Positions 1 through 64,000 of a DNA stretch of 64,000 nucleotides are shown here, in pieces. Every line of letters begins with the position of its first letter. The first letter of the stretch is position 1. The translations under genes were made by a program, and so were the position numbers. Source of the stretch: Planctomycetota bacterium (GTDB taxonomy: Bacteria > Planctomycetota > UBA8108 > JACQVS01). A model generated the notes under the pieces. The model worked only from the letters and a program-made list of their open reading frames with translations, was not told where the DNA came from and searched no databases. The stretch is from positions 74,274-138,273 of the forward strand of contig JACQVS010000106.1 of assembly GCA_016209605.1 (NCBI GenBank), written 5' to 3'.

Positions 1-1298
1 TAGACTTTCCAGCGGGCCACCGGAACCCCTTTGAGCTTGAGGCAGTACTCCTGCGATTCGAGCTGCATGTTGTCGCGGATCCGCACCGCCGGCACGACGA
101 ATCCCAGCTCGAGGGCGATCTGCTCGCGAATCAGGCTGATGCGGTTGAGCAGGCTGCCTCCCTGGCTCTGGTCCACCAGCCCGATCAAGCCGTAGCCGAT
201 CTCCAGCTCGAGCGGATCGATGGAGAGCAGGGCGCGGGCCTTCTCGGTGGGCGACTTCTCCTCCTTCTTCACCGCCTCCTTGACCACCTGCATCTGGGAC
301 TCGATCTGCACCTTCTTGAGGATGTAGCCGATGGCGAAGCAGCACAAAGCGCCTGAAACCAGCACGCCCTGCGGCAGGCCGGAGGGGATGAGGAAGAGCA
401 GGAAGCCGCCGACGATGTACATGGCCTTGGAGTTCCCCATCAGCTGCCCGAAGAAATCCTTGCCGAGATTGGACTCCGCGGTGTTGCGCGTGATCAAGAG
501 GCCGGAGGCGATCGAGGTGACGAGCGCCGGCAGCTGGCTCACCAGTCCATCGCCGATCGTCAGGATGGTGTAAACCTGCAGCGCATCCGCAATGGTCATG
601 TTGTACTGGGTATAGCCGATGATGAAGCCGCCGAAGATGTTGATCAGGGTGATGATGATGCCGGCAATGGCATCGCCCCGGACGAATTTGCTGGCGCCGT
701 CCATGGCGCCGTAGAAGTCGGCCTCGCGGTTGATCTGCTGGCGCCGCCGGCGGGCATCGTCCTCGTTGATCAGGCCGGCGTTGAGGTCGGCATCGATGCT
801 GAGCTGCTTGCCGGGCATGGCGTCCAGGATGAAACGCGCCGCCACTTCCGAGATGCGCGTCGCGCCCTTGGTGATGACCACGAACTGGATAATGAAGATG
901 ATGGCGAAGATGACGAAGCCGACCACGGCGTTCGAGCCGGCCACGAAGTTGCCGAAGGCCATGACCACCTGCCCGGCGGCCGCCATGTGGTCCGTGCCGG
1001 CCCGGCTCAAGATCAAGCGGGTGGTGGCGACGTTGAGCGCCAGGCGGTAGAAGGTGGTCAGCAGCAGCATGGAGGGAAAGACGTTGAAGTCCAGGGGGTG
1101 GACAATGTAAATCGTCGTCACCAGGATGATCATGGAGATGGTGATGTTGATCACCAGCAGGAGGTCCATGAGGAACGGCGGCAGCGGCACGATGATGGTG
1201 AAGAGGACCAGGATGATGGCGATGACCAGGGGGATGTCCAGGTTGCGGTTCACCTTGGTCCCCCATTGAATCAGCCGTTTGTCAGCGACGCTTGCCAT
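1..1298 (-). CDS. flhA: Flagellar export apparatus protein FlhA, N-terminal about 432 codons. The gene runs off the window start.
   Basis: Reverse translation from ATG at 1298 gives MASVADKRLIQWGTKVNRNLDIPLVIAIILVLF... followed by the conserved FlhA transmembrane core (GDGLVSQLPALVTSIASGLLITR). GAGAGGAG RBS lies just upstream. It directly follows flhB. Not listed in the ORF track because no stop codon lies inside the window. Confidence 0.9.
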   Translation of the reverse strand, partial: MASVADKRLIQWGTKVNRNLDIPLVIAIILVLFTIIVPLPPFLMDLLLVINITISMIILVTTIYIVHPLDFNVFPSMLLLTTFYRLALNVATTRLILSRAGTDHMAAAGQVVMAFGNFVAGSNAVVGFVIFAIIFIIQFVVITKGATRISEVAARFILDAMPGKQLSIDADLNAGLINEDDARRRRQQINREADFYGAMDGASKFVRGDAIAGIIITLINIFGGFIIGYTQYNMTIADALQVYTILTIGDGLVSQLPALVTSIASGLLITRNTAESNLGKDFFGQLMGNSKAMYIVGGFLLFLIPSGLPQGVLVSGALCCFAIGYILKKVQIESQMQVVKEAVKKEEKSPTEKARALLSIDPLELEIGYGLIGLVDQSQGGSLLNRISLIREQIALELGFVVPAVRIRDNMQLESQEYCLKLKGVPVARWKV

Positions 1299-1306
1299 GA
1301 CTCCTC

Positions 1307-2401
1307 TCATGCCGTTTGCCCGGCCAGGGAAGGCCTCCGGGCCAGCCGGTAGACGTACGCCAGCACTTCCGCGACCGCGTGGTAAAACTCCGGCGGAATC
1401 TCCTGTCCGACCTCGACGGCGCGGTAGAGCGCCCGCGCCAGCTCCGGCCGTTCCACCACCGGGACGCCGTGCTCCATGGCGATTTCACGGATCCGCTGCG
1501 CGATCGTGTCCTGACCCTTGGCCAGGCAAACCGGCGCCAGCATGGCTTCTTTCCGGTATTGAATGGCCACGGCGAAGTGGGTCGGGTTGGTGATCACGAC
1601 ATCCGACTTGGGGACGTTTCGCATCATGCGCTGCAGGGCGAGCTGCTGCTGCACTCTCCGCCGCCTCTCCCTGACCTTGGGATTCCCCTCCATTTCCATC
1701 ATCTCGTCTTTGACCTCCTGCTTGGTCATCATCAAATCCCTCTCGTACTGCCACTTCTGGTAGGCGTAATCGAGGATCGACAGGATCAGAAGCGCGGTGA
1801 CGCCGCGAAAGCCCATGAGCAGGATGACCTTGAAGGCGTAAGCCACGGACGGCCCGGGATTCGCCGTGAAGAGCATGAAGATATTCTCCCCGTCCTGGCG
1901 CGTCAGCTCCTTCCACAGGGTCCAGACCAGCACCGAGCCCACCACCACGATCTTGAAAACGCCGAACACCGTCCTGGTGGCGCCGCGGAGCGAGAAGATC
2001 TTGCCGAGGTTGTTCAGTGGATTGACCTTCGACAGCGACGGCTTGATGGACTCTGCGGTGTACAGGAAGCCGACTTGCAGGAGATTGGAAAGAACCCCCA
2101 TCGCGAACGCCAGGATGAAGAAGGGCAGGACGACCTGGAAAATTGCCGCCAGAGACCAGCCGAGGGCGCGCACCAGGTACCCCAAGTCGAACTGGAACTC
2201 CGTCAAGGAGCTCAGGCAACGGATCATGATCGCCCGCATCTTGTCAATGCTGGGCTGGCCGGCGAAGTAAAGCACTGAAAAGACGGCCAGGAGCAGCAGG
2301 GCAACGTTCAAGTCCTGGCTCTTGGCGACCTGGCCGCGGCCGCGGGCTTCGCTCCGCCGCTTGCCAGTGGGTGGTTCCGTCCGGGATTCTCGTTCAGCCA
2401 T
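1307..2401 (-). CDS. flhB: Flagellar export switch protein FlhB
   Basis: 364 aa. N-terminal basic region, 4 TM segments and the conserved NPTH autocleavage site (VITNPTHFAVAIQY). Sits between fliR and flhA. Confidence 0.95.
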   Translation of the reverse strand: MAERESRTEPPTGKRRSEARGRGQVAKSQDLNVALLLLAVFSVLYFAGQPSIDKMRAIMIRCLSSLTEFQFDLGYLVRALGWSLAAIFQVVLPFFILAFAMGVLSNLLQVGFLYTAESIKPSLSKVNPLNNLGKIFSLRGATRTVFGVFKIVVVGSVLVWTLWKELTRQDGENIFMLFTANPGPSVAYAFKVILLMGFRGVTALLILSILDYAYQKWQYERDLMMTKQEVKDEMMEMEGNPKVRERRRRVQQQLALQRMMRNVPKSDVVITNPTHFAVAIQYRKEAMLAPVCLAKGQDTIAQRIREIAMEHGVPVVERPELARALYRAVEVGQEIPPEFYHAVAEVLAYVYRLARRPSLAGQTA

Positions 2402-2416
2402 GGTGCCAGCCTCGCT

Positions 2417-3238
2417 TCATTGACCGGACAGCGTCCTGAGGAAGGCCCAGCCATCCCGGACCATGCGCTCGAAAGAGGGTTGAAGGATGCTGACCAGGAA
2501 AGGAAACAACAAGATGAGCACCCACATGCCGATGAGGATCCGCACGGCAAAGCCGGAAATGAAGACATTCATCTCCGGAACCGCGCGCGACAGGAAGGCC
2601 ATGGCCGTGGTCACCAGGATCAAGGTGACGGTGATCGGCAACGCCAGGCTGGCAGCGGTGTCGAGCAGGAAAGTCCCCTGCTGGGAGGCGATCTCCTTGA
2701 AAGCGCCTCCGGAGCCGATGGCGGCCGATTTCTTGAGCAGGGTCGCGAGCGGAATCCACTCGAAAGAAGTGGAAAGCAGCCGCAGGAGGTGATGATGGAG
2801 GTCCAGCAGCACGAAAAGCTCCACCGCCACCAGAGCCTTGAGCTGGCCGATCACCGAAGTCTGCAGATCGGAGAGCGGATCGATGATGTTGGCGATGGTG
2901 TAGCCGATGTCCTGGGAGATGTAGTAGCCCGCCGTCTGAATGGCCCCGATGACGACGCCGGCAAGGAATCCGATGGCGATGCCGATGCCGAGCTCCACCG
3001 CCACCGCCAGCGCGGCGGACACGGGATGGCGCAGCGCCGCCATGGCCTGCTCCCCCTGTCCGGAGAACACCGGAGCGAGGCAACCGGCGGCGGCCACGGC
3101 AAAGAGCACTTTGAGGCGCTGCGGCACCACCGGCCCGGAGAAGAAGGGGGCGGCCAGGAACAAGCCGCTCAAGCGCACCAGCACCAGGATGAACACGGCC
3201 AGCTGCGGCAGCAGGATTTCAGGAATTCGAACGTCCAC
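2417..3238 (-). CDS. fliR: Flagellar export apparatus protein FliR
   Basis: 273-aa polytopic membrane protein in the fliP-fliQ-fliR-flhB order. Confidence 0.9.
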   Translation of the reverse strand: MDVRIPEILLPQLAVFILVLVRLSGLFLAAPFFSGPVVPQRLKVLFAVAAAGCLAPVFSGQGEQAMAALRHPVSAALAVAVELGIGIAIGFLAGVVIGAIQTAGYYISQDIGYTIANIIDPLSDLQTSVIGQLKALVAVELFVLLDLHHHLLRLLSTSFEWIPLATLLKKSAAIGSGGAFKEIASQQGTFLLDTAASLALPITVTLILVTTAMAFLSRAVPEMNVFISGFAVRILIGMWVLILLFPFLVSILQPSFERMVRDGWAFLRTLSGQ

Positions 3239-3260
3239 GATTGACTTTTCCCCCCTTCAA

Positions 3261-3542
3261 TCACGGCGCCAGCAGCGTCCGCATTTGAACGAAAACTTCG
3301 CGGGTGTACTCGGTGATCACGGTCAGCATCCAGGGTAAAAGCGCGAACATGGCCGCGGTGACGGCCACCAGCTTGGGGATGAATGACAAGGTCTGCTCCT
3401 GAATCTGGGTGAGCGCCTGCAGGAGGCTCACCAGGACTCCGACGATGAGCCCGATGAGGAGCATGGGCAGCGACAGCTCCATGGAGAGCACCAGAGCGCG
3501 CCGCGCCAGATCCACCGCCACTTGAGTCAAATCAGAGTTCAT
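3261..3542 (-). CDS. fliQ: Flagellar export apparatus protein FliQ
   Basis: 93 aa with two TM helices. Typical FliQ size and position. Confidence 0.9.
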   Translation of the reverse strand: MNSDLTQVAVDLARRALVLSMELSLPMLLIGLIVGVLVSLLQALTQIQEQTLSFIPKLVAVTAAMFALLPWMLTVITEYTREVFVQMRTLLAP

Positions 3543-3567
3543 CGGTTGACCTCGCTTTTCCCCTCAT

Positions 3568-4329
3568 TCACAAGAAGCTCTTGACCAGCTGCTCGACGAT
3601 CAAGTTCCAGCCATCGACCAGAACAAAAACCAGGACTTTCAGGGGAAAGGAGATCATGAACGGCGGCAGCACCAGCATACCCATGGAAATCAAGGTCGTC
3701 GACACCACCAAGTCAATGATCAGGAACGGAAGGTAGAGGACGAAACCCATCTGGAACGAGACCTTGAGCTCGCTGATCAAGAAAGCGGGGATGATGACTT
3801 GCAGCGGCAGCGCGGTGACGCTTTCTTCAGCGGCGGCGCTGCCCGCTTTGGCCATTTGCTCTTCATAGCGGGAAAGCTCGACGAACAGCCGCAGGTCCTT
3901 GCGCAAGGTCTTTTCTAGCATGAACGATTTGAGCGGCAGCACCGCCTTGTCGAAGGCTTGCTCCTCGGTCAGTTTACCTTCCATGTAAGGGGCCAGAGCC
4001 TCTTGATAAATCCTCTGCCAGGTCGGCGTCATGACCGCCGCGGTGAGAAACAGGGCTAGGCCGATCATGATCTGGCTCGGCGGCAGGTCCTGCGTTCCCA
4101 TGGCCCGCCGCAGGAAGGAAAAGACGATGACGATCCTCGGGAAGCAGGTGGTCATGAGAACGATCGAGGGGACCAGGCTCAGCACCGTGAGCAGCGCCAG
4201 GAGCCGCAGCGGGGTGGACAGCTGGGAGGGCTCCTGGCCGGTCAAGGTGCGGAGCAGGTCCTCGGCCCCCAGGGGGCTGGTGAAGAGCGGCGCCAGCATC
4301 AGGATCAAGCTGAGGATTTTCCGTTTCAT
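3568..4329 (-). CDS. fliP: Flagellar export apparatus protein FliP
   Basis: 253 aa. Signal peptide plus the conserved FliP core (FPRIVIVFSFLRRAMGTQ..PPSQI..GLALFLT..VM). Confidence 0.95.
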   Translation of the reverse strand: MKRKILSLILMLAPLFTSPLGAEDLLRTLTGQEPSQLSTPLRLLALLTVLSLVPSIVLMTTCFPRIVIVFSFLRRAMGTQDLPPSQIMIGLALFLTAAVMTPTWQRIYQEALAPYMEGKLTEEQAFDKAVLPLKSFMLEKTLRKDLRLFVELSRYEEQMAKAGSAAAEESVTALPLQVIIPAFLISELKVSFQMGFVLYLPFLIIDLVVSTTLISMGMLVLPPFMISFPLKVLVFVLVDGWNLIVEQLVKSFL

Positions 4330-4334
4330 CTAGC

Positions 4335-5105
4335 TCATCGCTCCTGACTCATGAGGCGGCTGACCCGGTCATCTTTTTCATCTTGACGCTCGCTCGAAAC
4401 CGCCCCCGGAGCTTGGCGGCTCAAGGCGCTCCGCCACCCTTGAAAAAGCCGGCGGATTTTCTGGACCTCTTTCTGGAAGGGGAGCAAGTCATCGGCGCAG
4501 GCATCCCGGCGCTTCATTGCCGTCGCTAGCTCCGCTGTGGAGCCTGATGCGCCGGCGGCCTCCACGCCCTCCCGGCCATTCTCCGGCCAGGCCTGGGAAA
4601 CGGAATCGAACTGGGCATGGAACTCGCCGCTCCCCGACAAAAGACCGGCGGGATCGGAGATTTCCGTCAGCGTCACCATGCGGTCCCCCGAGATCCCGAC
4701 CACCAGAAGTTTCTGGTTGGCGATGCGGATCAGATAGATGGAGTGCCGGGTGGACAAAGCGCTCCGGCCCAGAACTCGGATGACGTTGCCGGTATTGAGA
4801 ATTTTACCGGCCAGGGGAAGGCGTTTGAGAATCAAAAGCGCCGCGCTGGCGAGAGCGATGACGACGACCGTCCAGCCCAGCAGCCGGAGGAAGCTGCCGG
4901 TCATCGAAGGCGGGGCGGCCTCCCCGCTGCCGGCAGCATCGTTCAGGACATCGCCGATCCGTTCAGCGGTCGAGACTTTCGCCGCGGGCGAGGCCGGCTG
5001 GCTGGGCGAAGCTGGCTGGCCGGCGTGCTGAAGCCCTCCCGGGCCGCCCAGGCAGAAGATGGGCAATAAAAGCAGCGCGGCTTTTCTGGCCGTCCTTCTC
5101 TTCAC
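4335..5105 (-). CDS. fliO: FliO-like flagellar biosynthesis protein with a long C-terminal extension
   Basis: Single TM (LLGWTVVVIALASAALLIL) followed by the FliO-type motif (IRVLGRSALSTRHSIYLIRIANQKLLVVGISGDRMVTLTEI). Located between fliN and fliP. Confidence 0.6.
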   Translation of the reverse strand: MKRRTARKAALLLLPIFCLGGPGGLQHAGQPASPSQPASPAAKVSTAERIGDVLNDAAGSGEAAPPSMTGSFLRLLGWTVVVIALASAALLILKRLPLAGKILNTGNVIRVLGRSALSTRHSIYLIRIANQKLLVVGISGDRMVTLTEISDPAGLLSGSGEFHAQFDSVSQAWPENGREGVEAAGASGSTAELATAMKRRDACADDLLPFQKEVQKIRRLFQGWRSALSRQAPGAVSSERQDEKDDRVSRLMSQER

Positions 5106-5148
5106 GGTCCCCTCTCTCTTCCTCTCTCTACACGCTCAAGCCTTCACT

Positions 5149-5610
5149 TCACAAAATCTTCAAGCGCATGCACTCTTCCGGCGACAGGATCTCGGTGATG
5201 CGGACGCAAAAATTGTCATTCAAGACCAGGACTTCGCCGCGGGCGATCAGGCGGTCATTGACGAAGATGTCGAGCGGATCGCCGGCCAGCTTCTCCAGCT
5301 CCACAACCGATCCGCGGGCCAGGCGGAGGATGTCCTTGAGATACAGCTTTCCCCGGCCCAGCTCCACCTTGACCTTCAGGGAGACATCTCGCAGCAGCTC
5401 CAGATGCTTGGCCTGATCGATCATTTCCGCGGCGGCATTTTGCGGAAACTCCGGAAAGTTCGGGGGCAGGATGGTTTCAGCCCCTCCGCCGGCCTCCGGC
5501 GGGGCGGTGCTCGCCTCCGCCGGGGCGCTTTCCTGGACGCCTGCAGCCGGTGGCTTTTCAGATTCACCAGCCGCCGTAGCGGCAACGGCTTGTTGGGTTT
5601 CAGTGCTCAT
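5149..5610 (-). CDS. fliN: Flagellar motor switch protein FliN
   Basis: C-terminal SpoA/FliN domain ([62 protein letters not shown]). Confidence 0.9.
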
Positions 5611-5646
5611 GATTCTTCAGCCTCGCTCCATTGATGTTCAGCGGCG

Positions 5647-5838
5647 TCAGCGGTTGAATAGCCGCATCTTCCGCTCGTACTCGATCACCCGCTCCACCAC
5701 TTCCTCCATGGTCTCCCGGATCATCACTTTCTCCTCGTTGATGAGGGTGATGATGGTGTCCGGCCGCATCTCGATGAACTTGATCAAGTTCGCGTTCAAG
5801 ATGAACTCCGCGTTGTTCAACCGGGTCAAACGGATCAT
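5647..5838 (-). CDS. flbD: FlbD (SwrD-like) small flagellar protein
   Basis: 63 aa, MIRLTRLNNAEFILNANLIKFIE..PDTIITL..EK..VRE. Classic FlbD sequence and its usual position directly after flgE. Confidence 0.8.
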   Translation of the reverse strand: MIRLTRLNNAEFILNANLIKFIEMRPDTIITLINEEKVMIRETMEEVVERVIEYERKMRLFNR

Positions 5839-5902
5839 GCGTCGTTCTCACGGGTTAACCGTTTCAGTAAATCTCCGTTACACATCATCAACAAAGCCTA
5901 AG

Positions 5903-5950
5903 TCTATCGAATTTCTGCGCGCCGAAGACGGCGCGCAGAAATTCGATAGA
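5903..5950 (-). terminator. Perfect 22-bp stem / 4-nt loop hairpin starting 7 nt after the flgE stop. Candidate intra-operon attenuator or 3' stabiliser.
   Basis: tctatcgaatttctgcgcgccg (5903-5924), loop aaga, then cggcgcgcagaaattcgataga (5929-5950). The downstream sense strand is only moderately U-rich (CUUAGGCUUUGUUGAUG), so it is not a textbook intrinsic terminator. Confidence 0.45.
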
Positions 5951-5956
5951 CAATTG

Positions 5957-8365
5957 TTAAATCAAATTAACCAGTTCCTGAAGCATCTGGTCCGAAACCG
6001 TGATGGTCCGGGAATTGGCCTGGAAGGCCCGCTGGCCGATGATCAGCTGGGTGAACTCCTCGGCCAGATCGACGTTGGACTCCTCCAGGGTGCCGCCGCG
6101 GATCGCGCCGAAGCCCAGGGATATGGGGACTCCGATCAACGCATCCCCGGAGCTCGGTGAAGTCGAGAAATAGTTGTCGCCGACGTCAATCAATCCGTTG
6201 TTGTTGGGGAAGCGGGCCAGCGCCAGCTGGCCGATGCTTCTCGTCAAGCCGTTGTCGAAGATGCCGGTGATGGTTCCATCATCGGCGAGCTCGAACTCCC
6301 GCAAGGTGCCGCTGCGGAAGCCATCCTGGTCGCGGAGCTGCACTTCCGAGAAGTCGGCGGCGAACTGCGTCAGTCGCGAGAAGTCCAGCTTGAAGGTGAA
6401 GGGAGTCGAAACTCCTCCCGACTGGCTGGAAACCGGCTCCAGATCGATGCTGACGACCTCCGCAGGATTTCCCGTCGAGACGAACTGGCCGTTGGAATCG
6501 AAGACCATGGTGCCGCCGCCGACTATCCGGTCCCGGTCGATATCGTCATCCGACTCGGCGAAATACCGGAAGATATTGGGACCATTGGCGGAGGAGCCTT
6601 CGTAAACGAAGGTCAGGACCACCTGGCGCGGCGTGCCCAGGGAGTCGTAGACTGTCATGGTGGTGTTGACGCTCTCTCCCAGGCCATCCGCCAACGCGCC
6701 GGCCGGAAGAAGGTTGATGAGCTCTCCCTCCGCGCTGATTTCGATTTCGGAAAGATGATTGGCGGCGCCGGCATTGCCGCCGATCTCAAGGGTTCCTTCG
6801 GCGAGATCGACCACCGTGAAATCGCTCCCCGCATCCGGATCCTGGGACAGGCTGGAGTTGAACGAGACGGTGATGGTGTTGCCGCTGACGTCGGTGATCC
6901 AGCCCTGCACGGTCGAGCTGCCTGAAACGTACTGGACAAGATTGTTCACCCGGACGCCGTGCTCGCTGGCGAAGGAGGTCACGGAAGAGTCGGTGACGGT
7001 GAACGAGCTGATCCCCCCCGTGGTGGAAACGGAGCTCGGCGTCGCCCCGGAGATGGTCACCAGATCCTGGTCCGGCGCCATGCGGACACCCGCGGGGGCG
7101 TGGATGGCATAGGTGTCCCCCACATCCGGAACGGCGGTGAGGGTGTTGAAACCATCGGAGCGCAGGGTCAGCGTGTCCAGCAGGCCATCGCTGTCCGAAT
7201 CCGTCACCGAGGAGATCTCGGCGATCTGGCCAGATGCCGCTCCCCCCGTGAAGCGAATGAAGTCGCCCGCCCGAACTCCCCGCAAGTCCCCGCCGCTGAT
7301 GGTGATGCTGCTGAGCGAAACGGTGTCGCTGGAACTGATCGTTCCGGAGATCTCCTCCCCCGTCACGGCATGCGTGCGGATATAGGAGTAGGTGTGCTCG
7401 ATTTGCTCGGCGCCATCGAAGGTCCCATCGGTGATTCCGAAGGCGTTCTGCAGGAACTGGAGAAAATCGCCCAGGGTGGTCCCGCCGTCGGGCATGGACC
7501 CGCCGACCGTGAACGTTCGCGTCGAGAGAACCCGGTCGCCTTTATCGGCTGTCACGTCGATCTCCAGGCCGGTGGGATTGTTCTGGAGCTCGGGGAAGAC
7601 ATAAGCGGAGGAGCCGGCGGTTCCGGCCGAGGAGGAAGTGTAGGAAGTTTCATCGCCAAGGCTTCGAACCAGATCTTGCAGCAAGGTGGAAGAAGTGGCC
7701 CGATTCAAACCCAGGGGATTCTCGGTGGAGATCAAGTCCGAATTGGTCGAGCTGGCATCGAAGAGATCGTTCGAGAAGATCCAGGTTCCCGAGCTGGCCA
7801 CGGCGCCCGCCGAGTTGAGGTTCCCTTGTAGAGAAGCCTTCGAGGTCGAACGGGCGATGGTCATGACGCCGACCGGGATCTCGACATCCGCCAGAGGGCC
7901 TCCTGCAGACACATTGAAGTTCTCATCCGCCAGCCAGCCCTGGACGACGGCTCCGGTGGCCGGATCATAGAGCAGCCCCGCCGGGTTCACCGAAAACGAG
8001 CCGTCGCGAGTGTAAATCTGCCGGCCTTCGCGGTTCTTGGCGACAAAGAATCCTTCCCCGACGACGGCAAGGTCCGAGGGGATTCCCGTGACCTTCAACG
8101 GGCCCTGGGAAAAATCCCGGGAAATGCCCCCCGTCTGCACGCCTTGGCCGACCTGTTGGGGATCGATGCCGCCAAAGGTGCCTTCCGGAGCCGCGCCGAA
8201 GCTGGACACCTGGCTGAGGATGGTGTTGAACTCGACGCGCGCAGCCTTGAACGCAGGGGTGTCGAGATTGGCGATGTTGTTCCCCACCACTTCAACGCGC
8301 CGTTGCTGAACATTAAGACCGGTCAACGCCGGCTTCAACGAACCGATTAATGCCATAGGATCCAC
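5957..8365 (-). CDS. flgE: Flagellar hook protein FlgE, expanded 802-aa form
   Basis: N-terminal rod/hook motif (LTGLNVQQRRVEVVGNNIANLDTPAFK) and C-terminal motif (LEESNVDLAEEFTQLIIGQRAFQANSRTITVSDQMLQELVNLI). A long Ser/Thr/Gly-rich central insert lies between them. Confidence 0.9.
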   Translation of the reverse strand: MDPMALIGSLKPALTGLNVQQRRVEVVGNNIANLDTPAFKAARVEFNTILSQVSSFGAAPEGTFGGIDPQQVGQGVQTGGISRDFSQGPLKVTGIPSDLAVVGEGFFVAKNREGRQIYTRDGSFSVNPAGLLYDPATGAVVQGWLADENFNVSAGGPLADVEIPVGVMTIARSTSKASLQGNLNSAGAVASSGTWIFSNDLFDASSTNSDLISTENPLGLNRATSSTLLQDLVRSLGDETSYTSSSAGTAGSSAYVFPELQNNPTGLEIDVTADKGDRVLSTRTFTVGGSMPDGGTTLGDFLQFLQNAFGITDGTFDGAEQIEHTYSYIRTHAVTGEEISGTISSSDTVSLSSITISGGDLRGVRAGDFIRFTGGAASGQIAEISSVTDSDSDGLLDTLTLRSDGFNTLTAVPDVGDTYAIHAPAGVRMAPDQDLVTISGATPSSVSTTGGISSFTVTDSSVTSFASEHGVRVNNLVQYVSGSSTVQGWITDVSGNTITVSFNSSLSQDPDAGSDFTVVDLAEGTLEIGGNAGAANHLSEIEISAEGELINLLPAGALADGLGESVNTTMTVYDSLGTPRQVVLTFVYEGSSANGPNIFRYFAESDDDIDRDRIVGGGTMVFDSNGQFVSTGNPAEVVSIDLEPVSSQSGGVSTPFTFKLDFSRLTQFAADFSEVQLRDQDGFRSGTLREFELADDGTITGIFDNGLTRSIGQLALARFPNNNGLIDVGDNYFSTSPSSGDALIGVPISLGFGAIRGGTLEESNVDLAEEFTQLIIGQRAFQANSRTITVSDQMLQELVNLI

Positions 8366-8430
8366 CCATCACAAATGTCACTCGAGTTGCTCCCTCTCTA
8401 TAATGCGGGCTTCGCCCGCAACCGAGCTAT

Positions 8431-8465
8431 CCGCAACTTCTCCGCAGAATGCGGAGAAGTTGCGG
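8431..8465 (-). promoter_or_regulatory. Perfect 16-bp stem / 3-nt loop hairpin in the flgD-flgE spacer (flgE 5' leader)
   Basis: ccgcaacttctccgca (8431-8446), gaa, tgcggagaagttgcgg (8450-8465). A second GC hairpin, gcgggc-ttc-gcccgc, lies at 8405-8419. Confidence 0.4.
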
Positions 8466-8497
8466 AGGAAGAATCAAGAAAATCCATAACCAAAAAC

Positions 8498-8917
8498 TCA
8501 CTGTTTGATCTCGAGAACCTTCTCGAAGGAAACCTGCTTCCCGCTGTCCAGCAGGAGGTCGATGTTCTGTCCTTGCACCCGCACTCTCTCCACGCGTCCG
8601 CTCAAGGTGCCGCCGTTTTCATCGGCAGCCATCACCTGCTTGCCGATCAGCACGCTGGCCGCCGAAAGGCGCTGCTGGAAGAGCAGCTTGTCGATGCCAT
8701 CGCCCAGCCTCCCGGTGACGTCCAGGGTCTGCAGCGAGGCGAGCTGCTCCAGGAACTTCTGGTTGTCCATGGGTTCAAAAGGATCCTGGTGCGACAGCTC
8801 CGCGATCATGATCTGGTAAAACTCGTCACGGGTGAGCTGCGCCCGCCCGGCGAGGGACTTGGCCGCCGGGCTGGGCGTTCCGGTCAGTCCCGCGATTCTG
8901 TTTCCTGACGCTTCCAT
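8498..8917 (-). CDS. flgD: Flagellar hook capping/assembly protein FlgD
   Basis: 139 aa with the FlgD N-terminal motif (LTRDEFYQIMIAELSHQDPFEPMDNQKFLEQLASLQTL). Confidence 0.9.
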   Translation of the reverse strand: MEASGNRIAGLTGTPSPAAKSLAGRAQLTRDEFYQIMIAELSHQDPFEPMDNQKFLEQLASLQTLDVTGRLGDGIDKLLFQQRLSAASVLIGKQVMAADENGGTLSGRVERVRVQGQNIDLLLDSGKQVSFEKVLEIKQ

Positions 8918-8938
8918 GACTTTCTTCTTCCTTTCGAA

Positions 8939-10690
8939 TTAAATTACCTTATCAATGCGGTGGACCAGGCTTTCGCCGCCTTCGGCCTCTTCCACCGAGG
9001 GCGGCGCGGGGGCGGCGGGAGGAACATCCTGATCCGGCCTCCCAGCACGTCCCGAACTCCCTCCGCCCTCGCCGGCCAGGCTCCCGCCCCGCTGCCGGCT
9101 GTCGTCGCTGCCGATCAACTGAACATGAAATTTTTCCATCTCCACGCCTCCAGCCGAAAGGGCCCGCTGGAGCTCCTGATGGCGGGACTGCAGCAGCTCC
9201 CTGACCGGTTTCGACTCCACCTTGAAAGCCAGATCCAGAGCCGAGCCGCGCAGGGTCAGGTGCACGTGCAGCTGCCCCAGATGGGGAGGCCGGAGGAGGA
9301 TCCGCATCTGGCTCTCGCCCTGGCGGATCCGGCTCAGGATCAACTGGCTCACTTGCTGTTCGAAGGAGTCACGGCCGGGGTCCAGGGTGACTTCATCGGC
9401 AGGGGCCTTGGCCGGCGCGGGGGCCCCCGAGGATGCCGGGCGGGGCGGGGCGGGCGATTCCAGAACGACCGCCTCTCCCGCGCCGCGGGAGCCGGCGTAG
9501 CCTCCCTTCGGGTCGCGTCGCGGCAGGGCCTCCGGGATCTCCGGCTGGAGCACCGGCGGCTCCATGGCCTCGCTGGCCGCTGGCGCGGAGGAACTGGACA
9601 GCAAGCCGGCTCCTCCGGTTTTCGAACCCGCCGGGGAGCGCCCTTTCTTTTCCAGCAGCCCGGCCAAAGTTTCCTGGTTCGAGAAGGAGCCTGCGTCCCC
9701 CGAATCCCGGCTGAGATCGAAAGTGTCCTTCCAGGCCAGCTCCTGCCCCGATCCGCCTTCCGGGGAGTTCGAATCGCCCGGCGGCGCCTGGAGGGAGCCG
9801 GGCAGCCAGGAATCCTCCACATTCGAGCTGTCCGCGGAAGAATATACGAGCGCGCCGGGACCGCCACCGTTCCACTCGGCGAGGCTGGAAAGGCTCCAGC
9901 CGGCGCCAGCGGCGGAGGAGGGGGATCCTTCCAGCCAGACCTCCGGAACTCCCGCTCCCTGGGCCCAGGAATTTCGCAGGGGGCTTCCCCCCGGCATGGC
10001 GGCATCCCAACCGTTCAGGCTCAAAAATTCCATCCCGCCGGTTGATGCGGCGGCCTCCATCTCCCGTGCCGGCAATTCCCCGTCTTCGCCGGCCCGCGCC
10101 GATCGTTCATTCCCAGCCTCCGCCTCCACTTCCCGCGGCTCCAGTCGGGCCTGGTCTCCCGTAGCCAGCAGCTCATCCAGCCCCATCGGCCCGCCGGGCC
10201 CGGAGGTCTGCGGCGCCGAAGAAACTTCCCGCTCGCCCGCCCTCGGCTCCACGGCCAGGCTCGCCTCGGACGCATCTCCAGCGGGCTGGCGGCCGCGCCC
10301 CAGCCGAGGCTCCCCTTTTTCACCGCCGCGCCGCGGCCCGGCGGCCGTGGCGGCGCCGGGGCCGGCTTCCGGGTCCTCGGACGCCTTGGCCGGCTCCGGG
10401 CGCTCCCGCGCCGGAAGCCGCCCTTCCTTTTTCAGCTCCTCGGATTTCCTGGAAGAGGCGCGCCGGCCGGCAGAAACGTCCTCCCGGCCGCCCGAGCGGC
10501 CATCGTTCTCCGCCCTCTTCTCTCTACCCGACCGAGGATCCACCTGGGCCTTGTTGAGGCTGGCCAGCAGCTCCGCGAAGCCTTTTCCAGCCGCCTGCGG
10601 CTGGTCGTTCCGCGCCTGAGAAACGGCAGCAGGACGGCCCGGAAGCATTTCAATCCGGGCTGAAGGCGATGGTTGAATCATGGCTTCCAT
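8939..10690 (-). CDS. fliK: Flagellar hook-length control protein FliK
   Basis: 583 aa. Long Pro/Ala/Gly/Ser-rich ruler region plus a C-terminal Flg_hook-type domain (MRILLRPPHLGQLHVHLTLRGSALDLAFKVESKPVRELLQSRHQELQRAL). Located upstream of flgD. Confidence 0.75.
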   Translation of the reverse strand: MEAMIQPSPSARIEMLPGRPAAVSQARNDQPQAAGKGFAELLASLNKAQVDPRSGREKRAENDGRSGGREDVSAGRRASSRKSEELKKEGRLPARERPEPAKASEDPEAGPGAATAAGPRRGGEKGEPRLGRGRQPAGDASEASLAVEPRAGEREVSSAPQTSGPGGPMGLDELLATGDQARLEPREVEAEAGNERSARAGEDGELPAREMEAAASTGGMEFLSLNGWDAAMPGGSPLRNSWAQGAGVPEVWLEGSPSSAAGAGWSLSSLAEWNGGGPGALVYSSADSSNVEDSWLPGSLQAPPGDSNSPEGGSGQELAWKDTFDLSRDSGDAGSFSNQETLAGLLEKKGRSPAGSKTGGAGLLSSSSAPAASEAMEPPVLQPEIPEALPRRDPKGGYAGSRGAGEAVVLESPAPPRPASSGAPAPAKAPADEVTLDPGRDSFEQQVSQLILSRIRQGESQMRILLRPPHLGQLHVHLTLRGSALDLAFKVESKPVRELLQSRHQELQRALSAGGVEMEKFHVQLIGSDDSRQRGGSLAGEGGGSSGRAGRPDQDVPPAAPAPPSVEEAEGGESLVHRIDKVI

Positions 10691-10732
10691 TTCATTTCTT
10701 TCCTTCTGGCTGCCAAACCCTCTCCATTCTTT

Positions 10733-11698
10733 TCAACGCTCCTCGGAAATCCCTTTGCGGGGGGCCTCACCCGCCGCGGCCAGCATCTCGTGGAAGAGCG
10801 ATGACGCTTTGGCCGGATTCTCCTCTTGAATCAGCTTGAAGATCTTCGCCAGCTTGGCACCGTCCGTATCCCTCAAGGCCATCAGGAAGCGCACCTCCAG
10901 GCTGTCGCCGGGCGGGGCGGAGGCGGCGGCGCTGTCGTTCTCCCCGCCGGTTTGAGAAGCGGAGGCGAACAGCCCCGCCAAAACTTCCGCCGGCAGCCCT
11001 TGCAAGGTCCGCAGCCGCTCTTCGATGGCGGCCTGCTCCTGGCCCTTCTGGTTCAAGTGGCCCAGCTCTTGAAGGAGGTCCGAAAACTTCAGCGCGTCCT
11101 CCTCCTGGGCTTCCTTCCCATCCTTGAGAACCTTGCCATCCTTGGACTCCTCCTTCCGGCGGACCACCAGGGCCTCGAACTGTTCCTCGGTGAGCGGCTT
11201 CCAGCCGGGCCTCGACCCCAGGAGCTGGTTGAGGAGGGGGACGATAGAAGCGCGGATGCCTTTCCAGGCCTCGCGGTAGTTGCCGAGCACCTCGTTCTCA
11301 CTGATGATCTTCTCCAGGCCCTCCTTGACATCCTTCGCCAGGATCTCCACCCTCCCGTCCCAGAGGCGGATTTCATCGGCCGTCTTGATGAGTTCGCGCC
11401 GCAAGTCAAGAGCGATGCGGCCCGGCTCCTTGGCCTCCTTGGCGGCTTCGCCCTTCCTTTCCTCCGCGCCCTCCGCCGGCTTCTGAGCCAGGGCCTCGCC
11501 CCGGGCGCTCTCCAGGCGTCCTTCGCCCCCCAACGCCGCCGCGCAAATGGCCTGCGCTCGCGCATGGAGCGGCTTGCCGGTGACTTTCTCCACACCGGCA
11601 TGCAGGAGGAGGGCCGTCACCAGCAGGGCCGCCAGCGCTGCATACAGGAAGCCGAGGACCTTGGCGAGCTTCAGGATCACGGGCAACAACTTTTTCAT
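10733..11698 (-). CDS. Membrane-anchored coiled-coil flagellar protein, YlxF/MotE (MgtE-N-like) candidate
   Basis: N-terminal TM (VLGFLYAALAALLVTALLL), charged coiled-coil middle, and a C-terminal segment (GLPAEVLAGLF...AKLAKIFKLIQEENPAKASSLFHEM) resembling MgtE-N/FliG-like repeats. It occupies the fliJ-X-fliK slot that ylxF holds in Bacillus-type clusters. GGAGTGAGGG RBS is present. Confidence 0.45.
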   Translation of the reverse strand: MKKLLPVILKLAKVLGFLYAALAALLVTALLLHAGVEKVTGKPLHARAQAICAAALGGEGRLESARGEALAQKPAEGAEERKGEAAKEAKEPGRIALDLRRELIKTADEIRLWDGRVEILAKDVKEGLEKIISENEVLGNYREAWKGIRASIVPLLNQLLGSRPGWKPLTEEQFEALVVRRKEESKDGKVLKDGKEAQEEDALKFSDLLQELGHLNQKGQEQAAIEERLRTLQGLPAEVLAGLFASASQTGGENDSAAASAPPGDSLEVRFLMALRDTDGAKLAKIFKLIQEENPAKASSLFHEMLAAAGEAPRKGISEER

Positions 11699-11731
11699 CC
11701 CTCACTCCTTAGTACCGACTTTCTTAAATCT

Positions 11732-11856
11732 TTGTAGGGTGATGCCGGCGCTTTTGTCTCCTGGCGGAGTTGCGCTCGCTCGTCGATACTCCGTCCCGTA
11801 TCGACTCCGCTCGCGCGCCTTGCCAGTAGCCAAAATCGCTCGGCCTGACCCTACAA
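11732..11856. repeat. About 125-nt long imperfect palindrome (REP/MITE-like element or structured RNA) inside the flagellar operon
   Basis: Terminal inverted repeats are ttgtagggtgatgccg (11732-11747) and cggcctgaccctacaa (11841-11856), matching 14/16. Pairing continues inward (ggcgcttttg / caaaatcgct, ctggc / gccag, gtcgata / tatcgac) to a centre near 11793. Confidence 0.55.
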
Positions 11857-12009
11857 TCTTTTGCGAAAGGCGGTACTTAGATTCTTTCATCAAATCTTCT
11901 TCGCAGGCTGCAGAGAAGTCTTGGTATACTAGGACCGCTCTTTCATTCGCCTTGCGTCTTATCTTGGCGTTCTTTGCGTCTTGGCGGTTCAATCCTCTTC
12001 ATCTTTTTC

Positions 12010-12495
12010 TTATTCAGTCTCGACCTTTGGTTGCGGCCCCGGCCGCCTCATTCCGTTCTGGAAATAAATTTCGCCGATCTCATCGAGGTCGCGGGCCTCG
12101 CGCCGCGTTTCTTCCATCAAGAACTCGCGGCGCCGTCGATCCTTGAGCTTCTCGACCGCCCGCCGCTTTATCCGCGCCTGCCGGAAGACCGCCCGGACCT
12201 CCTCGAAAGCCTTGCGCAGCCTGGCCACCTCCTCTCTCTTGGCGACCATCTGCTGGTAAAGCACGTTGATGTACCGGCGCTGGCGGAGCATTTCCTCGAC
12301 CTCGATGGCCAGCACGCCGGCGCTGGCGGCGCGGCACCGGTCCTTGACTTGCTCGCGGATGCAGGTCAGTTCCATCAGCTCTCCTTCCTTCTGCCGGAGG
12401 GACTTGAGCGCCATGAAGAAATGGCGCTTGGCCCTTTCCTCTTCGATCGCTCGAACTCGAAGGAGGGCCGCCAACTCGAATTTGAACCTGGCCAT
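12010..12495 (-). CDS. fliJ: Flagellar export chaperone/stalk protein FliJ
   Basis: 161-aa all-helical charged protein (MARFKFELAALLRVRAIEEERAKR...) immediately downstream of fliI. Confidence 0.75.
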   Translation of the reverse strand: MARFKFELAALLRVRAIEEERAKRHFFMALKSLRQKEGELMELTCIREQVKDRCRAASAGVLAIEVEEMLRQRRYINVLYQQMVAKREEVARLRKAFEEVRAVFRQARIKRRAVEKLKDRRRREFLMEETRREARDLDEIGEIYFQNGMRRPGPQPKVETE

Positions 12496-12592
12496 GGGGC
12501 TCTTTCTCCGCTCCCCGGCTCGTGTTCCGGTCCACTCTTCTCGAGCCGGTTATGGATTTTGAAAAAATACTCTTCCATCTCCATTTCTCTGA

Positions 12593-14104
12593 TCACGGCC
12601 GTTTGCCTCCAGCCAGGCGCGCCGCCACCACCCTGGCCACCGGCTTATCAACCGCCTTGGCCTTGGGCCGGACGCTCTCCTTGAGGCCATGAACCGTGTG
12701 CTCGAAGCTCGAGACCTCGAGGCGGTCCTGCCGCAGGAGCTTTTCGATGGCCGGCATCGCCTGCACCGCTTCATCGACCTTCGGATCGGTTCCCGGGGTG
12801 TAAGCCCCCAGCTGCAGGAGGTCCTCCACCTCGCGGTACTTCGAAATCAAGAATATGGCCTTGCGGGCCGCCTCGTAGTGGTCCGGCTGGGCGACGTCGC
12901 TCATCGAGCGGCTGATGCTGAGGAGCGGATCGACCGCAGGAAAGAAGGAGCGGCCGGCCATCTCCCGCGACAGCCAGAGATGGCCATCGAGGATGCCGCG
13001 CACCGCATCGCCGACCGGATCGTGGATGTCGTCGCCCTCCACCAGGACGCTGTAGAAGGCGGTGATGCTCCCATCCACCCCCGGACCGGAGCGCTCGAGA
13101 AGCTTCGGGAGCATGGCGAAGACCGACGGGGGATACCCTCGAGTGGCTGGAGGCTCCCCCGCCGACAAGCCGATTTCCCGCTGCGCCATGGCGACGCGGG
13201 TGATGGAGTCGAGGAGCAGGATGACCTCCAGGCCGAGGTCGCGGAAGAACTCCGCGATGGCCGTGGCAATGAAGGCCGCCTGCAGCCGGCGCAAAGCCGG
13301 CTCATCGCTCGTGGCCACCACCAGGACCGACCGCCGCAGGCCCTCGGGGCCCAGGTCCCTCTCGACGAATTCCCGCACCTCGCGGCCGCGCTCGCCGATC
13401 AAGGCGATGACCGAGACGGGGGCGTAAGCGTTGCGAGCGATCATCGCCAGCAGGGTGCTCTTGCCGACGCCGCTTCCGGAGAAAATTCCCAGGCGCTGCC
13501 CTCGGCCGACCGTGAACAAGCTGTCGATCACCCGGATGCCGGTGGGCAGCGGGCGCTCGATGCGCCGACGGTGCATGGGATTGATCGACGATCCGTGAAT
13601 CGGCATGCGCCGAGAGCCTCGAGGGATGAGCGCCGCGGCACCGCCGCGGCGGTAGTTCTGCCTCTCCGCCGGCGTCGAGTACCGCTCGTCGATGGGCTGT
13701 CCGCTGGAGCTGAGGATGCGGCCGATCATGTCCGTGCTCACCTTGACGCGGGGCACATCGCCGCAGAAGTAAATGCGGTCGCCGGCGGCGACGCCGCGGA
13801 TGTCTCCGTAAGGGACGATGATGGCGTTCTCTTCCCGGAAGCCGACCACCTCCGCGGTGATCCGGTTTCCCCGGCGCCCGATGATCTCGCACTGGGCGCC
13901 GATGGGGGCCGCCAGGCCGTGGCTTTCGGCGATCATGCCGACGACTTGCGTGATGCGTCCGGAGATCTTCGCGGGCAACAGTTCCCCGAGGATCTCGATC
14001 TCGCGGTGGAAGAATCCGGGATCGGATCCGCCGGCGGCTCCGGCGGCATTCGCTTCCTCGGCCGGTTTGACCGCATCGACTCGATCGGCAACGAGCGCCT
14101 TCAT
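12593..14104 (-). CDS. fliI: Flagellum-specific ATPase FliI
   Basis: Walker A GSGVGKSTLL, Walker B (VILLLDSITR) and an F1-ATPase-like fold. 4-nt overlap with fliH. Confidence 0.95.
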   Translation of the reverse strand: MKALVADRVDAVKPAEEANAAGAAGGSDPGFFHREIEILGELLPAKISGRITQVVGMIAESHGLAAPIGAQCEIIGRRGNRITAEVVGFREENAIIVPYGDIRGVAAGDRIYFCGDVPRVKVSTDMIGRILSSSGQPIDERYSTPAERQNYRRGGAAALIPRGSRRMPIHGSSINPMHRRRIERPLPTGIRVIDSLFTVGRGQRLGIFSGSGVGKSTLLAMIARNAYAPVSVIALIGERGREVREFVERDLGPEGLRRSVLVVATSDEPALRRLQAAFIATAIAEFFRDLGLEVILLLDSITRVAMAQREIGLSAGEPPATRGYPPSVFAMLPKLLERSGPGVDGSITAFYSVLVEGDDIHDPVGDAVRGILDGHLWLSREMAGRSFFPAVDPLLSISRSMSDVAQPDHYEAARKAIFLISKYREVEDLLQLGAYTPGTDPKVDEAVQAMPAIEKLLRQDRLEVSSFEHTVHGLKESVRPKAKAVDKPVARVVAARLAGGKRP

Positions 14105-15009
14105 GACCCCACCTCCGCCGGAGCGGCCAGGATCTCCTCGCCTTGAACCGCCTCCTCGAGAGCCTTCTGGATGATCTCAAACTGGGCCTGCAGCGAGAGG
14201 TCCACCTGCCCCGAGCCGGACAGGATCCGGCATCCTCCCCGGCTGAGCTCGCCGGCCTCCTGCAGCTCGAAGTCCTCGAAGCTCCCCAGGAACTCGAAGA
14301 CCTGGCTGGCGTGCTTGCGGATCACCGGGACATCCTCGGGGTGGAGCTGGATGATGATCTTGTTGCGCGCGAAGACCATCTCGATGGCGCGGCGGACGTT
14401 GTCGATGACCAGCGCGCTCGAATTCCGGATCTCCCGCTGGACGATCTTCCTGGCGACCTCCACGGCCAGGCGGATCAGATCGCGCCGCGCCGCCTGGAGC
14501 AGCTCGCCGCGCTGGGCCGAGAGAGACGCCGCCAGAGACCGGATCGCCTCCACCAGCCCGCCGGTTTCCGCCTGGAGGCGCTTCGTTTCATCATCCCGGG
14601 CCTCTCGATAACCCTGGTCGCGCCCGTCCCGGTAGCCTTCCTCAAAGCCCTTGCGGAAGCCTTCCTCCTGTCCGTTCTTCGCGCCCGCGGCGAAGCCGGC
14701 TTGTTCTCCCTGAGCGAAACCGGCGGCCCTGGCCTCCTCGATCTCCTGGTCAAGAGCTCGGCGGCGATTGTCCAGGTCCGCCTCCGCGCTCCGGTAAAGA
14801 GCCTTGATCTCCTCCCCAGCCGCCTGGCGCTTCTCCGAAATCTCCGCCTCGACCGAATGCTTCCGGTCCTCCGCCTCGCGCACGGAAGAGCGCGCCTCGT
14901 CGAGGATCCCCTGGCTGAGGGCGCGGAACTGCTCCATGGTGACTTCCACAGGTCCGGTCGCCACCTTGCCGCTGCTCCCCCTGGGGCGGATGATCCGGAA
15001 GCTAGACAA
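14101..15009 (-). CDS. fliH: Flagellar assembly protein FliH
   Basis: 302 aa. Charged coiled-coil N-terminal half and a FliH-type C-terminal domain. Located between fliG and fliI with overlapping ends. Confidence 0.8.
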   Translation of the reverse strand: MSSFRIIRPRGSSGKVATGPVEVTMEQFRALSQGILDEARSSVREAEDRKHSVEAEISEKRQAAGEEIKALYRSAEADLDNRRRALDQEIEEARAAGFAQGEQAGFAAGAKNGQEEGFRKGFEEGYRDGRDQGYREARDDETKRLQAETGGLVEAIRSLAASLSAQRGELLQAARRDLIRLAVEVARKIVQREIRNSSALVIDNVRRAIEMVFARNKIIIQLHPEDVPVIRKHASQVFEFLGSFEDFELQEAGELSRGGCRILSGSGQVDLSLQAQFEIIQKALEEAVQGEEILAAPAEVGS

Positions 15010-16138
15010 TGGTGGCTCCTTCCTCGCCGCGCCCCTGGATGATCACTTCTCCGGCCTCCTCCAGGCGGCGGACCACATCGACGATCGCCTGCTGCGCCGC
15101 CTGCACGTCCACCAGGCGGACCGGCCCGAGGAAGGACATCTCCTCCTTGAGCCCTTCGGCGGCGCGCTGGGACATGTTCTTGAAGATCTTCTCCTGCAGC
15201 TCCTTGGAGGACCCCTTGAGCGCCATGGCGAGCTGCTTGTTGTCCAGCTCTTTGAGGACGTTCTGGATGCCGCGCTCGTCGACGAGCAGAATGTCCTCGA
15301 AGACGAACATCAGCTTCTTGATCTGATCGGAGAGCTTCGGATTCTCCGCATTGATGTTTTCCATGATGGACTTCTCGACCGTCCGGTCGATGACGTTCAT
15401 CATCTCGGCGACCGTCTTGACGCCGCCCACCTTCTTGTACTCCTCGAAGGACAGCGTCGAGATGTACTTGCGCAGCCCTTTCTCCACCTGCTCGATGGCT
15501 TCCGGGCTGGTCTGATCGAGCGTGGCGATGCGCTTGACGATTTCGGCCTGCTGCTCCGCCGGCAGCTTCACGAGAAGCTTGGCGGCCTTGACCGGCTCCA
15601 TGTAGGAGAGCACGAGGGAGATGGTCTGGGAGTGCTCCTCCTTCAAGAACGGGAGCAGGGTGTCGATCTCGACGTTCTTCAGGAAGGCGAAGGGGATCTC
15701 GATCTGCTCCTCCGAGAGCAGCTTCATGAGGCGGTTGGCGGTGTCCGACGGAAAGGACTTCTTGAGCAGGTTGAAGGCCTGCTCCTTGCCGCCCTCGCGG
15801 ATGAAATTGGAGACGTTGAAGAGGCGCTGAAACTCGTGCAGCACCGAGGCGATCTGCTTCTTGTCCACCATCCCCAGGCGCATGATTTCCTTGCTCAAGA
15901 CCTTGGCTTCCTTGTCAGAAAGCCTCTTGAAGACTTCCGCCGCCACCTCTTCGTTCAATGTGATCATCAGGACGGCCGCCTTGCGGAGCCCCTCCTCGAG
16001 CTTGGGCCCCCACAGCGCCCCCTCTGCCGAAGGATCCTTCCCCTCGGGAGGAGCTCCCGCCCCCGCCGCCGGGTCGGCGTTCACCGCCGGCATGGCGCTG
16101 GTCGTTTCTGCTGGGTTGGTCTTGGTCGCTGGTGCCAT
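15002..16138 (-). CDS. fliG: Flagellar motor switch protein FliG
   Basis: Conserved FliG motifs (KAAVLMITLNEEVAAEVFKRLSDKE; MFVFEDILLVDERGIQNVLKELDNKQLAMALKG; LGPVRLVDVQAAQQAIVDVVRRLEEAGEV). Confidence 0.95.
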   Translation of the reverse strand: MAPATKTNPAETTSAMPAVNADPAAGAGAPPEGKDPSAEGALWGPKLEEGLRKAAVLMITLNEEVAAEVFKRLSDKEAKVLSKEIMRLGMVDKKQIASVLHEFQRLFNVSNFIREGGKEQAFNLLKKSFPSDTANRLMKLLSEEQIEIPFAFLKNVEIDTLLPFLKEEHSQTISLVLSYMEPVKAAKLLVKLPAEQQAEIVKRIATLDQTSPEAIEQVEKGLRKYISTLSFEEYKKVGGVKTVAEMMNVIDRTVEKSIMENINAENPKLSDQIKKLMFVFEDILLVDERGIQNVLKELDNKQLAMALKGSSKELQEKIFKNMSQRAAEGLKEEMSFLGPVRLVDVQAAQQAIVDVVRRLEEAGEVIIQGRGEEGATIV

Positions 16139-16151
16139 GTTAGATCATTCC

Positions 16152-17951
16152 TCAAGGGTTTTCATTCGAGGTGACTTCGGTCATCCAGGTCCGCAGAACC
16201 GAAGCGACGTTGTCCGGCTTTTCCTTGGAGAGGCTGTTGGCCTGGATGACGTTTTCAAGCATGACGTTGGCGGAGGTGTCGACCTTGCCCGCCTGATCGC
16301 CGTCGGTCTTGAGCTGAGTCACGACGTTTTCCACTTCCTTCTTGATCTGCTCCACCCGATCGCGCCCGAGCTTGTCCTCCTCGATCAAGATGCGCTCCTC
16401 GAGGGTGGGGATCTCCAGCGGCGCGGGCAGCGAGCGCTTCATGAGCCCCACCACCGCCAGAAGTCCGAGAATCGCCAGGATGCCCAGAGACACATCCTTC
16501 CAGTAATCCGAGACCCAGCCGGCGGCCCGTTCGGTGAAGGCGATGGCCGGCGGCGGCTCCGGCCGGGGGAACATCACCGCCGAGACCTGAACCTTGGCCT
16601 TGACCTTCTCAGCCGAGACCGGGAGCTGGCCCTCGATGAACTTCTTCTGATCTTCGAGGTACTTTTGAATGGCCTTGTCGAGCGGCACCTTGGCGGTTTT
16701 CTTGGGATCGCTTTCATCGGGAATGGTGAACTGGTTGATGTCCTGCACTTTCGCCTTCTCCGCCTCTTCCGGCGTCAGGCGGGTGACCTCCTCCTCCTGG
16801 AGGATGCGGCGGACCGCGGCCCGGTCGACCACCAGGTTCACCGACAGCCCCTTGACCTCCCCCGGCGGGATGACGGTCTTCACGGCCTTCTTGGAGAACT
16901 GGTTCTCGAAGGTGTTCTCCTTCTTGTCGCGGCTCTCGCGCTCGAGGGACGCGGCCGCCGCCGCTGCCGGCGGAGCGCCGATCGCCCCCGTGGGGCCGAT
17001 GTTGGCCCCGACCCCCGGCGCCAGACCGGGGTTGCGGACGGCGTTCTCGGTGACGGAGCTGGCCGTCTTTTTCGCCGACGCCACCTTTTCCGGATCGTAG
17101 AATTCATCAAGGACTTCCGAGGCTTCGCGGGAGACCTCGGCCAGCACGCCGACCACGAACTCCGTCGGCCTGAAGATGCGGGCGTAAATTCCCTCGATGG
17201 TCTTCAAGATGCGGTCCTGGGTGCGGTCTTCATCCTCGGTGTGGGCGCCGCCGGCGGTCGAATCGAGATGAGGGTAGTTGTTGAGGTTGTCGTCGGTGAT
17301 CTGGATGTTCTGCTTGAGGATGTTGAAGGCGCCGCTCACCAGGGTGCGGATGGTGTTGGCCTCCTTGTTGCTCAGCTTCTGGACCCCGGGCTTGAGGTAG
17401 AGGGCCACGGAGGCGGTGTCCGCGGCGTTGGTCTGCCGGGCGTAAATCGGCTCCGGCCCGCGCTGGGGAATGATGCGCGCATCGCGGATGCTGGCGCTCC
17501 AGCGGATGGTGTCCTCCACGGTGCGCTTGCGCGACTCGAGCAGGCGCTGGTTGAGGCGCGAGTCGGTGTCGATGATGCTCGGGTCGCCGAAGAGCCAGTC
17601 GAGATGGGAGTCCTTGGCGGTGAAGACGCCGCTTTGCACCGCCAGCCAGCGGGCGCGGGCCGCCTGGCTGCGAGGAACCTCGATCCGGGTGACCTCGTTG
17701 GTGCCGGTCACCTGATAGGGGATTTGATGCTCATCGAGAATGGTCTTGAGCGAACTCATGTCCTTCAAGTCGGGCGGCGTGCTCAGGGTCACGAAGTCGC
17801 TGGAGCGGCTCATGAAGATCACCAGCGTCATGGCCATGGCGACGATGACCGCGAGGAGAAGGATGCTGATCTTCTGGGACAGGGAGATCTTCCCCAGCAG
17901 GCTGCGAATCTCCCCGGCGAACCGTTCCCACTGCTTCATCAAGAAATCCAT
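16152..17951 (-). CDS. fliF: Flagellar MS-ring protein FliF
   Basis: 599 aa. N-terminal TM, YscJ/FliF ring domains and a C-terminal TM. Located between fliE and fliG. Confidence 0.9.
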   Translation of the reverse strand: MDFLMKQWERFAGEIRSLLGKISLSQKISILLLAVIVAMAMTLVIFMSRSSDFVTLSTPPDLKDMSSLKTILDEHQIPYQVTGTNEVTRIEVPRSQAARARWLAVQSGVFTAKDSHLDWLFGDPSIIDTDSRLNQRLLESRKRTVEDTIRWSASIRDARIIPQRGPEPIYARQTNAADTASVALYLKPGVQKLSNKEANTIRTLVSGAFNILKQNIQITDDNLNNYPHLDSTAGGAHTEDEDRTQDRILKTIEGIYARIFRPTEFVVGVLAEVSREASEVLDEFYDPEKVASAKKTASSVTENAVRNPGLAPGVGANIGPTGAIGAPPAAAAAASLERESRDKKENTFENQFSKKAVKTVIPPGEVKGLSVNLVVDRAAVRRILQEEEVTRLTPEEAEKAKVQDINQFTIPDESDPKKTAKVPLDKAIQKYLEDQKKFIEGQLPVSAEKVKAKVQVSAVMFPRPEPPPAIAFTERAAGWVSDYWKDVSLGILAILGLLAVVGLMKRSLPAPLEIPTLEERILIEEDKLGRDRVEQIKKEVENVVTQLKTDGDQAGKVDTSANVMLENVIQANSLSKEKPDNVASVLRTWMTEVTSNENP

Positions 17952-17996
17952 TGCAGGTCCTTTTCTAACGCTCTCTCAATTCCCTTCCAGCGCCGG

Positions 17997-18311
17997 TCAG
18001 ATCCTCAACCGCATCAGCTCCTCGTAGGCGTCCACCAGCTTGTTACGCACCTGCATGAGCATGCGGAAGGCGAGGTCCGCCTTCTCCACGGCGGTCATCA
18101 CCTCGGCGACGCTGTCGGCGTCGCCCGCGGCGGCGCTCTTGATGGCCTCCTCCGCGTCATGCTGAAGGCGGTCCACTTTTTTGATGCTCTCGCGGAGGAT
18201 TTGATCGAAGCCGGCCGCCTTCTCCTTGGCCGGCTCGGGCGAGGCTCCCTTGGCCGGCCCGCCGGCCGGCTGGACTCCAAATCCTCCAATCGGTATCGTG
18301 CTGTCCACCAC
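17997..18311 (-). CDS. fliE: Flagellar hook-basal body protein FliE
   Basis: 104 aa with the C-terminal FliE motif (VAEVMTAVEKADLAFRMLMQVRNKLVDAYEELMRLRI). Confidence 0.85.
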   Translation of the reverse strand: MVDSTIPIGGFGVQPAGGPAKGASPEPAKEKAAGFDQILRESIKKVDRLQHDAEEAIKSAAAGDADSVAEVMTAVEKADLAFRMLMQVRNKLVDAYEELMRLRI

Positions 18312-18334
18312 GGCAAATCACTCCTTCTCAGGCC

Positions 18335-18760
18335 TCAGGCGATGATCCGGGAAACGGCGCTGGACATGGCCTTCGTGACTTCCATGGCCGTGAGGTTGGC
18401 CTCGTAAGCCCGCGAGGCCATCATCATGTCCACCATTTCCTGGATGACGTTGATCCGCGGCATGAGGACCTCTCCGAAGTGCGGGCTCCTGGGGTCCTTG
18501 ACCGCATCGGGATGGTCGGGCTGATGCGCCCAGCGGTAAGGGTTGGCCGACTCCTGGATCCCCGCCACCCTCACGCCGCCGCTCCTCCGGGGGTCTTCCT
18601 CCTGGGGCGCGAAGAGGACCTCCAGCCGGCGGTAAGGGCTGGGGCGGCCCGAGGCGTCGCGGGTGGTCTGGGCGTTGGCGAGGTTCGAGGCGATGATGTT
18701 CATGCGCAGCCGCTGCGCCGAAAGCGCCGAAGCGCTGATTTCCAAGGGATGCATGCTCAA
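18335..18760 (-). CDS. flgC: Flagellar basal-body rod protein FlgC
   Basis: 141 aa. SASALSAQRLRMNIIASNLANAQTT plus C-terminal VNVIQEMVDMMMASRAYEANL. Confidence 0.95.
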   Translation of the reverse strand: MSMHPLEISASALSAQRLRMNIIASNLANAQTTRDASGRPSPYRRLEVLFAPQEEDPRRSGGVRVAGIQESANPYRWAHQPDHPDAVKDPRSPHFGEVLMPRINVIQEMVDMMMASRAYEANLTAMEVTKAMSSAVSRIIA

Positions 18761-18825
18761 CTCCTTTTCTCTGCTTCTCTCACGGGCTCTCTCTCTTCAC
18801 TTATCAGCGTTTCCTCGGCGGCCTC

Positions 18826-19278
18826 TTATCCCGTCACCCGCTCTGAAATCGCCATCTGAATTTCCCCATAGCACTTCTTGAGCAGGTTGATCGCCTGGTT
18901 GAAGCGTGAAGCGTTGCGCGCCAACGCCGCCATCTCCCGGTCGATGTCGACATCGTTGCCATCGTGACGAAGGACGCCTTCCGGGGGAGAATCATCGGCT
19001 TCCCTGAGAATCCGCAGCATGCGGCGCGGCGGATCGGACTCGGCGAAGTCCTCCGGCGGCCAGCGCGCCGGCTCCAGCGCGCCGCCCTTCGAGGCCTGGA
19101 TCGCCTCCTTGAGCGCGGCGTTGAAGCGTTCCGGAGACAGGTCCTTGCGCCGGTAGCCCGGCGTCTCGGCGTTGGCGATGTTCTCCAGAAGGCGCTGGTG
19201 CCGGGCCTCGGTGAAGCGCACCGCCCGCTCGAGCGCCTGCAAGCCGCGATCTGAAAACAAGCCGTCAATCAAGTTCAT
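18826..19278 (-). CDS. flgB: Flagellar basal-body rod protein FlgB
   Basis: 150 aa. RHQRLLENIANAETPGYRRKDL and C-terminal DVDIDREMAALARNASRFNQAINLL. AGGAG RBS lies 8 nt upstream. Confidence 0.9.
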   Translation of the reverse strand: MNLIDGLFSDRGLQALERAVRFTEARHQRLLENIANAETPGYRRKDLSPERFNAALKEAIQASKGGALEPARWPPEDFAESDPPRRMLRILREADDSPPEGVLRHDGNDVDIDREMAALARNASRFNQAINLLKKCYGEIQMAISERVTG

Positions 19279-19350
19279 CCGATACGCTCCTGCTTTGATA
19301 AATGGATTGCCAAGGACGCCCTTGACGCAAGCTCAATGAAAGCAAAGGCC

Positions 19351-19366
19351 ATACCAATCCCCGTGG
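19351..19366 (-). promoter_or_regulatory. Sigma-54 (-24/-12) promoter candidate for the flgB operon
   Basis: The minus strand reads TGGTATG-gcct-TTGCT, against the consensus TGGCACG-N4-TTGCW. GG and GC have the correct spacing and both mismatches are C>T. The GC lies about 65 nt upstream of the flgB ATG, and a sigma-54 activator gene is adjacent. Confidence 0.6.
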
Positions 19367-19520
19367 CGCGTGTAAGCTCAAACCGGGCCGTCCTTTTTCC
19401 ATTTGGAAAAGATTATCGGAAGCGGCTGAAATGATTCCTTTGAGAGCAGCGAGGGGCAATTTTTGATCCCCGATGCTTGGTTTCAATGCGGGGTTGGAGA
19501 AGAGGCGCACGCGGCTCATT

Positions 19521-21022
<1,502 letters not shown>

Positions 21023-21026
<4 letters not shown>

Positions 21027-22051
21027 GGTTTCGCCCCCTCCGTCGATGCCTCTTTGCAGCAGCCGGTTTTCCCATTCAGGCCGGCCAGGAAGAACAGCCG
21101 CGCCTCCAGGCCGCCCTGGGGCAGATTATCCAGCTCCACTTTCCCCCCCAGGCGCTCCATGAGCGAGTGGACGATGGTCAAGCCCAGCCCGACCCCGCCC
21201 TTTTTCTTTCCCTCGGTGAAGAAGGGGATGAAGACCTTCTCGAGGTTTTCCGGCGGAATCCCCGGGCCGGTGTCGCGGATGGACAGCACGTGGTAAAGCT
21301 TCCCATCGCCGCGGGCTCGCCGCGCCCCCAGGGTGATGGCTCCGCCCGGCTCCATCGCTTGAACGGCGTTTTTCAGGATGTTGAGCAGGACGCAGCGGAC
21401 CTGATCCCGGTCCCCGGAGATCCAGATCCGGCCGGGCCGGTCCATCTCCGGGGACTCGAATCGGCAACAGGTTTTCGATCTGTCGAGGTCGTTCTTCAAG
21501 AGGTCCAGGGCCTCTTGAACCACCACGGCGAGGTCGCAGTCTTCCCACCGGCTCTTCGCCGGGGAAGCGAAGATGAGCATGTTGACGACAATGGAGTTCA
21601 AGTGGGCGATGGCCTCCTCGATCTGCCGGATGAGCCGCAGGCATTCCGGCCGGGAGGCCTCGCCGCGCACTTCCTCGCTGAGGCAGTCCAGGTAAAGCGA
21701 GATGCTGCCCAAGGGGTTGCGGATCTCGTGAGCCGCGCCCGCGACCATGAGCCCCAGGGATTCGAGCCGCTTCTTGCGCTCGAGGAGCAGGTTCTTCTCG
21801 GCCAGCTCGCGGCGCAGCGAGGCCAGGCGGGCCTCGAGCGCCCGGTGCGATTCCTGCAGCCGGAGGGTGGTTCGGGAAAATTCTTCGAAGAGGCCGGCCA
21901 ACTGCTCGGGCGAGAGGGCCGATTCCGATAACCTTGGGCCGCCGGGAAGGAGGGACCCGTCCCTGCTGCCTTCCATGGCACCTTCCCTGGCGCTGTCGAT
22001 CCCGGAGGTCCTCTTCCCGAGCTCCTCCAGGGCTGCATTCAAGGGTTCCAT
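21023..22051 (-). CDS. Cytoplasmic sensor histidine kinase (HisKA + HATPase_c, no TM segment)
   Basis: H-box AHEIRNPLGSI. N/G boxes (LLNILKNAVQAM; RDTGPGIPPENLEKVFIPFFT; GVGLGLTIVHSL). I place the start at ATG 22051, which has a GGAG RBS. The ORF-track start at 22129 is a TTG. Confidence 0.85.
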
Positions 22052-22329
22052 AGGCGCTCCGGCCCCTCTCTCAACGCCTTGCAGGCGTCGGAATGGTAGA
22101 GATTCCAAAGATAAAAATGGGGACCACAAGGGGGCCCGGGATCCCCCTCATCGTCCCCTCTCTCTTCACTTCTTTCCAAAGGGCATGGCGACCTCTGAGC
22201 ACCCCTTCCATCCTCCCAGGACGGCTGGGCGGTGCCGGCGTCGCTTCCTGAGCTCCGACCCCACGGCGAAAAGGTTTTCATACTCCTCGGACCTTTCCAC
22301 CAGAGGCCGGTGAGGGACGTCCTTCTGGA

Positions 22330-22500
22330 AAAGATGGCCTATCATTAAACTATATTTTATAAAATGTAAAGTGATTTTCTTTGAACCCTCCATAATTTCT
22401 CAAGTCATTAAATAATTTTGACTTAAATCAGCGATGGCGTTGTTCACTCAAATTATCGGAAAGACAAACACAATTTAATCTCGAGAAAATCGGACTCAAT
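22330..22500. promoter_or_regulatory. Sharply A+T-rich intergenic island upstream of the kinase/regulator operon
   Basis: The run ...attaaactatattttataaaatgtaaagtgattttctttgaa...aaataattttgacttaaatca...caatttaatctcgag... contrasts visibly with the GC-rich flanks. It contains a perfect 12-nt palindrome, ATTTTATAAAAT, at 22354-22365. Confidence 0.4.
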
Positions 22501-22506
22501 TTACCC

Positions 22507-25281
22507 TCAACGCTCGAAGACCAGGCGGTCTCCCTGGGATTCGACCCGGAAAGAATAGGTGTGGGAGCTTCCCGTCCCGATCACTTGCACCCCGACCCAC
22601 AGCTCTTTCCCCAGGAGCGTTTGAACATCGGCCGGGAGCTTCAAAGACAGCTCTTTTTCCGCCTGGGGGGCCAGGGTGACGCCGCTCCAGGTTTCCAGAG
22701 GGTCCGAAGGCTTCCCCAGGAGCGCCTTGGCGAAAACCTTGAGGCGGATGGGCCGGGCGGCGCGATTGCGCACCAGGAATGGAAAGTGCGGCTCCTCGGC
22801 GAAGGGGGACGAGGCTGACCGAGGGGGGGGAACCTCCCTGGCCTCCACCCCCACGATCTCGGAGCGCAGCGGCACCTTGTCCGCTCGGGTGAACTGGTAG
22901 GTCTTCCCCCCCTCGACCATCTTGAGCCGCAGGGAAAAGAGGTAATCCTTGAGGTGCGGAGAGGTTCGCGGCAGAAAAACCTCCACGGCCCATTCTCCCT
23001 CTTTTCCTGGAGGAAGGGTCTGCGCCGCGGGCGCGGATTTCAGCCTCCAGCCGGGAGGAGGCTCGATTTCCAGATTCAGCTCGAGAGGCTCCCTGGAGAA
23101 GTTCTTGATGGTGTAGGCCAGCTTCTGTCCTGCGGTTTTGGGCAAAAGTTCCCCGGCGGAGCGCCGGAGCGACCAGGCCGTCTCGAATCGCGCCGCGGGA
23201 AAAGAGGACAAGCAGACCGGCAAGTCTCCCGCCGGCAGCTCCAGCGTCCCCTCCGCGGCGTTGAACTTCACCCCGGATGGCCGCCCCGCCAGATCCTCCG
23301 CCGGCAGCGGGACGCCGGTCCAGAGGGATACGGGAACCGGCTCCTGCCCGCGGGAAAAGATGATGAGCCGATCGCCCCCGGCCGGATCTTGAAACCAGAG
23401 GAAGGAGGTTCGGAGATCCGGGGAGAGTTCTTTCATGAAGGCTGCTGACTCCACCCATTCCTCGATTTTCAAAAGCCCCAGCAGCGCCGCCCCGGAAGGC
23501 AAGATGGCCTCGGCGAAGCCCGGCGCGGGAGTCCCAGGGCCCTCGCCCGTCCCGTAAAAAAACTCCCAGGGCTCATCCACCAGGAGGCGGCGGAAGCCCT
23601 GCCGGATCGATTGGAAGGCCAGGCGGCCCAGCAGCGCGGCCTTCCCAGCGCCGTCAAGACCTCGGGGCAGGTCGATGACCACCCAATCCTTGGGATCGGC
23701 AGACGATGATGATGCGGCCCCTTCGGGAGGGGCTTCGACGGGCGTCTCCGCGGTGACCTCCAGAACCCGGAACTGAGCCCACCTCGGCCGCTCCCCTCGG
23801 GCCCCCACCGGGGCGCCGAAGGAAAGCTCGGGAAATTCCTGGCGCAGCCCCGCGAGGGCGTTCTCCTCCTCGGCGCTCAATGGGGAAGCGGCGGCAATTT
23901 CCCATTCCCGGACCAGCCCCGCGCTCCGGCGCACCAGCTCCAGGCAAGCCTGCGAACCGGCTTTGCTCCAGCGGACCTTGCCGAGCCAGGAAAAGGAGAG
24001 AGGGCCGTTCTTCGAGCCGTTGTTAGAGCCCGCCGCGCGAGCGCCGCCTGGAACCTGCCCGTTTTTCAAGACTTTCGTTCCGTCCCCCCACTCCAGTAAA
24101 ATCTGCTGGAACGGAAAGTTGGCGGGCTGGGAAAGGAAAGCCTCCATCAGCTCCCCGGCGCGCTGCTGGCCTTGCGGCCGGAGCACCCAGCCCAGCTGGA
24201 CCGGCGGCTCGAGGCGGGGGCCATGCCACGCCGCGGAAGGGCCGTTTGAAGCCGTCTTTGCCGCCGCTTCCGAGCGGGAGCCGCCGGACTCCAGTTGGAC
24301 GAAGTGGCTTTCTCCTTGCGCCCCCGGTGCTCCAGGAGCTCCTTGAACCTGCACCCCAACCCGGTAAAGCCCCGGCAGCAAGGTTTTTTCATCCCTGGCC
24401 AGGAGGGACCGCAGGTCTTCGAGGAAGCGGAGGGGCTGCCCCGACTCCGCGACGAAACGCTGGCCGGTGAAGCGCCAGCCCGCCTCTTCGCCGGCCGGCC
24501 AGGCCCGCTCCAGCTCGACCTGCACCGGGTAGGTTCCCGGGCTCAATCCAGCGCACTCCACCTCGAGAAGCAGCGGCTCGCCGGCGGCAGCCAGACTTGC
24601 CGCTCTTCCCGGCCAGCGGATCCGGCAAGCGGGATAAACCTCCACCTTGAGCGTATCGATCCAGACCATGGCCAGCTTGTCAAAATACGATCCTTCCAGA
24701 AGAAGGCGCACATCGAAGGAGTCGGCTCCTTTGGGCACCCTGCCGCGGGCGCGGAGGTCGGGGCTCCAATCGCGATCTCCGCGCAGCGGCTCGGCGGACA
24801 GCCGGGTGCCGGGAATCTCGAACCTGCCTTCAAAGAAGCGAATTTCCGCCCGCAGCGATCCCTCGTTCAAATGGCGCATCCGCACCCAGCCTTCGAGCCG
24901 GACTTCCACCTCCTCCAGCAAGGGCTTTCTTTTGATCAGCTGGATGAGCAGGTGGTCTCCGGAGCTTTCGAGATAAAGGCAGCGCCTCCCTTCGCGGGGA
25001 AGGCGGCGGGTGAACTGGGCGAGAGGTTGGCGGGGAAAGCGGTCGGGCTGCTCGACGTCCGCTTCGCTGCCGAAGAGCTGCATCCAGTCCGGCTGGGTGA
25101 CGCGCTCATCCAGGAAAATCGGCACCTCTTCCATGGAAAAAATGTCGGCGCCGTTCTGGGTCGGCGTTTCGAAGCCCCACTCATAGCACAGCGGCAAATT
25201 CAGAGTCTCCCCCGGCGCCTGGCGGCTGGCCAGCGGCAAGGCGAGGCAGGACCAGACAGTCAACGGAAGCAGGCGGCGCAT
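22507..25281 (-). CDS. Secreted 924-aa protein of unknown function, possibly jelly-roll/CBM-like at the N-terminus and Ig-like at the C-terminus
   Basis: I place the start at ATG 25281 (MRRLLPLTVWSCLALPLASRQAPG, a Sec-type signal peptide), 8 nt after the FlgN-like stop. The 176-codon upstream extension in the ORF track overlaps the FlgN-like gene in another frame. I recognise no confident family. Confidence 0.7.
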   Translation of the reverse strand: MRRLLPLTVWSCLALPLASRQAPGETLNLPLCYEWGFETPTQNGADIFSMEEVPIFLDERVTQPDWMQLFGSEADVEQPDRFPRQPLAQFTRRLPREGRRCLYLESSGDHLLIQLIKRKPLLEEVEVRLEGWVRMRHLNEGSLRAEIRFFEGRFEIPGTRLSAEPLRGDRDWSPDLRARGRVPKGADSFDVRLLLEGSYFDKLAMVWIDTLKVEVYPACRIRWPGRAASLAAAGEPLLLEVECAGLSPGTYPVQVELERAWPAGEEAGWRFTGQRFVAESGQPLRFLEDLRSLLARDEKTLLPGLYRVGVQVQGAPGAPGAQGESHFVQLESGGSRSEAAAKTASNGPSAAWHGPRLEPPVQLGWVLRPQGQQRAGELMEAFLSQPANFPFQQILLEWGDGTKVLKNGQVPGGARAAGSNNGSKNGPLSFSWLGKVRWSKAGSQACLELVRRSAGLVREWEIAAASPLSAEEENALAGLRQEFPELSFGAPVGARGERPRWAQFRVLEVTAETPVEAPPEGAASSSSADPKDWVVIDLPRGLDGAGKAALLGRLAFQSIRQGFRRLLVDEPWEFFYGTGEGPGTPAPGFAEAILPSGAALLGLLKIEEWVESAAFMKELSPDLRTSFLWFQDPAGGDRLIIFSRGQEPVPVSLWTGVPLPAEDLAGRPSGVKFNAAEGTLELPAGDLPVCLSSFPAARFETAWSLRRSAGELLPKTAGQKLAYTIKNFSREPLELNLEIEPPPGWRLKSAPAAQTLPPGKEGEWAVEVFLPRTSPHLKDYLFSLRLKMVEGGKTYQFTRADKVPLRSEIVGVEAREVPPPRSASSPFAEEPHFPFLVRNRAARPIRLKVFAKALLGKPSDPLETWSGVTLAPQAEKELSLKLPADVQTLLGKELWVGVQVIGTGSSHTYSFRVESQGDRLVFER

Positions 25282-25289
25282 CGAGAGCC

Positions 25290-25805
25290 TCACTCCTTTT
25301 GGTCGATGGCCTGGCAATGGGGAAGCAAGGGGGAGAAATAGGCCTTCTGGAACTTGCGCGCCGCGTGAAGGCGCTGGATCTGCCCCAGGATCTGATCGCG
25401 CTGCTGGAGCAGGAGGCGGCTGCTTTCCTCTTCGAGCTGGAGCAGCTCCCGCAGGGTCTTTTCCACGCGCGCGAGCATTTTCTGGACCGGCTCGCGCTCC
25501 GTTTCCGGAAGGGAGGACTGCAGGGAGTCCCACTTGGAGCGCGCGCGCCGCATGCCGCTCTCCAGGTACGACAGCCGGGCCATCTCGCTTTCCTTCCGCT
25601 TCGCCAGCTCGAGCAGCTCCTCCGAATAGCCGCCTTGCAGGAGGCGGCTCTGATTCCTGCCCAGCTCGATAAGACGGAGGTAAATCTCCTCGGCGGCCTG
25701 CAAGGCCCCCAGGAGCTCTTGTGCTGCCAGGTGCCCCTCGAGGGGGTCTCCAGCCAGGCCAGGAGCAGGCGATGTTTTCGACGGCGGTTTCGGTGGTAAG
25801 TTCAT
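25290..25805 (-). CDS. FlgN-like flagellar export chaperone (tentative)
   Basis: 171-aa all-helical protein with a FlgN-like pattern (LLGALQAAEEIYLRLIELGRNQSRLLQGG..EELLELAKRKESEMARL...LLQLEEESSRLLLQQRDQILGQIQRL). GGGAGG RBS is present. Confidence 0.45.
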   Translation of the reverse strand: MNLPPKPPSKTSPAPGLAGDPLEGHLAAQELLGALQAAEEIYLRLIELGRNQSRLLQGGYSEELLELAKRKESEMARLSYLESGMRRARSKWDSLQSSLPETEREPVQKMLARVEKTLRELLQLEEESSRLLLQQRDQILGQIQRLHAARKFQKAYFSPLLPHCQAIDQKE

Positions 25806-25825
25806 GCAATGACCTCCCGATAAAG

Positions 25826-25853
25826 ATGTCGGAGTTTTGTCCGGTAAACTTTA
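25826..25853 (-). promoter_or_regulatory. Sigma-28 (FliA)-like promoter candidate for the FlgN-like operon
   Basis: The minus strand reads TAAAGTTT-N12-TCCGACAT, against the consensus TAAAGTTT-N11-GCCGATAA. The -35 matches 8/8, the -10 matches 5/8, and the spacer is 1 nt long. GGGAGG and the ATG follow within about 25 nt. Confidence 0.3.
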
Positions 25854-26021
25854 CAGGCGGTTTTCAGCCGCCACCGCCGGGGTTTGAGGCTCTTATGCAA
25901 AAGTCTTAAAAAAGGATGGCGATTCGATTCCTACCAGGGTACGATGGTCTCGTTGGAGGATTTTTCCGGCGATGGGCTTTGCTGGGCTTCAAAAGAGCAC
26001 AGGGTCAGGGAGGAGTTTTCC

Positions 26022-29000
26022 ATGAGGACATGGTCTCGTTCTCTTGTTTCGCTGACCATCCGGATCTCCCTATGGCTTGCCCCGGCTTCTCCAGTCTTTG
26101 GTGAGGCCACCTTCTTCATTCGCGGCGATTCCAACACCGACGGGGAGGTTGATATCTCTGACCCCATCTTCACCCTTGGCTTCTTATTCCTCGGCAATCC
26201 AACCGATTTGGACTGTATGGATGCCGCAGATTTTAACGATGACGGCGATGTAGACGTTTCTGACGCCATCTGTATTCTCGAGTTCCGGTTCCTCGGGTTC
26301 TGCTTCCCACCGCCTCCGGTTCTCCAGTGCGGGAGCGACCTGACGGGGGACGATGACCTGGGGTGCGCCCTTTACCCGGATTGCTTCGAAAACCTGCCCC
26401 CTCCGCCGCCGACGTTCCTCGGCACGGTTCCGCCCTCGCCGGCGAACGACAACAACCCCGAGATCCGCGGCCAAGCCGAGCCGGGTTCGACGGTCCGCCT
26501 CTACACCACGCCCGACTGCTCCGGCCCCGCGGCCGCAACCGGCTCCGCCGACCTGTTCGCCGCCGCCGGGATCACTGTGACCGTCCCGGACAACTCGACG
26601 ACGACGTTCCACGCGACGGCGACGGACGGGGCGGGCAACGTCTCCCCCTGCTCGCCGACGGGCATCACCTATGTGGAGGACTCCGGCGGCGGCCCGTGCC
26701 TGAACCTGGTCGGCCCGGCCGATGCGCCCGCGATCGGCCACATACCAACTCTTGGCTTCCCGCCGCCGGACCCCGCCGAGTTCGAGTCCCTCAACGACGC
26801 GCTGGCTTCCCGAACGACGATCCTGCTGATCCCCAGCGAGGCCGCCACCGTGGGCGAGGCCAATGCGCTCCTCGCCTCGATCGACGCCTGCGTCATCGGC
26901 GGCATCCCGGGCTTCGACCTCCTGCTGGCGCGCTTACCGGCGGATACCACGATTGACCAGATGCTCGACGCCGTCAACACGCTGGAGGCCGACCCCCGAG
27001 TCGCGGCGGTCGTCATGGACCTGGGGGGCATGCAAAAACAGCAACTTCCGCCGCACAACGCTTCTCCGGGCCTATGGACCTGGGAGGTCGCAACGCCGCC
27101 AACGAACGGGAACTACGGGCTGAAACTGATCCGCGCGCCGCAGATGTGGAACCTCGATACCCATGTGCGCAGACACCGCGCTGCCAACACGATCTGCGCG
27201 GGAGTGGTCGAGCCGGCGCCGGCGCCGGATACGAACCATCCCGGCGGCGAACTCCTGTTTGATGCCGGCACGGCGGACGGCGACGACGATCACGCCACGA
27301 TGGTCTCGGGGATCATCGCCGCCCGCTGGGACAACGGCGTTGGGGTCGAGGGGGTCGCCCCCGGCGCGGTCCGTGGCGCGGCTGCGCCCGCCGGAGCGCC
27401 GGCTCCATGGGTGACGCGTCTCTACGGGCGACCCAATGGGGAAATACCCGACATCGGCGCTACCGAGGCTGCCACGTACACCGCCCTCGGCAATGTCCTC
27501 GACGCTGATGCGTGCGTGAAAGTGGTGAACCACAGCTACGGGTGGCTCAGCCCCCCAGCTTGTTCCCCTCCTTCATTGGGCGTCATGAACCAAGCGGGCA
27601 CGCTGCTCAGCACGGCCTGCGACCACTGGCTCGCCAATCATCCCGGCCGCGACTTCATTATCATCTCTGCCGCTGGCAACTGCGGGCCAGGAACCTTCAC
27701 GAGTCTGAACAGTGCGCCGAGCAACGCGGCCGGTCGGTTCGCCGGCCGTTTCTTCAACGTCGAGGCGATCAACAACGCGAATGCCGCAGCGGACTTTACA
27801 AGCCTCGGGGGATCCGTCTCGGCCCCCGGCTGGTGTATCGACAGCACGGAGTCGCCGGGGGCTGATCACGACGACCCGGCGTGCCCCTGGACAGCCGCAA
27901 GCGGGCGCTACGCGGTCGCAAGCGGCACGTCCTTCGCGGCCCCCCACGTTACCGGCCTGATCGCCGCCCTCTGGAAACTCGACCCCGCCCTCAGCGTGAC
28001 GGACATCCGATCCCTTGTCACCGGCGCCAACTACACGGTGAACACCAGCGGGGGCACCCAGCCCCGAATCGACGCGTTCGCGGCCGCGATGGGCATCGAC
28101 CTGCTCCGGGGCAACAGGACGATGCAGACCGCCCTGGTCGACGTCGACGACGGTTCGCTCCTGGACGGGAACGCCCGGATCGACGCCGACGACGAGGATG
28201 GGGACGGGGACGCGACCGAGGAGTACGACGGCGCGCATGTCGCGGGCCTCATCGACTCGATCAACCGCGCCGACCGCCTCCGCGGGGACGGCGCCATCAC
28301 CATGAAGGACTTCCGCGTGTTCCGGGATGCCGTGCTGCAGGTCCTGGTCGAGGAGGGCGCGCTGGCGCCGGCATTCATGTCGCTCGACGGGGCGCCGGCC
28401 CACTTCAAGAAGGACCTCAACTTCGACGGCTGCGTCTTCATTCCCGGCGCCGGGCCCGCGCCTGCCGCGCCCGGGCACCCCGGCGGCACCGTGCCGGCCG
28501 CGGCCTGCGGCGCCGACGCGCCGCGGGAGGGGGTCTACGCCCGCTACGACTTCAACGGGAGCGGCACGATGGAGCCGCACGGCGTCTTCCGCAGCCCGCC
28601 GCCCACCGGCGTCGCCCCGTTCAAGATCGACCCCGACATCGTGTGCTCGGGGCTTTACAGCGCTGGCGGTGGCGGCTGCTGGCGCGACCTCGACGTGCTG
28701 GTCGATCCGGCCTTCTGGATGGGCCACCTGGACGAAGAACACATCACGGCGAGCCGGACGGCCGACAGCCCGGGCGAGTGCGTCCGCGGCGCGGGGTGGA
28801 TGCCGCCATACGCTCTTCTCCTGGACCGCAACGTCGATGGCGTCGTTGATTACTTCGCCTCCGCCGACCTCCACTTCATCTTCGGTCCCGACGCGACAGG
28901 TGACTACGACAACGTCTTCATCAACGTCGTCCACGTCGACCCCCCCCCGGCTGGGACGTTCGGCCGGTGCATCCACCTGAACGGGCCGCGCGCCGGCAAG

Positions 29001-29156
29001 ATTCGCACGATCCTGACCGTGCCGCTTCCGCTGTCCCGCACCGTGCGCGTGATCATTGACGTCTGGGACGATGACGAGCCCTTCGTTCCGACCATCCACG
29101 GCGAAGATGACATCACTCTCAAGTTGGGGGAGGATCGAACCTTCACCTGGCCGTAG
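26022..29156 (+). CDS. Secreted multidomain S8 subtilase: signal peptide, dockerin-like pair + Cys tail, bacterial Ig-like domain, peptidase S8, long acidic C-terminal region
   Basis: I place the start at ATG 26022 (GGAGG RBS; MRTWSRSLVSLTIRISLWLAPASPVFG). Dockerin-like FIRGDSNTDGEVDISD...ADFNDDGDVDVSDAI. Ig-like GQAEPGSTVRLY...ATDGAGNVS. His box DDHATMVSGIIAA, Asn VVNHSYGW, Ser box GTSFAAPHVTGLIAALW. Confidence 0.85.
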   Translation: MRTWSRSLVSLTIRISLWLAPASPVFGEATFFIRGDSNTDGEVDISDPIFTLGFLFLGNPTDLDCMDAADFNDDGDVDVSDAICILEFRFLGFCFPPPPVLQCGSDLTGDDDLGCALYPDCFENLPPPPPTFLGTVPPSPANDNNPEIRGQAEPGSTVRLYTTPDCSGPAAATGSADLFAAAGITVTVPDNSTTTFHATATDGAGNVSPCSPTGITYVEDSGGGPCLNLVGPADAPAIGHIPTLGFPPPDPAEFESLNDALASRTTILLIPSEAATVGEANALLASIDACVIGGIPGFDLLLARLPADTTIDQMLDAVNTLEADPRVAAVVMDLGGMQKQQLPPHNASPGLWTWEVATPPTNGNYGLKLIRAPQMWNLDTHVRRHRAANTICAGVVEPAPAPDTNHPGGELLFDAGTADGDDDHATMVSGIIAARWDNGVGVEGVAPGAVRGAAAPAGAPAPWVTRLYGRPNGEIPDIGATEAATYTALGNVLDADACVKVVNHSYGWLSPPACSPPSLGVMNQAGTLLSTACDHWLANHPGRDFIIISAAGNCGPGTFTSLNSAPSNAAGRFAGRFFNVEAINNANAAADFTSLGGSVSAPGWCIDSTESPGADHDDPACPWTAASGRYAVASGTSFAAPHVTGLIAALWKLDPALSVTDIRSLVTGANYTVNTSGGTQPRIDAFAAAMGIDLLRGNRTMQTALVDVDDGSLLDGNARIDADDEDGDGDATEEYDGAHVAGLIDSINRADRLRGDGAITMKDFRVFRDAVLQVLVEEGALAPAFMSLDGAPAHFKKDLNFDGCVFIPGAGPAPAAPGHPGGTVPAAACGADAPREGVYARYDFNGSGTMEPHGVFRSPPPTGVAPFKIDPDIVCSGLYSAGGGGCWRDLDVLVDPAFWMGHLDEEHITASRTADSPGECVRGAGWMPPYALLLDRNVDGVVDYFASADLHFIFGPDATGDYDNVFINVVHVDPPPAGTFGRCIHLNGPRAGKIRTILTVPLPLSRTVRVIIDVWDDDEPFVPTIHGEDDITLKLGEDRTFTWP

Positions 29157-29258
29157 CGGCCGGCGCGCTGTCGCTCCAGGACCTCGGTCGACTACGGTGT
29201 GCCCCGGCTTGCTCGCAAGCAGCGCTCGCGATCTGAAGGCATTTACAAACAATAAGTG

Positions 29259-32200
29259 TCAGCCCCTTTCTGCCACCTGCCTGGCCGCCCCCAGGAGCTG
29301 GATCTTGACGTCATAGAGCTGGTCCCAGAACGAGTTTTCGTGTTCTGGGCCTTTTTCTGGACCTTTTTCTGGGCCGGTTTTTGGGGCGGAGCTCTCGGAC
29401 TCGTCCTTGACCAGGAATTTCTCCCGGACCAGCCGGGCATCTTCCTGCGCCAGGAGGTTCAGGGCGCTGGCGATTGACTGGCGGCGGTCTCCGGTCAGCC
29501 AGTTGGCCCGGCGATCCGGCGACTGGAACTCCCTGGCGAGAAGCTTCTTCCCGAGGCTGAACTCCCGGAGGGCCTCCTGGGCCCGGCCGAGGTTCTGGAA
29601 GCAGTTTCCCAGCTGGTACTGGATCCAGAGGATCAGCGGCGAATCCGCCAGAAGGGTAGCCGCCTTCTGATATTCTTCCAAGGACCGGGAGAACTGGCTC
29701 AGCTGGAAGGAGGCGTCCGCCTTGGCGAGCCAGGCAGCATGGATCAAGTGCCGCACCTCCTGCTGATCCTCCGGGAACAGGTTCCTCAGGAGGGAGGATT
29801 TTTCCAGCTCGGCGAGCTGCTCGAACCAGCCGCGGGCCTCTTCCCACTGCCTGGCGCGGGAGGCGAGGTTGCCCAGGAGAAAGAGAGCCATGGGCACCCA
29901 TTGGGAAGCCGGCGCCCCTTCCGAAGCCAGGACCAGGCGCTCGAGGATCTCGCGGGCCTCCTTTCGGCGGGAAGGCTCCGGACTGGCGGCCGCGGCCGGC
30001 GGCCGCGCGGCTTCCACCTCCTCCGCCTGGCGGCAAAGCTGGTAGCCGCGGATGAACATGGCGCTTTGCCAGACGGGATGGCGGTTGCCGAAGTGCTCGC
30101 AGAGGAAAATGAGGTTGTTCCTCGCTTCCGCATCCAGCCGGCGTCTTTCCAGATTTTGCAGGATCTCCAGGGCGGTCGGGCCGTTTTTCTCCAGCCATTT
30201 CAGGACCAGGTCTTCATTGATCCCGCCAAGCCGTGCTTGGAGGTGTGAATCCTGATGCCGGAGGAGAGCCACGGCGCCGTCTGCGCTGTCAAGCCGGCCC
30301 TTCAGCTCGCTGGTCAGCTGGCGCTTCTGGAGCATGAATTCTCCCTGGACGTTTTTGGCCCCTTTCTGGCTCTGGCCTTCCAGCTCTTCCTCCCAGGCAT
30401 CGACGGCGTCCTGAAGCCGCTTCTTCAAGCTTTCACCGAGTTCCGGGATCTGGTAGGAGTCCAGGAAAAGTTTTTCGAGGATTTCACGGATGCCGGCCTG
30501 GACAACCGCGTCCCCCTCCGGCAGCATATGTTTCCTGATGAAGTCGGCGGCGGTGAGCGTTTCCCCGAACGGCGCCGAGCTCCGCACTCTTTGCACCTGC
30601 GCGATGGAGCGCCATAAATAGGCTTCGGCCGTCTCGGCCGGGAAGTCCCTCTGGGCGATGCGGATCTCCCAGATCCGGCTGTCCGGCGGTATCTGGCCGC
30701 CATCTCGAGACAATTTTACCGTCAAGATCAGCGCCTTCCGCGGATCATCGCCCGAGACCAGGCGAATCCGGTCTCCTTCGACGACCATGACTTCCGGGCC
30801 GGGATTGCGGTCGCCTGGAGACAGCCAGCGCAGCGTGTGATTTTTGGAATCGAAGAATAGCTGCCCTGTTCCGGTGCGGTTGGCCGGATCGACCACCGGA
30901 TCGAGCTCCAGCCAAGCCGTCAAGTCATCCGGCAGGAGAATCGGGTAATGCGCCCCCAGCGCGAAGGGCCGGTCCAGCTCCTCGGTGGGCAGGTCGACCC
31001 CCCAGTAAATCTGAATCAGGCGGTTGAGCGTTTGAATCCCCTTTTGATACTCCCCCACTTGAACCAGAGCCTTGCCGATGGCCAGGAACAGATCTCTTTC
31101 CGTGGAAGGGATTTTTCCGATATCCAATTCAATGGCTTTCAAAATGCCGACCGGATCGCCGCTTTCCTCAAATGCCGCGACCGCCTCCTTGAGGAGCGAA
31201 ATGTCCTGGGAAGATCGGTTGAAGCTTTCGGTGAAGAGCTCCGCTGCTTGCTGCCAATCGAGGCGAGCGTTCTCGCGCCCTGCATCTTCCTGGATGGCGC
31301 GGGCCCTGTCCCGGTAAACCATGGCCTTCTGGCGGAGGATCTGCGGCCCTTTGGGCTGGCGCTGGATGCGGCCGATCCAGCGGAGGCAATCCAGGGTTTC
31401 TTCATAATTTCCTCGCTGCAAATGATCTTGAAAACTGCGCACCAGATGGTTTTTCAAATCCAGCCAGACGCGCTCGAGGAAGTAGCTGGGGCGATCTTGA
31501 GATTCGAGCTGCCCCAGAATTTCCATGAGCAGCTTGTCATTGTTCTGGAAGGTGGTCCAGGCTGGATCGGGATCCATCAACTGCCCGCCGGCCCGGACGC
31601 CAAATAGCCCGACTCCCGCAGCCACCGCCACCTCCGGATTGAAGTCGGCGCGCCGTTGATAGAGCTTGCGAAACTCCTCCTCGGCGGCCCGGATGTGCTG
31701 CCGGACCTTGGCCTGCCCTTTGGTCATGCGGTCCAGCTCTTGAACCAGGGTGTTGAGGAAGCCGCGGTCGATCTCCTTCGGGATTTTTTCCCGATTGAGC
31801 AGCTTCTGCAGCACCTGCCACGCTTCCAGCATCAAACCGCGGTTCTTGAGCAGAATCGAGCGGAGCAGCTCGACATAAAACTGCTGCGGCTCGTCCTCTA
31901 TGAAAAACTCCATCTGCCGGATGGTTTTTTCCAGTTTGGCCGCTTCCCCCAGCTCCTCATAAATCCTCCCCACGCGAAAAAGCGTGGGGAGGATGGGAGG
32001 CGGCCCCGGCGCCTGGCCCGCGGCCAGGCTTTCGAACCAGCGCCGGTCATCGGCATGCAAGGATCCCGGATGGTCCTTCAAAAACTTCAAGATGGACTGG
32101 TTCAAGATGGAGTGGGCCTCGCGGTCGCTTTTGTCCTTGTCGCCGCGCTCCCCAGAAGGGTTGGCGGAGGCGCTCGGCGGCAGGCGCCGAGCCTCGAGAA

Positions 32201-33368
32201 GCCGGCCCAGCGCCAGGAAAAGCGGTTTTTCCCTCTGGGAGCCGCCGAAATAGTCCCGCAGCACGAGGATGAAGTCTTCTTGAAAATCCAGCTCGAAGTA
32301 ATGCCGGAGAAGCCTCAGCTTGAGGCGGAGGCGGGCCGGCTCGGACTGGATTTTGAACAAATATGCCGGCCGGCCTTGCCGGTAAGCCTGCAAAGCGGCT
32401 TCATGATGGGCGACGGCACGCCAATAAAGCCCCAGCTGCGCCAGGTAACCGGGCACTGATGGCAGTTCCTGGTATTGCTCGGGAACACCGCTTTTCGCCA
32501 GAAACTGGGTCAGCTCTTCAACCGCTTTCTCGGCGTCGCCCTGATGGAGAGAAAAGATCCCCTGGAGGAGAGGGATTTTTCGGTCCGGATCGGTCTTGAG
32601 AAACTGCTGAATTTCCTCGTCGTCATCCGGATTCAATGCCTCCAGCGCGCTGGCATCGGAGGCTTGCGGCGGCACCTTCCTGCCGATCCTCGCCATCAAG
32701 TCTGCCCGCAAAACCACGTACCGTTCTCGGTCAGCGGCCATCTCCCAGTGCTCGCGCACCTTGTTGAACTTGATCTGGCGCAGCGAGTCCAGAGCCTCCG
32801 GAACCTTGCCGGCCAGCTCTTCGAGCTGGGCCCGGTCCCAGAGCAGCAGGCCGATCTGGCTTTTTCCTCTGGCGGAAGCGCCGAAGAACTCCCTCAAGAG
32901 CTTGTCGGCAATCCAGGACTGCTGCTCCGGGGAGCACAAGCTCTGGTCTCTGAGGAGTTCCAAATTCCCTTTTTGAAGGTTGATCAAGCTGCGATGGCGG
33001 AGCGCGGACAAAGATTGAGAGAGGATCTTCCGCACCTCCCAATTGTCGGAGTCGAAGATGGTTTTCCAGAAGGAATAGCCCAAATTGAGGAGGCCTTCAG
33101 CGCCCGCATCGGCAAGGGGCCGCTCCGCGAACTTCTTCGCCAGCGGCTCGATCAGAGCCGTCTGCCCCAGAAGGTCATGCTGCGCGGCCAAGCTTCTAAC
33201 CGCTTTCTCGACCACGATGAAATCGCTGCTCCCCAGATCCTCAAGGATCGCATCGAAGCGCCTCTGCAGCTGCGCCTGAGGATTGCCGCGTTTGACGATG
33301 AGAATAGGAAGCCCGACGGCGGCTCCCACGAGAAGGGCGGCGCCACCGAGCAGGAGCCATTTTTTCAT
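29259..33368 (-). CDS. 1369-aa N-terminally membrane-anchored all-helical (TPR/HEAT-like) repeat protein, function unknown
   Basis: N-terminal TM (MKKWLLLGGAALLVGAAVGLPILIV), then long helical-repeat sequence with many A/L/E/R-rich pairs of helices. 20 nt downstream of the MerR-like gene. Confidence 0.75.
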   Translation of the reverse strand: MKKWLLLGGAALLVGAAVGLPILIVKRGNPQAQLQRRFDAILEDLGSSDFIVVEKAVRSLAAQHDLLGQTALIEPLAKKFAERPLADAGAEGLLNLGYSFWKTIFDSDNWEVRKILSQSLSALRHRSLINLQKGNLELLRDQSLCSPEQQSWIADKLLREFFGASARGKSQIGLLLWDRAQLEELAGKVPEALDSLRQIKFNKVREHWEMAADRERYVVLRADLMARIGRKVPPQASDASALEALNPDDDEEIQQFLKTDPDRKIPLLQGIFSLHQGDAEKAVEELTQFLAKSGVPEQYQELPSVPGYLAQLGLYWRAVAHHEAALQAYRQGRPAYLFKIQSEPARLRLKLRLLRHYFELDFQEDFILVLRDYFGGSQREKPLFLALGRLLEARRLPPSASANPSGERGDKDKSDREAHSILNQSILKFLKDHPGSLHADDRRWFESLAAGQAPGPPPILPTLFRVGRIYEELGEAAKLEKTIRQMEFFIEDEPQQFYVELLRSILLKNRGLMLEAWQVLQKLLNREKIPKEIDRGFLNTLVQELDRMTKGQAKVRQHIRAAEEEFRKLYQRRADFNPEVAVAAGVGLFGVRAGGQLMDPDPAWTTFQNNDKLLMEILGQLESQDRPSYFLERVWLDLKNHLVRSFQDHLQRGNYEETLDCLRWIGRIQRQPKGPQILRQKAMVYRDRARAIQEDAGRENARLDWQQAAELFTESFNRSSQDISLLKEAVAAFEESGDPVGILKAIELDIGKIPSTERDLFLAIGKALVQVGEYQKGIQTLNRLIQIYWGVDLPTEELDRPFALGAHYPILLPDDLTAWLELDPVVDPANRTGTGQLFFDSKNHTLRWLSPGDRNPGPEVMVVEGDRIRLVSGDDPRKALILTVKLSRDGGQIPPDSRIWEIRIAQRDFPAETAEAYLWRSIAQVQRVRSSAPFGETLTAADFIRKHMLPEGDAVVQAGIREILEKLFLDSYQIPELGESLKKRLQDAVDAWEEELEGQSQKGAKNVQGEFMLQKRQLTSELKGRLDSADGAVALLRHQDSHLQARLGGINEDLVLKWLEKNGPTALEILQNLERRRLDAEARNNLIFLCEHFGNRHPVWQSAMFIRGYQLCRQAEEVEAARPPAAAASPEPSRRKEAREILERLVLASEGAPASQWVPMALFLLGNLASRARQWEEARGWFEQLAELEKSSLLRNLFPEDQQEVRHLIHAAWLAKADASFQLSQFSRSLEEYQKAATLLADSPLILWIQYQLGNCFQNLGRAQEALREFSLGKKLLAREFQSPDRRANWLTGDRRQSIASALNLLAQEDARLVREKFLVKDESESSAPKTGPEKGPEKGPEHENSFWDQLYDVKIQLLGAARQVAERG

Positions 33369-33387
33369 TGCCCTGAATCATTCCCGG

Positions 33388-33648
33388 TCATTCGACCGAC
33401 TCGGAGAGCTGGCTTTTCCGGCTGAGGATTTCTCGGATTTCCTTGAGGGTTTTCTTCTTCTTCAAACTTTCTATGCGCCTCAGCCTATCGAAAACTTCTT
33501 CTCCGTACAAGCGATGCCCCGAATCGGTCCGCTCGTCTTCGGTGATGAGTCCAAGCATGGTGTAGTTGTGAATGGTCTGGCGAGAGAGCCCGCTGTAACG
33601 CATCACTTCGCCGATCTTGAATAATTTCTTGGGAACAACCATTTCCAT
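33388..33648 (-). CDS. Small MerR-family HTH protein (86 aa)
   Basis: KLFKIGEVMRYSGLSRQTIHNYTMLGLI...GHRLYGEEVFDRLRRIESLK is a typical MerR N-terminal wing-helix plus a short coiled coil. There is no effector domain. Confidence 0.8.
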   Translation of the reverse strand: MEMVVPKKLFKIGEVMRYSGLSRQTIHNYTMLGLITEDERTDSGHRLYGEEVFDRLRRIESLKKKKTLKEIREILSRKSQLSESVE

Positions 33649-33772
33649 TAAGGCTCCAGTTTGAAAACGAGAATGACAATCTGGACGACGATCAAAATTA
33701 GATATCTGGCTGCCCCGATTGAATCTTTAATGAATTATAAAATATAACTTGTAAAGAGGGAAATTATCAGAA

Positions 33773-34036
33773 TCACGGCACCGGATCGTCGCCGCCGCGG
33801 CAGAGGGGCTGGCACCTCAAGAGGCGCCAGAGGCCGAGCAGCGATCCACGCCAGGCGCCGTGCTTTTTCACCGCCTCGATGAAGTACTCCGAGCAGGTTG
33901 GCCGGAAGCGGCAGTGAAATGGCATCCAGGGAGAGAGTGTCTTCTGATAAAACTTCGCCAGGATGATGAGAAGAAGAGCAGGCAGCCGGCTCGCGAACAG
34001 GATCGAACGCTGCAGCAGGTGCCGGTAACGGTTCAT
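33773..34036 (-). CDS. yidD: Membrane protein insertion efficiency factor YidD
   Basis: I place the start at ATG 34036 (MNRYRHLL...). Conserved [62 protein letters not shown] overlap with rnpA. Confidence 0.9.
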
Positions 34037-34464
34037 GGCCTGCTCGCGCCGGAAGCTCTGGCCAGAACGGCCCGGCAATGGCTCAGGAACTGCTGGAACG
34101 CGTGCGCGTAGTCCTGGGAGGATCGGGGCGGGCCGGAAGGCTCTGGAATGATGACCAGATCCAGGGATCTGGGGATTTGCCGCTTGGCCTTCCGGAACAC
34201 TTCCCGGAGCTGGCGCTTGACGCGATTCCGCCGCGGGGCATGGCCCACTTTCCTGCTGACCACGAGCCCCAGGCGGCTGAATCCCTGGCCGTTCTCCAGA
34301 TAGTGGATGCGCAGGGCCGGGCTGCGGAAGCACTTTCCGGAGCGCAGCACTTTTTTGAAGTTCGAGGAACAGAGCAGGCGCTCCAGCCGCCGCAACTTCT
34401 GAGAGCCAGCAAGCGGAGCAGCGCTCGCTTGATTATTGAAGTCAAGCCGAAGGTCTCGAGTCAT
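34033..34464 (-). CDS. rnpA: Ribonuclease P protein component RnpA
   Basis: [25 protein letters not shown]...[28 protein letters not shown] is the RnpA signature including the RNR motif. Followed by yidD. Confidence 0.85.
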
Positions 34465-34475
34465 GTTGAATCATC

Positions 34476-34504
34476 ATTGTAACCGCGCCGGCAGAATTGG
34501 CCAA
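34476..34504 (-). promoter_or_regulatory. Sigma-70-like promoter candidate for rnpA-yidD, near-leaderless
   Basis: The minus strand reads TTGGCC-N17-TACAAT. The -10 ends only about 12 nt before the rnpA ATG at 34464. Confidence 0.25.
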
Positions 34505-34572
34505 GAGAGGACGCCGTTTCACACGAGAAATACTATTTGCTTTCGCCTCTTTCCAGTATACGTTATTTGCCA

Positions 34573-35991
34573 ATGTACCGCTTTCTCATCAGCTTTCGTT
34601 ATGTTCGCAGGCGGATCACGGCATATCTGGCAGTCGCGGCCGTCATGGTCGGCGTGGCTACCCTGCTCACCGTTTTGAGTATTTTCAACGGCTATATCAT
34701 TCGCCTACGCGAAATGATTCGAGAGCAGGAAGCCCATCTACTCATCCGCGGCCCTTCCCCCATGAGCTTGTGCGGTCTCGATGAAATCGAAGCTGCCGTG
34801 AAAAAAATCGGCCACGTCGTGGAAGCCGCGCCGTTTTTAGAGGCGCCGGCGATGTACGGCCGCTTCAAGTACAATCCCTGCTACCTGCGGGGCATCGATC
34901 CGGGCCGAGAACCCAAGGTCACCGGATTGGGGAAATTTACGCTGCGACCGGCGGAGCTGGATGGGATCCTGGCCTCCTTGGATGAAAGCGTAAATCATGA
35001 AGACGCCATCCGCGACCTGCTCGAACGGAGGGACAGGAAGGCCCTCTCGCCCGAGGAGGTCCAGTTTCTTTTTTCTCCCGACTGGCGCCGGGAGATCTTC
35101 GCCAGGGAAAATCCTCCCAACCTGGTCGCCAAGTTCCTCGTTCCTCCACCGGCCGTGGTCGTGGGGAGCGCGCTCTTGACCTCGCGCGAGCTTTCCCTGG
35201 GCGAGCTGGTCAAGATCCTCACCCTCGATCCGCGCACCTCCCAGCCCGCTTATGGAGACTTCCTGGTGACCGGAGCCTTCAAGACCGGCAACTTCGAAGT
35301 CGACTCGAAGATGTTTTTCATTCCGCTCAACCGCATGCAGATCCTGCTCAACACCTTCGACGCCGCTCTCAACGAGGAGTGCTGCGAAGGCCTGCGCATT
35401 GCCCTGGATGACTACCGGCATGCCGAGCCGGTGCGGCGGCAGATCCACCAGGTTTTGTCAGGCTTGCCCGCGATTCTGGGGATACGGGATATCCAGGTCC
35501 GCACCTGGGAAGACGTCCGTAAGAATTTCCTGCAAGCCGTCACCATCGAGAAATGGATCAACGGCTTCGTCGTCTCCCTCCTCAACATCTTCACCGCGTG
35601 CGTCGTCTTGCTGATGCTTGTCCTCATCGTCATTGAAAAAACCCGCGATGCGGGCATCCTCCTCTCCATGGGGGCGACCCCGTGGGGGGTTTTTTCCATT
35701 TTTTTGTGGAGCGGGCTGTTCATTTCCGGGGTGGGAACGGTTTTCGGCCTGGTCTCAGGATCCATCTTCATCGCTTTGATCAATCCCATTCACGAGGGCA
35801 TTTACCATTTGACCGGCTTCAAGCTCTTTGACCCCGAAGTGTACCTCATGGACCGCATCCCGACCGCCATTTCTCCCGGAGACATCGCTTTCACCATCTT
35901 GCCCGCCATCGGCTTTGGCCTCCTGGCCAGCTTGATTCCGGCCCTCTGGGCGTCGCGGAAGGATCCCATCAAATCCATTCAATATGAGTGA
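34573..35991 (+). CDS. LolC/E-family (FtsX/MacB-type) ABC transporter permease
   Basis: I place the start at ATG 34573 (MYRFLISFRYVRRRITAYLAVAAVMVGVATLL). Large periplasmic loop, then three C-terminal TMs with an FtsX-like pattern. 8-nt overlap with the ATPase gene. Confidence 0.85.
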   Translation: MYRFLISFRYVRRRITAYLAVAAVMVGVATLLTVLSIFNGYIIRLREMIREQEAHLLIRGPSPMSLCGLDEIEAAVKKIGHVVEAAPFLEAPAMYGRFKYNPCYLRGIDPGREPKVTGLGKFTLRPAELDGILASLDESVNHEDAIRDLLERRDRKALSPEEVQFLFSPDWRREIFARENPPNLVAKFLVPPPAVVVGSALLTSRELSLGELVKILTLDPRTSQPAYGDFLVTGAFKTGNFEVDSKMFFIPLNRMQILLNTFDAALNEECCEGLRIALDDYRHAEPVRRQIHQVLSGLPAILGIRDIQVRTWEDVRKNFLQAVTIEKWINGFVVSLLNIFTACVVLLMLVLIVIEKTRDAGILLSMGATPWGVFSIFLWSGLFISGVGTVFGLVSGSIFIALINPIHEGIYHLTGFKLFDPEVYLMDRIPTAISPGDIAFTILPAIGFGLLASLIPALWASRKDPIKSIQYE

Positions 35992-36709
35992 CACCGCAAT
36001 CCTGGAAGTTACCAATCTGCACAAGGAGTACCGCATCTTCCATCAGGCGGTTCCCGTCTTGAAAGGCCTCGCCTTGACCATCAAGAGAGGAGAGATCCTC
36101 GCCATTCTCGGCCCGTCCGGAGTCGGCAAAAGCACCCTGCTCAACCTCCTCGGCCTCCTGGACTCCCCCACGCAAGGGAGCATCGCCTATCGAGGGAAGG
36201 ATGAGCAGTTCTACGGCCGGGATCTGGCCGCCTTGACGCTCACCGAAAAAGCGGCCGTCCGCAACCGCCTCTTCGGCTTCGTCTTTCAGTTCTATCATCT
36301 GCTCCCCGATCTCACGGTTCGTGAAAACGTGCTCCTTCCGGCCATGATCCAGTACAGCCGGGGGGAGTTCCACCGGCGCAAGGAGAAGCTGGTGGAGCGG
36401 GCGAGGGACCTGATCGAGAAAGTCGGCCTCCTCGAGCGCCAGGACTTTCCGCCGACCCGGCTGTCCGGAGGAGAGCGCCAGCGCACCGCCATTGCGCGCG
36501 CCCTCTTCAACGAGCCGGAGGTGGTGTACTGCGACGAGCCGACCGGTAACCTGGACTCTCAGACCGGTGAAAAGATCCATCAATTGGTCCTGGAGCTTAA
36601 TCGCCAGACCGGAACGAGCTTCGTGCTGGTGACCCATGACCATGATCTGGCGGCGCTGGCTCACCGGCGACTGCACATGAAGGATGGGAGGTTTGAGGAT
36701 TCATTTTAA
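35984..36709 (+). CDS. LolD-like ABC transporter ATP-binding protein
   Basis: Walker A GPSGVGKSTLLN, Q-loop, signature LSGGERQRTAIARAL, Walker B VVYCDEPTGNLD. Confidence 0.9.
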   Translation: MSDTAILEVTNLHKEYRIFHQAVPVLKGLALTIKRGEILAILGPSGVGKSTLLNLLGLLDSPTQGSIAYRGKDEQFYGRDLAALTLTEKAAVRNRLFGFVFQFYHLLPDLTVRENVLLPAMIQYSRGEFHRRKEKLVERARDLIEKVGLLERQDFPPTRLSGGERQRTAIARALFNEPEVVYCDEPTGNLDSQTGEKIHQLVLELNRQTGTSFVLVTHDHDLAALAHRRLHMKDGRFEDSF

Positions 36710-36715
36710 TTTTTT

Positions 36716-36750
36716 CACTTTTCAGACCGCCAACGGCGGTCTGAAAAGTG
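36716..36750 (+). terminator. Perfect 16-bp stem / 3-nt loop hairpin 7 nt after the lolD-like stop
   Basis: cacttttcagaccgcc (36716-36731), aac, ggcggtctgaaaagtg (36735-36750). It is followed by aaaagg rather than a U-tract, so it is not a canonical intrinsic terminator. Confidence 0.4.
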
Positions 36751-36760
36751 AAAAGGTCAG

Positions 36761-36788
36761 TTGAAAAAATATCAACCTGGAATATCAT
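36761..36788 (+). promoter_or_regulatory. Sigma-70-like promoter candidate for the FHA-GAF-HD-GYP gene
   Basis: TTGAAA (36761-36766), N16, TATCAT (36783-36788), in an A+T-rich spacer about 60 nt upstream of the ATG at 36850. Confidence 0.3.
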
Positions 36789-36849
36789 CATAAATTATAA
36801 ATCAGCTTCTGACTTGCAACTTTAAACATGGCGTTAGCAGAGGTGTTGG

Positions 36850-38361
36850 ATGCCGGTTCTACGAGTCAAATCCGGGACGGACAAAGGAAAGATTTACGAG
36901 ATCGCGGACGACAGCTTTCTCCTGGGGCGCGACCGGAGCGGCGCTGTTCAAATCCTCGATCAGGGGGTTTCCCGCAAGCATGCCGAGATCTTCCGTATTG
37001 GCGAGTTGTTTTTCATCCGCGACCTGGAGAGCCGCAACGGCACCTTCGTCAACTCCGAGAAGGTTTCCGAGGTCGTCCTGCGCTTCGGCGACCAGATCCA
37101 GATCGGCAACTCGGTCCTGGTGTTCGAAGACCGCTTCGCCAGCCTGGAAGACTCCCAGGAGATCCTGCGCGGTGAAGAAAAAGCCCTGGCCGCTCCCCTT
37201 CCCTCCTCGACCTTGAATCTGCGCCCGGCTGACACCTTGATGAAAACTCCCAACACTCCCCCTGAGGACACTCCTGAAAGCCGGCGCCTCTCCGCGCTGC
37301 TGGGGATCTCCCACTTGATCGGCTCGGAAAGGAACCTCTCGAAGATCCTGGCGCAATCCCTGGCTCAACTCGGCAAGGTGGTCGACGCGGACAACGGTTT
37401 CATTTTCAGCATCAAGGGGGGCAAGAACGGCGATTCCGAGTTCAAGCTTCTGGCCCGCTATGACCGCAACGATACGTTCCAAAAAGAACAGGTTTCGCGG
37501 AGCATCATTTCGGACTGTCTGGAGAAAAACCGCGCGGTGCTGACTGCCGATGCCGGCACGGACTCCCGCTACCATGTCATGGCGAGCGTGGTTCTCAAGC
37601 AGATTCGCTCGGTCATTTGCGTTCCCATCACCGGCATGGGGAAGATCATCGGAGTTCTCTACCTCTCCAACTCGCAGCGGGCCGATGCGTTCAAATCGGA
37701 AGACCTGGAGCTGGCCTCGGCCGTGGCGGTCCAGCTGGGGCTCACCATCCAGCTCCTCCAGCTGATCCACCGCTCTGAACTGATCTTCCGCAACTCCATC
37801 CGCACCCTGGTCACGGCCATAGAAATGCGCGATCCCTTCCATAGAGGGCGGGCCGAACGGCTGGCGGCAATGTGCCTCGCCATCGCCAAGGAGCTCAACA
37901 TGAGCACCCACGATTGCCGCAACGCCTGGCTGGCGGGCATGCTCTATGACATCGGCTCCATCCCGCTCTCCGATCGGGACCGCGAGGCGCATTTCACCGT
38001 CGATACGAGGAAAAACCACTACGCCAAAGAACTCTTGAAGGAGATGCCTGGCCTCGATGAGATCCTCCCGGCCATCGTCGAGCAGAAGGAACGCTGGGAC
38101 GGGTCCGGCTCTCCGGAAGGCAAGAAGGGGGACGGCCTCCATCCTCTGGCGCAGATCCTGGGCCTCGCTTATCAGCTGGATGAGCTGCTGCAAAGCGGCG
38201 GCTCTGGCGGCAAGCCCCTCCCCGAAAAAGAAGTGCTGATGAAAATCCTCGAGATGGCCGACAAGCAGTTCAAACGCGACAACGTCAACGCCTTGCTCAT
38301 CGCCTACCGAAAAGGCAAGCTCTTCGCGCCGGAGGCGGCCTTCTTCGAGGTGCCCAATTAA
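36850..38361 (+). CDS. FHA - GAF - degenerate HD-GYP domain signalling protein
   Basis: FHA: FLLGRDRSGAVQILDQGVSRKHAEIFRIGELFFIRDLESRNGTFVN. GAF in the middle (VDADNGFIF...IICVPI..GKIIGVLYLSN). HD-GYP-like C-terminus, but with LYDIGS in place of LHDIGK, EQKERWDGSGSP in place of HHERWDGSGYP, and no second HD. Confidence 0.85.
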   Translation: MPVLRVKSGTDKGKIYEIADDSFLLGRDRSGAVQILDQGVSRKHAEIFRIGELFFIRDLESRNGTFVNSEKVSEVVLRFGDQIQIGNSVLVFEDRFASLEDSQEILRGEEKALAAPLPSSTLNLRPADTLMKTPNTPPEDTPESRRLSALLGISHLIGSERNLSKILAQSLAQLGKVVDADNGFIFSIKGGKNGDSEFKLLARYDRNDTFQKEQVSRSIISDCLEKNRAVLTADAGTDSRYHVMASVVLKQIRSVICVPITGMGKIIGVLYLSNSQRADAFKSEDLELASAVAVQLGLTIQLLQLIHRSELIFRNSIRTLVTAIEMRDPFHRGRAERLAAMCLAIAKELNMSTHDCRNAWLAGMLYDIGSIPLSDRDREAHFTVDTRKNHYAKELLKEMPGLDEILPAIVEQKERWDGSGSPEGKKGDGLHPLAQILGLAYQLDELLQSGGSGGKPLPEKEVLMKILEMADKQFKRDNVNALLIAYRKGKLFAPEAAFFEVPN

Positions 38362-38364
38362 AAA

Positions 38365-38949
38365 TTACTGCATGGTGAACGTGGTGAAGAAGATATTCAC
38401 CACTTTGGCCGACTTGCAGCGGTCGTTGAACATGTCGATGAGCTCGGTCTTCAAGCGGCGCTTTCCCTCGACCGTGAGCAGCTCTTGAAACTTGAAGGAG
38501 CTGATGATTTCAATCAGCCCATCTTTGAAGGCGGGAAGCCGCTCGGTGATCTCCTTGAGGCGCGGATCGACTTTGTTGCTCTCCTTGCCGCTGCCATGGC
38601 CGCCCCCGTGGCCGCCGCCGTTCTCCGAGTTCTCCTCCGCGAGCTTGGCGTTCGGATCAGAGAAGACTTCGATTTCCAGCTGGATGGAGGTTCTGAGATA
38701 ACGGTCGGCATCGACCAGATTCACCGTGAAATCCCCTAGCGGATACATCAACTTCTCGGTGGCGTGGACTTCTTCTTTCACCTGCTCTTCATGGCTTTCG
38801 CTCGAGGCGTTGCGAACCAGGAGCAGTGTCGTTCCTCCGGCCACCATTCCGGCCACCACCGTGCAGAAGCTTGCAAGAATAAGCGGCTTGCTAAAGAGTT
38901 TTAACAGTCCTTTTATGATTCCTTTCATGATTCCTTTCATGATCATCAC
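38365..38949 (-). CDS. fliL: Flagellar basal body-associated protein FliL
   Basis: N-terminal TM then the FliL domain (YPLGDFTVNLVDADRYLRTSIQLEIEV...FKDGLIEIISSFKFQELLTVEGKRRLKTELIDMFN). ATGA overlap with motB. Confidence 0.85.
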   Translation of the reverse strand: MMIMKGIMKGIIKGLLKLFSKPLILASFCTVVAGMVAGGTTLLLVRNASSESHEEQVKEEVHATEKLMYPLGDFTVNLVDADRYLRTSIQLEIEVFSDPNAKLAEENSENGGGHGGGHGSGKESNKVDPRLKEITERLPAFKDGLIEIISSFKFQELLTVEGKRRLKTELIDMFNDRCKSAKVVNIFFTTFTMQ

Positions 38950-39740
38950 CTGTTCGATTCCTGTACTTTGGCTTCCCGTTTTTGCTCGACGCTTTTCAAC
39001 AAAACGATATCCGTGCGATTGTTGACCCGCCGGTCAGCGTCGTTCGAGTTCGACACCAGGGGGCGATGTTCCCCATATCCGGCGACTGAAATCCGCTTCA
39101 CCTCGACCCCGCCCATTTCGATGAAAAAGCGGGCCACCGCTCCGGCCCGGGCGGCCGAAAGCTCCCAGTTCGAGGGGAAGAACACATTGCTCACCGGGAC
39201 ATTGCTGGTATGCCCTTCAATGCGGACCGGATTCGCAATGGTTGCTATGATCCTGGCGATATCGCGCAGGACGGTCTGAGCCTGTCCCTTGATGTCGGCG
39301 CTCCCCGGAGCAAACAAGAAATCATCGTTGAATATCGACACCGTCAAACCCCGCTCATCGCCGTGAACCCAGATCTGGCCGGACAGTTTCAGCTTCTCGA
39401 GGTACTTTTCAATGTTGTCCTCGATGTTGACCAGCTCGGGAGGGCTGGTCCCGGTCGCCTCCTTGGAATTGACAGAGACGTTGTTCACATTACCGGACTC
39501 AAACACCGCCGTCCCCCCCGTATGGAACTTGCCGGCCGCGCCCAGGCCAAAAACTTCCCGGAAGGTGCTCGACATCTGCCGGAACTTCTCCACATCCAGG
39601 ATGCTGATGGAGTATAGCATGATGAAGAAGGCCATGAGCAAGGTGATCATGTCGGCGTAGGTCAGCAGCCAGCGCAAACCGCCGGCGCCGTCATGGCCGC
39701 CGCCGCCGTGGCTGCCTCCTCCTTTGTTCTTCTTGCCCAT
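38946..39740 (-). CDS. motB: Flagellar stator protein MotB
   Basis: WLLTYADMITLLMAFFIML (plug/TM with the conserved Asp) and a C-terminal OmpA-like domain (VRIEGHTSNVP...NWELSAARAGAVARFF...GYGEHRPL..N....R..NRR). Confidence 0.9.
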   Translation of the reverse strand: MGKKNKGGGSHGGGGHDGAGGLRWLLTYADMITLLMAFFIMLYSISILDVEKFRQMSSTFREVFGLGAAGKFHTGGTAVFESGNVNNVSVNSKEATGTSPPELVNIEDNIEKYLEKLKLSGQIWVHGDERGLTVSIFNDDFLFAPGSADIKGQAQTVLRDIARIIATIANPVRIEGHTSNVPVSNVFFPSNWELSAARAGAVARFFIEMGGVEVKRISVAGYGEHRPLVSNSNDADRRVNNRTDIVLLKSVEQKREAKVQESNR

Positions 39741-39777
39741 GGATCCAGCCTCTTGAATTCCTTATTTTGGTCGCAAA

Positions 39778-40623
39778 TCAGGCCTTGACCGGGGCTCCGT
39801 CTGGAGCTTCGGCTGGGACTCCGGCCGGGGCTCCGGCCGGAGCCTTCGCCTCGCTCTCTGACTTCTTCAAGTGATTGCGCTCTTTCTCCGAGAGGTAAAC
39901 CGACAGTTTTTCGCCGACCAGGCGCGGCGTATCACCGCCGCCGATGGCCATGAGCCCTTCCAGGCTCATCTCGTAAAGCTTTCTGTACTCCTCCACTTGC
40001 ACCTTCAACTTGCCTCCGATGGGGAGATAAACCAGATTGGCCACCCCCACTCCGTAAAGCGTTGCCATGAACGCTGAGCCGATGGCTGCAGCCATGGTTT
40101 TGGGATCGGACTGCCCGAGCGCGTGGATAAGCCCGAGCACCGTACCGATGATCCCCAGGGTCGGAGCGTTTCCTCCCAGGCTGGTGAAAATCGCCTCTCC
40201 CTGCCTCTGTTCATGCTCCCAGATGCCGATTTCCGTCTCCAGGAGCTCGCGTACAACCTCTGCCTTTTCGCCGTCAATCATCAGCATCAGGCCTTTTTTG
40301 ATCAGCCAGTCCTTCTCCTCCTTGACCTCCGCTTCCAGCGCCAGCATGCCTTCACGCCTCGCCTTGCCGGCAAGCTGAACCAGCCGCTGGGCTCGATGGC
40401 CGAAGCCGATGTGCCCGCCGAGAAGGGAGTTCAGGAAATACTTGGGCAACTTGAGCACGGTCGCTATGGGAAACGCCGCCATGGTCGCGCCGGTGGTCCC
40501 GAATCCGATCAAGATGATGCCCGGGAGGTTGAAGAGAGCGCCCAGATGAGTTCCCTCCAGCATGGCCGCTCCCAGGACCGCGGCAAATGCGCCGACGAGA
40601 CCGCCAATTGTCGCAAAATCCAT
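39778..40623 (-). CDS. motA: Flagellar stator protein MotA
   Basis: Four TMs. Conserved C-terminal channel region (GGNAPTLGIIGTVLGLIHAL...AFMATLYGVGVANLVYLPI). Confidence 0.9.
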   Translation of the reverse strand: MDFATIGGLVGAFAAVLGAAMLEGTHLGALFNLPGIILIGFGTTGATMAAFPIATVLKLPKYFLNSLLGGHIGFGHRAQRLVQLAGKARREGMLALEAEVKEEKDWLIKKGLMLMIDGEKAEVVRELLETEIGIWEHEQRQGEAIFTSLGGNAPTLGIIGTVLGLIHALGQSDPKTMAAAIGSAFMATLYGVGVANLVYLPIGGKLKVQVEEYRKLYEMSLEGLMAIGGGDTPRLVGEKLSVYLSEKERNHLKKSESEAKAPAGAPAGVPAEAPDGAPVKA

Positions 40624-40819
40624 GGCCGAAAATTCCCTCAGCTCCGACCAGCCATTGTTCCAATAATACTATCCATTCCAATGCTATCAAGCACTCCAAT
40701 ATTACGATGGCACGGCCCAGAACGTCCACCCGACCGGGCGCGATGGCCATGAGGCCACACCAGAAAAGCGACGAGTTCCGGAAAACGGTTTATTGCGGCG
40801 GCGAGCGGGAAAAACGCGT

Positions 40820-43800
40820 TTAAACCTTCTCCTTCTCGATCTCCTGGCTCTCATCCCGAGCCGCATCCTTGAGGTGCATGAAGGCCAGGGGCAGGAGGTT
40901 GGAAAAGAAATTGTAGTATACCAGATCTTCCGTCAGGCTGGCCTGCTGCGGAACCGGGTCGAGGATGTAGACCACGCCTTCATCCTGCAAACTCTGATAA
41001 GGGATGATCGCCAGGGAACGGTATCCCGCCTTGATCAGGTTGCCAAGATAGCCGACGCGCGAGTCCCGCACCAGGTCCGGAATGAACAGGGCGCTGCGGG
41101 TTTGCAGGGCGTTTTCAATCAGCTTGAGCGGGAAGAGCTGCGCCGACTGGTTGTCCTTGCGCTTGTCCAGATTCAAAGAAGCGCAAATCTGCAACCGTTT
41201 TTCCCGCCGGGCCAGGACGAAGGCCGCCTTGCCCTTCGAAGCGGTCAGGATGCGCTTCAGCATGAACTGCAGAAAGCTTTCCAGGCTTGCCGAGTTGCGC
41301 AGGGCCTGCATGAGCTCATTCATGTTTTCCAGAGTTCCGCCGACTGCTGGATGCTCGTGTGGGGCCCCCGCGCCCTGTCCGGTTGAACCCAACGCCAGGC
41401 GGTCGCCGACCAGCGGCGCCGGGGTGTGGCGGGCGATCGACTCCTTGGCCGCGGCACCTCCGCCCAGGTCGGGGACTTCCACGGCCGTGGCCAGCGAGTC
41501 CTTGAGCGCGAAGTGGATGCGGCGCTTCTGCCGGTAGCAATCGATGAACTCGGCGGGGATGCGCTCCAGGATCTCCCGCACCTCCTCCTCGGCCTTGCGG
41601 TACTCCTCCTTGGCTTGGTCGAGGCGCCGCGCTTTGACATGCAAATCGCCGATCTCCTGATGGATTTCCGCCAGCAGTTCAGGGTTTTCCGTCTTGGCGC
41701 AAATGGACAGGGCCTCGTTGAAGATGCCGATCAGCTTTTCAAGGTCCTTTTCGCCGGAGTCCCGCAGCACTCGCCCCTTCTCCATCAGGCAGCGAGCTTT
41801 CAAAGACTCGATGTCGAGCTCCACCGCATACCGGCAAGCCTCTTCGACCATGGAAGCCGCTTCCACATAGTTGCCCCGCAGGCGATGGATGGCGACGATT
41901 TCGAGGATCACCGTGCACAGCCCCCAGCGGTTGCCTTGCTTGGAGTAGGCGGTAAGCGCCCGGAACAAGTGGCTCTCGGCGCGGGAGTAGTCTTTCTTGT
42001 CGATCAGGATCCTGCCGAAGAGGATGTAGTTCTGGATATTGAGGAATCGCATCTTGTAGCCCCGGGAAAGCTGCAGGGAGTCGGCCACATGAGCCTCCGC
42101 CTGATCCAGCTTGCCAAGCTCGAAATAGAGCCAGGCGAGGTTGTGCAGGCCGACGGCTCGGCCGTAAGGATCGCCAATCTCCTCGCTGTTCTTCAAAGCC
42201 CGGCGGAAATGCTCCATGGCCTCGCTGTAATCCCCGCTGGCCATGAACGCGCGCCCCAGATTGTTCAGGCTGACGGAAATTTCAGGAATGTTCTCCAGGT
42301 TTTCCTGGATCTTCAAGCTGCGCTGGTGGAACTCCACCGCTTGCCGGAAGTTCCCCTTGTAGTAGTTGGCGCTGCCGATGGTCCGGAAGATCATGGCATG
42401 CTCCACTTTTTCAGTGGTGCCTTCGATGACGCGCAGGCCCTCAACCGAGATGGCCATGGCCTTCTCGTACTTCCCCATGCAGACGTAAACCCACCCAATG
42501 CAATTGAAGACGCGGATGCGCTCGTCGATGAGGTCCGGATCCTGGGAGTTGGCCAGATGGTCGCGCGCATCCTTGTAGCAGCGCAGCGCCGTGTCATAGT
42601 CCCCTTGAATTTCGAACACCTTTCCCTTGCTGCGGTAGTACCGGCTGATGGCCTCATTGGAAAGAGCATCCGGATTTTCGAAGTTGAGCAGGGCGTTGTA
42701 GCTTTGCTCCGCCATGTCGTACTTTCCCATGATGGTGCAAAGCTCGCCGATCTTCTCTTGAGTAGCCAGCCACAGGTCGGTCTTGGCCGCATCGCCTACG
42801 ATTTTTTCAACGATGTAGAGATAAAACTCGAGGGCCTTGTCATTGGCGTAGATCGCCTTCAGCCGGTCGCCCGCCTTCACGGCCAGCGACAGGGCCTGGT
42901 CGGTCAAGTCGCTGCGCTGGTAGTGGTATGCCAGGTCCTCCAGGATCTCCTCTTCGCGGCCGCGGTACAGATCGGCGAAGAACTCCCCCACCTCCCCATG
43001 GTACTTGCGGCGCTGCTCCTCCGGCAGGTCCGTGTAAAGGATTTCCCGCATCTTGGGCTGGTCGATCTGGAAGGTCAGCTTGCCCCCCTCGAAAACCTTG
43101 GTGATGAGGCCGGCCTCCTCGAGGTCCCGCAGGTGCGCCAGGATGGGGATGGAGACGAAACGCTTGAACTTCTGGAGCACCTTGGGGCTGATGGGGCGGT
43201 TGAGGACGCTCATCACGTCGAGAATTTCCTTCTTGACCGGCTCCAGCTTCTGGATGCGGCGGAGGAGCAGTTCCTCGAGATTGAGGGGGATCTCGACCCG
43301 GTTGTAGTTGGTGGTCTTGATCTGCCAGCCGTCATCGGTGTGCTTGAGGATCTCCTCGTCCTGGAGGGCCTTGAGAGTCTCCTGGATGAAGAGGGGATTG
43401 CCGCCGGTCTTCTCCTCCAGGCGGTCGAGGAACTGTGCCGGAATCTCGGTGAAGCCGAGCATGCTTTGGAGCAGCTCGACGATTTGCGACCGCTTCAAGC
43501 GCCGCAGCAGGACTTCCTGGCAGAAATTGAGCTCCTTGAACCGCGCCAGCACGTCTTTCAGTTCCTCCGAGACCTGCTCATCGATTCGCAAGCTCACCAC
43601 CACCATGACCTTCAAGGGTCCATCTTCCCGCGTGTGGCGGCCAATGCGATCTCCCAGGGCCATCAGCAACTCCACCGAGATCTCATCCGCCCAGTGGAGG
43701 TTGTTGATGAAGAGGACGTACGGTTTGATCGCCAGGACATCGAGGAGGAACTGGACAATTCGGTCGATGAAGAAATGCTTCTCCTTGTCCGGACGGTAGA

Positions 43801-45307
43801 CGGCGTCGCGCGAGGCCTGGTCGTCCAGGCCCCCCAGCTCCGGAAGCAGCTTCAACAGATCGCCCTGATACTTCTGGCAAAGCTCCGACTTGAGGCCGAG
43901 GCCGTAGACAATCTGGCGCAGGATCTCGATGAAAGGCTGGTAGGCGTTGGTGGTCCCCTCGTAGCAGTTGCCGGAATAGAGCTGGATATTGTTGAGCCGC
44001 AAGTAATGTTGGAACTCCTCGATCAGCCGGGATTTTCCGACCCCCATTTCGCCGCTCACCAGGACCATGAAGGGCGACTGGATTTTTTCGCTGTCCGGCG
44101 AGTCCGCGGCGGCATCGGGGCCGGCCGCGGCGCCGTCGGCCGGCTCATCCGCCTCCACAAAATCCAGGGCCCGACTGGAAGCCGGCTGGTTTGCAGCCTC
44201 GCCCGCCGGCGGCTTTTCCCCAGGCTTCTCTCCTGGCTTCTCGCCCGCCTTTTCCCCCGCCTTTTCGTCCGCGTTCGCCTTCAAGCGCTCCGGGCAGAAG
44301 ATCTGCTCGAACTGGCTGCGGAGGACGTGGATTTCCTTCTTGCGGCCCACCATGCGGTTCGAGTGGAGGTAGCTCATCTGCGTCTCCTTGGTCTCCACCT
44401 CGTAGTGGGTGCCGGAGTGCTTGCTGATGAACTGAATCACCTCCCGAGCGCTCTGAAACCTCTTCTCCGGATTCTCTTCGAGCAGCTTCAGCATCATCAC
44501 CCGGAGATACTCCGGATGCTTCTTCATGTGGAATTCGAACAGATCGGAGCGCTTGGCGGACTGCAAGGGATTCTGGTGCAGATCGTTTTCCTCGCACTGA
44601 TAGGGAAGAGCCCGGTTGGTGATTTGATAGAGCGTCACCCCCAGGGAGTAAAGGTCGGCGCGCTGGTCCGGGGTCTTGCCGCTGATGATCTCGGGGGCCA
44701 GGTAGTTGAGCGTGCCCTTGATGGCGAAGCTGAAGGAGCCGGTGATCTTCTCGGCCAGCCCGAAGTCGATCAGCTTGATGCTCGGCTTGGAGTAAACGGA
44801 TCGGTTCTTCTCCAGGAAGTCCTCATCGGTGTACTGGACCTTGGAGCCTTCCTTGAGGCCGAAGGTCTTGTGGCGCGTCACCAGGATGTTGTCCGGCTTG
44901 ATGTCGAAGTGGATGTACCCCCGCGAGTGGATGTACTCCAGCGCCCGGCAGGTCTGGACGATGATGTCGTTCAGCTCTTCGTAGTTGACGTACTCGGTGG
45001 CAGAGTAGAGGTCGATCCCCTTGATGAACTCCGAGACGATGAAGTAGTCGCCGGTGTTGCTGATCTTGCCGAAATTGTAGACCCGCGCCAGGTTCGGATG
45101 GCGCAGGCGAGTCAAGGCCTCGTACTCGCCCTTCGCCCAGACGTCCTGGTCATCGATGTTCTCCGAGATCAGAACCTTGAGCGCGACCTGGATGTTGTTC
45201 TCGACAATGTCCTCGCAGAGATAGACGCTCCCCATGGCGCCGGCACCCAGCTTGCGGACCACGCGGTAGCGGTTGTTGACAGTGTCGTTGGTTTTTAAAT
45301 CGAGCAT
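40820..45307 (-). CDS. 1495-aa Hanks-type Ser/Thr protein kinase - P-loop NTPase (STAND-like) - TPR array - C-terminal GAF
   Basis: Kinase: LGAGAMGSVYL, VALKVL, HFDIKPDNIL, DFGLA, APE. P-loop: VSGEMGVGKSRL. Many TPR units (...YYKGNFRQAVEFHQRSLKI...). The C-terminus is GAF-like (KAAFVLARREKRLQICASL...RSLAIIPY). Confidence 0.9.
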   Translation of the reverse strand: MLDLKTNDTVNNRYRVVRKLGAGAMGSVYLCEDIVENNIQVALKVLISENIDDQDVWAKGEYEALTRLRHPNLARVYNFGKISNTGDYFIVSEFIKGIDLYSATEYVNYEELNDIIVQTCRALEYIHSRGYIHFDIKPDNILVTRHKTFGLKEGSKVQYTDEDFLEKNRSVYSKPSIKLIDFGLAEKITGSFSFAIKGTLNYLAPEIISGKTPDQRADLYSLGVTLYQITNRALPYQCEENDLHQNPLQSAKRSDLFEFHMKKHPEYLRVMMLKLLEENPEKRFQSAREVIQFISKHSGTHYEVETKETQMSYLHSNRMVGRKKEIHVLRSQFEQIFCPERLKANADEKAGEKAGEKPGEKPGEKPPAGEAANQPASSRALDFVEADEPADGAAAGPDAAADSPDSEKIQSPFMVLVSGEMGVGKSRLIEEFQHYLRLNNIQLYSGNCYEGTTNAYQPFIEILRQIVYGLGLKSELCQKYQGDLLKLLPELGGLDDQASRDAVYRPDKEKHFFIDRIVQFLLDVLAIKPYVLFINNLHWADEISVELLMALGDRIGRHTREDGPLKVMVVVSLRIDEQVSEELKDVLARFKELNFCQEVLLRRLKRSQIVELLQSMLGFTEIPAQFLDRLEEKTGGNPLFIQETLKALQDEEILKHTDDGWQIKTTNYNRVEIPLNLEELLLRRIQKLEPVKKEILDVMSVLNRPISPKVLQKFKRFVSIPILAHLRDLEEAGLITKVFEGGKLTFQIDQPKMREILYTDLPEEQRRKYHGEVGEFFADLYRGREEEILEDLAYHYQRSDLTDQALSLAVKAGDRLKAIYANDKALEFYLYIVEKIVGDAAKTDLWLATQEKIGELCTIMGKYDMAEQSYNALLNFENPDALSNEAISRYYRSKGKVFEIQGDYDTALRCYKDARDHLANSQDPDLIDERIRVFNCIGWVYVCMGKYEKAMAISVEGLRVIEGTTEKVEHAMIFRTIGSANYYKGNFRQAVEFHQRSLKIQENLENIPEISVSLNNLGRAFMASGDYSEAMEHFRRALKNSEEIGDPYGRAVGLHNLAWLYFELGKLDQAEAHVADSLQLSRGYKMRFLNIQNYILFGRILIDKKDYSRAESHLFRALTAYSKQGNRWGLCTVILEIVAIHRLRGNYVEAASMVEEACRYAVELDIESLKARCLMEKGRVLRDSGEKDLEKLIGIFNEALSICAKTENPELLAEIHQEIGDLHVKARRLDQAKEEYRKAEEEVREILERIPAEFIDCYRQKRRIHFALKDSLATAVEVPDLGGGAAAKESIARHTPAPLVGDRLALGSTGQGAGAPHEHPAVGGTLENMNELMQALRNSASLESFLQFMLKRILTASKGKAAFVLARREKRLQICASLNLDKRKDNQSAQLFPLKLIENALQTRSALFIPDLVRDSRVGYLGNLIKAGYRSLAIIPYQSLQDEGVVYILDPVPQQASLTEDLVYYNFFSNLLPLAFMHLKDAARDESQEIEKEKV

Positions 45308-45497
45308 AAAGTAAGATCAGCCCGAGCGCTCTCGCTCGGAGATCCCCGAAGGAAGAAAAACATTTCGTCCCAAGAAGACTATATCGATGCGGATCTTGGA
45401 GCAAACCTGGGGGTGATAATGTTGAAGAAAACCGACAGGATGAGGCAGTCTTGAAAAGGATCCATGAACTGGACGCCCCAAAATAAGCTCGCCAGTC

Positions 45498-45535
45498 CCC
45501 GTGAAACAAGGCCACGAAGGCCTTGTTTCCACGGG
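45498..45535 (-). terminator. Stem-loop terminator candidate 8 nt downstream of the CotH-family gene
   Basis: cccgtgaaacaaggcc / ggccttgtttccacggg (16/17-bp stem with one bulge, 5-nt loop). On the sense strand a TTATTTTG run follows about 12 nt later. Confidence 0.5.
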
Positions 45536-45542
45536 TACCAAA

Positions 45543-48500
45543 TTAATTGGCACAAGGGGGATAATTGGCGCAGCCGAGGTCTTGTGGGGAGCCTGGCGAA
45601 TCGGGATCGGACCCGCAGGGCTCGCCCGGCGGACCGGGATCGGCCGGCGGCGTCCCCCCGAGGAACGTGAACTTCAAGATGGTGACGCCATCGGAGATGT
45701 CGAGGGCGCCATCATTATTGGCATCGGCGGCTTCCCTGCAGGCGGGGCCCGGATCGCCAAGAAAGAGATGCCGCAAGAGCACCACCGCATCGGTGACTTC
45801 CAGGGCGCCGCTCGAGTCCACATCCGCCCTATGGAAGAGGGGCGCTTCAACTCCTCCGGGCTGAGGCGGGATTTCAGGCCCGGAGATGGAATTGGGGCGG
45901 CCAGGGCTTCCCTGGCGAGCCGATGCCCCCCAGGACCCTGGCAAGCGGTTATCGCTCCGCGAGTCGATGAGCTCAAGGCTCGGCCCGCCCCCATCGGCCT
46001 CCTCTGGCCAGGGCGGATCATCCCCGTAAGCGACGCTGTCCATCAGCCGGCCGGCCTCATCCCACAAGGAGATGGTGTCGCCGCCGTTTGCAAGGAAAAA
46101 GGGCAGGTCCGTTCCGGCCACCTGGACGATGTTGTAATACTCGAAGACCGCCCGAGTGTTCCTCGAGAGAACGAGGAAGCCGTCAGGCTCAATGAGCGTT
46201 CCCTCTGGAAAAACATACTCCGCGGCGACGCTCGCGACCTTCAGCTTCCACCCGGAGAGATCCATGGTCCGGTGGAGGTTGTTCTTGAGCTCGATAAACT
46301 CGATGTCGTAGTACCGCGCCCGGTACATGATCTCGTTCACCACCACATCGCCCGGGACCGGAGGGCCGCTCTTCACATCCAACGCCAAGTACTCAAAGCC
46401 GTGGCGCCCGGGATCGGGCAGGAAGCCCTCGCGTCCTTTATCGTCGCGGGCGGAAAAGCAGTAAAAGAGCCGCGCCTCTTTGTGGAGAGGCGGGATGGCG
46501 ACCGCATAAAAATCGTGGATCCTGGAGTCGACCGCGGCCATATCCACGGCCGACTCCTCGCCGCCCTGAAGGAAGTGCAGCTTCACTGACACCAGGTTGC
46601 TGGGCCCGAGGTCATAAGTGCCATCGTAGCGGCTGCCGAGGGCGTTGGCGGTGAAGGTCAAGGCATCGCCGGGCCCGGCGGGCTGCGGCCCCACGGAGGC
46701 CTGGGAGAGAAGCGGCTCCCGGTCGAGGAACTCGGCCAGATATTTCCTCCGGCTGCTGACATAGACTTTGTCGAAGCGGGCATGGAAAGAAAAGCCCTTC
46801 CAGTTCCAGCTCGTGTCAAGCGCGTTCCACTTGTCGACGTCCATTTGCGCCTCCTCGCCATCGGTCTTCTGGATGCGGTCGATGACCGGCTGGATCTCCG
46901 TCTCCGTGAAGTAAGTGACCAGGGCTTCGGCCAGGGTGTCCTTGAGCTGGTCCCTGAACTCCGGAACGCCAAGGTAAGCGCTTCGCAGGGCGCTGACCAT
47001 GAACTCTTGAGGCTCCGGGTTGAGCGTCGAGCCATCGTAGGGGTGGAGGTTGTGGCCCTGGGCGGGCGGCGGCTTGCGGCGGCTGTAGCCCCACGTGATG
47101 TCCATGTCCCAGGGGAAGCGCACCCAGCGGTTGCCGTTGAGCTCATCCTGGTAGAAATAGTAGTTCTGCGAGGTGCTGTCCCAGTGGGTCGAAAGGATGA
47201 TGGCGGCGAGGTAGCGGCGGTAAAGCTCCAGATGGACGTTGTTTTCCAGGAATCCCTTGGTGCCCGTGCCTCCGCCCTCCGAGAGCGAGACGATGTATTC
47301 CACCCGGTGCCACTCCCCGACCTGCCAGCGGAACTGGCCCGACTCGTTGATCCAGCGGATGCCGGCGTTGACGAGATGCAGCCCTTCGCTGCTCGAGTTC
47401 AAGTAACGCAAGGATGGGCAGAGGGTGCCGCTGAAGGCGTGGCCCGGCGGATCCCCCAAGAATAGCCCCGCTCCGGCCCAGTTGTCCCCGGTCTTCTGGC
47501 TGGTGATGCGGACATCGTAGGTGACGGTGATGGGCCGTTTGGAAAAATCGATGATGCCGGGCCGGGCAAGGCGGTGGTGAGAAGCTCTCAGAGGGGAGAC
47601 GAGGCGGATGGCGCCGCCGGCTTCCCAGGTCCCCTCGACTCCGGTCCAATCGTCAATGGCCTCCCCGTTTTCAACCAGCAGGTTGCAGGAATTGGGAGCG
47701 CTGCTTTGGTCGGCGATGCAGATCCCATCGAACTCCGCCAGGCAATTGTAAGCGATCAGGCCGATCGAGGCCCGCTTGGTGTTGAACTCGCTGAGCCCGA
47801 GCTGGGTGAAGGTCGGAAGAGCCGGCCGGACCCCGCCGTCCCGCTTCCAGATCCGGCCGGCGACCATCATCGTCCCCGGGGTGTCCGACGACGAGCCGGC
47901 CAGCCCTTCGACGAAGTTCCGGATGCTGGAGTAATCGGCGCGGTCGTTGCTTTGCTTCTCATAAGCGCTGGAGTAAGAGGGGACCGGGTAGTTGTGAGCG
48001 GAGGCCGTGCGGCCATGCTTGTAGAGGTCGCCGAGCCCGGTGAAGCCGTTTCGCTCCAAGAAAGTCTCATCGATCGCCTCCACCTCCACATGCCAGCCGA
48101 AAAAGCTGTCATTGACCATCAGGCGGATGAAGCGCGTTCTGGAGGAGGGAACGCCGGCGCGGTCGAAGGTCAGATAGCAAAGCTTGTCCTTCAAGCCGTT
48201 GTCGCCCCGCTGGTAGGGATCATCCCAGTGCATGTTCCCCTGAATGACCAGGACCTCGCGCCCCTGGTAGCGGTCCCAGTCGGGAAACTCCAGGCGCCAG
48301 GAGTACTTCAGCCGTCCGGCGTGCCGGCTGGCGAAGCCGCCGCGGTGGCGGATGGCCACCTTGCGGTGCACCCGGCCATCGAGGACGGCGAAACCTGGAA
48401 AGGCGTCATCGAAATGAGGGTAGCGCGGGTCTCCCGGGCTCCGGATCTGGGCATTGTCATCGAGGATCTTGAGTTTTTCCGGGGAAAGGAAGATCAAGAT

Positions 48501-49502
48501 GATGGGAGCCGGCGTGTCGATGCTCCCGCCGTCTACAAACCAGGCGTAAAAGTCCGATTCATCGCCGGCGGGCGGAAAGGGACGCTCGGCCCCTCGATCA
48601 TCGACAAGGATGACCTTGAACTTGGCGAGGGTGCGGTCAGGAAGCGGTTCCACGGCCACGGTGTATTTCCCATCGGCCGCTTTCGAGTCCGGCCACGCCC
48701 CGTCGTCGCGCATGGCGTGGTCGCTAGCAAAATTGTTGAGGAAGAGGCGGAGGGTGATGGCCTGGAGCGGGATCTCTGAAAAAACCTGGGCGCTCACCTT
48801 CACCTGATCCGCGGGCGTGACCGCCGTGGGGTTGACTCTGACATCGTAGGCCATGGGAGGAAGGGCCGCGGCGCTGGAACGGTTGGGGGCGCCGGGCGTC
48901 GGCGGCCGGCCAGGTCCCCAGTTGCCGGGAAAGTCGTGAGGCGCCGCCGGCTTGATCAACTCCAGCGCTGCTCCTTCTCCATCCGCCTCCTGGGGCCAGT
49001 CTTCGTTGTCGTTGTACTCCACTTGATCGACGACGGCCCCCTTGGAATCGGCCAGGAAGATCTTCTCCCCCGAGTTGCTCAACTTCCCTTCGTAAATCCC
49101 CGCCAGGTTGATCCCGGGATAGGTTCTCAAGAATTCATCCCTCGTTGCCGCGACCACGGCGTATTCCGAGGCGCCGAGAACAAAGCCGGCTGGAAAGACG
49201 AAGCGGATTCCGCCGCTCAAGATCCAGCCCGAGAGGTCCGCGGCCTCGCCGCCATTCCAGAGCTCGATGAATTCTTCAACCTCGAGCGATCCGGGGGGGT
49301 TGTAGTGGATCTCGTTAATGATGACCTGGGAGGCGGCAGGCCGGGTCCACAGCAACGCCAGCCCGAGAGCGGCCAGTGCGAGGCCGTGAATTCCCGTCCC
49401 GCTCCCGCACCTTGCCGCCAGTGGCGTGAAAAATTTCTTTTGAACGATCACGGGCAGGGGAAGCTCTCGCAACTGAACTTTAGAACCTCGACTGATCCGC
49501 AT
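45543..49502 (-). CDS. Secreted LTD - CotH - LTD - dockerin-like/Cys-tail protein (CotH-family atypical kinase)
   Basis: Two lamin-tail domains (VIINEIHYNPPG..EFIELWN; VVVNEIMYRA..EFIELKN). CotH core (KYSWRLEFP..., NYYFYQDELNGNRWVRFPWDMDITWGY). C-terminal FHRADVDSSGALEVTDAV...ADANNDGALDISDGV...CGSD...GCANYPPC. An alternative GTG start at 49451 forms a GTGA overlap with the upstream stop. Confidence 0.85.
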   Translation of the reverse strand: MRISRGSKVQLRELPLPVIVQKKFFTPLAARCGSGTGIHGLALAALGLALLWTRPAASQVIINEIHYNPPGSLEVEEFIELWNGGEAADLSGWILSGGIRFVFPAGFVLGASEYAVVAATRDEFLRTYPGINLAGIYEGKLSNSGEKIFLADSKGAVVDQVEYNDNEDWPQEADGEGAALELIKPAAPHDFPGNWGPGRPPTPGAPNRSSAAALPPMAYDVRVNPTAVTPADQVKVSAQVFSEIPLQAITLRLFLNNFASDHAMRDDGAWPDSKAADGKYTVAVEPLPDRTLAKFKVILVDDRGAERPFPPAGDESDFYAWFVDGGSIDTPAPIILIFLSPEKLKILDDNAQIRSPGDPRYPHFDDAFPGFAVLDGRVHRKVAIRHRGGFASRHAGRLKYSWRLEFPDWDRYQGREVLVIQGNMHWDDPYQRGDNGLKDKLCYLTFDRAGVPSSRTRFIRLMVNDSFFGWHVEVEAIDETFLERNGFTGLGDLYKHGRTASAHNYPVPSYSSAYEKQSNDRADYSSIRNFVEGLAGSSSDTPGTMMVAGRIWKRDGGVRPALPTFTQLGLSEFNTKRASIGLIAYNCLAEFDGICIADQSSAPNSCNLLVENGEAIDDWTGVEGTWEAGGAIRLVSPLRASHHRLARPGIIDFSKRPITVTYDVRITSQKTGDNWAGAGLFLGDPPGHAFSGTLCPSLRYLNSSSEGLHLVNAGIRWINESGQFRWQVGEWHRVEYIVSLSEGGGTGTKGFLENNVHLELYRRYLAAIILSTHWDSTSQNYYFYQDELNGNRWVRFPWDMDITWGYSRRKPPPAQGHNLHPYDGSTLNPEPQEFMVSALRSAYLGVPEFRDQLKDTLAEALVTYFTETEIQPVIDRIQKTDGEEAQMDVDKWNALDTSWNWKGFSFHARFDKVYVSSRRKYLAEFLDREPLLSQASVGPQPAGPGDALTFTANALGSRYDGTYDLGPSNLVSVKLHFLQGGEESAVDMAAVDSRIHDFYAVAIPPLHKEARLFYCFSARDDKGREGFLPDPGRHGFEYLALDVKSGPPVPGDVVVNEIMYRARYYDIEFIELKNNLHRTMDLSGWKLKVASVAAEYVFPEGTLIEPDGFLVLSRNTRAVFEYYNIVQVAGTDLPFFLANGGDTISLWDEAGRLMDSVAYGDDPPWPEEADGGGPSLELIDSRSDNRLPGSWGASARQGSPGRPNSISGPEIPPQPGGVEAPLFHRADVDSSGALEVTDAVVLLRHLFLGDPGPACREAADANNDGALDISDGVTILKFTFLGGTPPADPGPPGEPCGSDPDSPGSPQDLGCANYPPCAN

Positions 49503-52500
49503 TCCGGGAAAGGCGCCGCCGGCGGAGCACCACCCAGGAAGGCGAAGTACAGGTCGATGATGGCGTCCGTTTGATTGATGTTCCCATCCCCGTCCGCATC
49601 CAGCGCTTCCAGGCAGGTTCCAGGAGATCCTCCCAGGAAGGCATAGAGCAGGATGAGGATGGCATCGGTGGCGTTGATCTCTCCGTTGGATTCGACGTCG
49701 CCGCGGCGGAAAAGGTTCCCATCCGGCTTCCCCGCATAAAGCTCGATCTCGTCAAAGACGTTTTGAAGCTGCGTCACCACACGGATGGCGCGCGCCTGGA
49801 CCTGGTTGAAGCCGTAACGGCGCCGCAAGTTGGGAAAGTCGTTTCCAGAGAGGTGGTCCTTGGCCGCGCCCAGAGGCTTCCAGTTCACGGCGGCCACCGC
49901 TTGGTCGCTCGCGTGGTCAAACTCCTCGGCAGCGTACTCGACGATGTGCAAGCCGCCAGCCCGGTCAAACAAGTTTCCCAGGTTGTCTCTCCCCAGCGCG
50001 ATCTCGCCGACGGCGCGGGGGCCGCCGGTGAAATAAATCCCGGCGTAGATCTTGCCGGAGACCGGCCCCGCCTCGGCGCCAAGCCAGCTGTTGTCGTTGC
50101 CGTAAAAACCGTCGTTCAAGTGTGGAATGGAATGCTGCGGCAAGTCGAGGGTCGGCGTTCCAAAGGCGACGGCATCGGCCGCCAGAGCCAGGTTGCCGTT
50201 GGCAAAGAGGGGAACGTCGAAGGGGAGCGCCGGAGTGGAGAACGGCCCCCCAACCTCGAGCAGCGCCAAAGTCTTGAGCCCGGGCGGCGGCTCCACCACC
50301 TCCCCCGCCTCCTCGTACACCTCCAGCTCATCGATGGCCGTCCCCTCTCCCAGTCCGACGGCGGGAACCAGGATCCGCACGGCGGTCGCCTCGACGGCAT
50401 TGAAATTGAAGCGATGGCGCAGCCAGGGGAGCCCGTCGGGAGGAAAAGCGCCAGCGTAGTTGGCGTAACCCACGCTCTTCCACTCTGAAGCCGGTGTGGC
50501 CGCGCCGGCATCCGGGACGGTAGCGACCTGGAGGATGTAAAGGCCCTGGTTGCGGTCAGTGTACTCCTGGGCTTCGCCGCCATTGTCGCGCCCGAAGGCG
50601 ATGCTCCGGATGGTGAACAGCCCTCTGAGGTTGATCCCGGCAAATCCGGGATTGCCGCTCTCGCCGATCCAGCTGTTGGTGTTGCCGTAGAGGCCGTCGT
50701 TGAGATGGGCCGTGATATGGAAGTCGAATCCCGCCAGGGAATCGATGGCGAAGGCCGTCGCCTCCGGCCTCACCGCCAGATCCTTGGCTGGCTCCAGGGA
50801 GCCGCTGAGCTCGACCAGCTTCAGCTCCTCCCCCAGCTCCGAGGTGTCCAGGTAAAGCTCGATCTCATCGAGCGCGTTCCCCTGGCGGGTGATGATCCGC
50901 ACCGCCCGGGCTTGAACCAGATCCAGCCTGTAGAGCCGCCTCAAGCCCGGCCCGGCGGCGCCGAGGTGCCCTTCGGCCTGGCCGACCGCCGTCCAGCGGG
51001 CCGTCTCGATCAAGCCGGGAAGGGTGAAATCGATGAGGCTTTCAGTGACCTGAAGGATGTAGGGCCCCTCCGCCCGCTCGGAAGCTTGGCCGGTATTGTC
51101 CCTCCCCAGAGCGATGCGGTTCACGGCCCTCGGGCGGTCTTGAAAAAAGACCCCGGCATAGACGAGGCTCAGGCCGCCGGCCGGCTGCTCTCCAAGCCAA
51201 CCGCTCGCGTCTCCGTAGAGGCCATCGGCGAGCGCGTCGATCTTGTGAGGATCGGCTGTCGGCGAGCCGAAGGCCCTGGCATCGGCGGCTCGAGCCAGGT
51301 TGCCGGCCTCCGCGCCCGGAACATCCCCTGGGGCCGCGGGAGTCGCACCCGGGCCGCCGGTCTGAAGAAGCTGGAGCGGCGGGAAGGCGGAGCCGCGGTT
51401 CACCACGATCTTCCCGAGTTCGAGCTCGTCAAGGGCGTTCCCAAGAGCGGTGACCACGCGAACGGCGCGGGCGCTCACCGGCGCTGGAAGCCGGTAACGG
51501 CGGCGCAAGTTGGGAGGCGCCTCCTCGAGATGGGCGCGGGCCCGCCCCAGGACTTGCCAGGTCGCGGCGGCGACCTGCGCATCGTCGGTGAAGTCGAACT
51601 CGTCCTGGGTGTACTCGATCAGGTGGGCGCCCGCGGCGCGATCCGCGTACTGGTTCAAGTTGTCGCGGCCAAGGGCGATCTCCTCGATGGTCTTGGCCCC
51701 CCCGGTGAAGTAAATGCCGGCGTAGACCCGGCGGCTCGAGAGGCCCTCCTCGTTTCCAAGCCAGCTATTGGGGTTGCCGTAAAGGCCGTCGTTGAGATGG
51801 GGGATGGTGTGGGCCGGATCGGGATAGGGAGGCGTGCCGAAGGCCACCGCATCGGCGGCTCGAGCCAGGTTCCCCTCGGCCAGGGTGGAGACATCCCCGG
51901 GGGAGATCGGGGGATTCACCGAACCCCCTTTCTCGATAAGTTCCAGGTCGGGGAAGAAAGGGCAAGGGTCCCTGTCCTCGCCCGGAATACCGTAAACTTC
52001 CAGTTCATCGATGGCGGTCCCGTCTCCCAGGCCGGCGGCGGGAACCGTGAGGCGCACGCCGGTGGCTTCCACCGGCGCGAAGTTGAAGCGGTGGCGAAGG
52101 TAGGGCTTTTCCGGACAGAGGCCCCCGCCGTAGACCACCTGGCCGATGGCAGTCCAGCTGGCATTGGGGGTGAGGTGGTCGGGATTGTCTGCCGTGGTGA
52201 ACTGCAGGATGTAGCGGCCCCCGGAGCGGTCGGTGTAAACCTGCGCTTCGCCGCCGTTATCGCGGCCGAAGGCGATGCTGGCGATCGGGAAGCGGCCGCC
52301 GAAGTTGATCCCCACGAACAAGCCGGTCTGGCCGATCCAGCTGTTCGAGTTGCCGTAGATCCCATCGTTCAGGTGAGGGATGTTGTGGATCGTCTCAAAG
52401 CCGGCAAGGGAATCCGGGGCGAAGGCAGCGGCTCCAGGGCCCGCGGCCAGGTTGTCGGCGGCGAACTCGCCCCCCTCCTCCACCAACTGCAGGTCCGCCA

Positions 52501-53128
52501 GAGGGGGGAGGACGCAGTTTTCGGCGAGGACTTCGCCGGCAGCCTCGTAGATCTCGATCTCGTCAATGGCGGTGCCGAGGCCCAGGCCGGTTCCCGGGAC
52601 GATCAAGCGGATGCCGGTCGCCGCCACCGGGGAGAAGTTGAAGCGGTGCCGGAGCCAAGGGGAGGGGGGGCACAATCCATCGTAGAAGACTTCGCCGATG
52701 GTGACCCAGTCCGGGTTTGGAGTCGCCGCGCCCGGCGAGGGCGCCTGAGTGTACTGCAGCACGTAACGGCCCTGATTGCGGTCGGTGTACTCCAGGGCCT
52801 CGCCGCCGTTATCGCGGCCGAAGGCGATGCTGGCGATGGTGAAGCTCCCCCCCAGGCTGAGGCCGGCAAAGCCGGGATTGCCGGTATTGCCGATCCAACT
52901 GTTGGTGTTGCCATAAATCCCATCGTTCAAGCGCTCGATCCGGTGGACATCAAAGCCGATGTCGGCGAGCGCATCGATGGCAAAGGGAACGGCTTGGGGG
53001 CCGGTGGCGAGATTGTTGGGACCGAAGGCACCGCCCACCTCGACCAGAGCCAGTTGCGCCTCGAGGCGGGCAGATGCCAAGGACGCTAGCAGAATTGAAA
53101 AAGCTAACGGTTTGAGCAGCGGCTGCAT
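49448..53128 (-). CDS. Secreted giant repeat protein A: six ~170-180-aa discoidin-like modules (order I-I-II-II-I-II) + dockerin-like/Cys-tail
   Basis: I place the start at ATG 53128 (GAAGGAG RBS; MQPLLKPLAFSILLASLASARLEAQ). Each module carries HLNDG(I/L/F)YGN.NSW(I/L)G and ...FGRDN.... C-terminal FRRGDVESNGEINATDAI...LDADGDGNINQTDAI...ECGS...SCESFPCP. Confidence 0.8.
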   Translation of the reverse strand: MQPLLKPLAFSILLASLASARLEAQLALVEVGGAFGPNNLATGPQAVPFAIDALADIGFDVHRIERLNDGIYGNTNSWIGNTGNPGFAGLSLGGSFTIASIAFGRDNGGEALEYTDRNQGRYVLQYTQAPSPGAATPNPDWVTIGEVFYDGLCPPSPWLRHRFNFSPVAATGIRLIVPGTGLGLGTAIDEIEIYEAAGEVLAENCVLPPLADLQLVEEGGEFAADNLAAGPGAAAFAPDSLAGFETIHNIPHLNDGIYGNSNSWIGQTGLFVGINFGGRFPIASIAFGRDNGGEAQVYTDRSGGRYILQFTTADNPDHLTPNASWTAIGQVVYGGGLCPEKPYLRHRFNFAPVEATGVRLTVPAAGLGDGTAIDELEVYGIPGEDRDPCPFFPDLELIEKGGSVNPPISPGDVSTLAEGNLARAADAVAFGTPPYPDPAHTIPHLNDGLYGNPNSWLGNEEGLSSRRVYAGIYFTGGAKTIEEIALGRDNLNQYADRAAGAHLIEYTQDEFDFTDDAQVAAATWQVLGRARAHLEEAPPNLRRRYRLPAPVSARAVRVVTALGNALDELELGKIVVNRGSAFPPLQLLQTGGPGATPAAPGDVPGAEAGNLARAADARAFGSPTADPHKIDALADGLYGDASGWLGEQPAGGLSLVYAGVFFQDRPRAVNRIALGRDNTGQASERAEGPYILQVTESLIDFTLPGLIETARWTAVGQAEGHLGAAGPGLRRLYRLDLVQARAVRIITRQGNALDEIELYLDTSELGEELKLVELSGSLEPAKDLAVRPEATAFAIDSLAGFDFHITAHLNDGLYGNTNSWIGESGNPGFAGINLRGLFTIRSIAFGRDNGGEAQEYTDRNQGLYILQVATVPDAGAATPASEWKSVGYANYAGAFPPDGLPWLRHRFNFNAVEATAVRILVPAVGLGEGTAIDELEVYEEAGEVVEPPPGLKTLALLEVGGPFSTPALPFDVPLFANGNLALAADAVAFGTPTLDLPQHSIPHLNDGFYGNDNSWLGAEAGPVSGKIYAGIYFTGGPRAVGEIALGRDNLGNLFDRAGGLHIVEYAAEEFDHASDQAVAAVNWKPLGAAKDHLSGNDFPNLRRRYGFNQVQARAIRVVTQLQNVFDEIELYAGKPDGNLFRRGDVESNGEINATDAILILLYAFLGGSPGTCLEALDADGDGNINQTDAIIDLYFAFLGGAPPAAPFPECGSVEVLKFSCESFPCP

Positions 53129-53168
53129 GGCTTCTCCTTCATGATCTAGGGCCGTGGTTCTTGAAAAA

Positions 53169-56100
53169 TCATGGACAACCCACGTTTCCGCCGCAGCGGG
53201 CGATCTCAGGCACGAGGAGGCATCCCGCTCCCTGGACCGGCGGGGGGCCTCCGGTAAAGAGGTGCCGCGCCAGGAAGAGGATCTCCGGGATATCCACCTG
53301 ATTGTTCCCGTCGAGATCAAGAACCATCAAATTGCCGGGACTCGTCAGGTCATCGCCGCCGCAGGGGGAATCCACCCCCGAGCGGTCGAGGATGAAGAAG
53401 CCGCGGAACTTCAAGCGGAGGATGCACACGATGTCGGTCACATCGCGCCTCCCATCCTGGTTGCAGTCGCCGGCAAGCTGGTAGCGCGGCTCAAAGAGCT
53501 CGATCTCGTCGATGGCGTTCTGGCCCTCGGTGAGGACGCGGATAGCGCGGGCGCTGAGGAGATCGAAGCGGTAGCGATGGCGGAGGTGAGCCATCCCATC
53601 GGTGAGGTGGGCCTGAGCCAGGCCCACGGGAATCCAGTTGGCGGCGTCGGTGGCCCCATCAGCCGCCGGATCGAAGGTATCCAGGGTGTACTGGACCAGA
53701 TAAGGCCCGGCGGCGCGGTCCAGGAACTGGCTCAGATTGTCGCGGCCCAAGGCAATGCCATGGATCTGCCGGGGGCCGCCGGAGAAATAAACGCCGGCAT
53801 AGACTTTTTGAGACGTCGGCCCGGGCTCGTTGCCGAGCCAGCTGTTGGAGTTGCCGTAGAGGCCGTCATTGAGATGCGGGATGGTGTGGGCAGGGTGCGG
53901 AAAGGGCGGCGTGCCGAATGCCACGGCATCGGGAGCCCGTGCCGCGTTCCCATCCTCGAAGGTGGGGACATCGCCCGCCGCGGCCGGCGTCGCCAGGGGG
54001 CCGCCGGTCTGGACCAGCTCGAGGGGCACTGGGACGACGCATTCCAGGCTCCCCGCCCCCGGATAGTTGTAGGCCTCGAGTTCATCGATCGCGGTGCCTG
54101 CAGCCAGGCCGGTTGCCGGCACGATCAGCCGGATGCCGGTCGCCTCAACGGCTGGAAAGTTGTAGCGATGGCGCAGGAACGAGCTTGGCGGGCAAAAGCT
54201 GTTGACGTCGATCTGGCCGATGGTGATCCAGTCGCAATCCGGCGTGGTGGCGCCGGGCGCGCTCGCCGTGGTGTACTGGAGGATGTAGAGCCCGGTGGCC
54301 CGGTCGGTGAAGGTTTGGGCTTCGCCGCCATTGTCGCGGCCAAAAGCGATGCTCACCACCGTCCCCGGGCCGCCAAAGGCAATGCCGGCAATGCCGGGAT
54401 TGCCGGTGTTGCCGATCCAGCTGTTGGTGTTGCCGTAGAGGCCATCGTTCAAGTGCTCGATCCGGTGGTTGTCAAAGCCAATGTCGGCCAGCGCGTCGAT
54501 GGCGAAGGCGAGCGCTCCCGCGGTTGACAGATTCTTGGCGTCGAAAGTTCCCCCAACTTCGGACAAGACAATTTCACCGACCACGGGATCCAGAAGCTCG
54601 AGCTCGTCAATGACGTTTCCAAGGGCGGTCAAGACCCGCACCGCACGCGCTTGAATCCCGCCGAGGCAGTAAACGTGGCGGAACGCCGCCAAGCCATCGC
54701 TCAGGTGTGCTGTGGCTTCGCCCACCGTCCGCCAGTTGGCGGCGTCGGTGGCCGCGTCGCTGGCAGGGTCGAACTCATCCAGGGTGAACTGGACCAGGTA
54801 AGTGCCAACCGCCCGGTCGCCGAAGGTCCCGGTGTTATCCCGCCCCAAGGCGAGGTTGCGGATCCTCCTGACCCCATCGGTGAAGTAAATTCCCGCGTAA
54901 ACTTTCCCCGAGGCCGGCCCCGGCTCGTTGCCGAGCCAGCTGTTCGAGTTGCCGTAAAAGCCATCGTTCAAGTGCGGGATGGTGTGGGCAGGGTGCGGAA
55001 AGGGCGGCGTCCCGAAAGCCACGGCGTCCGGGGCGCGGGCGACGTTTCTCAACGCCAGGCTGGGGACATCGGTCGGCAGCGCCGGGGTGGTCACCGGCCC
55101 GCCGGTTTCCACGAGCGGCAAGACTGGAGGAGGCGGCGCGCCGATTTGCATCCCCAGCTCGAGCTCATCGATGACGTTTCCCAGAACGGTCAGGATGCGG
55201 ACCGCTCTGGCGGAGACCTGGCTGAAACTGTAGAGGCGGCGCAAGGGGGAAGGGGTCGTACAGAGCGCGGCAAATCCAATCGCCGTCCAGGCGGCGGCGT
55301 CCACCGCGGCGTCGTTCGATGGATCGAACGCATCCTGGGTGTACTGGATCGTGTAAATGCCGTCAATGCGGTCGCCAAAGGCGCCGAGGTTGTCGCGCCC
55401 GAAGGCGATTTGCGCCAGGTCCTTCAAGCCGTCATTGAAATAAATCCCGGCGTAAACCTTTCCCGAGGCCGCCCCGGGCTCGATCCCGAGCCAGCTGTTG
55501 GAGTTGCCGTAGAGGCCGTCGTTGAGGTGCGGGATGGTGTGAGCCGGCGCTGGAAAGGGCGGCGTTCCGAAGGCGATGGCATCGGCGCCGCGGGCGAGGT
55601 TGCCATCCGCGAGAGCGGGAACGTCTCCGGCTAGGGCCGGGGTGGTCAAGGGGCCTCCGGTCGCGAGGGGCGCCAGCAGCGTCGGGGGAGGTGTGGCGGT
55701 GACCGCCCCCGACGCGGCGTAGATCTCGATCTCGTCAATGGCCGTGCCCGCAGGCAGCCCGGTCGCGGGGACGAGCAGGCGCACCCCGGTCGCTTCAATC
55801 GGCGGGAAGTTGTAGCGGTGGCGCAGCCAGGGGGTGGAATCGGGAAAGACGCAGTTGTAATTCAGCTCACCGATTGCGGTCCAGTCGGAATCGGGAGTCG
55901 CGGCAGACGGGGAGGCCACCTGCGTGTACTGGAGGACATACCGCCCGGCGGTGCGGTCCATGAAGGTCTGCTCCTCGCCGCCGTTGTCGCGGCCGAAGGC
56001 CAAGCTGGCCACCGTCTTCAAGCCGCCGAGGCTGATACCGGCGATCCCCGGGCTGCCGGTCAAACCGATCCAGCTGTTGGTGTTGCCGTAAATCCCATCG

Positions 56101-56297
56101 TTCAAGTTGACGATGAAGTGAACCCCGAAATCGAGCTGGTCGATGGCGAAGGCCGCGGCGCCGGCCTCCCGGGCCAGATTGCCGGCATCGAAAGCACCTC
56201 CCACCTCCGCGAGCTCAATTTGCCCCGCAAGCCGGGGTGAAACCAAGACGATAAGGAAAAACAACAGGGAACATGAACTCATCCAACCCTTTCGCAT
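53169..56297 (-). CDS. Secreted giant repeat protein B, a paralogue of A: five modules (I-II-II-I-II) + divergent dockerin-like/Cys-tail
   Basis: I place the start at ATG 56297 (GGAGGT RBS; MRKGWMSSCSLLFFLIVLVSPRLAGQ). Same two module subtypes as A. C-terminal GDCNQDGRRDVTDIV...LDLDGNNQVDIPEIL...GCLLVPEIARCGGNVGCP. Confidence 0.8.
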   Translation of the reverse strand: MRKGWMSSCSLLFFLIVLVSPRLAGQIELAEVGGAFDAGNLAREAGAAAFAIDQLDFGVHFIVNLNDGIYGNTNSWIGLTGSPGIAGISLGGLKTVASLAFGRDNGGEEQTFMDRTAGRYVLQYTQVASPSAATPDSDWTAIGELNYNCVFPDSTPWLRHRYNFPPIEATGVRLLVPATGLPAGTAIDEIEIYAASGAVTATPPPTLLAPLATGGPLTTPALAGDVPALADGNLARGADAIAFGTPPFPAPAHTIPHLNDGLYGNSNSWLGIEPGAASGKVYAGIYFNDGLKDLAQIAFGRDNLGAFGDRIDGIYTIQYTQDAFDPSNDAAVDAAAWTAIGFAALCTTPSPLRRLYSFSQVSARAVRILTVLGNVIDELELGMQIGAPPPPVLPLVETGGPVTTPALPTDVPSLALRNVARAPDAVAFGTPPFPHPAHTIPHLNDGFYGNSNSWLGNEPGPASGKVYAGIYFTDGVRRIRNLALGRDNTGTFGDRAVGTYLVQFTLDEFDPASDAATDAANWRTVGEATAHLSDGLAAFRHVYCLGGIQARAVRVLTALGNVIDELELLDPVVGEIVLSEVGGTFDAKNLSTAGALAFAIDALADIGFDNHRIEHLNDGLYGNTNSWIGNTGNPGIAGIAFGGPGTVVSIAFGRDNGGEAQTFTDRATGLYILQYTTASAPGATTPDCDWITIGQIDVNSFCPPSSFLRHRYNFPAVEATGIRLIVPATGLAAGTAIDELEAYNYPGAGSLECVVPVPLELVQTGGPLATPAAAGDVPTFEDGNAARAPDAVAFGTPPFPHPAHTIPHLNDGLYGNSNSWLGNEPGPTSQKVYAGVYFSGGPRQIHGIALGRDNLSQFLDRAAGPYLVQYTLDTFDPAADGATDAANWIPVGLAQAHLTDGMAHLRHRYRFDLLSARAIRVLTEGQNAIDEIELFEPRYQLAGDCNQDGRRDVTDIVCILRLKFRGFFILDRSGVDSPCGGDDLTSPGNLMVLDLDGNNQVDIPEILFLARHLFTGGPPPVQGAGCLLVPEIARCGGNVGCP

Positions 56298-56385
56298 ATT
56301 TACCTCCAAAGACCCAACCACTAGGGATTTTAGAAAAAAATCGTCTAACCTGAAATCACATCATGGACTGGTTTTGACAGACACT

Positions 56386-59172
56386 TTATATCCCGTCCGA
56401 CTGCGAAGGTCGAACGATCGTAGCCGGACGATCGAGCCGATACTGGTAGTCAGGCCACAGCGGACAGTTGAGATCGATCCAGCACTTGACGCGGTGCGTT
56501 TCATCGCGGCTGAGCTGGACATCGTGGTGGCCCGCATCGAGGAGGTGCCACAGCCTGCTGCGGACGGTGCCGAACGTGAGCGGCTCGGCTTTCGCGTGCT
56601 CGCGGCCCCACGTCATGTCGAAGTAGTGCACCCAGCCTTTGGAGATCAACGTGCGATACGAAGCGGGCACACGATGGGCGTCGAGCGCGCCGCTCAGGTC
56701 GATGCCGTTCTTGTATGCTGCATCGTGGCAGCTGACACAGCGAGCATCCCATACCGGTTGCACGACCTTTTCATAGGAGAACGGTTCCGCGCCCCACGAA
56801 GGCGGCTCCAATCCGCGTGGCGCGTGCCGCAGCGCGAGCGTCGCGTGGTTGGACGCGGCAGAAGAGCGCTGCTCGTGACAGCCGATGCAGCTCCGCCGTT
56901 CGCCTGGTTGCAATTGAACGACGCTGCGCATCCGTTGTATCTCGTTCAGATTCTCGTCCAGTAGCTGAAAAAACAGCACCTTGCCGGCCGGCGCGTGGAA
57001 ACTGACCGAGCCGTCCTCTTCGACCGGCACGATGCCGAGCGATGCCTTCGCAACGTAACCGGGCCAACCGTGCGGGCCGTTCACCAGGTGGATCGGGGTC
57101 GCGTAGTAGTCTTGAAACGGCGGGTGGTCGCTCTGGTACTCGCCGCTCGGCAGCCGCACTAGATCGGCTCGCACTTCCTGGCACACACGGAGGTATTTGA
57201 TGGCGCCGCGCTTCACGACCGGTTCCAGCCCGTGGTAGATGTCCTGGACAATGAACTGGCCCAGTTCGGCTCCGGCGGACTCCGCCTGGGCCTCAGGGAG
57301 CACCGGCGGCGCCGGCATCGGCCGCAGCGGCGCCGGCGACATGCTGCCAATCGATGGGTCGAGATACAGGAGCTCGCGGTTCCCGAACCGGTCGATCACG
57401 TACAGCCCGAACCGGTCCCGCGGGGCATGGCTGACGAGGAAATAATCGCGGGCGATCGGGACCGGGTCGCGAAAGCACTCTTTCTGGGCCCAGCTCATGT
57501 GGTAGTGCGGCCGCACGTCCGGCGTGATGTTCGTGATGGCCTTCGAGTTGAACCGGCCCTGGTTTGGGTCGATCAGCGCGATGGGTCCGTTCAGGTCGCC
57601 GCCGTGGGAGATCAACGTGCAGCACAGTTCGCTCGTGCCCGGCACTTCACGGCCGTTGACGTAGCAGTTGAGCGTGTTGTTGCCGAACAGCAGTTCGGGG
57701 TGTGTGCCGTCGGGCCGAATAGCCCAGAGCGTGTGGCCGAAGTCGGCCCCTTTGTCGAGGTACTCCGACCGCGTCCAGAGGATGCGGCCGTCGCGCATGA
57801 CGGACGGCGCCCATTCGCTCAGGTTCGCGTACGACAGCGGCCGGATGTTCTCACCGTCGGCGTCCATGCGGAACAGCACGAACGCCTGCGGCCGCCAACA
57901 CAGAAACCGAGCCTTGCAACGCGTCGAGATGAACGCGACGCCACCGTCCGGGAGCGGGCATGGATAGTAGTCGTGAAACGGGCCGTCGGTGAGCTGCCGC
58001 AGGCTTCCCCCGTTGGCGTCGGCCACCATGACGTGGAAGTAGTCTTTTTCCGACGGCCGGTAGCCGAAGTAGACGCGCGTCGCGTCAAACGTGGCCATCG
58101 GATCGCGGGCCACGCCGCCTCCCGCATCGAACAGTTGCGAGAGCTTCGCCTCGCTCGGCTCGAACCGGCCGTTTCGTCGCGGTATGTCCAACACGACAAT
58201 CCCGCCGCCCGGCCGGTATTTCGCATCGAGGATGTCGCTGTAGTTGTGCGACGGCTCGTACGGATGCCGCTTCACGAACAGGATGCTCGAGATCGCCGCC
58301 AGATCGGGATCGCGCCAGAAGAGTTGCCGCTTGGCCAGGCGGACGTCGAAGTACAGAGCCACATCATATTCGGCATCTCGCGCCGGCGCCGCGGCCGCCT
58401 GCCGGCGCCGCAACTCGGCCAACTGGTTCCGTTCGGCCAAGACGTCGAGCCCCTTCGCCGCCAGTCGGTCGAGCATCGTCTCGAACTGCCGCAGCACGCG
58501 GGTCACGGGATCCGATGGATCAACACGCGACCACGTCGCTTGCTCGCAGAGAAACGCGTACCGAAGCAGCCCGTCCCAGGTGACCGGCTCCGGCAGCGGG
58601 GCGCCGGTTCCGATTTTCCGGACCGTCTTCCACGTCTTCCCGTCGAGCGAGGTCTGGATTTCAAACTCAACCGGAACGCGGTCCGCAAAGCGCCCCTCGC
58701 GGTCGCGTGAGAAAACGACCCGAGCCACTTCAGCCGGCTGCGGCAGCTCGATCTGGGCCCATTCTCCCGACGTGCCCGCGGCAATCCAACTGTGGTTGTT
58801 CCCATACAGCCCATCGTTCAGGTGGGCAATCTGGTGGATCGCATAGCCGGGCAAGCACGACGACGCGCTCGCCAGCGCGCCGCTTGCCGGCGCAGCGAGA
58901 TTTCGTCCGCCACCCGGCCCGAAGATTTCCAGCTCATCGATGCACGGCTCGCTCTGCGAGCTTTCCAGGACCACGAACCGGATGAAGCGGGCCTGCGTGG
59001 GTGGAAACGTGAGCACGTTTTGCTTGTCGGCCGAGATCGCAAGCGGCAGGCCCTCACCCGCCGCTGCCTCCGCCGGCTGCCAAACATCCAGTCCGGCAAG
59101 CCCGGCGATGGTCGCTGCCGCTGCCGCCAAGCCAAGCAACATCCGTCCTCGAGCACCGGTCTTCGCGTTCAT
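56386..59172 (-). CDS. Secreted protein: two discoidin-like modules + beta-propeller-like region + C-terminal domain with two CXXCH motifs
   Basis: I place the start at ATG 59172 (MNAKTGARGRMLLGLAAAAATIAGLAG). The second module shares the HLNDGLYGNNHSWIA motif with proteins A and B. CIGCH is encoded near 56876-56890 and CVSCH near 56722-56739. The overall make-up resembles planctomycete proteins annotated as hydrazine-synthase-alpha-like. This is tentative. Confidence 0.75.
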   Translation of the reverse strand: MNAKTGARGRMLLGLAAAAATIAGLAGLDVWQPAEAAAGEGLPLAISADKQNVLTFPPTQARFIRFVVLESSQSEPCIDELEIFGPGGGRNLAAPASGALASASSCLPGYAIHQIAHLNDGLYGNNHSWIAAGTSGEWAQIELPQPAEVARVVFSRDREGRFADRVPVEFEIQTSLDGKTWKTVRKIGTGAPLPEPVTWDGLLRYAFLCEQATWSRVDPSDPVTRVLRQFETMLDRLAAKGLDVLAERNQLAELRRRQAAAAPARDAEYDVALYFDVRLAKRQLFWRDPDLAAISSILFVKRHPYEPSHNYSDILDAKYRPGGGIVVLDIPRRNGRFEPSEAKLSQLFDAGGGVARDPMATFDATRVYFGYRPSEKDYFHVMVADANGGSLRQLTDGPFHDYYPCPLPDGGVAFISTRCKARFLCWRPQAFVLFRMDADGENIRPLSYANLSEWAPSVMRDGRILWTRSEYLDKGADFGHTLWAIRPDGTHPELLFGNNTLNCYVNGREVPGTSELCCTLISHGGDLNGPIALIDPNQGRFNSKAITNITPDVRPHYHMSWAQKECFRDPVPIARDYFLVSHAPRDRFGLYVIDRFGNRELLYLDPSIGSMSPAPLRPMPAPPVLPEAQAESAGAELGQFIVQDIYHGLEPVVKRGAIKYLRVCQEVRADLVRLPSGEYQSDHPPFQDYYATPIHLVNGPHGWPGYVAKASLGIVPVEEDGSVSFHAPAGKVLFFQLLDENLNEIQRMRSVVQLQPGERRSCIGCHEQRSSAASNHATLALRHAPRGLEPPSWGAEPFSYEKVVQPVWDARCVSCHDAAYKNGIDLSGALDAHRVPASYRTLISKGWVHYFDMTWGREHAKAEPLTFGTVRSRLWHLLDAGHHDVQLSRDETHRVKCWIDLNCPLWPDYQYRLDRPATIVRPSQSDGI

Positions 59173-59238
59173 GAGAGGTCGCCTCGCGCACAAATTCCAC
59201 CCCGAAGCACCCAAAAAGGTTGAAAAACGAATAAATGG

Positions 59239-59268
59239 ATTATGCCCCATCCCCATGAGACCCGTCAA
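59239..59268 (-). promoter_or_regulatory. Sigma-70-like promoter candidate for the discoidin/CXXCH gene and downstream exoprotein genes
   Basis: The minus strand reads TTGACG (59268-59263), N18, CATAAT (59244-59239), about 65 nt upstream of the ATG at 59172. Confidence 0.3.
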
Positions 59269-59294
59269 CAGGCACGCCGCTTCGAACTGAAATT

Positions 59295-62249
59295 TTATTT
59301 ATTCTTCTTCAAGAGCTCGATCCGCGCCCGCGCCCAGGTGGGATCGAGCGGGCCGGTAAGGCGCAGATCCTCGAGGGCGCACTGCGGGTCCAGGCGCACG
59401 GCGATCCGCCCGAAGGGGCCGGGCGAGGCGGCGAGCGGGGCCTCCACGGCCACCCGCCCCGCCAGCTCCACCCGGACCCCGATGCCGCGAAACTCGATCC
59501 GGAAGGCGCCCGGCGGGCCGCTTCCATCCGATGCGTAAAAAGCCCTCTCGCCGCCGCTCCCCTCTTCAAAGACCGAGAAACCGGCCGCCGCGGCCGCCCC
59601 CAGGCCGATGCAGAGCCGGTCGAAGGCGAAGATCAGCCGCCCCTTGCGGCCGCGGGCTTTCGAAGGCTTGGCGGGCGCCGCCGGGGCGGACCAGCTCCCT
59701 TCCACCGTGACCGGCAGGCGGAAGATCGCCACCGTGTCCAGGGCCTCGTTCAAGTCGTTGCCTGAATGGAGCAGGCGCCCCTCCTGAACCGCCCAGCGCC
59801 TGGGGTGGAAGCGGAAGTCGCTCAATTCCGCGCTCGACTCGAAGGGATAATCGAGCCGGATGGCGGCGGAGGCGAGCGGCTCCGCCGCGGCCGCTCTTCC
59901 CGCGAAAAACCGGGTGGTGATCCATAAAAGATCGCGGGCTCGGTCACGCCGCTCCGCCCAGACCTCCGGATCGCGCCGCAGGGATGGCGGCAAGCGAGCG
60001 CCGCCGAGCAAATCCTCGTATGCCTGGAAAGCCTCCTCCCAGCGCCCGGCCGAGAGGACCTTGGCGGCCTCGCGCGCTTGCGCCGCCGCTTCCAAAGCCT
60101 CCTCGAAGGCGCCCCTCGCTCCGGGCGGATCGCCCCCCTCGGCAGGAGGGGCCGCCGGCGCGCTCAAGAGAGCGCGGACCTCCCCCGGCACCTCCTCCGG
60201 AAAGGCGGTGAAGATCCTCTGCGCCAGGTCGAGGCGGCGGTGCGCCAGGGCCCAACCGGCCCCCTGGCTCGCGAGCCGGGAGTCTTCGCCGGAGAGGGCC
60301 CCCCACGCCAGCACCGTCACGGGATGGAGGTCCGCGATCGCGAAACGCTTTCCAGTCCCGGCCTCGATCAGGGAAACCCCCTCGAAATCACGCTCGACCT
60401 GAACGGACACGGGGCCGCGCTCGCCGCCGGCCCTCAAGAAGACCTCGAGCCGCCGGCCGGTTCCCAGATCCTTGAGACGTGAGGAGAGCCGCCCCCATAC
60501 TTCCTTCTCCGCCCCCTGAACCCATTCCGATCCGGCCGCTGAAAGCTGGCCCAGGGAAAACTGGATCAGCGCGGCTGCCTCGGGAGGAAGCGGTCCCTGA
60601 ATGTTCTCGAGCGGAAAGAACGACCCGAGCCGCGGCAGCGCCCTGGCCAGAGCGGTCCAGGCCCCGGCCAGCAGGGCTCGCGCGGAGTCCCGGCCACGCC
60701 CCGACATTGCGGCCAGAGCCTGCCGCACCGGGTCGGGATCGAGCCCGGGCGGCCGCGCCAAGGCCGAGGAGGCCTCGCCGCTTCCGGCCGGCCGCGCTGC
60801 CTTCGGACTCGCCGCCGACGGCGCTTCCGGAAGGTCGGGCAGCGGCCGCGCCGGCTTGAAGAGCAGCAGCCCCGCCCCCAGAGCCAATGCCAGCCCCAGG
60901 CCCGCGGCCGCAAAGAGCCCGTCCCGAAAGTCGCTCCGAGGCCCGCGACCACCCGGCTTGCGCCGGGCGGTGCCCGGCGAGAAGGCGCCAGACAAGGCGG
61001 GCCGACGTAGCCTTATTAACCGGAGAAATAAGGCGAGGAGGCCCAACGCCGTATGGCGCCTTCGCAGCCGGCCCCAGTTCTGTTGCAGAGTGGCCGGATG
61101 GATTTTTGGGACGGGCTCTGACCACTGCCGGCGGGCTCGGAGCGGCGGCGCCGGCGCACGCACTGCCGCCGGCCCCGGTGCCGGAGGGCCTTCCCCGGCG
61201 ATCCTCTTATCGCCGCCCGCCAGCGTCTTCAACGCGTAGACCAGCTCCCTAGCCGAAGCGGGGCGATCCTCGGGATTTTTTCGGAGGAGGCGCAGGAGCA
61301 GCGCTTCCATGGGGGGAGGGATCTCCGGTTTCAGCCGGCTGGGCGGCAGAGGCTCCTCTTCGAGGTGGGAGCGGGCGATCTCCTGCGGCGGGCCTTGATC
61401 GAAAGGGGGGCGGCCGGTGAGAGCGTGATACCACGTCGCCCCCAGCGAGTAGAGGTCGCTGCGCGCGGCCAACTCCCCGCGCCTCGCCTCGCCGCGGATC
61501 TGCTCGGGGGACATGTACTGCGGCGTTCCGAATACCAGGCCGTCTGGCGTGCCGCATTCCGGGGCCTGCCGGTCCTCCCCGGTCCAGAAAAGCCCCAGGT
61601 CGGCGAGCTTCACGGCGCCATCGGGAGCGAGCAGGATGTTGGCCGGCTTGACATCGCGGTGGACCAGCCCGGCGGCGTGAATGGCTTCCAGGCCGCGGGC
61701 GACGGGGATCAGCACCTCGAGGGACTCGAGCGGCGCCAAGGGCCCCTTCCTATTGAGCAGCTCTTGCAAGTTCTCGCCCGGAACCATCTCCATGGCGATG
61801 TAGTAAAAAAGGCCGTCCCGGCCCGCATCGTAAGCCTGAACGACGTTGGGATGGTTGATCCGGGCGAGGACCTGCGCCTCCCGCAGGAAACGCTCCGCCA
61901 GCCCCGACTCCTTTTCAAGCCTGGGAAAGAGGACCTTGATGGCGACGCGGCGGCCGAGGCGCCGGTGCCGGCCTTCGAAGACCATGCCGGTCCCGCCCGC
62001 GCCGATGCGCCGCACGATCACGTAATCGCCGATGCGGGCCTGCCGGGTGAAGCGGCTGAGCAAACGCCGTAGCACCCGCAGCCGTTCCTCGTCCAACTGT
62101 TTTGATTCCCGGAAGAGGTCTTCGACCGTCTTCTCGACCCCCAGGGCTTCCAGCTCCTCGACTCGCTGGAGGACCTGCTGGTAAACCGCGGGCGAGATCC
62201 AGCCTCGCGACAAGGCCAGGCGGGCGAACAGGGCGTTGGCGGCATCCAT
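59295..62249 (-). CDS. Transmembrane Hanks-type Ser/Thr kinase with a large extracytoplasmic C-terminal region (possible concanavalin/LamG-like end)
   Basis: Kinase: [39 protein letters not shown]: [21 protein letters not shown]. About 480 aa lie outside the membrane. I use ATG 62249; the ORF-track start at 62315 is a TTG forming a TTGA overlap with the upstream stop. Confidence 0.85.
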
Positions 62250-62311
62250 GGCGTCAGGGCGACCGCGCCCGCCAGGCTGGACCCGCGGGCGGCCAGCCCG
62301 GCTCCGGCCGG

Positions 62312-62797
62312 TCAAAGATTGAGGGGGCTTTCCTTTTTGAGTTCCGTGAGCTGGTTTTGAATTTCCTCGAGTCGTTGCCTCGAGCGCTGCTCGAGAACCC
62401 TGGCGTCGGCGGGGAGGCCGGGATTCTTGCGGACGTGCAGCAAGATCTCCTCGTAGCCCGCCCTGCTCCTTTCCAGGCTGTACTTGGCCCAGCGGGCCCA
62501 GTCGATGCGGGTGAGGGAGCTTCCCTCGGCTCGCCAGCGCTTGAGGTAAAAGAGGGCGCTGTCTTCATAGACGGTGTTGGCGAGCCGAAAGATCTCCTCC
62601 ACATCCTGAAGGGTGATGGGGACGCTCGCCACCTGCGGCTTCTCGGCGAACTCCGGCTCCACCGAGGGATTGAGCGGGTAGCCGATGCTGGCCAGGATGA
62701 TGACCATCCCAACGGGAATCAGGACGGCGAGGAGGAGCCCCGCCAAGAGGTCGGCCACATCGATTTCCCCCCGCTGGCCTCGGCGCCGGCAACGCAT
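62312..62797 (-). CDS. Small single-pass membrane protein (161 aa), unknown function
   Basis: N-terminal TM (LLAGLLLAVLIPVGMVIILASIG) and a helical soluble part. The ATG lies 1 nt after the upstream stop (TGAcATG). No family recognised. Confidence 0.5.
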   Translation of the reverse strand: MRCRRRGQRGEIDVADLLAGLLLAVLIPVGMVIILASIGYPLNPSVEPEFAEKPQVASVPITLQDVEEIFRLANTVYEDSALFYLKRWRAEGSSLTRIDWARWAKYSLERSRAGYEEILLHVRKNPGLPADARVLEQRSRQRLEEIQNQLTELKKESPLNL

Positions 62798-62798
62798 G

Positions 62799-63281
62799 TC
62801 AAAATTCCATCCTCTTGATCAGATCGAGGCGCAGCTGGCCGGCGCGGGCCTTGTAATCCGAGTATCCGCGCAGGTCTTCCCGCAGCTCCCCATCCGCCGT
62901 GCGAAAAGGGCCGAGGACTTTTTCAAAATCATCCAGCCAGGCCTCCCATTTGCCGACCATGGCCTTGGCCTGAGTCTTGAACTGCGGTTTCTCCGGCTCG
63001 ATGGCCATGACTTTTTGATGCTCGGTCTGAAGCTGCTGAAAGCGCTTGTTGATTAAGCCGTCGATGTCAAGGTTGGGGTCCAGGCTCGCCGACGTGCCGG
63101 CCTGCTCGCTTTCGGAGGAGCGAGTCTTGACGAGGCGGTAGACCGAAAGCGCCGCGATGCAGACCAGGGGAATCATGATCAGCGAGAAGGTGACCGGCGA
63201 CATCTTGCCGGCAGGCCGGCGGTTCGGGGCGGAAGCGGGACGCCCTCTCGATCCCAGTTTCCGGGGAGGGTTTGGAGGCAT
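62799..63281 (-). CDS. Small single-pass membrane protein (160 aa, or 134 aa from ATG 63203), unknown function
   Basis: TM (VTFSLIMIPLVCIAALSVYRLV) followed by a charged helical region. First gene after the manA-like gene. Confidence 0.5.
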   Translation of the reverse strand: MPPNPPRKLGSRGRPASAPNRRPAGKMSPVTFSLIMIPLVCIAALSVYRLVKTRSSESEQAGTSASLDPNLDIDGLINKRFQQLQTEHQKVMAIEPEKPQFKTQAKAMVGKWEAWLDDFEKVLGPFRTADGELREDLRGYSDYKARAGQLRLDLIKRMEF

Positions 63282-63332
63282 AAAATGTGATCCAGTAAAC
63301 CTGATAAACGTGAAGCAAGACAGTTTTGAACC

Positions 63333-63341
63333 AGAGGACTA
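63333..63341 (-). promoter_or_regulatory. Extended -10 promoter candidate (TGATATAAT) for the small-membrane-protein / kinase transcription unit
   Basis: The minus strand reads TGATATAAT, a perfect TGnTATAAT, abutting the manA-like stop codon and about 50 nt upstream of the ATG at 63281. Confidence 0.3.
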
Positions 63342-64000
63342 TTATATCACTGCCGGGAGCACCCACAAGCCGGAGAAGGCGGCGCCGCCCGAGGCCAGCT
63401 TCAGCCGCTCCAGGGCCGCCGGGATGAGCAGGAAATCGCCTTTGGACACTTGATCCGCGCCGATCTTCGCCTCTCCCTCGAGGCCGATGAGCACGGCGAA
63501 GGAGCGCTTGCCGGCCTGAACCGTCTTGAGGTCGGGAAGCCGGTCTCCAGGAGGCAAGTAGAGGGCATCGATCGTGAAGGTCTCGCTCCGCACCACGTTC
63601 CAGCGAGAGGCCGCCTGGGTCTCCAGCGGCAGCCAGCGAGGGTAAACCGGGGGAGCGCCGATCGCCGGGAGGGGGATCTGGCGCGCCTGCTCGAGGTGCA
63701 AGGGCCGTGGCCGGCCCCAGTCGAAGATGCGGTAGGTGAGGTCGGAGCTTTGCTGGACCTCGACCAGCACGATCCCCGATCCGATGGTGTGAACGGTCCC
63801 CGCGGGCAGGAAGACCACGTCGCCGCGCTCGACGGCGCGCCACTGGAAAAAACGGCTGAGCGGCGCCTCCCGCGAGGGTCGCAGCTCGCAGGCCTTGATG
63901 GCCTCGACGCCCCGGTAAAACTCCTCCCGGCTCAAGCCGGGGGCGAGGCCGTGAACGATCTTGGCCCCGGGCTCGGCGTGCAGGACCGCCCAGGCCTCGG
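63342..64000 (-). CDS. Class I mannose-6-phosphate isomerase-like cupin protein, C-terminal part. The gene runs off the window end.
   Basis: VVFLPAGTVHTIGSGIVLVEVQQSSDLTYRIFDWGR is the type-I PMI metal/active-site motif. The frame stays open to position 64000 (...AWAVLHAEPGAKIVHGLAPGLSREEF...). The M in the ORF track is a TTG. Confidence 0.75.
   Translation of the reverse strand, partial: EAWAVLHAEPGAKIVHGLAPGLSREEFYRGVEAIKACELRPSREAPLSRFFQWRAVERGDVVFLPAGTVHTIGSGIVLVEVQQSSDLTYRIFDWGRPRPLHLEQARQIPLPAIGAPPVYPRWLPLETQAASRWNVVRSETFTIDALYLPPGDRLPDLKTVQAGKRSFAVLIGLEGEAKIGADQVSKGDFLLIPAALERLKLASGGAAFSGLWVLPAVI

Follow-up and report, generated by a model that had tools for sequence, protein, structure and literature searches.

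The window, by which is meant the whole 64-kb stretch of DNA from an uncultured Planctomycete that was analysed, encodes exactly four proteins that share one unit of about 90-105 amino acids, and a six-frame profile search returned no fifth copy. The four genes, their units and two neighbouring genes lie as follows.

22507..25281, reverse strand: secreted protein of 924 aa with a signal peptide (hhalign probability against a cohesin profile 0.1%)
26022..29156, forward strand: gene for an S8 (subtilase) protease of 1044 aa (Pfam Peptidase_S8, 7.6e-20)
26109-26384, forward strand: dockerin unit 1, aa 30-121 of the S8 protease, right behind the signal peptide
29259..33368, reverse strand: protein of 1369 aa with an N-terminal hydrophobic stretch (hhalign probability against a cohesin profile 0.08%)
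45543..49502, reverse strand: LTD-CotH-LTD protein, longest ORF 1319 aa (Pfam CotH 4.7e-36; LTD 5.5e-36, two stretches)
45546-45842, reverse strand: dockerin unit 2, aa 1221-1319 of the LTD/CotH protein, its C-terminus
49448..53128, reverse strand: RepA, 1226 aa, with a signal peptide, six CBM32/discoidin-like repeats and a C-terminal dockerin unit
49451-49717, reverse strand: dockerin unit 3, aa 1138-1226 of RepA, its C-terminus
53169..56297, reverse strand: RepB, 1042 aa, with a signal peptide, five CBM32/discoidin-like repeats and a divergent C-terminal dockerin unit
53172-53486, reverse strand: dockerin unit 4, divergent, aa 938-1042 of RepB, its C-terminus

An N-terminal signal peptide is read from the sequences of all four unit-bearing proteins. 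In the S8 protease it is followed by the dockerin unit, an Ig-like domain with a weak Pfam match to Big_6, the S8 catalytic domain and a C-terminal region of about 330 aa without a match; the start of this protein at MRTWSRS is backed by an independent assembly, in which the gene was likewise called with 1044 aa. The repeats of RepA measure 170-193 aa each by repeat parsing, and the CBM32/discoidin-like reading of the RepA and RepB repeats comes from an AF2 model of a repeat and Foldseek.

An earlier note on this DNA had described a dockerin-like unit common to four different exoproteins, and each copy was recovered when an HMM built from the other three was searched against the six-frame translation of the window: the E-values were 4.9e-14 for the S8 unit, 1.5e-21 for the CotH unit, 1.7e-17 for the RepA unit and 1.5e-6 for the RepB unit, every other match having E>1. 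The loci in that note were right, but its range for RepA (49529-49714) ends before the Cys tail and its range for RepB, taken from 53232, misses the final 20 aa and with them the tail. Each unit contains a pair of Ca loops of 12 residues, DSNTDGEVDISD and DFNDDGDVDVSD in the S8 unit, DVDSSGALEVTD and DANNDGALDISD in the CotH unit, DVESNGEINATD and DADGDGNINQTD in the RepA unit and DCNQDGRRDVTD and DLDGNNQVDIPE in the RepB unit, and acidic or polar residues (D/N/E/S) occupy ligand positions 1, 3, 5, 9 and 12 in all eight loops. In the S8 unit, which has two further Cys at C84 and C94, the conserved ones are C65 (linker), C103 (CG), C115 (LGC) and C121 (terminal); they lie at 1255, 1296, 1311 and 1317 in the CotH unit and at 1172, 1210, 1220 and 1225 in the RepA unit. 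The RepB copy is divergent, as had been noted, with six Cys in a pattern that differs from the other units and a 19-aa insert, containing PCGGDDLTSPGNL, in the linker between the loops. A variant resembling the RepB unit (P0032) comes from elsewhere.

By its Pfam match, predicted fold and intact Ca ligands, the unit is a type-I-like dockerin. Against Pfam Dockerin_1 (PF00404; gathering threshold 22.9 bits), a comparison the earlier note had proposed, the isolated RepA unit passes at 35.4 bits and the other three fall below (CotH 22.1, RepB 17.7, S8 10.6 bits); on whole proteins RepA scores 29.8 bits, above threshold, and the CotH protein 17 bits. The RepB score spans both repeats. The three sub-threshold units are tied to the RepA unit through the leave-one-out HMM (E 1.5e-6 to 1.5e-21), so that all four copies align significantly under profile comparison. 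The AF2 model, made for the CotH unit only (pLDDT 90.6, pTM 0.82), has helices at 16-28, 36-39 and 49-59, with one behind each Ca loop, and its top 29 Foldseek matches in the PDB are all dockerins from cohesin-dockerin complexes (target-normalised TM 0.32-0.81, mostly 0.55-0.81; probability 0.63-1.0; rmsd 1.4-3.2 Å, mostly near 2 Å). The two lowest TM values belong to double-dockerin chains of 139 and 151 residues. The earlier note had named a match to a characterised domain with a known receptor as the case against its proposal, and this applies in part: the dockerin is characterised and its receptor class, the cohesin, is known.

Like the type I dockerins of clostridial and ruminococcal cellulosomes (PF00404; PDB 4fl4, 4uyq, 2vn6), the unit is built from a tandem pair of roughly 22-residue repeats, in each of which an EF-hand-like Ca loop of 12 residues is joined to a helix, shares their predicted fold and occupies a terminal site on unrelated secreted proteins, and in relatives it co-occurs with cohesin-type modules. 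It differs in its linker Cys and three-Cys extension, in its host, which belongs to the Planctomycetota, and in its cargo: the S8 protease, the CotH/LTD protein and the lectin-like CBM32 arrays are not the plant-cell-wall-degrading enzymes of a cellulosome.

The extension, about 25-35 aa long and proline-rich, follows the two Ca loop-helix repeats with the consensus PPxPxPxCGxDPTxDxLGCxxYxxC, and the 57-position Pfam dockerin model stops short of it. In an alignment of 23 units it is an integral part of the unit. Four Cys are conserved there, three of them in the tail and the fourth in the linker that joins the repeats; the earlier description of a three-Cys unit thus holds for the tail but omits the linker Cys. 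The linker Cys was already visible in that note's own motif pattern. Of 395 units, 350 have both linker Cys and LGC Cys, 17 have neither and 28 are discordant (OR 33); for CG Cys and terminal Cys the counts are 132 with both, 235 with neither and 28 discordant (OR 172), these being raw counts that ignore kinship among the units. Three of the four cross pairs lack association; the other, C1 versus C2, is associated (OR 16, p about 1e-4) only because the second Cys pair hardly ever occurs unless the first is there too. Given this covariation in two pairs, the alignment suggests two disulfides, linker Cys-LGC Cys and CG Cys-terminal Cys, that would act as a covalent clasp. Slutzki et al. 2013 (PMC3821032) describe an intramolecular clasp in the R. 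flavefaciens ScaA dockerin, where residues from the two termini touch and so stabilise both the Ca-bound module and the surface that binds cohesin. The AF2 model resembles such an intramolecular clasp, as the N-terminal F-x-R strand (residues 3-4) pairs with tail residues 76-77; known clasps form through non-covalent contacts, either Trp-Pro stacking or a salt bridge, whereas that of the unit is apparently reinforced by one or two disulfides. Fungal (Neocallimastigomycota) dockerins are likewise Cys-rich, disulfide-stabilised docking modules on secreted enzymes. Their fold is CBM10-like and unrelated, without EF-hand loops, and a fungal-type dockerin, considered for its cysteines only, was rejected on these grounds.

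The unit belongs to a very large family found mainly in Planctomycetota, including many MAGs, as judged from profile matches: 45,535 representative clusters are reached at E<=1e-3 and 26,151 at E<=1e-10, and 64 of the 80 best genome loci carry the Planctomycetota label. Most members are sub-threshold for the Pfam dockerin model, with 30 of 79 relatives reaching E<=1e-4. The cargo in these 79 relatives includes FG-GAP, beta-helix, C25 and M14 peptidase, FGE-sulfatase, Kazal and endonuclease domains, and no glycoside hydrolase appears among the 25 most frequent of the 58 families matched; on these domain assignments the cargo is diverse and not cellulolytic.

In 132 of 150 unit-bearing ORFs, and likewise in three of the four proteins of the window, the unit lies at the very C-terminus, and no curated model in Pfam or NCBIfam spans its tail. 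This raises the possibility that it is a C-terminal secretion or sorting signal for some export or anchoring machinery, perhaps cleaved off later, in the manner of a T9SS CTD or PEP-CTERM/sortase signal. However, this is very improbable for several reasons: first, the unit is N-terminal in 12 of the 150 ORFs and directly follows the signal peptide in the S8 protease. Second, in many relatives it is present two to seven times per protein, alternating with cohesin-like domains. Third, it has neither a transmembrane segment nor a basic tail, its predicted dockerin fold is confident, and no sorting-signal model in NCBIfam or Pfam matches the units. Finally, all four proteins already have the N-terminal signal peptides described above.

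No cohesin was found in the 64-kb window, either by Pfam on 40 likely-gene ORFs or by two custom cohesin HMMs on all six frames, which bears out the earlier note on this point; a cellulosome would have a cohesin-bearing scaffoldin encoded in the genome, often close to the enzyme genes. That note had pointed to the 924-aa and 1369-aa proteins as candidate partners, and one of them might serve as a non-cohesin receptor, given their nearness to the S8 protease gene; the 924-aa protein has, besides its signal peptide, weak matches of the beta-sandwich (NEW3-like) type. This idea is barely credible and both candidates were rejected: besides the negligible cohesin probabilities listed above, the 924-aa gene and a FlgN-like gene are conserved beside the flagellar cluster (HK, a sigma54 regulator and FliE-FliI) in the relative L162, where the gene adjoining them is leuS and not one for an S8 protease or dockerin protein, and the 1369-aa protein has Pfam matches to TPR families only, all sub-threshold.

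In relatives, 144 of 214 segments between units form one family, whose profile (A3) matches more than 30 solved cohesins in the PDB (best E 2.6e-8), and some members pass the threshold of Pfam Cohesin (PF00963; P0059 at 37.6 bits, P0097 at 29.1 bits). Near units, 24 ORFs bear a cohesin, and every one of these has the unit as well. The syntenic relative L162 encodes a scaffoldin-like protein of 1247 aa with five cohesin-like repeats and the unit (hhalign probability 98.5%), and the closest relative MAG examined, whose FliI is 73% identical, encodes a protein of about 670 aa with two clear and one marginal cohesin-like domains and the unit. The Cys-rich repeats of L162, L167 and L176 have no direct Pfam or PDB cohesin match and are tied to cohesin transitively (hhalign 98.5%; custom HMM E 3.7e-41 and 3.4e-22). 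Among the cohesin-like proteins scanned with Pfam, Cohesin was scored in 5 of about 12 overall and in none of the nine from loci L162-L176, and because most are missed, earlier calls of "no cohesin" are unreliable. Cohesin-like partners are thus likely to be encoded in related genomes and mostly missed by standard Pfam annotation, and, since cohesin-like domains are fused to the same unit there, the partner is not unknown in kind.

These data bear on whether the unit could instead be an orphan dockerin, a Ca2+-dependent stabilising or adhesion module without a cohesin partner in the organism that binds, for example, an envelope glycan or surface protein; the four proteins would therefore share a property and not a scaffold. 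Such a module would suit the lack of a cohesin within 64 kb, the 126 of 150 unit-bearing ORFs without a cohesin and the presence of one nearby in only 20 of 80 sampled loci, and Peer et al. 2009 reportedly saw dockerin-like modules with no detectable cohesin in many genomes. Nevertheless, it is the less likely account, with perhaps one chance in five: of eight Planctomycetota genomes for which at least three loci were sampled, seven have cohesin-like proteins, as does, on further evidence, the eighth (SXIK01), the closest relative encodes one, and the Pfam failures given above bear on apparent absences.

The preferred reading, with a probability of about 0.65, is that the units are a dockerin subfamily with a Cys extension that docks the four exoproteins onto cohesin-like scaffold or adaptor proteins; the cellulosome-like logic of the earlier note is the best reading, in keeping with the alternation of unit and cohesin-like domains in relatives. 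The four proteins would be exported through their signal peptides, the EF-hand-like loops would take up Ca2+ and so fold the dockerin module, and the two disulfides, a covalent form of the dockerin clasp, would fix the extension back on it. The folded dockerin would then plug into divergent cohesin-like modules of adaptors or scaffolds that carry the same dockerin, and the protease, the CotH-family protein and the two lectin-like CBM32 arrays would be gathered in an extracellular, non-cellulolytic complex. As the window holds no cohesin, the partner in this genome is extrapolated from relatives, and the cohesin-bearing genes, including any scaffoldin, would lie outside the 64 kb.

Surveys of noncellulosomal modules reportedly relied on recognisable cohesins. 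As with the noncellulosomal modules of Peer et al. 2009 and of C. perfringens, whose toxin-complex cohesin-dockerin pairs are mentioned in PMC3821032, dockerins here are borne by non-cellulolytic secreted proteins and pairing would join unrelated enzymes; the difference is that fewer than half of the cohesin-like partners scanned here are Pfam-detected. Another close system is the "planctosome" hypothesis (Andrei et al., ISME J 2019, PMC6461901), which, in its dockerin and cohesin passages, proposes a non-cellulosomal cohesin-dockerin complex in Planctomycetes with dockerin-bearing peptidases (M12B and M14), a lamin-tail-domain protein and an adaptor with both dockerin and cohesin, drawn for one freshwater family, Nemodlikiaceae, by domain annotation alone. 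The units would fit this hypothetical complex: two of the dockerin-bearing proteins in the window are an LTD protein and a peptidase, and adaptors that combine dockerin and cohesin exist in relatives. The window cargo adds CotH and CBM32 arrays, the unit family spans many Planctomycetota MAGs, and those passages of PMC6461901 make no mention of a Cys-tailed extension or of Pfam-invisible cohesins.

In summary, because likely cohesin-like partners exist in relatives and are mostly missed by Pfam, the unit belongs to a known assembly system, of which it is a poorly annotated variant, and is not a new kind of tag. There is an even chance that this reflects a phylum-wide extracellular assembly of Planctomycetota, in which disulfide-clasped dockerins and highly divergent cohesin-like modules, the Cys-rich ones scored by no Pfam model, recruit proteases, CotH-family proteins, lectin arrays and many unknown proteins. 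On this reading, adaptors with both module types could chain head-to-tail, and many of the annotated "orphan dockerins" in these genomes would not be orphans.

The four units described in the earlier note are all present in the window (GC ~62%); only the S8 protease copy is on the + strand, the CotH, RepA and RepB copies being on the - strand. This sequence is also found in runs SRR12113390 and SRR12113401. With extents given after correction of gene starts, they are located as follows.

Dockerin units of the window
26109-26384, +, S8 protease (1044-aa product), aa 30-121, directly after the signal peptide
45546-45842, -, LTD-CotH-LTD protein, final 99 aa
49451-49717, -, RepA, final 89 aa
53172-53486, -, RepB, final 105 aa

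The ranges previously proposed for RepA and RepB ended short of the Cys tail. That the unit is common to four proteins was confirmed by leave-one-out HMMs, in which a profile of three copies recovered the fourth from the six-frame translation of the window (E of 4.9e-14 for S8, 1.5e-21 for CotH, 1.7e-17 for RepA and 1.5e-6 for RepB). A fifth copy is absent from this translation, there being no other match with E < 1.

The unit is dockerin-like, as had been proposed. In isolation the RepA unit scores 35.4 bits against Pfam Dockerin_1, exceeding the threshold of 22.9 bits, and the CotH, RepB and S8 units score 22.1, 17.7 and 10.6 bits respectively. In the four units scanned, the tail lies outside every Pfam and NCBIfam model, and the sole NCBIfam match is a trivial one, to a cellobiosidase model at its dockerin end. 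Reading Ca-ligand positions off the sequences with standard dockerin/EF-hand numbering, the residues at positions 1, 3, 5, 9 and 12 are kept in all eight 12-residue loops. The AF2 model of the CotH unit, from a 23-sequence alignment (pLDDT 90.6, pTM 0.82), has the layout expected for a dockerin (loop-helix, short linker helix, loop-helix), with residues 3-4 paired with tail residues 76-77, and its best 29 Foldseek matches in the PDB are all dockerins out of cohesin-dockerin complexes (target-normalised TM 0.32-0.81, mostly 0.55-0.81; rmsd 1.4-3.2 A, mostly ~2 A, over 55-79 columns). Two other readings, a C-terminal sorting signal and kinship with fungal dockerins, were considered and rejected.

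Four Cys are conserved in the unit, one in the inter-repeat linker (C1) and three in the tail (C2 in CG, C3 in LGC and the terminal C4). Co-occurrence was counted in 395 units from database relatives, with statistics that ignore relatedness: C1 and C3 are both present in 350, both missing in 17 and discordant in 28 (OR 33), and C2 and C4 are both present in 132, both missing in 235 and discordant in 28 (OR 172). Across these units no association was found for the cross pairs C1/C4, C3/C2 and C3/C4; the cross pair C1/C2 is associated (OR 16, p about 1e-4), since units with the second Cys pair nearly always have the first as well. The two main classes have the linker and LGC Cys only (214 units) or all four (126 units), and the S8, CotH and RepA units are of the four-Cys class. 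This pattern is read as two putative disulfides, C1-C3 and C2-C4, the first of which would pin the tail extension to the linker; in the CotH protein the predicted pairs are C1255-C1311 and C1296-C1317. Such bonding would make a covalent equivalent of the 'intramolecular clasp' described in several dockerins, that of R. flavefaciens ScaA among them (PMC3821032). The RepB unit is a different, Cys-richer variant with a 19-aa insert, and resembles that of the database representative P0032. The insert (unit 53172-53486, -) lies between the Ca loops and bears PCGGDDLTSPGNL, like the tail motif CGxDPTxDxL, and in BLASTP RepB repeat 1 plus insert aligns to CotH repeat 2 plus tail; it could have come from duplication of a 'repeat + tail' half-unit. 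Many relatives (for example P0012, P0015-P0017, P0019, P0021, P0029 and P0031) have an extra Cys pair, one Cys within loop 1 (RGDCN..) and one immediately ahead of loop 2 (..ACDA.DDG), which may form a third disulfide joining both Ca loops and is not in the three canonical window units.

The number of representative clusters matched by the unit profile falls from 45,535 at E<=1e-3 to 26,151 at E<=1e-10 and to 771 at E<=1e-30, and the weaker matches may include tail-less dockerins. When GTDB representative genomes were scanned with the consensus unit, 64 of the best 80 loci carried a Planctomycetota label, several loci coming from one genome. The match is confined to the dockerin part (residues 2-65) in the Ignavibacteria loci and in Zixiibacteriota locus L140, and covers residues 2-81 in the other Zixibacteria locus, L144. 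The tail is present in 134 of the 165 units of these loci. Of their 150 unit-bearing ORFs, 132 have the unit at the C-terminus, 12 at the N-terminus and 6 at an internal position. In 79 such ORFs surveyed with Pfam, the cargo is varied and non-cellulolytic (FG-GAP, beta-helix, CarboxypepD_reg, FGE-sulfatase, Peptidase_C25, Peptidase_M14, CotH, LTD, Kazal, Endonuclease_1 and InhA-like MAM), with Dockerin_1 found at E<=1e-4 in just 30. A related-locus search of GTDB genomes with the CotH protein as query gave no close match.

Within the window, the dockerin genes and their neighbours include the following.

RepA, RepB and other neighbouring features
28150-29156, +, S8 protease, last ~330 aa, beyond the catalytic domain
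40820-45307 and 59295-62315, -, large Ser/Thr protein kinases flanking the dockerin gene cluster
49448-53128, -, RepA, six repeats
53169-56297, -, RepB, five repeats
56386-59268, -, 960-aa protein adjoining RepB, no dockerin

RepA carries an array of six domains and RepB one of five, each domain 170-193 aa long; one of these repeats, modelled with AF2 (pLDDT 73), matches CBM32 / F5/8 type C discoidin modules. The repeats are of two CBM32/discoidin-like subtypes, mixed along the length of both proteins without strict alternation; they are unrecognised by Pfam, their HMM finds no relatives within unit-bearing loci, and the motif HLNDGxYGNxNSW is common to them and the next gene. In the 960-aa protein an F5/8 type C domain is accompanied by a middle domain that is hydrazine-synthase-alpha-like (PF18582, 8e-21), and two CxxCH haem-binding motifs lie close to the C-terminus. 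One flanking kinase is of 1495 aa with AAA_16 and TPR regions, the other of 1006 aa. The C-terminal region of the S8 protease has an acidic stretch, DADDEDGDGD, and D-x-D/N-G-like motifs including RGDGAITMKD and DRNVDGVVD; these D-rich motifs, to which the unit HMM gives no score, may be additional Ca-binding sites.

The candidate partners named in the earlier note, the 924-aa and 1369-aa proteins, were rejected: hhalign against a cohesin profile gave a probability of 0.1% for both, and the 924-aa gene is kept beside a flagellar cluster in L162 (GCA_964524535.1), a locus syntenic with the window.

Flagellar features
1-22129, -, large flagellar gene cluster
22507-25281, -, 924-aa secreted protein; counterpart pair at L162:9534-12802
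25290-25805, -, FlgN-like gene, 171 aa, upstream of the 924-aa gene (Pfam FlgN 4.8e-6)
38365-40623, -, FliL, MotB and MotA, apart from the main cluster

Identities between L162 and the window are 30% for the 933-aa homologue of the 924-aa protein, 47% for the FlgN-like protein, 48% for the HK, 59% for the sigma54 regulator, 69% for FliE, 44% for FliF and 57% for FliG. Given that the 924-aa gene is conserved with the flagellar cluster, and that the other neighbour of the pair in L162 is a leucyl-tRNA synthetase gene and no dockerin protein, it is therefore placed in the flagellar block, which suggests an uncharacterised flagellum-associated secreted protein. The 1369-aa protein has a hydrophobic stretch at its start and Pfam matches to TPR families only, all sub-threshold. 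The flagellar cluster comprises FlhA (partial), FlhB, FliR, FliQ, FliP, FliO, FliN, FlgE, FlgD, FliK, FliJ, FliI, FliH, FliG, FliF, FliE and a rod protein, then a sigma54-dependent response regulator and a histidine kinase.

No cohesin partner was found in the window, in agreement with the earlier note: Pfam detects none in 40 likely-gene ORFs, and two custom cohesin HMMs run over all six frames give a best E of 0.5. Beside this absence stands the main rival explanation, that the units are orphan dockerins with another ligand, which is considered rather improbable when set against the cohesins that accompany the unit in relatives. The best 150 unit-bearing representatives are multi-unit proteins, and 144 of their 214 inter-unit segments fall into one family, some members of which pass Pfam Cohesin (representatives P0059 and P0097 with 37.6 and 29.1 bits, an ORF of locus L111 with 25.6). 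The profile of this family, A3, matches >30 solved cohesins (best E 2.6e-8); a homologous-protein search with the A3 alignment gave a single weak match. Cohesin domains occur in 24 ORFs of the 80 loci and the unit is also on all 24; taken together, the unit family is linked to cohesins.

The closest available relative of the window is an uncultured Planctomycetota MAG, Mix_sand01.2020.11.D.10 (JBFFXF01; FliI 73%, the next ~50%), whose locus L176 came from a search with a single repeat as query. Three loci of relatives encode scaffoldin-like proteins, in which 3-5 Cys-rich, cohesin-like repeats are combined with a Cys-tailed dockerin at the C-terminus.

Scaffoldin-like proteins
L162:2762-6505, -, 1247-aa secreted protein with five repeats, ~3.5 kb from the 933-aa gene
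L167:2992-6798
L176:4771-6783, ~670-aa protein with a signal peptide and domains at E 8.9e-13, 9e-7 and 0.011 (two clear, the last marginal), adjoined by a second unit-bearing gene

Pfam Cohesin has no match at E<=0.01 in any of the nine Cys-rich scaffoldin-like proteins scanned, and standard annotation would therefore miss them; overall, nine of ~12 cohesin-like proteins scanned are without a match. The Cys-rich repeats have no direct match to PDB cohesins, and their assignment runs through a custom HMM and hhalign of A3 against A6, a second cohesin-like alignment (probability 98.5%, E 1.6e-15), and is therefore transitive; by this route the repeats of L162 and L176 are probably cohesin-like. 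It is suggested, with a probability of about 0.65, that the four units function as dockerins in a non-cellulolytic cohesin-dockerin system, the cohesin genes of which would lie beyond the window. The interpretation in the earlier note is partly supported: a shared dockerin-type unit with cellulosome-like logic remains the preferred reading, and the partners named are rejected.

The dockerin module and cohesin-dockerin logic are already known, and Peer et al. in 2009 reportedly described dockerins and cohesins outside cellulosomes in many bacteria and archaea. The literature that could be searched has no description of the subfamily with the putative disulfide tail, of its size or of its proposed pairing with divergent cohesin-like domains; no account of the Cys-clasped extension or of Pfam-invisible cohesin-like repeats was found there. 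Planctomycetota are an abundant group that degrades complex organic matter and, to our knowledge, little is known of how they organise their large secretomes. A 'planctosome' combining peptidases that bear dockerins, an LTD protein and an adaptor with both a dockerin and a cohesin was hypothesised for one freshwater Planctomycetes family (PMC6461901), and no experimental follow-up was found in the literature searched. If the pairing is not real, the window adds four further non-cellulosomal dockerins to a phenomenon already known. If it is true, the partnerless look of dockerins in Planctomycetota genomes would be explained, because Pfam misses Cohesin in nine of ~12 proteins and fewer than half of the units reach E<=1e-4; the unit would be a naturally disulfide-stabilised dockerin, a possible oxidation-tolerant docking tag, and the planctosome idea, purely bioinformatic so far, would gain concrete testable components.

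Follow-up and report, generated by a model that had tools for sequence, protein, structure and literature searches.

Results

Gene Content and Organization of the Locus

The locus occupies positions 40820-63281 of the window, by which we mean the whole 64,000-nucleotide stretch of DNA that was analysed, and its large genes, G1 to G8, all lie on the minus strand (Table 1). A sequence-only reading of this DNA had described it as a set of dockerin-tagged exoproteins bracketed by two Ser/Thr kinases and abutting the stator genes, and had proposed that they form a single surface apparatus. The common orientation and most of the domain assignments agree with our gene calls and with Pfam, while a recount gives eight genes instead of nine. 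The short or overlapping spacers were likewise recovered: G2 and G3 overlap by 4 nt, G6 and G7 share GTGA given the database GTG start of G7 (1302 aa), and 88 and 40 nt separate G4 from G5 and G5 from G6, respectively. G5 starts at an ATG (56297) that is served by a GGAGG Shine-Dalgarno sequence.

The promoter-like site at the G3/G4 junction is weak; the scan returned three sites, while 1.9 were expected by chance, and this site alone is not significant. A terminator hairpin had also been read downstream of G7. A strong hairpin is indeed present directly 3' of the stop codon (-35.8 kcal/mol, z = -4.3; 0 of 200 shuffles fold as well), but it has no adjacent U-run and was not called by the terminator scan. 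It is likely the transcription stop of the block G4-G7, which is inserted in this lineage as described below.

Table 1. Features of the locus and its surroundings (window positions).
Feature	Position	Strand	Description	Basis
G1	62799-63281	-	Small single-pass membrane protein, first cassette gene	Hydrophobic helix, residues 30-48
G2	62312-62797	-	Small single-pass membrane protein, second cassette gene	Hydrophobic helix, residues 17-35
G3	59295-62315	-	Transmembrane Hanks-type Ser/Thr kinase	Pkinase residues 98-356, 165 bits
Promoter-like site	59239-59268	-	G3/G4 junction	TTGACG-18-CATAAT, 10/12 matches; weak
G4	56386-59268	-	Predicted secreted hydrazine-synthase-alpha-like dihaem protein, N-terminal discoidin domain	Pfam F5_F8_type_C + HZS_alpha
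G5	53169-56297	-	Repeat protein B: signal peptide, five discoidin-like modules, divergent dockerin-plus-cysteine tag	
G6	49448-53128	-	Repeat protein A: signal peptide, six discoidin-like modules, dockerin-plus-cysteine tag	
G7	45543-49502	-	LTD, CotH kinase-like, LTD, dockerin-plus-cysteine tag	Pfam
Hairpin	45494-45539 (about)	-	Directly 3' of G7 stop	Folding energy
G8	40820-45307	-	Cytoplasmic Ser/Thr kinase-AAA_16 NTPase-TPR-GAF-like, core cassette gene	Pfam
motA	39778-40623	-		Pfam
motB	38946-39740	-		Pfam
fliL	38365-38949	-		Pfam
FHA gene	36850-38361	+	FHA-GAF-HD_5 protein, degenerate HD-GYP, convergent cassette partner	Pfam
ABC ATPase	35984-36709	+	Cassette flank	Pfam
FtsX-type permease	34537-35991	+	Cassette flank	Pfam
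S8 subtilase	25884-29156	+	Same dockerin-plus-cysteine tag directly after signal peptide; outside 40820-63281	Peptidase_S8; tag profile E = 2.4e-24, open-frame residues 90-179

A Conserved Putative Signalling Cassette Linked to flgM

G1 and G2, each with one hydrophobic helix, are small membrane proteins as had been proposed; neither has a family match (G1 in Pfam or NCBIfam, G2 in Pfam). G3 agrees with the earlier description of a transmembrane kinase with a large outside part, its Pkinase domain being followed by a single transmembrane helix (residues 467-485) and an outside region of ~520 aa with no assigned fold. The lysine, catalytic-loop aspartate and DFG aspartate of Hanks-type kinases are kept in G3 (VAIK124, HRD219, DLG239) and in G8 (VALK41, HFD133, which is non-RD, and DFG181). 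For G8, Pkinase, AAA_16 and TPR domains were found by Pfam, but the GAF domain read at its C-terminus has no Pfam match even at E ≤ 1. Comparison of ten G8 C-termini with the Pfam-confirmed GAF domain of six FHA proteins by hhalign (95% probability, E = 3.8e-8, 128 columns) supports a GAF-like C-terminus.

Pfam also places motA-motB-fliL and the convergent FHA gene next to the locus, as the sequence-only reading had it. The FHA protein had been called HD-GYP-like; its FHA, GAF and HD_5 domains (the latter at 82.9 bits) bear this out, but the HD-GYP signatures are not intact, with YD (LYDIG) standing for HD and GSP for GYP. GSP replaces GYP in the window protein and in the four orthologues in which the motif was located, while HD is kept in two orthologues.

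The cassette was compared across 17 loci outside the window, among which there is no close relative. G8 shares 64-68% identity over its full 1495 aa with its counterparts in L050 and L052, and 50-78% with those of 14 metagenome loci. A G3 orthologue lies immediately 5' of the G8 orthologue in 10 loci, and either G3 or G1-G2 directly precedes G8 in 14 of the 17 (at the 14 metagenome loci, G3 in seven and G1-G2 in four). At the loci of the G3 orthologues P0242 (full length, 42% identity), P0248 and P0247 the order is G1, G2, G3, G8, with the convergent FHA-GAF-HD gene after them and spacers of 136-264 nt. Homologues of G1 were found upstream of kinases in L050, L052, L055, L057-59, L063-65 and L079, and those of G2 next after G1 in L050, L053, L054, L057-59 and L063-65; G2 was not detected in L052 or L079. 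The FHA reader noted near the kinases is a conserved partner, with orthologues (530-750 bits) convergent downstream of G8 in L050, L052, L056, L057 and L061, and only the gene end (117 bits) present in L079. The FtsX/ABC pair follows the FHA gene also in L050 and L052, and an FtsX-type gene lies further downstream in L057. Upstream of the cassette, flgM is present in all nine loci with enough DNA (L052, L079, L053, L055, L057, L058, L059, L063, L065). None of the cassette proteins reaches a curated NCBIfam cut-off. Judged from these comparisons, G1-G2-(G3)-G8 together with the FHA-GAF-HD gene is a strongly conserved, uncharacterised and putatively signalling cassette that is linked to flgM.

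Homologues of G4-G7 are absent from all 17 other cassette loci, as are homologues of motAB-fliL, so that, among the loci compared, only this genome has the stator genes between G8 and the FHA gene. Since the contiguous cassette is found in near (64-68%) as well as far (50-55%) relatives, contiguity appears to be the older state, and the bracketing of the exoproteins by two kinases is due solely to the G4-G7 block, which in this lineage sits between G3 and G8. We regard it as highly improbable that this bracketing is an assembly artefact in which pieces of different genomes were joined. The window does come from a metagenomic contig (138,761 bp), and no identical second copy was found. However, the artefact would require two separate chimeric insertions, both falling exactly between genes and sharing one orientation, with the cassette correct on both sides, and neither the overlaps at G6/G7 and G2/G3 nor the uniform GC3 of all genes (0.74-0.84) fits it. 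Given this uniformity, base composition offers no independent sign of insertion.

A Putatively Secreted Trio With a Common Dockerin-Plus-Cysteine Tag

G7 was confirmed as an LTD-CotH-dockerin protein, in which Pfam finds LTD (124 bits), CotH (PF08757; 125.3 bits, cut-off 23.8) matched in two parts around an insert of ~200 aa, a second LTD and a dockerin-like tail. In a phmmer alignment with Bacillus cereus CotH (5JD9), HWD(775)S is paired with NFDG and PWD(799)MD with PWDYD, and both aspartates are invariant in four CotH-LTD proteins. Their counterparts in the CotH structure are D228 and D251, which we take to be the catalytic residues. With both active-site-aligned aspartates kept, G7 is predicted to be a CotH kinase-like enzyme.

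The two module subtypes reported for the repeat proteins are real, and their order could be resolved as I-II-II-I-II in G5 and I-I-II-II-I-II in G6. The modules carry the signature HLNDGxYGNxNSW ... GRDN ... DE[IL]E; they have no match to Pfam F5_F8_type_C and are covered by no Pfam model, and they form a subfamily apart, to which about 1,200 representative proteins belong at E ≤ 1e-10. An AF2 model of a type I plus type II pair (pLDDT 83.8) gave 226 PDB matches in Foldseek at E ≤ 1e-3, the top ones being tandem CBM32, neuropilin b1b2 and factor V/VIII C domains. By this model, the modules are predicted to have a galactose-binding-like beta-sandwich fold of the discoidin/CBM32 kind.

The docking unit said to be shared by the modular proteins and the CotH protein was found at the end of all three. 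G6 passes the Dockerin_1 cut-off (29.9 bits, cut-off 22.9), and the divergent dockerin of G5 scores 17.7 bits in Pfam. A tag profile built from other loci only, with the window sequences left out, detects G7 (E = 7e-41), G6 (2.9e-22) and G5 (1.2e-5). The repeat DxNxDGxxDxxD occurs twice in the tags of G6 and G7, while in G5 only the first copy conforms and the second has degenerated to DLDGNNQVD; the tag ends in a cysteine-rich tail, PGPxxxCGxDPxxxGSxxDLGCxxYxxC. In structure comparison, an AF2 model of the G7 tag (pLDDT 93.8) is close to some 30 dockerin chains in complex with cohesin (TM 0.7-0.8, rmsd about 2 Å), and the tag models as a dockerin fold with two calcium-binding repeats. The S8 subtilase is the fourth tag-bearing protein in the window. 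Pfam found no cohesin family in the ~35 larger window proteins that were scanned or in the Pfam lists of neighbours at related loci, and G4-G7 contain no GH, PL or CE domain. The tag was seen on discoidin arrays, CotH-LTD, an S8 protease and LTD or PKD proteins, and on no carbohydrate-active enzyme.

As the sequence-only reading had supposed, the modular proteins and the exported CotH belong together: the order B, A, CotH recurs on independent contigs, tightly coupled on at least four unrelated metagenome contigs that lack the kinases. G7 orthologues with 57-60% identity were found in L041-43, L045, L046 and L077, and each has a tagged gene overlapping it or ending ≤150 nt upstream. Three of these upstream genes encode clear module proteins, and G6 orthologues lie directly upstream of CotH in L041 and L045. 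L040 pairs a module protein with a CotH of another subfamily, in L035 and L036 a module, LTDs and CotH are fused in one protein, and in L046 a dockerin-tagged M14 peptidase is next to CotH. The cassette is absent from all trio loci, where kinases are represented only by a truncated piece in L041, 4 kb away and in divergent orientation. Like the cassette, the trio matches no curated family. From its gene order and common tag, G5-G6-G7 is a conserved, uncharacterised trio of putatively secreted proteins.

The Haem Protein G4

The discoidin/propeller/CXXCH architecture read for G4 was recovered as an F5_F8_type_C domain (44.8, cut-off 28.2), an HZS_alpha middle domain and a pair of CXXCH motifs (residues 794 and 844), with the propeller region included in a weak match to PDB 5C2V_A (32.6 bits) that also spans the middle and haem regions. 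We considered whether G4 might be the hydrazine synthase alpha enzyme itself and rejected this; the arrangement of propeller, HZS_alpha and two CXXCH is the same in both, but the score against the NCBIfam equivalog is 53 bits, far below the cut-off of 800.

Orthologues of G4 (50-75% identity) were found at 34 loci, with their own paralogues as neighbours. Neither the trio nor the cassette lies beside any of the 34, and near them there are only one CotH (L010) and one unrelated Ser/Thr kinase (L014, ~7 kb away). This distribution suggests that G4 represents an independent gene family and is a passenger that shares only the discoidin domain with the trio. It may not be a pure passenger, because in L078 the gene after a B/A pair encodes a different haem protein with a G4-type discoidin domain (46% identity).

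Discussion

Our comparisons make it likely that the locus combines units conserved independently of one another, namely a split cassette, an inserted trio and G4. The signalling cassette would be the backbone and would comprise G1, G2, G3, G8, the convergent FHA gene and then the ABC/FtsX pair. It would turn outside or envelope signals into Ser/Thr phosphorylation; the FHA domain would read phosphothreonine, and the output would feed flagellar or motility control. In this lineage the cassette would have been interrupted twice, by motA-motB-fliL between G8 and the FHA gene, and by the 14-kb block G4-G7, running from the promoter-like site to the strong hairpin, between G3 and G8. The trio would form a calcium-dependent surface assembly, in which the multivalent discoidin/CBM32-like arrays of G5 and G6 would bind a glycan ligand, and the substrate modified by CotH would be this ligand or the arrays themselves. 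What the tools named above show are gene content, patterns of conservation and folds, and from them we infer every function, including surface export.

Several observations weigh against the composite reading. The inserted genes are co-directional and tightly spaced and could be co-transcribed with G1-G3, the promoter-like site being not significant, and it may be no accident that one cassette received two insertions with a motility or adhesion theme. The uniform GC3, the gene order in L078 and the lack of a cohesin partner among the proteins scanned count here as well, and, with no close relative among the loci compared, another genome may share the arrangement.

The integrated surface system that had been proposed holds in its parts, since the trio is coherent and the kinase-FHA partnership is linked to flagella, but no link from the exoproteins to the kinases or the stator was found. 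A single apparatus, in which dockerin-assembled binders and CotH report via phosphorylation by G3 and G8 and via the FHA protein to the stator, is in our view improbable. It would account for the co-directional genes and their short spacers, the large outside region of G3 could sense surface state, and the cassette is truly linked to flagella, by flgM in nine loci and by motAB-fliL and a flagellar cluster in the window. The distribution of the genes argues against it. G4-G7 accompany none of the 17 other cassettes, the trio occurs without the cassette and near no kinase other than the fragment in L041, and 0 of 34 G4 loci have trio or cassette, the kinase in L014 being unrelated. Moreover, Planctomycetota genomes encode very many Ser/Thr kinases (PMC11032199), so that chance adjacency is common. 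The proposed relay of exoprotein state through the kinases to the motor rests on one genome. Conservation of the gene neighbourhood had been named as the check on this proposal, and absence of the set elsewhere as grounds against it; across the 17 cassette loci, the trio loci and the 34 G4 loci the whole set was found in no genome but this one, which speaks against the set as a whole.

It is also unlikely, if somewhat less so, that units of separate origin were captured into one regulon in this lineage, with an adhesin-like block and the stator recruited to a motility-regulating kinase operon as a local swim-or-stick switch. Both insertions share the orientation of the cassette and sit at intergenic joints, their themes of surface binding and stator fit a decision between motility and adhesion, and the cassette partner is a c-di-GMP-type HD_5 protein. 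However, the arrangement is known from a single genome and the inserted block ends in a hairpin. The G8/FHA joint, moreover, seems simply permissive to insertion, since it holds unrelated genes, a sulfatase and a Na+/H+ exchanger, in L079 and one unknown gene in L056 and L057. More speculatively, the trio and the stator might be wired into the flgM-linked kinase/FHA/HD-GYP-like cassette as a cis-encoded switch of this kind, and CotH with a lectin-like insert might phosphorylate a surface glycan or the partner arrays and not a classical protein substrate; we consider this unlikely and continue with the composite reading.

The closest precedents of the dockerin-tagged exoproteins are cellulosomal CotH-dockerin proteins and the hypothetical "planctosome." Clostridium thermocellum has the cellulosomal CotH proteins CseP/Cthe_0044 (CotH and dockerin) and Cthe_0239 (LTD, LTD, Fn3, CotH and dockerin), for which no function is listed (PMC6083626). 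Like these, G7 joins a secreted CotH, lamin-tail domains and a dockerin. In contrast to them, no cohesin scaffold or carbohydrate-active enzymes were seen here, G7 is accompanied by poly-discoidin proteins, a cysteine-rich tail is added to the tag, CotH contains the ~200-aa insert, and the host is a PVC-type diderm and not a Firmicute. The "planctosome" of freshwater Planctomycetes (Andrei et al., 2019, PMC6461901), the one published model for planctomycetes that we found, is a hypothetical surface complex of cohesins and dockerins in which an LTD protein serves as anchor and peptidases are dockerin-tagged. Our locus shares with it the planctomycete-type context, dockerin-tagged exoproteins, LTD-containing proteins and a dockerin-tagged peptidase nearby (S8 in the window, M14 by CotH in L046). 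However, its cohesin-bearing anchor and adaptor proteins were not found among the proteins scanned here, and the model, itself only a prediction, includes neither CotH nor discoidin-array proteins.

G7 belongs to the same Pfam family as the Bacillus spore-coat CotH (5JD9/5JDA) and keeps the two aligned aspartates; if it acts like that kinase, it could phosphorylate structural partners while a surface layer is assembled. However, only about 170 residues align (29 bits), and G7 is a 1300-aa secreted multidomain protein. The coat substrates of Bacillus CotH carry Ser-rich stretches, whereas proteins A and B, by reading of their sequences alone, do not. The G5/G6 modules have the same predicted fold as Clostridium perfringens ZmpB CBM32-1/2 (7JNF) and neuropilin b1b2, also in tandem, an arrangement that suggests glycan or ligand binding by avidity. 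They differ in showing ~10-16% identity to these proteins, in lacking a Pfam model and in having their own signature. The cassette resembles pairs of Hanks kinases and FHA effectors in encoding one kinase in the membrane and one in the cytoplasm beside a conserved FHA partner. It departs from that general class in that its FHA domain shares a protein with GAF and a degenerate HD-GYP domain, in that it also encodes two small membrane proteins and a STAND-like kinase, and in its consistent position by flgM.

Taken together, our results remove a false lead, as kinase-bracketed exoproteins beside a stator would reflect a split cassette and not a new integrated apparatus. The trio provides a well-delimited system for studying the role of secreted bacterial CotH kinases and the binding partners of dockerins outside cellulosomes, and the cassette is a candidate route for Ser/Thr phosphorylation into flagellar control in uncultured Planctomycetota-like bacteria.

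Gene content of the locus

Eight large genes, all on the minus strand, occupy 40820-63281 (G1 to G8 in the table), where the sequence-only reading had counted nine; most of its domain assignments were confirmed by Pfam. The genes motA, motB and fliL come after G8, and a gene for an FHA-GAF-HD_5 protein is convergent with fliL. The short spacers that had been described are also found: G2 and G3 overlap by 4 nt, and the stop codon of G6 and the GTG start assigned to G7 in the database overlap as GTGA.

Genes and gene groups of the window, with the features assigned to them
Feature	Coordinates	Strand	Description
G1	62799-63281	-	160 aa; single hydrophobic helix; no family match
G2	62312-62797	-	161 aa; single hydrophobic helix; no family match
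G3	59295-62315	-	Hanks kinase (VAIK, HRD, DLG); membrane helix 467-485; ~520 outside residues without family match
G4	56386-59268	-	F5/8 type C domain, HZS_alpha middle domain, two CXXCH motifs
G5 (repeat protein B)	53169-56297	-	signal peptide, five repeat modules, C-terminal tag
G6 (repeat protein A)	49448-53128	-	signal peptide, six repeat modules, C-terminal tag
G7	45543-49502	-	LTD, CotH, LTD, C-terminal tag
G8	40820-45307	-	Pkinase, AAA_16, TPR
FHA-GAF-HD_5 gene	36850-38361	+	
S8 subtilase with tag	25884-29156	+	tag profile E = 2.4e-24; fourth tagged protein of the window
Large protein flanking the S8 subtilase	22507-25809	-	1100 aa; essentially no family match
Large protein flanking the S8 subtilase	29259-33368	-	1369 aa; essentially no family match
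Flagellar cluster	5957-22129	-	flgE, fliK, fliI, fliH, fliG, fliF, then sigma-54 activator/kinase pair
Sigma-54 activator response regulator	19521-21026	-	end of flagellar cluster
Histidine kinase	21023-22129	-	end of flagellar cluster

The stop codon of G7 is followed by a hairpin of -35.8 kcal/mol (z = -4.3). This hairpin was not called in a scan for consensus terminators, in which the total number of sites corresponded to chance. A promoter-like site at the start of the G4-G7 block (59239-59268) is not significant by itself. Even at E <= 1, Pfam returned nothing usable for G1, G2, the outside region of G3 and the C-terminus of G8, and no match for the insert that splits the CotH domain of G7; the curated cut-off of an NCBIfam model was reached by none of the proteins. 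As for the GAF domain proposed for G8, Pfam reports none there, but a profile-profile comparison matched the confirmed GAF domain of the FHA protein (95% probability, E = 3.8e-8).

In the start region of G5 (56180-56321, minus strand), the public annotation (1011 aa) uses a GTG that lies within the first module, with loss of the signal peptide. An ATG at 56297, with GGAGG in front, yields a normal signal peptide. No record was returned by an exact look-up of the G5 product.

The kinase cassette in other genomes

Relatives were collected as loci from other genomes and metagenomes (L-numbers) and as individual proteins (P-numbers). At the loci of three G3 orthologues (P0242, P0248 and P0247) the gene order is G1, G2, G3, G8, G2 not being detected in L052 and L079, and the gap between the two kinases is 136-264 nt. 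The convergent FHA-GAF-HD_5 gene and then an ABC/FtsX pair (the pair in L050 and L052) come after this cassette. G8 is 64-68% identical to the copies neighbouring these G3 orthologues over its whole length. A metagenome scan with the G8 alignment added 14 loci at 50-78% identity: G3 directly precedes G8 in half of them (seven), G1-G2, without G3, directly precede it in four, and in three the upstream sequence is too short to tell. In L056, L057 and L061, G8 is followed by the FHA gene. The sole match to G8 among the genome contigs was TPR-only.

The contiguous order is present in near and far relatives and is therefore the older arrangement. In the window, a 14-kb block consisting of G4-G7 and ending at the hairpin after G7 lies between G3 and G8, and motA-motB-fliL lie between G8 and the FHA gene, with the far flank FtsX-ABC-FHA retained (34537-38361). 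None of the 17 other cassette loci contains a homologue of G4-G7, motA, motB or fliL. GC3 is even over all genes (0.74-0.84), and composition and GC3 gave no signal as a test of foreign origin; because of this uniformity, the rearrangement bears no sign of recent foreign DNA.

The joint between G8 and the FHA gene is interrupted by unrelated genes elsewhere as well: L079 has a sulfatase and a Na+/H+ exchanger at this place, and L056 and L057 have an unknown gene of ~500 aa. The genes in this gap of L055-L057 have no Pfam match and therefore carry no information on a functional theme.

Link of the cassette to flagellar genes

All nine loci whose upstream DNA is long enough have a flgM homologue before the cassette (L052, 7892-9829; L079, 8097-9949; L053, L055, L057-59, L063 and L065), and for the copies in L052 and L079 a Pfam FlgM match is recorded. 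Between flgM and G1 there is often a gene with weak similarity to STAS. The window extends 700 nt beyond the upstream end of G1, and flgM was not found in it; the flagellar cluster of the window lies ~16 kb from motAB-fliL. Because of flgM upstream in the nine loci and the flagellar genes of the window, the kinase/FHA cassette is plausibly a motility-control module. The kinase-FHA partnership and the flagellar link proposed earlier are supported by the contiguity in relatives and by flgM.

Two further features of this flank were observed. In five loci (L052, L053, L059, L079 and L080), flgM is followed by a protein of 190-266 aa, whose L052 copy is a weak STAS_2 match (18 bits). The order TPR-peptidase_MA, CarboxypepD_reg, flgM is conserved in L052, L055, L057 and L079.

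The FHA-GAF-HD_5 protein has a degenerate HD-GYP domain: it reads LYDIG where two orthologues read LHDIG, and GSP replaces GYP both in the window and in the four orthologues in which the motif was found. Judged by these motifs, the HD_5 domain may be non-catalytic or of an atypical c-di-GMP type. A literature search for the kinase/FHA/flgM combination gave only a general paper on planctomycete kinases.

Conservation of the G5-G6-G7 trio

The genes of the nearest G5 and G6 relatives immediately precede a co-directional LTD-CotH-LTD-dockerin gene. In L041-43, a B-like gene and an A-like gene with a 4-nt overlap are followed by a CotH gene whose product is 60% identical to G7. P0010 is followed by P0127 in L045, a partial module protein overlaps P0126 in L046, a tag-ending gene overlaps P0123 by 4 nt in L077, and P0002 precedes a CotH from a different subfamily in L040. 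One exception is L078, where a B-like and an A-like gene are followed by a haem protein, the CotH orthologue being on another short contig of that MAG. Among the genome contigs, G6 found only single-module relatives, two of which (L035 and L036) are module-LTD-CotH fusions: L036 (8876-15946, Pirellulales MAG) encodes a single protein of 2357 aa with a module of the G5/G6 type and, by Pfam, six LTD and a CotH domain, and L035 (1651-7377) is one very large open frame with such a module and similarity to LTD and CotH. These fusions join components of the trio.

Searches of genome and metagenome contigs with G7 alone or with an alignment of G7 and L041 recovered no orthologues, the sole return being a 30% match in L044. 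Two distant LTD-CotH-LTD-dockerin genes (L047 and L048) were rejected as members of the same trio, a module neighbour being absent.

The B-like gene that precedes the A-like gene in L045 (5209-7199) is split into four short frames on a long-read contig of 5x coverage, which reflects either sequencing frameshifts or a decaying gene. The haem protein of L078 (5144-7933; Planctomycetota MAG GCA_035544655.1) is of the PSCyt1/PSCyt2/PSD1 type, and the discoidin domain inserted in it shares 46% identity with residues 84-216 of G4. Adjoining the B-like/A-like pair, it is a second haem protein with a G4-type discoidin domain beside repeat proteins.

G1-G3, G8 and the stator genes were found in none of the trio loci. 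The sequence-only reading had treated G1-G8 as one surface adhesion or sensing apparatus whose state would be relayed by Ser/Thr phosphorylation, with an FHA reader nearby, to the motor. Its grouping of the trio with a shared docking unit is supported, as the B-A-CotH order recurs elsewhere and the tag profile matches all three proteins. No support was obtained for a relay that would run from the exoproteins via the kinases to the stator: the 17 cassette loci have no G4-G7 or mot/fliL, the trio loci have neither of the cassette kinases, and the whole gene set is not conserved beyond this genome. Planctomycetota are rich in Ser/Thr kinases with TPR arrays (PMC11032199), and chance adjacency is therefore likely.

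Repeat modules, tag and CotH domain

The modules of G5 and G6 are ~180-190 residues long and fall into two subtypes, in the order I-II-II-I-II in G5 and I-I-II-II-I-II in G6. They are covered by no Pfam model and carry the signature HLNDGxYGNxNSW ... GRDN ... DE[IL]E. One pair of a type I and a type II module was modelled with AlphaFold (pLDDT 83.8). The best PDB matches of the model were the ZmpB tandem CBM32, factor V/VIII C domains, neuropilin b1b2 and an F-lectin, and on these matches the modules are discoidin-like beta-sandwiches. The N-terminal domain of G4 has part of the signature: HLNDG and RD fall within the alignment, but DELE is located upstream of it. When the eleven modules and the G4 domain were combined in a profile, 1,199 representative proteins among 1.84 billion were retrieved (E <= 1e-10), mostly with 2-11 copies each. 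Anchors vary among relatives and include dockerin, PEP-CTERM, TSP3 and autotransporter-type repeats.

In the tag of G5, G6 and G7, two DxNxDGxxDxxD loops with LFLGG helices precede the stretch PGPxxxCGxDPxxxGSxxDLGCxxYxxC. A profile built from other loci only matches G7 at 7e-41, G6 at 2.9e-22 and, weakly, G5 at 1.2e-5. The modelled tag of G7 (pLDDT 93.8) matched ~30 cohesin-bound dockerins over ~60 residues (TM 0.7-0.8), the cysteine tail being extra. In the S8 subtilase, the tag is located right after the signal peptide, at the mature N-terminus and not at the C-terminus. As this protein is encoded outside the locus, the tag is not confined to it and is a general device of this organism.

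Aligned to B. cereus CotH (5JD9), G7 retains both aspartates, D775 and D799, which we take to be the catalytic D228 and D251 of that protein. Its CotH domain is split by an insert of ~200 residues (residues ~540-750; 47250-47890, minus strand), which is kept in the 60%-identical orthologue, is missing from two other CotH-LTD proteins and, from its sequence, looks jelly-roll or lectin-like. Literature searches for CotH in PVC bacteria gave only unrelated uses of the string.

The G4 family

G4 has 34 relatives (L001-L034) at 50-75% identity, in MAGs labelled Verrucomicrobiota, Planctomycetota, Lentisphaerae, Hydrogenedentota and Fimbriimonadaceae and, in a few cases, Bifidobacterium; the last labels are probably wrong. 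This spread over five labelled phyla reflects unusual conservation or frequent transfer. Within 10 kb on each side, the neighbours are mostly paralogues of the relatives themselves, often two to four in tandem; a CotH-LTD gene was found there once (L010), a kinase once (L014) and a module protein never. An identity of G4 as hydrazine synthase was rejected (53 vs 800 bits in NCBIfam; 32.6 bits to 5C2V): G4 resembles the alpha subunit in layout but remains far below the family threshold.

A probable composite locus

Taken together, the locus is probably a composite of three separately conserved units. Observation extends to these units, their folds and their motifs, from which modes of action can be proposed. 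In the cassette, G1, G2 and G3 would sense at the membrane, G3 and G8 would phosphorylate targets, the FHA domain would read phosphothreonine, and the GAF/HD_5 part would form the output to flagellar control. All three trio proteins would be exported via their signal peptides, and the calcium-binding dockerin tag would attach them either to the cell surface or to one another. A and B would act as multivalent lectin-like binders, and CotH might modify them or their ligand, by analogy with Bacillus coat assembly. That A and B are adhesin-like binders we regard as a tentative proposal, slightly short of an even chance.

LTD-CotH-dockerin proteins are listed for the C. thermocellum cellulosome (CseP, Cthe_0239; PMC6083626). 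For Planctomycetes, a published proposal is the cohesin/dockerin "planctosome", in which peptidases are docked and an LTD protein serves as anchor (PMC6461901). In the literature we found neither the discoidin-array/CotH trio nor the flgM-linked cassette described. The signalling cassette is conserved and uncharacterised, and the trio is a variant of known dockerin-based surface assemblies.

Follow-up and report, generated by a model that had tools for sequence, protein, structure and literature searches.

Tandem arrays of discoidin-like modules in two subtypes, encoded upstream of an LTD-CotH-LTD protein in a planctomycete

The stretch of Planctomycetota DNA analyzed here, referred to as the window, is 64,000 nucleotides long (GCA_016209605.1, JACQVS010000106.1:74274-138273) and contains two adjacent genes, A and B, that code for repeat proteins of 1226 and 1042 amino acids. 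These lengths make the description of the genes as "giant" in the original prediction an overstatement. The two genes, their modules and tails and the flanking genes are as follows.

56386-59268, minus strand: gene C, upstream of gene B; up to 960 amino acids, likely start near 59172
53169-56297, minus strand: gene B, 1042 amino acids; predicted signal peptide, modules I-II-II-I-II and a dockerin-like tail with three cysteines
56220-56297, minus strand: predicted signal peptide of B, MRKGWMSSCSLLFFLIVLVSPRLAGQ, read from the sequence by eye
55719-56219, minus strand: module B1, subtype I
55155-55679, minus strand: module B2, subtype II
54594-55124, minus strand: module B3, subtype II
54069-54575, minus strand: module B4, subtype I; modelled (pLDDT 94.3, pTM 0.90)
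53493-54029, minus strand: module B5, subtype II; modelled (pLDDT 88.9, pTM 0.87)
53169-53492, minus strand: tail of B, in which a dockerin-like EF-hand pair is degenerate and carries an insertion; it closes with C-x8-C-x5-C-P
49448-53128, minus strand: gene A, 1226 amino acids; predicted signal peptide, modules I-I-II-II-I-II and a dockerin type I tail with three cysteines
53054-53128, minus strand: predicted signal peptide of A, MQPLLKPLAFSILLASLASARLEAQ, read from the sequence by eye
52544-53053, minus strand: module A1, subtype I; an extra N-terminal module without a counterpart in B
51992-52492, minus strand: module A2, subtype I
51413-51949, minus strand: module A3, subtype II
50852-51379, minus strand: module A4, subtype II; the most diverged, with the core ALADGLYGDASGW in place of HLNDGxYGNxNSW
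50315-50824, minus strand: module A5, subtype I
49736-50275, minus strand: module A6, subtype II
49448-49735, minus strand: tail of A, a dockerin type I domain followed by GGAPP and ending in C-x12-C-x5-C-P
45543-49502, minus strand: LTD-CotH-LTD partner gene, downstream of gene A; 1319 amino acids, with a dockerin-like three-cysteine tail like those of A and B

Gene B probably starts at MRKGW with a Shine-Dalgarno-like GGAGG just upstream, and gene A probably starts at MQPLL, 40 bp past the stop of B, with AAGGAG in the same position; the reading frames are unbroken across 3.1 kb (B) and 3.7 kb (A). The protein called P0073 is protein B taken from a later start, and an exact look-up of it returned no record. 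The spacing of the genes suggests that the locus may be cotranscribed, and a scan for promoters and terminators returned no more sites than were found in shuffled controls. Long antisense open reading frames, such as the one at 50705-53089 on the plus strand, were discounted as probable by-products of the high G+C content. Pfam and NCBIfam scans of A and B identified no catalytic domain, and no glycoside hydrolase is attached or adjacent to either protein, the flanking genes being those for the CotH/LTD protein and protein C.

Each of the 11 proposed module intervals lies in frame, on the minus strand, within one of the two long open reading frames; the modules measure 167 to 180 amino acids and are separated by linkers of 6 to 17 amino acids, and the module orders I-I-II-II-I-II in A and I-II-II-I-II in B are as originally described. 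A profile built from the six modules of A alone recovered exactly five modules in B, with E-values of 1e-55 to 1e-74. The division into two subtypes also held: amino acid identity is 56 to 67% within subtype I, 45 to 68% within subtype II and 33 to 45% between them, and the split had 100% bootstrap support in a neighbor-joining phylogeny with 200 bootstraps. In a broader tree, subtype II formed a separate clade of 58 leaves without any subtype I module. The modules are marked by the succession H-x-I-x-HLNDGxYGNxNSW(I/L)G, FGRDN, DR, RHR(Y/F) and IDE(I/L)E(V/L)Y. The two subtypes have a common core, and their differences are almost all insertions or deletions in loops, as predicted from the models. 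None of the invariant or nearly invariant columns contains a cysteine; in eukaryotic FA58C domains, N- and C-terminal cysteines typically form a disulfide, which is commonly missing in bacterial members.

AlphaFold2 models of one module of each subtype were confident (pLDDT of 94.3 and pTM of 0.90 for subtype I; 88.9 and 0.87 for subtype II). When these models were compared with the PDB by Foldseek, both matched CBM32 domains (4a44, 2v72, and 4a41), the C-terminal domain of SpGH29, CBM71 of BgaA (4cu9/4cua), F5/8 type C domains and the N-terminal domain of galactose oxidase, with a probability of 1.0, E-values of 1e-6 to 1e-7 and target-normalized TM-scores of up to about 0.8. The modules are thus predicted to adopt a known fold, the discoidin β-sandwich (jelly roll), in line with the discoidin-like core noted at the outset. 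A second line of evidence comes from the neighboring protein C, whose N-terminal domain was matched by the 11-module profile in hhalign with a probability of 98.4% (E-value of 1e-14 over 99 columns). Protein C contains one circularly permuted module of the A/B family, including the predicted HLNDGxYGNxxSW core, as well as CXXCH motifs and, in its middle part, a hydrazine-synthase-alpha-like domain (Pfam F5_F8_type_C, 1.6e-11; HZS_alpha, 8.1e-21), and its discoidin domain clears the PF00754 cut-off (44.8 versus 28.2 bits).

The modules of A and B themselves had no Pfam or NCBIfam match at an E-value of ≤1, and this included PF00754 for all 11; A and B, as well as module B4 by itself, stayed below threshold for the discoidin models PF00754 and PF22633. 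PF00754 was touched weakly by 6 of 72 aligned family members, with a best E-value of 4.2e-6. Among PDB sequences, the 11-sequence profile reached BgaA CBM71 (4cua) at an E-value of 0.25, and a 72-sequence profile reached it over nearly the full length at a marginal 0.0057. The suggestion that no described family has this organization therefore stands for the sequence and not for the fold, as the discoidin superfamily is well known, and an established Pfam domain of known function, the outcome that had been named as its refutation, appears solely at the level of the fold superfamily. The modules are best explained as a PVC-specific branch that has diverged strongly within the discoidin fold (F5/8 type C, CBM32/CBM71-like).

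This branch is large. At an E-value of ≤1e-3, the family comprises 1308 representative proteins, many with 2 to 11 modules, and 284 matches were obtained in species-representative genomes, the best 80 of which come almost all from Verrucomicrobiota or Planctomycetota. These matches were found with a pattern designed from the 11-module alignment; the 72-sequence alignment proved too diverse to yield such a pattern, and a genome scan with the whole of protein B as the query found no relative. Neither the size of the family nor its restriction to the PVC group had been seen from the window. The relatives of A and B are annotated as "hypothetical protein," and no description of an HLNDG-type module was found in the literature on discoidin or PEP-CTERM proteins of Verrucomicrobia or on dockerins and CBM32 in Planctomycetes. 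The module is invisible in public annotation because no domain model exists, and such a model would give an annotation to more than 1000 surface proteins of the PVC group now called "hypothetical" (1308 representative clusters).

The arrays differ from many of their relatives in how they end. The tail of A is recognized as Dockerin_1 (PF00404; 29.9 bits versus a cut-off of 22.9, E-value of 6.3e-07), and both D-x-[DN]-x-[DN]-G loops are visible; the tail of B is not recognized by Pfam, its first loop being present and the second degenerate with an insertion. A PEP-CTERM signal, that is, the PEP motif, a hydrophobic helix and a basic tail, is absent from A and B, which have cysteine-rich ends. 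Across the family, 12 of 28 proteins containing subtype II have a dockerin-like three-cysteine tail, compared with 0 of 193 proteins that lack this subtype (Fisher P = 1.5e-12); the PEP-CTERM motif is present in 82 of the 193 subtype I-only relatives and in 2 of the 28 with subtype II. Most single-module members carry PEP-CTERM or IPTL-CTERM surface-sorting signals; among the 72 aligned members, the counts are 38 and 5, respectively.

The proposal that B mirrors modules 2 to 6 of A is supported by the best colinear alignment, which pairs residues 206 to 1203 of A with 19 to 1020 of B (50.2% identity, 842 bits), compared with 42.9% and 577 bits for an out-of-register alignment. Register was settled by this full-length alignment because per-module trees did not resolve the positional pairs between A and B or between window modules and relatives (bootstraps of <60); in neighbor-joining trees, subtype I modules are homogenized within some genes. 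B is hence a tandem paralogue colinear with modules 2 to 6 of A plus the tail, and the duplication is old, since B is closer to its orthologue X1 from another metagenome (63% identity) than to A (50%). X1 and a second orthologue, Y1 (57%), have the same module order as B, and I-II-II-I-II is kept in three lineages. The tandem pair is present in three other sampled loci, one of them as two contigs; the independent assemblies L164/L165 and L166 have both the two-gene layout and the I-II-II-I-II order, and L001 has two tandem array genes as well.

The array genes are also linked to genes for CotH-like proteins. The product of the gene downstream of A matches the CotH (4.7e-36), LTD (5.5e-36) and Dockerin_1 (0.0068) models of Pfam, and arrays lie directly upstream of an LTD-CotH protein bearing a tail of this kind in four loci, namely, the window, L082, L164/L165 and L167. 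In L082, the partner orthologues are 53 to 60% identical and lie directly downstream of the array genes; in L167, the locus of a distant relative, the partner is a CotH-LTD protein, and this is the sole locus with a sulfatase and a GH5 nearby. Of 79 genome loci for which the module motif was the sole ground of selection, 32 have a module either fused to a CotH-like protein or encoded beside one: in 20, LTD, modules and CotH share a single open reading frame, and in 12 more, a CotH frame lies beside a module frame. This linkage was established in part with a home-made iterated CotH-domain profile, with a Pfam check on one protein only, the 2260-amino-acid protein of L005, which has four LTD domains, CotH and two modules. 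The fusions occur in many genomes without the three-cysteine tail. In distant genomes, a tblastn search with the CotH protein of the window matched the LTD parts alone. The position of the arrays upstream of the LTD-CotH-LTD gene and the fusion or adjacency of module and CotH in PVC genomes are new observations.

Taken together, we consider it reasonably probable that A and B are secreted, noncatalytic, multivalent subunits for binding, located on the surface or outside the cell, and that they act together with the secreted CotH-like protein. Each would be a string of β-sandwich modules on linkers, and the predicted signal peptides point to secretion. In CBM32-type modules, loops set the ligand specificity; the subtypes differ in such loops, and so A and B probably each present several putative binding sites of two kinds, the ligand being a glycan or any other molecule. 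The tail, which would consist of a dockerin-like Ca-binding EF-hand pair and three cysteines and which is also found on the LTD-CotH-LTD neighbor, most likely attaches A, B and the CotH protein to a shared partner or to the cell surface, with docking that may depend on Ca. The arrays would then most likely be the subunits responsible for binding or targeting in an extracellular assembly containing a secreted CotH-like kinase, a complex that could be physical or functional.

A bolder version of this reading, which we put forward tentatively and regard as doubtful at present, is that the HLNDG-type module serves as a recognition domain dedicated to an extracellular CotH-kinase system that is widespread in Planctomycetota and Verrucomicrobiota. 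LTD, modules and CotH would form one giant protein in some lineages and be encoded by separate genes in the lineage studied here, where the split parts would rejoin at the cell surface via the dockerin-like three-cysteine tail common to all, with the two-subtype arrays A and B as multivalent targeting subunits. If true, this would amount to a "planctosome"-like complex that phosphorylates or otherwise modifies an external polymer or surface.

It is also conceivable, albeit unlikely, that A and B are not partners but substrates, i.e., repetitive surface-layer or matrix proteins phosphorylated by the coencoded CotH-like kinase. In Bacillus, phosphorylation of CotB and CotG by CotH patterns the spore coat. 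The conserved order of array gene and CotH gene, the highly repetitive nature of A and B and the conservation of Ser, Thr and Tyr in the core motifs YGNxNSW and LQYT would all fit such a role, as would the precedent of the Bacillus CotH, a Ser/Thr kinase that polyphosphorylates the repeat proteins CotB and CotG (PMC7821199). However, CotB and CotG consist of low-complexity serine-rich repeats rather than folded β-sandwich domains, and the modules are part of the CotH protein itself in 20 of the 79 genomes, which fits a targeting domain better than a substrate.

Rather improbable in our view is a role as adhesins or structural envelope proteins that bind protein or lipid instead of carbohydrate and have no functional tie to CotH, the gene neighborhood being no more than the reflection of a secretion or anchoring route shared by way of the tail. 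The surface-sorting signals on most single-module relatives agree with it, and the common tail by itself could account for the clustering. In other systems, phospholipid or collagen is the ligand of discoidin domains, and since these domains thus bind lipids and proteins too, a CBM32-like fold is no proof of sugar binding. On the other hand, the nearest neighbors in structure and sequence are carbohydrate-binding modules, and single-polypeptide fusions of module, LTD and CotH in many genomes devoid of the three-cysteine tail argue for more than shared sorting. Although repeat-rich regions of metagenomes are prone to misassembly, we regard it as highly improbable that the tandem arrangement is an assembly artifact, as had been raised as a possible objection, or a decaying pseudogene, given that the module copies are 60 to 81% identical in DNA and therefore not collapsed or misjoined reads of a single gene, that both frames are intact with ribosome-binding sites and that independent assemblies contain the same layout.

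The reading of A and B as binding subunits of a CotH-containing assembly gives orphan LTD-CotH proteins a testable partner in a module that is a frequent fusion or neighbor, and the ligand of the module should indicate where the CotH kinase-like domain acts. The arrays with their conserved I-II-II-I-II order can also be used to ask if two loop variants mean two specificities.

Several known systems resemble parts of this arrangement. CBM32 domains, such as CBM32-5 of Clostridium perfringens GH89 (4a44) and that of NanJ (2v72), have the β-sandwich in common with the modules as well as the order of signature elements, with DG...W near the N terminus, then an R on the penultimate strand, and (I/L)xE(I/L)E(V/L)(Y/F) as the closing strand, and they too are found as tandem multicopy arrays on secreted bacterial proteins. 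In contrast, sequence identity is just 11 to 22%, the modules exceed CBM32 domains in length by about 30 to 40 residues and are set apart by nearly invariant motifs of their own (HLNDGxYGNxNSW, FGRDN, DR, and RHRY), and the modules of A and B are not joined to a glycoside hydrolase. The nearest solved protein by sequence profile is CBM71 of Streptococcus pneumoniae BgaA (4cu9, 4cua, and 4cub; PMC4161441), which is similar in size (about 180 amino acids) and has an NVNDKLxYNNxxANRW segment resembling the module core; its identity to the modules is 16 to 20% with a marginal E-value, and it differs in belonging to a GH2 enzyme from a Gram-positive pathogen and in having no two-subtype arrays, dockerin tail or CotH link.

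Among secreted bacterial proteins, those of the LTD-CotH type are common and also found in cellulosomes, and we know of no function established for them outside spore coats. The component list of the Clostridium thermocellum cellulosome includes Cthe_0239, with the domains LTD, LTD, Fn3 and CotH (PMC6083626), and a noncellulolytic "planctosome" built of cohesin, dockerin and LTD has been hypothesized for Planctomycetes (PMC6461901). The cellulosomal LTD-CotH proteins are, like the product of 45543-49502, secreted and combine LTD, CotH and dockerin; these descriptions have no discoidin-like partner module, no cohesin was found by Pfam in the large window proteins scanned here, and the tails of the window proteins differ from such dockerins by the additional three-cysteine segment. 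Lastly, the PEP-CTERM and IPTL-CTERM single-domain surface proteins of Verrucomicrobiota have as their globular domain this same module, nearest to subtype I, whereas A and B string together five to six modules, include subtype II and have a dockerin-like three-cysteine tail in place of the anchor.

Proteins A and B, two predicted secreted array proteins of 1226 and 1042 aa encoded in tandem, belong to a run of five long minus-strand genes arranged head-to-tail from 45.5 to 62.3 kb.

59295-62315, minus strand, Ser/Thr kinase
56386-59268, minus strand, protein C, with a discoidin-like module, a hydrazine-synthase-alpha middle domain and CXXCH motifs
53169-56321, minus strand, ORF of protein B, likely start at 56297 (MRKGW..., GGAGG upstream)
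49448-53320, minus strand, ORF of protein A, likely start at 53128 (MQPLL..., AAGGAG upstream)
45543-49502, minus strand, LTD-CotH-LTD protein (the CotH protein)

In both A and B, the likely start is followed by a typical signal peptide. The gaps between C and B and between B and A are 88 and 40 bp, respectively, and A and the CotH ORF overlap at the end of A; from this spacing, co-transcription across the block is therefore plausible. A scan for promoters and terminators gave no more sites than were obtained with shuffled controls. The genes from C to CotH are bracketed by two large Ser/Thr kinases, one at 59295-62315, which is the one covered by the Pfam scan, and one at 40820-45307, in which kinase, NTPase-like and TPR regions as well as a (GEKP/GEKA)n low-complexity stretch can be recognized by eye. 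A PEKG repeat resembling this stretch is located at the end of the protein encoded at 29259-33368. Very long ORFs lie antisense to real genes (50705-53089, plus strand, 794 aa; 41426-45298, plus strand, 1290 aa; others are similar), and all were taken to be by-products of a G+C content of 62-67% and not genes. The left third of the window (1307-22129) is a flagellar gene cluster coding for FlhB, FliP, FliO, FliK, FliI, FliG, FliF, a sigma-54 activator and a long FlgE-type hook protein (802 aa), and MotA and MotB are encoded further along (38946-40623); the source organism is therefore probably motile. The window comes from a Planctomycetota lineage; named relatives of this FlhB are almost all from Planctomycetota, the nearest with 63% identity.

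The original prediction described A and B as arrays of 11 modules of two subtypes. All 11 proposed intervals are in frame and translate to units of 167-180 aa joined by linkers of 6-17 aa, and the repeats are real, as a profile built from the six modules of A alone detected exactly five modules in B (E values of 1e-55 to 1e-74). The division into subtypes I and II has 100% bootstrap support, and the predicted module orders, I-I-II-II-I-II in A and I-II-II-I-II in B, were recovered. Subtype I modules are 56-67% identical to one another, subtype II modules 45-68%, and modules of different subtypes 33-45%; the fourth module of A is the most diverged copy. The subtypes have 27 invariant columns in common, including H, LxDGxYG, W, GRDN, R, W, R and DExE, and differ chiefly by insertions and deletions: subtype II has a 12-residue insertion close to the N-terminus, four additional residues ahead of (Y)AGI, a three-residue deletion following RDN, an acidic three-residue insertion ahead of a conserved W and a five-residue deletion ahead of the last strand. 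Numbered as in the fourth module of B, the polar residues that never vary are H37, N43, D44, Y47, N49, R80, N82, D91, R92, R135, D164 and E165. The positions of the insertions and deletions coincide with segments that AlphaFold2 modelled as loops or with low confidence. An assembly artefact can be ruled out, as the module DNA copies are just 60-81% identical, both reading frames are intact and the layout recurs in independent assemblies. The earlier observation was confirmed, and its interpretation is supported.

The modules of A and B gave no Pfam or NCBIfam match even at an E value of ≤1, and the sole match in the two proteins was a dockerin at the C-terminus of A. Confident AlphaFold2 models of single modules, based on a 72-sequence alignment, were obtained for subtype I (fourth module of B; pLDDT 94.3, pTM 0.90) and subtype II (fifth module of B; pLDDT 88.9, pTM 0.87). 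In line with the proposed discoidin likeness, Foldseek searches against the PDB grouped both subtypes with CBM32 and F5-8 type C modules (probability 1.0, E values of ~1e-6 to 1e-7, target-normalised TM-scores up to 0.8), with matches to 4a44, 4a41, 2v72, 7jnd, the SpGH29 C-terminal domain (6org), BgaA CBM71 (4cu9/4cua) and the galactose oxidase N-domain. The 72-sequence profile also matched BgaA CBM71 nearly end to end (E value of 0.0057), hhalign linked the module profile to the N-terminal domain of C with 98.4% probability, this domain passes Pfam PF00754, and PF00754 was touched weakly by 6 of the 72 aligned family members. Taken together, these structural matches and sequence bridges show that the module is a strongly diverged discoidin/CBM32-like domain missed by current domain libraries. 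Since the fold is already known, the finding is not categorically new.

The start of C (58642-59016, aa 85-209) is a circularly permuted copy of the module, with the closing strands (QARFIRFVV...CIDELEIFG) preceding the NLA...HLNDGLYGNNHSW...FSRDR...DR part; in the PF00754 profile, which has 127 positions, the match is confined to positions 3-86. The permuted order is kept in three C orthologues (L009:7235-11455, L117:9638-13891 and L124:9782-13822), the longer versions of which carry a second, complete module. The C family is well conserved, with many full-length metagenome relatives at 53-70% identity (L128-L163 and other loci), and C-type genes adjoin module-bearing genes in the window and at loci L009, L014, L036 and L051.

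The module defines a large sequence family that lacks annotation. When 1.84 billion representative proteins were scanned in full with HMMER, 1308 were identified at an E value of ≤1e-3, 687 at ≤1e-10 and 277 at ≤1e-30, many with 2-11 modules and with lengths reaching 6485 aa; word-indexed searches returned mostly single-module proteins of 210-310 aa. A scan for the HLNDGxYGN pattern in one genome per species gave 284 confirmed matches, the best 80 of which are almost all from Verrucomicrobiota and Planctomycetota MAGs. Among the 72 aligned members, 38 carry a PEP-CTERM and 5 an IPTL-CTERM sorting signal. Relatives are publicly named "hypothetical protein" or after other domains (HYR, LamG, LTD).

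Related arrays were found at the following loci in other assemblies.

L164/L165, two ENA assemblies: X1 (1146 aa, I-II-II-I-II), then X2 (860 aa, I-II-I-II), then an LTD-CotH-LTD protein (1281 aa) with the same tail as the window proteins
L166, Planctomycetota MAG GCA_035544655.1: Y1 (N-terminally cut, ..II-II-I-II), then Y2 (862 aa, I-II-I-II)
L001, JGI metagenome: two array genes in a row
L082, ENA assembly: single array (I-I-I-II), then an LTD-CotH-LTD-dockerin protein with 53-60% identity to that of the window
L167, TARA assembly: pure subtype II array, then an LTD-...-CotH-LTD protein

The proteins closest to B are X1 (63% identity over 939 aa) and then Y1 (57%), and these three are orthologues in which the order of the modules is conserved; X2 and Y2 share 63% identity. 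As predicted, B mirrors modules 2-6 of A, the best register (A 206-1203 with B 19-1020) giving 50.2% identity and 842 bits versus 42.9% and 577 bits for the shifted alignment, and A aligns with X1 in a like register (A 208-1135 with X1 19-946, 52%). The tandem paralogy is thus upheld by full-length alignment, with A being a diverged B-type paralogue that carries one more subtype I module at its N-terminus. The A/B duplication either predates the separation of the window lineage from L164 or has evolved faster. Trees of single modules were unable to show the paralogy and the age of the duplication, partly because subtype I modules are homogenised within X2, Y2 and P0078 (from L001). The two subtype I modules of each of these I-II-I-II genes pair together (bootstrap values of 94-100) and not with their positional counterparts in orthologues, which points to within-gene gene conversion or independent duplication. 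At L166:5144-9130 and L167:6082-9601, the array locus adjoins a PSCyt/PSD1 gene pair and DUF1501 of Planctomycetota, and at L167 a sulfatase and a LamG-GH5 protein are encoded downstream of the CotH gene.

Subtype II constitutes a separate subfamily that is coupled to a distinct C-terminal tail. The 507 modules classified came from 221 proteins, of which 191 contain only subtype I, 17 only subtype II and 11 both. One clade of a neighbour-joining tree unites 52 of 60 II-like modules with the six window II modules and has no subtype I member; it takes in pure II arrays, for example P0074 (for which the full scan gave eight stretches), P0082 and P0103. The tail, a dockerin-like EF-hand pair followed by GGxPP and C-x(8-16)-C-x(4-6)-C, ends three consecutive genes.

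45543-45830, minus strand, C-terminus of the CotH protein
49448-49735, minus strand, C-terminus of A
53169-53492, minus strand, C-terminus of B

Its consensus is F(R/H)RGDxNxDGxxxx(T/S)D...LFLGG...C...D.(N/D)DDG...(T/S)D...LFLGG.P..P.P...CG.DP......C.....C, and it is also present on the orthologues and on another LTD protein of L164 (16289-18253). The three-cysteine ending was found in 12 of 28 proteins with subtype II versus none of 193 without (Fisher P value of 1.5e-12), always ~100 residues beyond a subtype II module in terminal position. The cysteine part is absent from all library models, and the tail may be a sorting or anchoring signal in its own right.

The main addition to the finding is a recurrent partnership with LTD-CotH. 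An array gene is followed by a CotH gene at four loci. Among 79 genome loci picked by the module motif alone, tblastn with the window CotH protein detected LTD segments within 6 kb at 40, and an iterated CotH-domain profile, built with the LTD parts removed, identified a CotH-like region in the module ORF at 20 and in an adjacent ORF at 12 more. With a handful of CotH genes per several-Mb genome, a rate of roughly a few per cent would be expected for a random 12-kb window. One case was confirmed by Pfam, a Limisphaerales protein of 2260 aa (L005:3127-9909) with four LTD domains, CotH (E value of 9e-7) and two modules. Judged from the loci with both in the same ORF, the parts encoded separately in the window appear to form a single polypeptide in many Verrucomicrobiota. 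The window CotH protein (1319 aa) has a ~215-aa insertion in its CotH region (47259-47900, about aa 535-748) that by eye resembles a beta-rich, jelly-roll-type domain and is absent from the L082 orthologue (1110 aa).

A and B thus have the features of secreted, multi-modular proteins with a discoidin fold and a shared dockerin-like tail, and no scan detected a catalytic domain in either; their neighbourhood with LTD-CotH is conserved, and fusions to LTD-CotH occur elsewhere. The closest neighbours in structure and sequence, together with subtype variation confined to loops, suggest that each module binds a ligand, most likely a carbohydrate. The tail probably docks A and B, like the CotH protein, onto a shared partner or the surface in a Ca-dependent manner, and the arrays would direct the CotH-like kinase to where it acts. 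Alternatively, the arrays might be substrates of this kinase or a structural coat, by analogy with CotB and CotG, which accompany CotH in Bacillus (PMC7821199). They could also be unrelated adhesins that merely use the same sorting route as the CotH protein.

None of the libraries and papers searched describes two-subtype arrays of conserved order, the link between subtype II and the tail or the repeated partnership with LTD-CotH. The list of cellulosomal components of C. thermocellum includes LTD/CotH proteins (PMC6083626), and for Planctomycetes a "planctosome" has been put forward, a non-cellulolytic assembly of cohesin, dockerin and LTD (PMC6461901); the arrays described here differ from both in their module, which is part of neither description.
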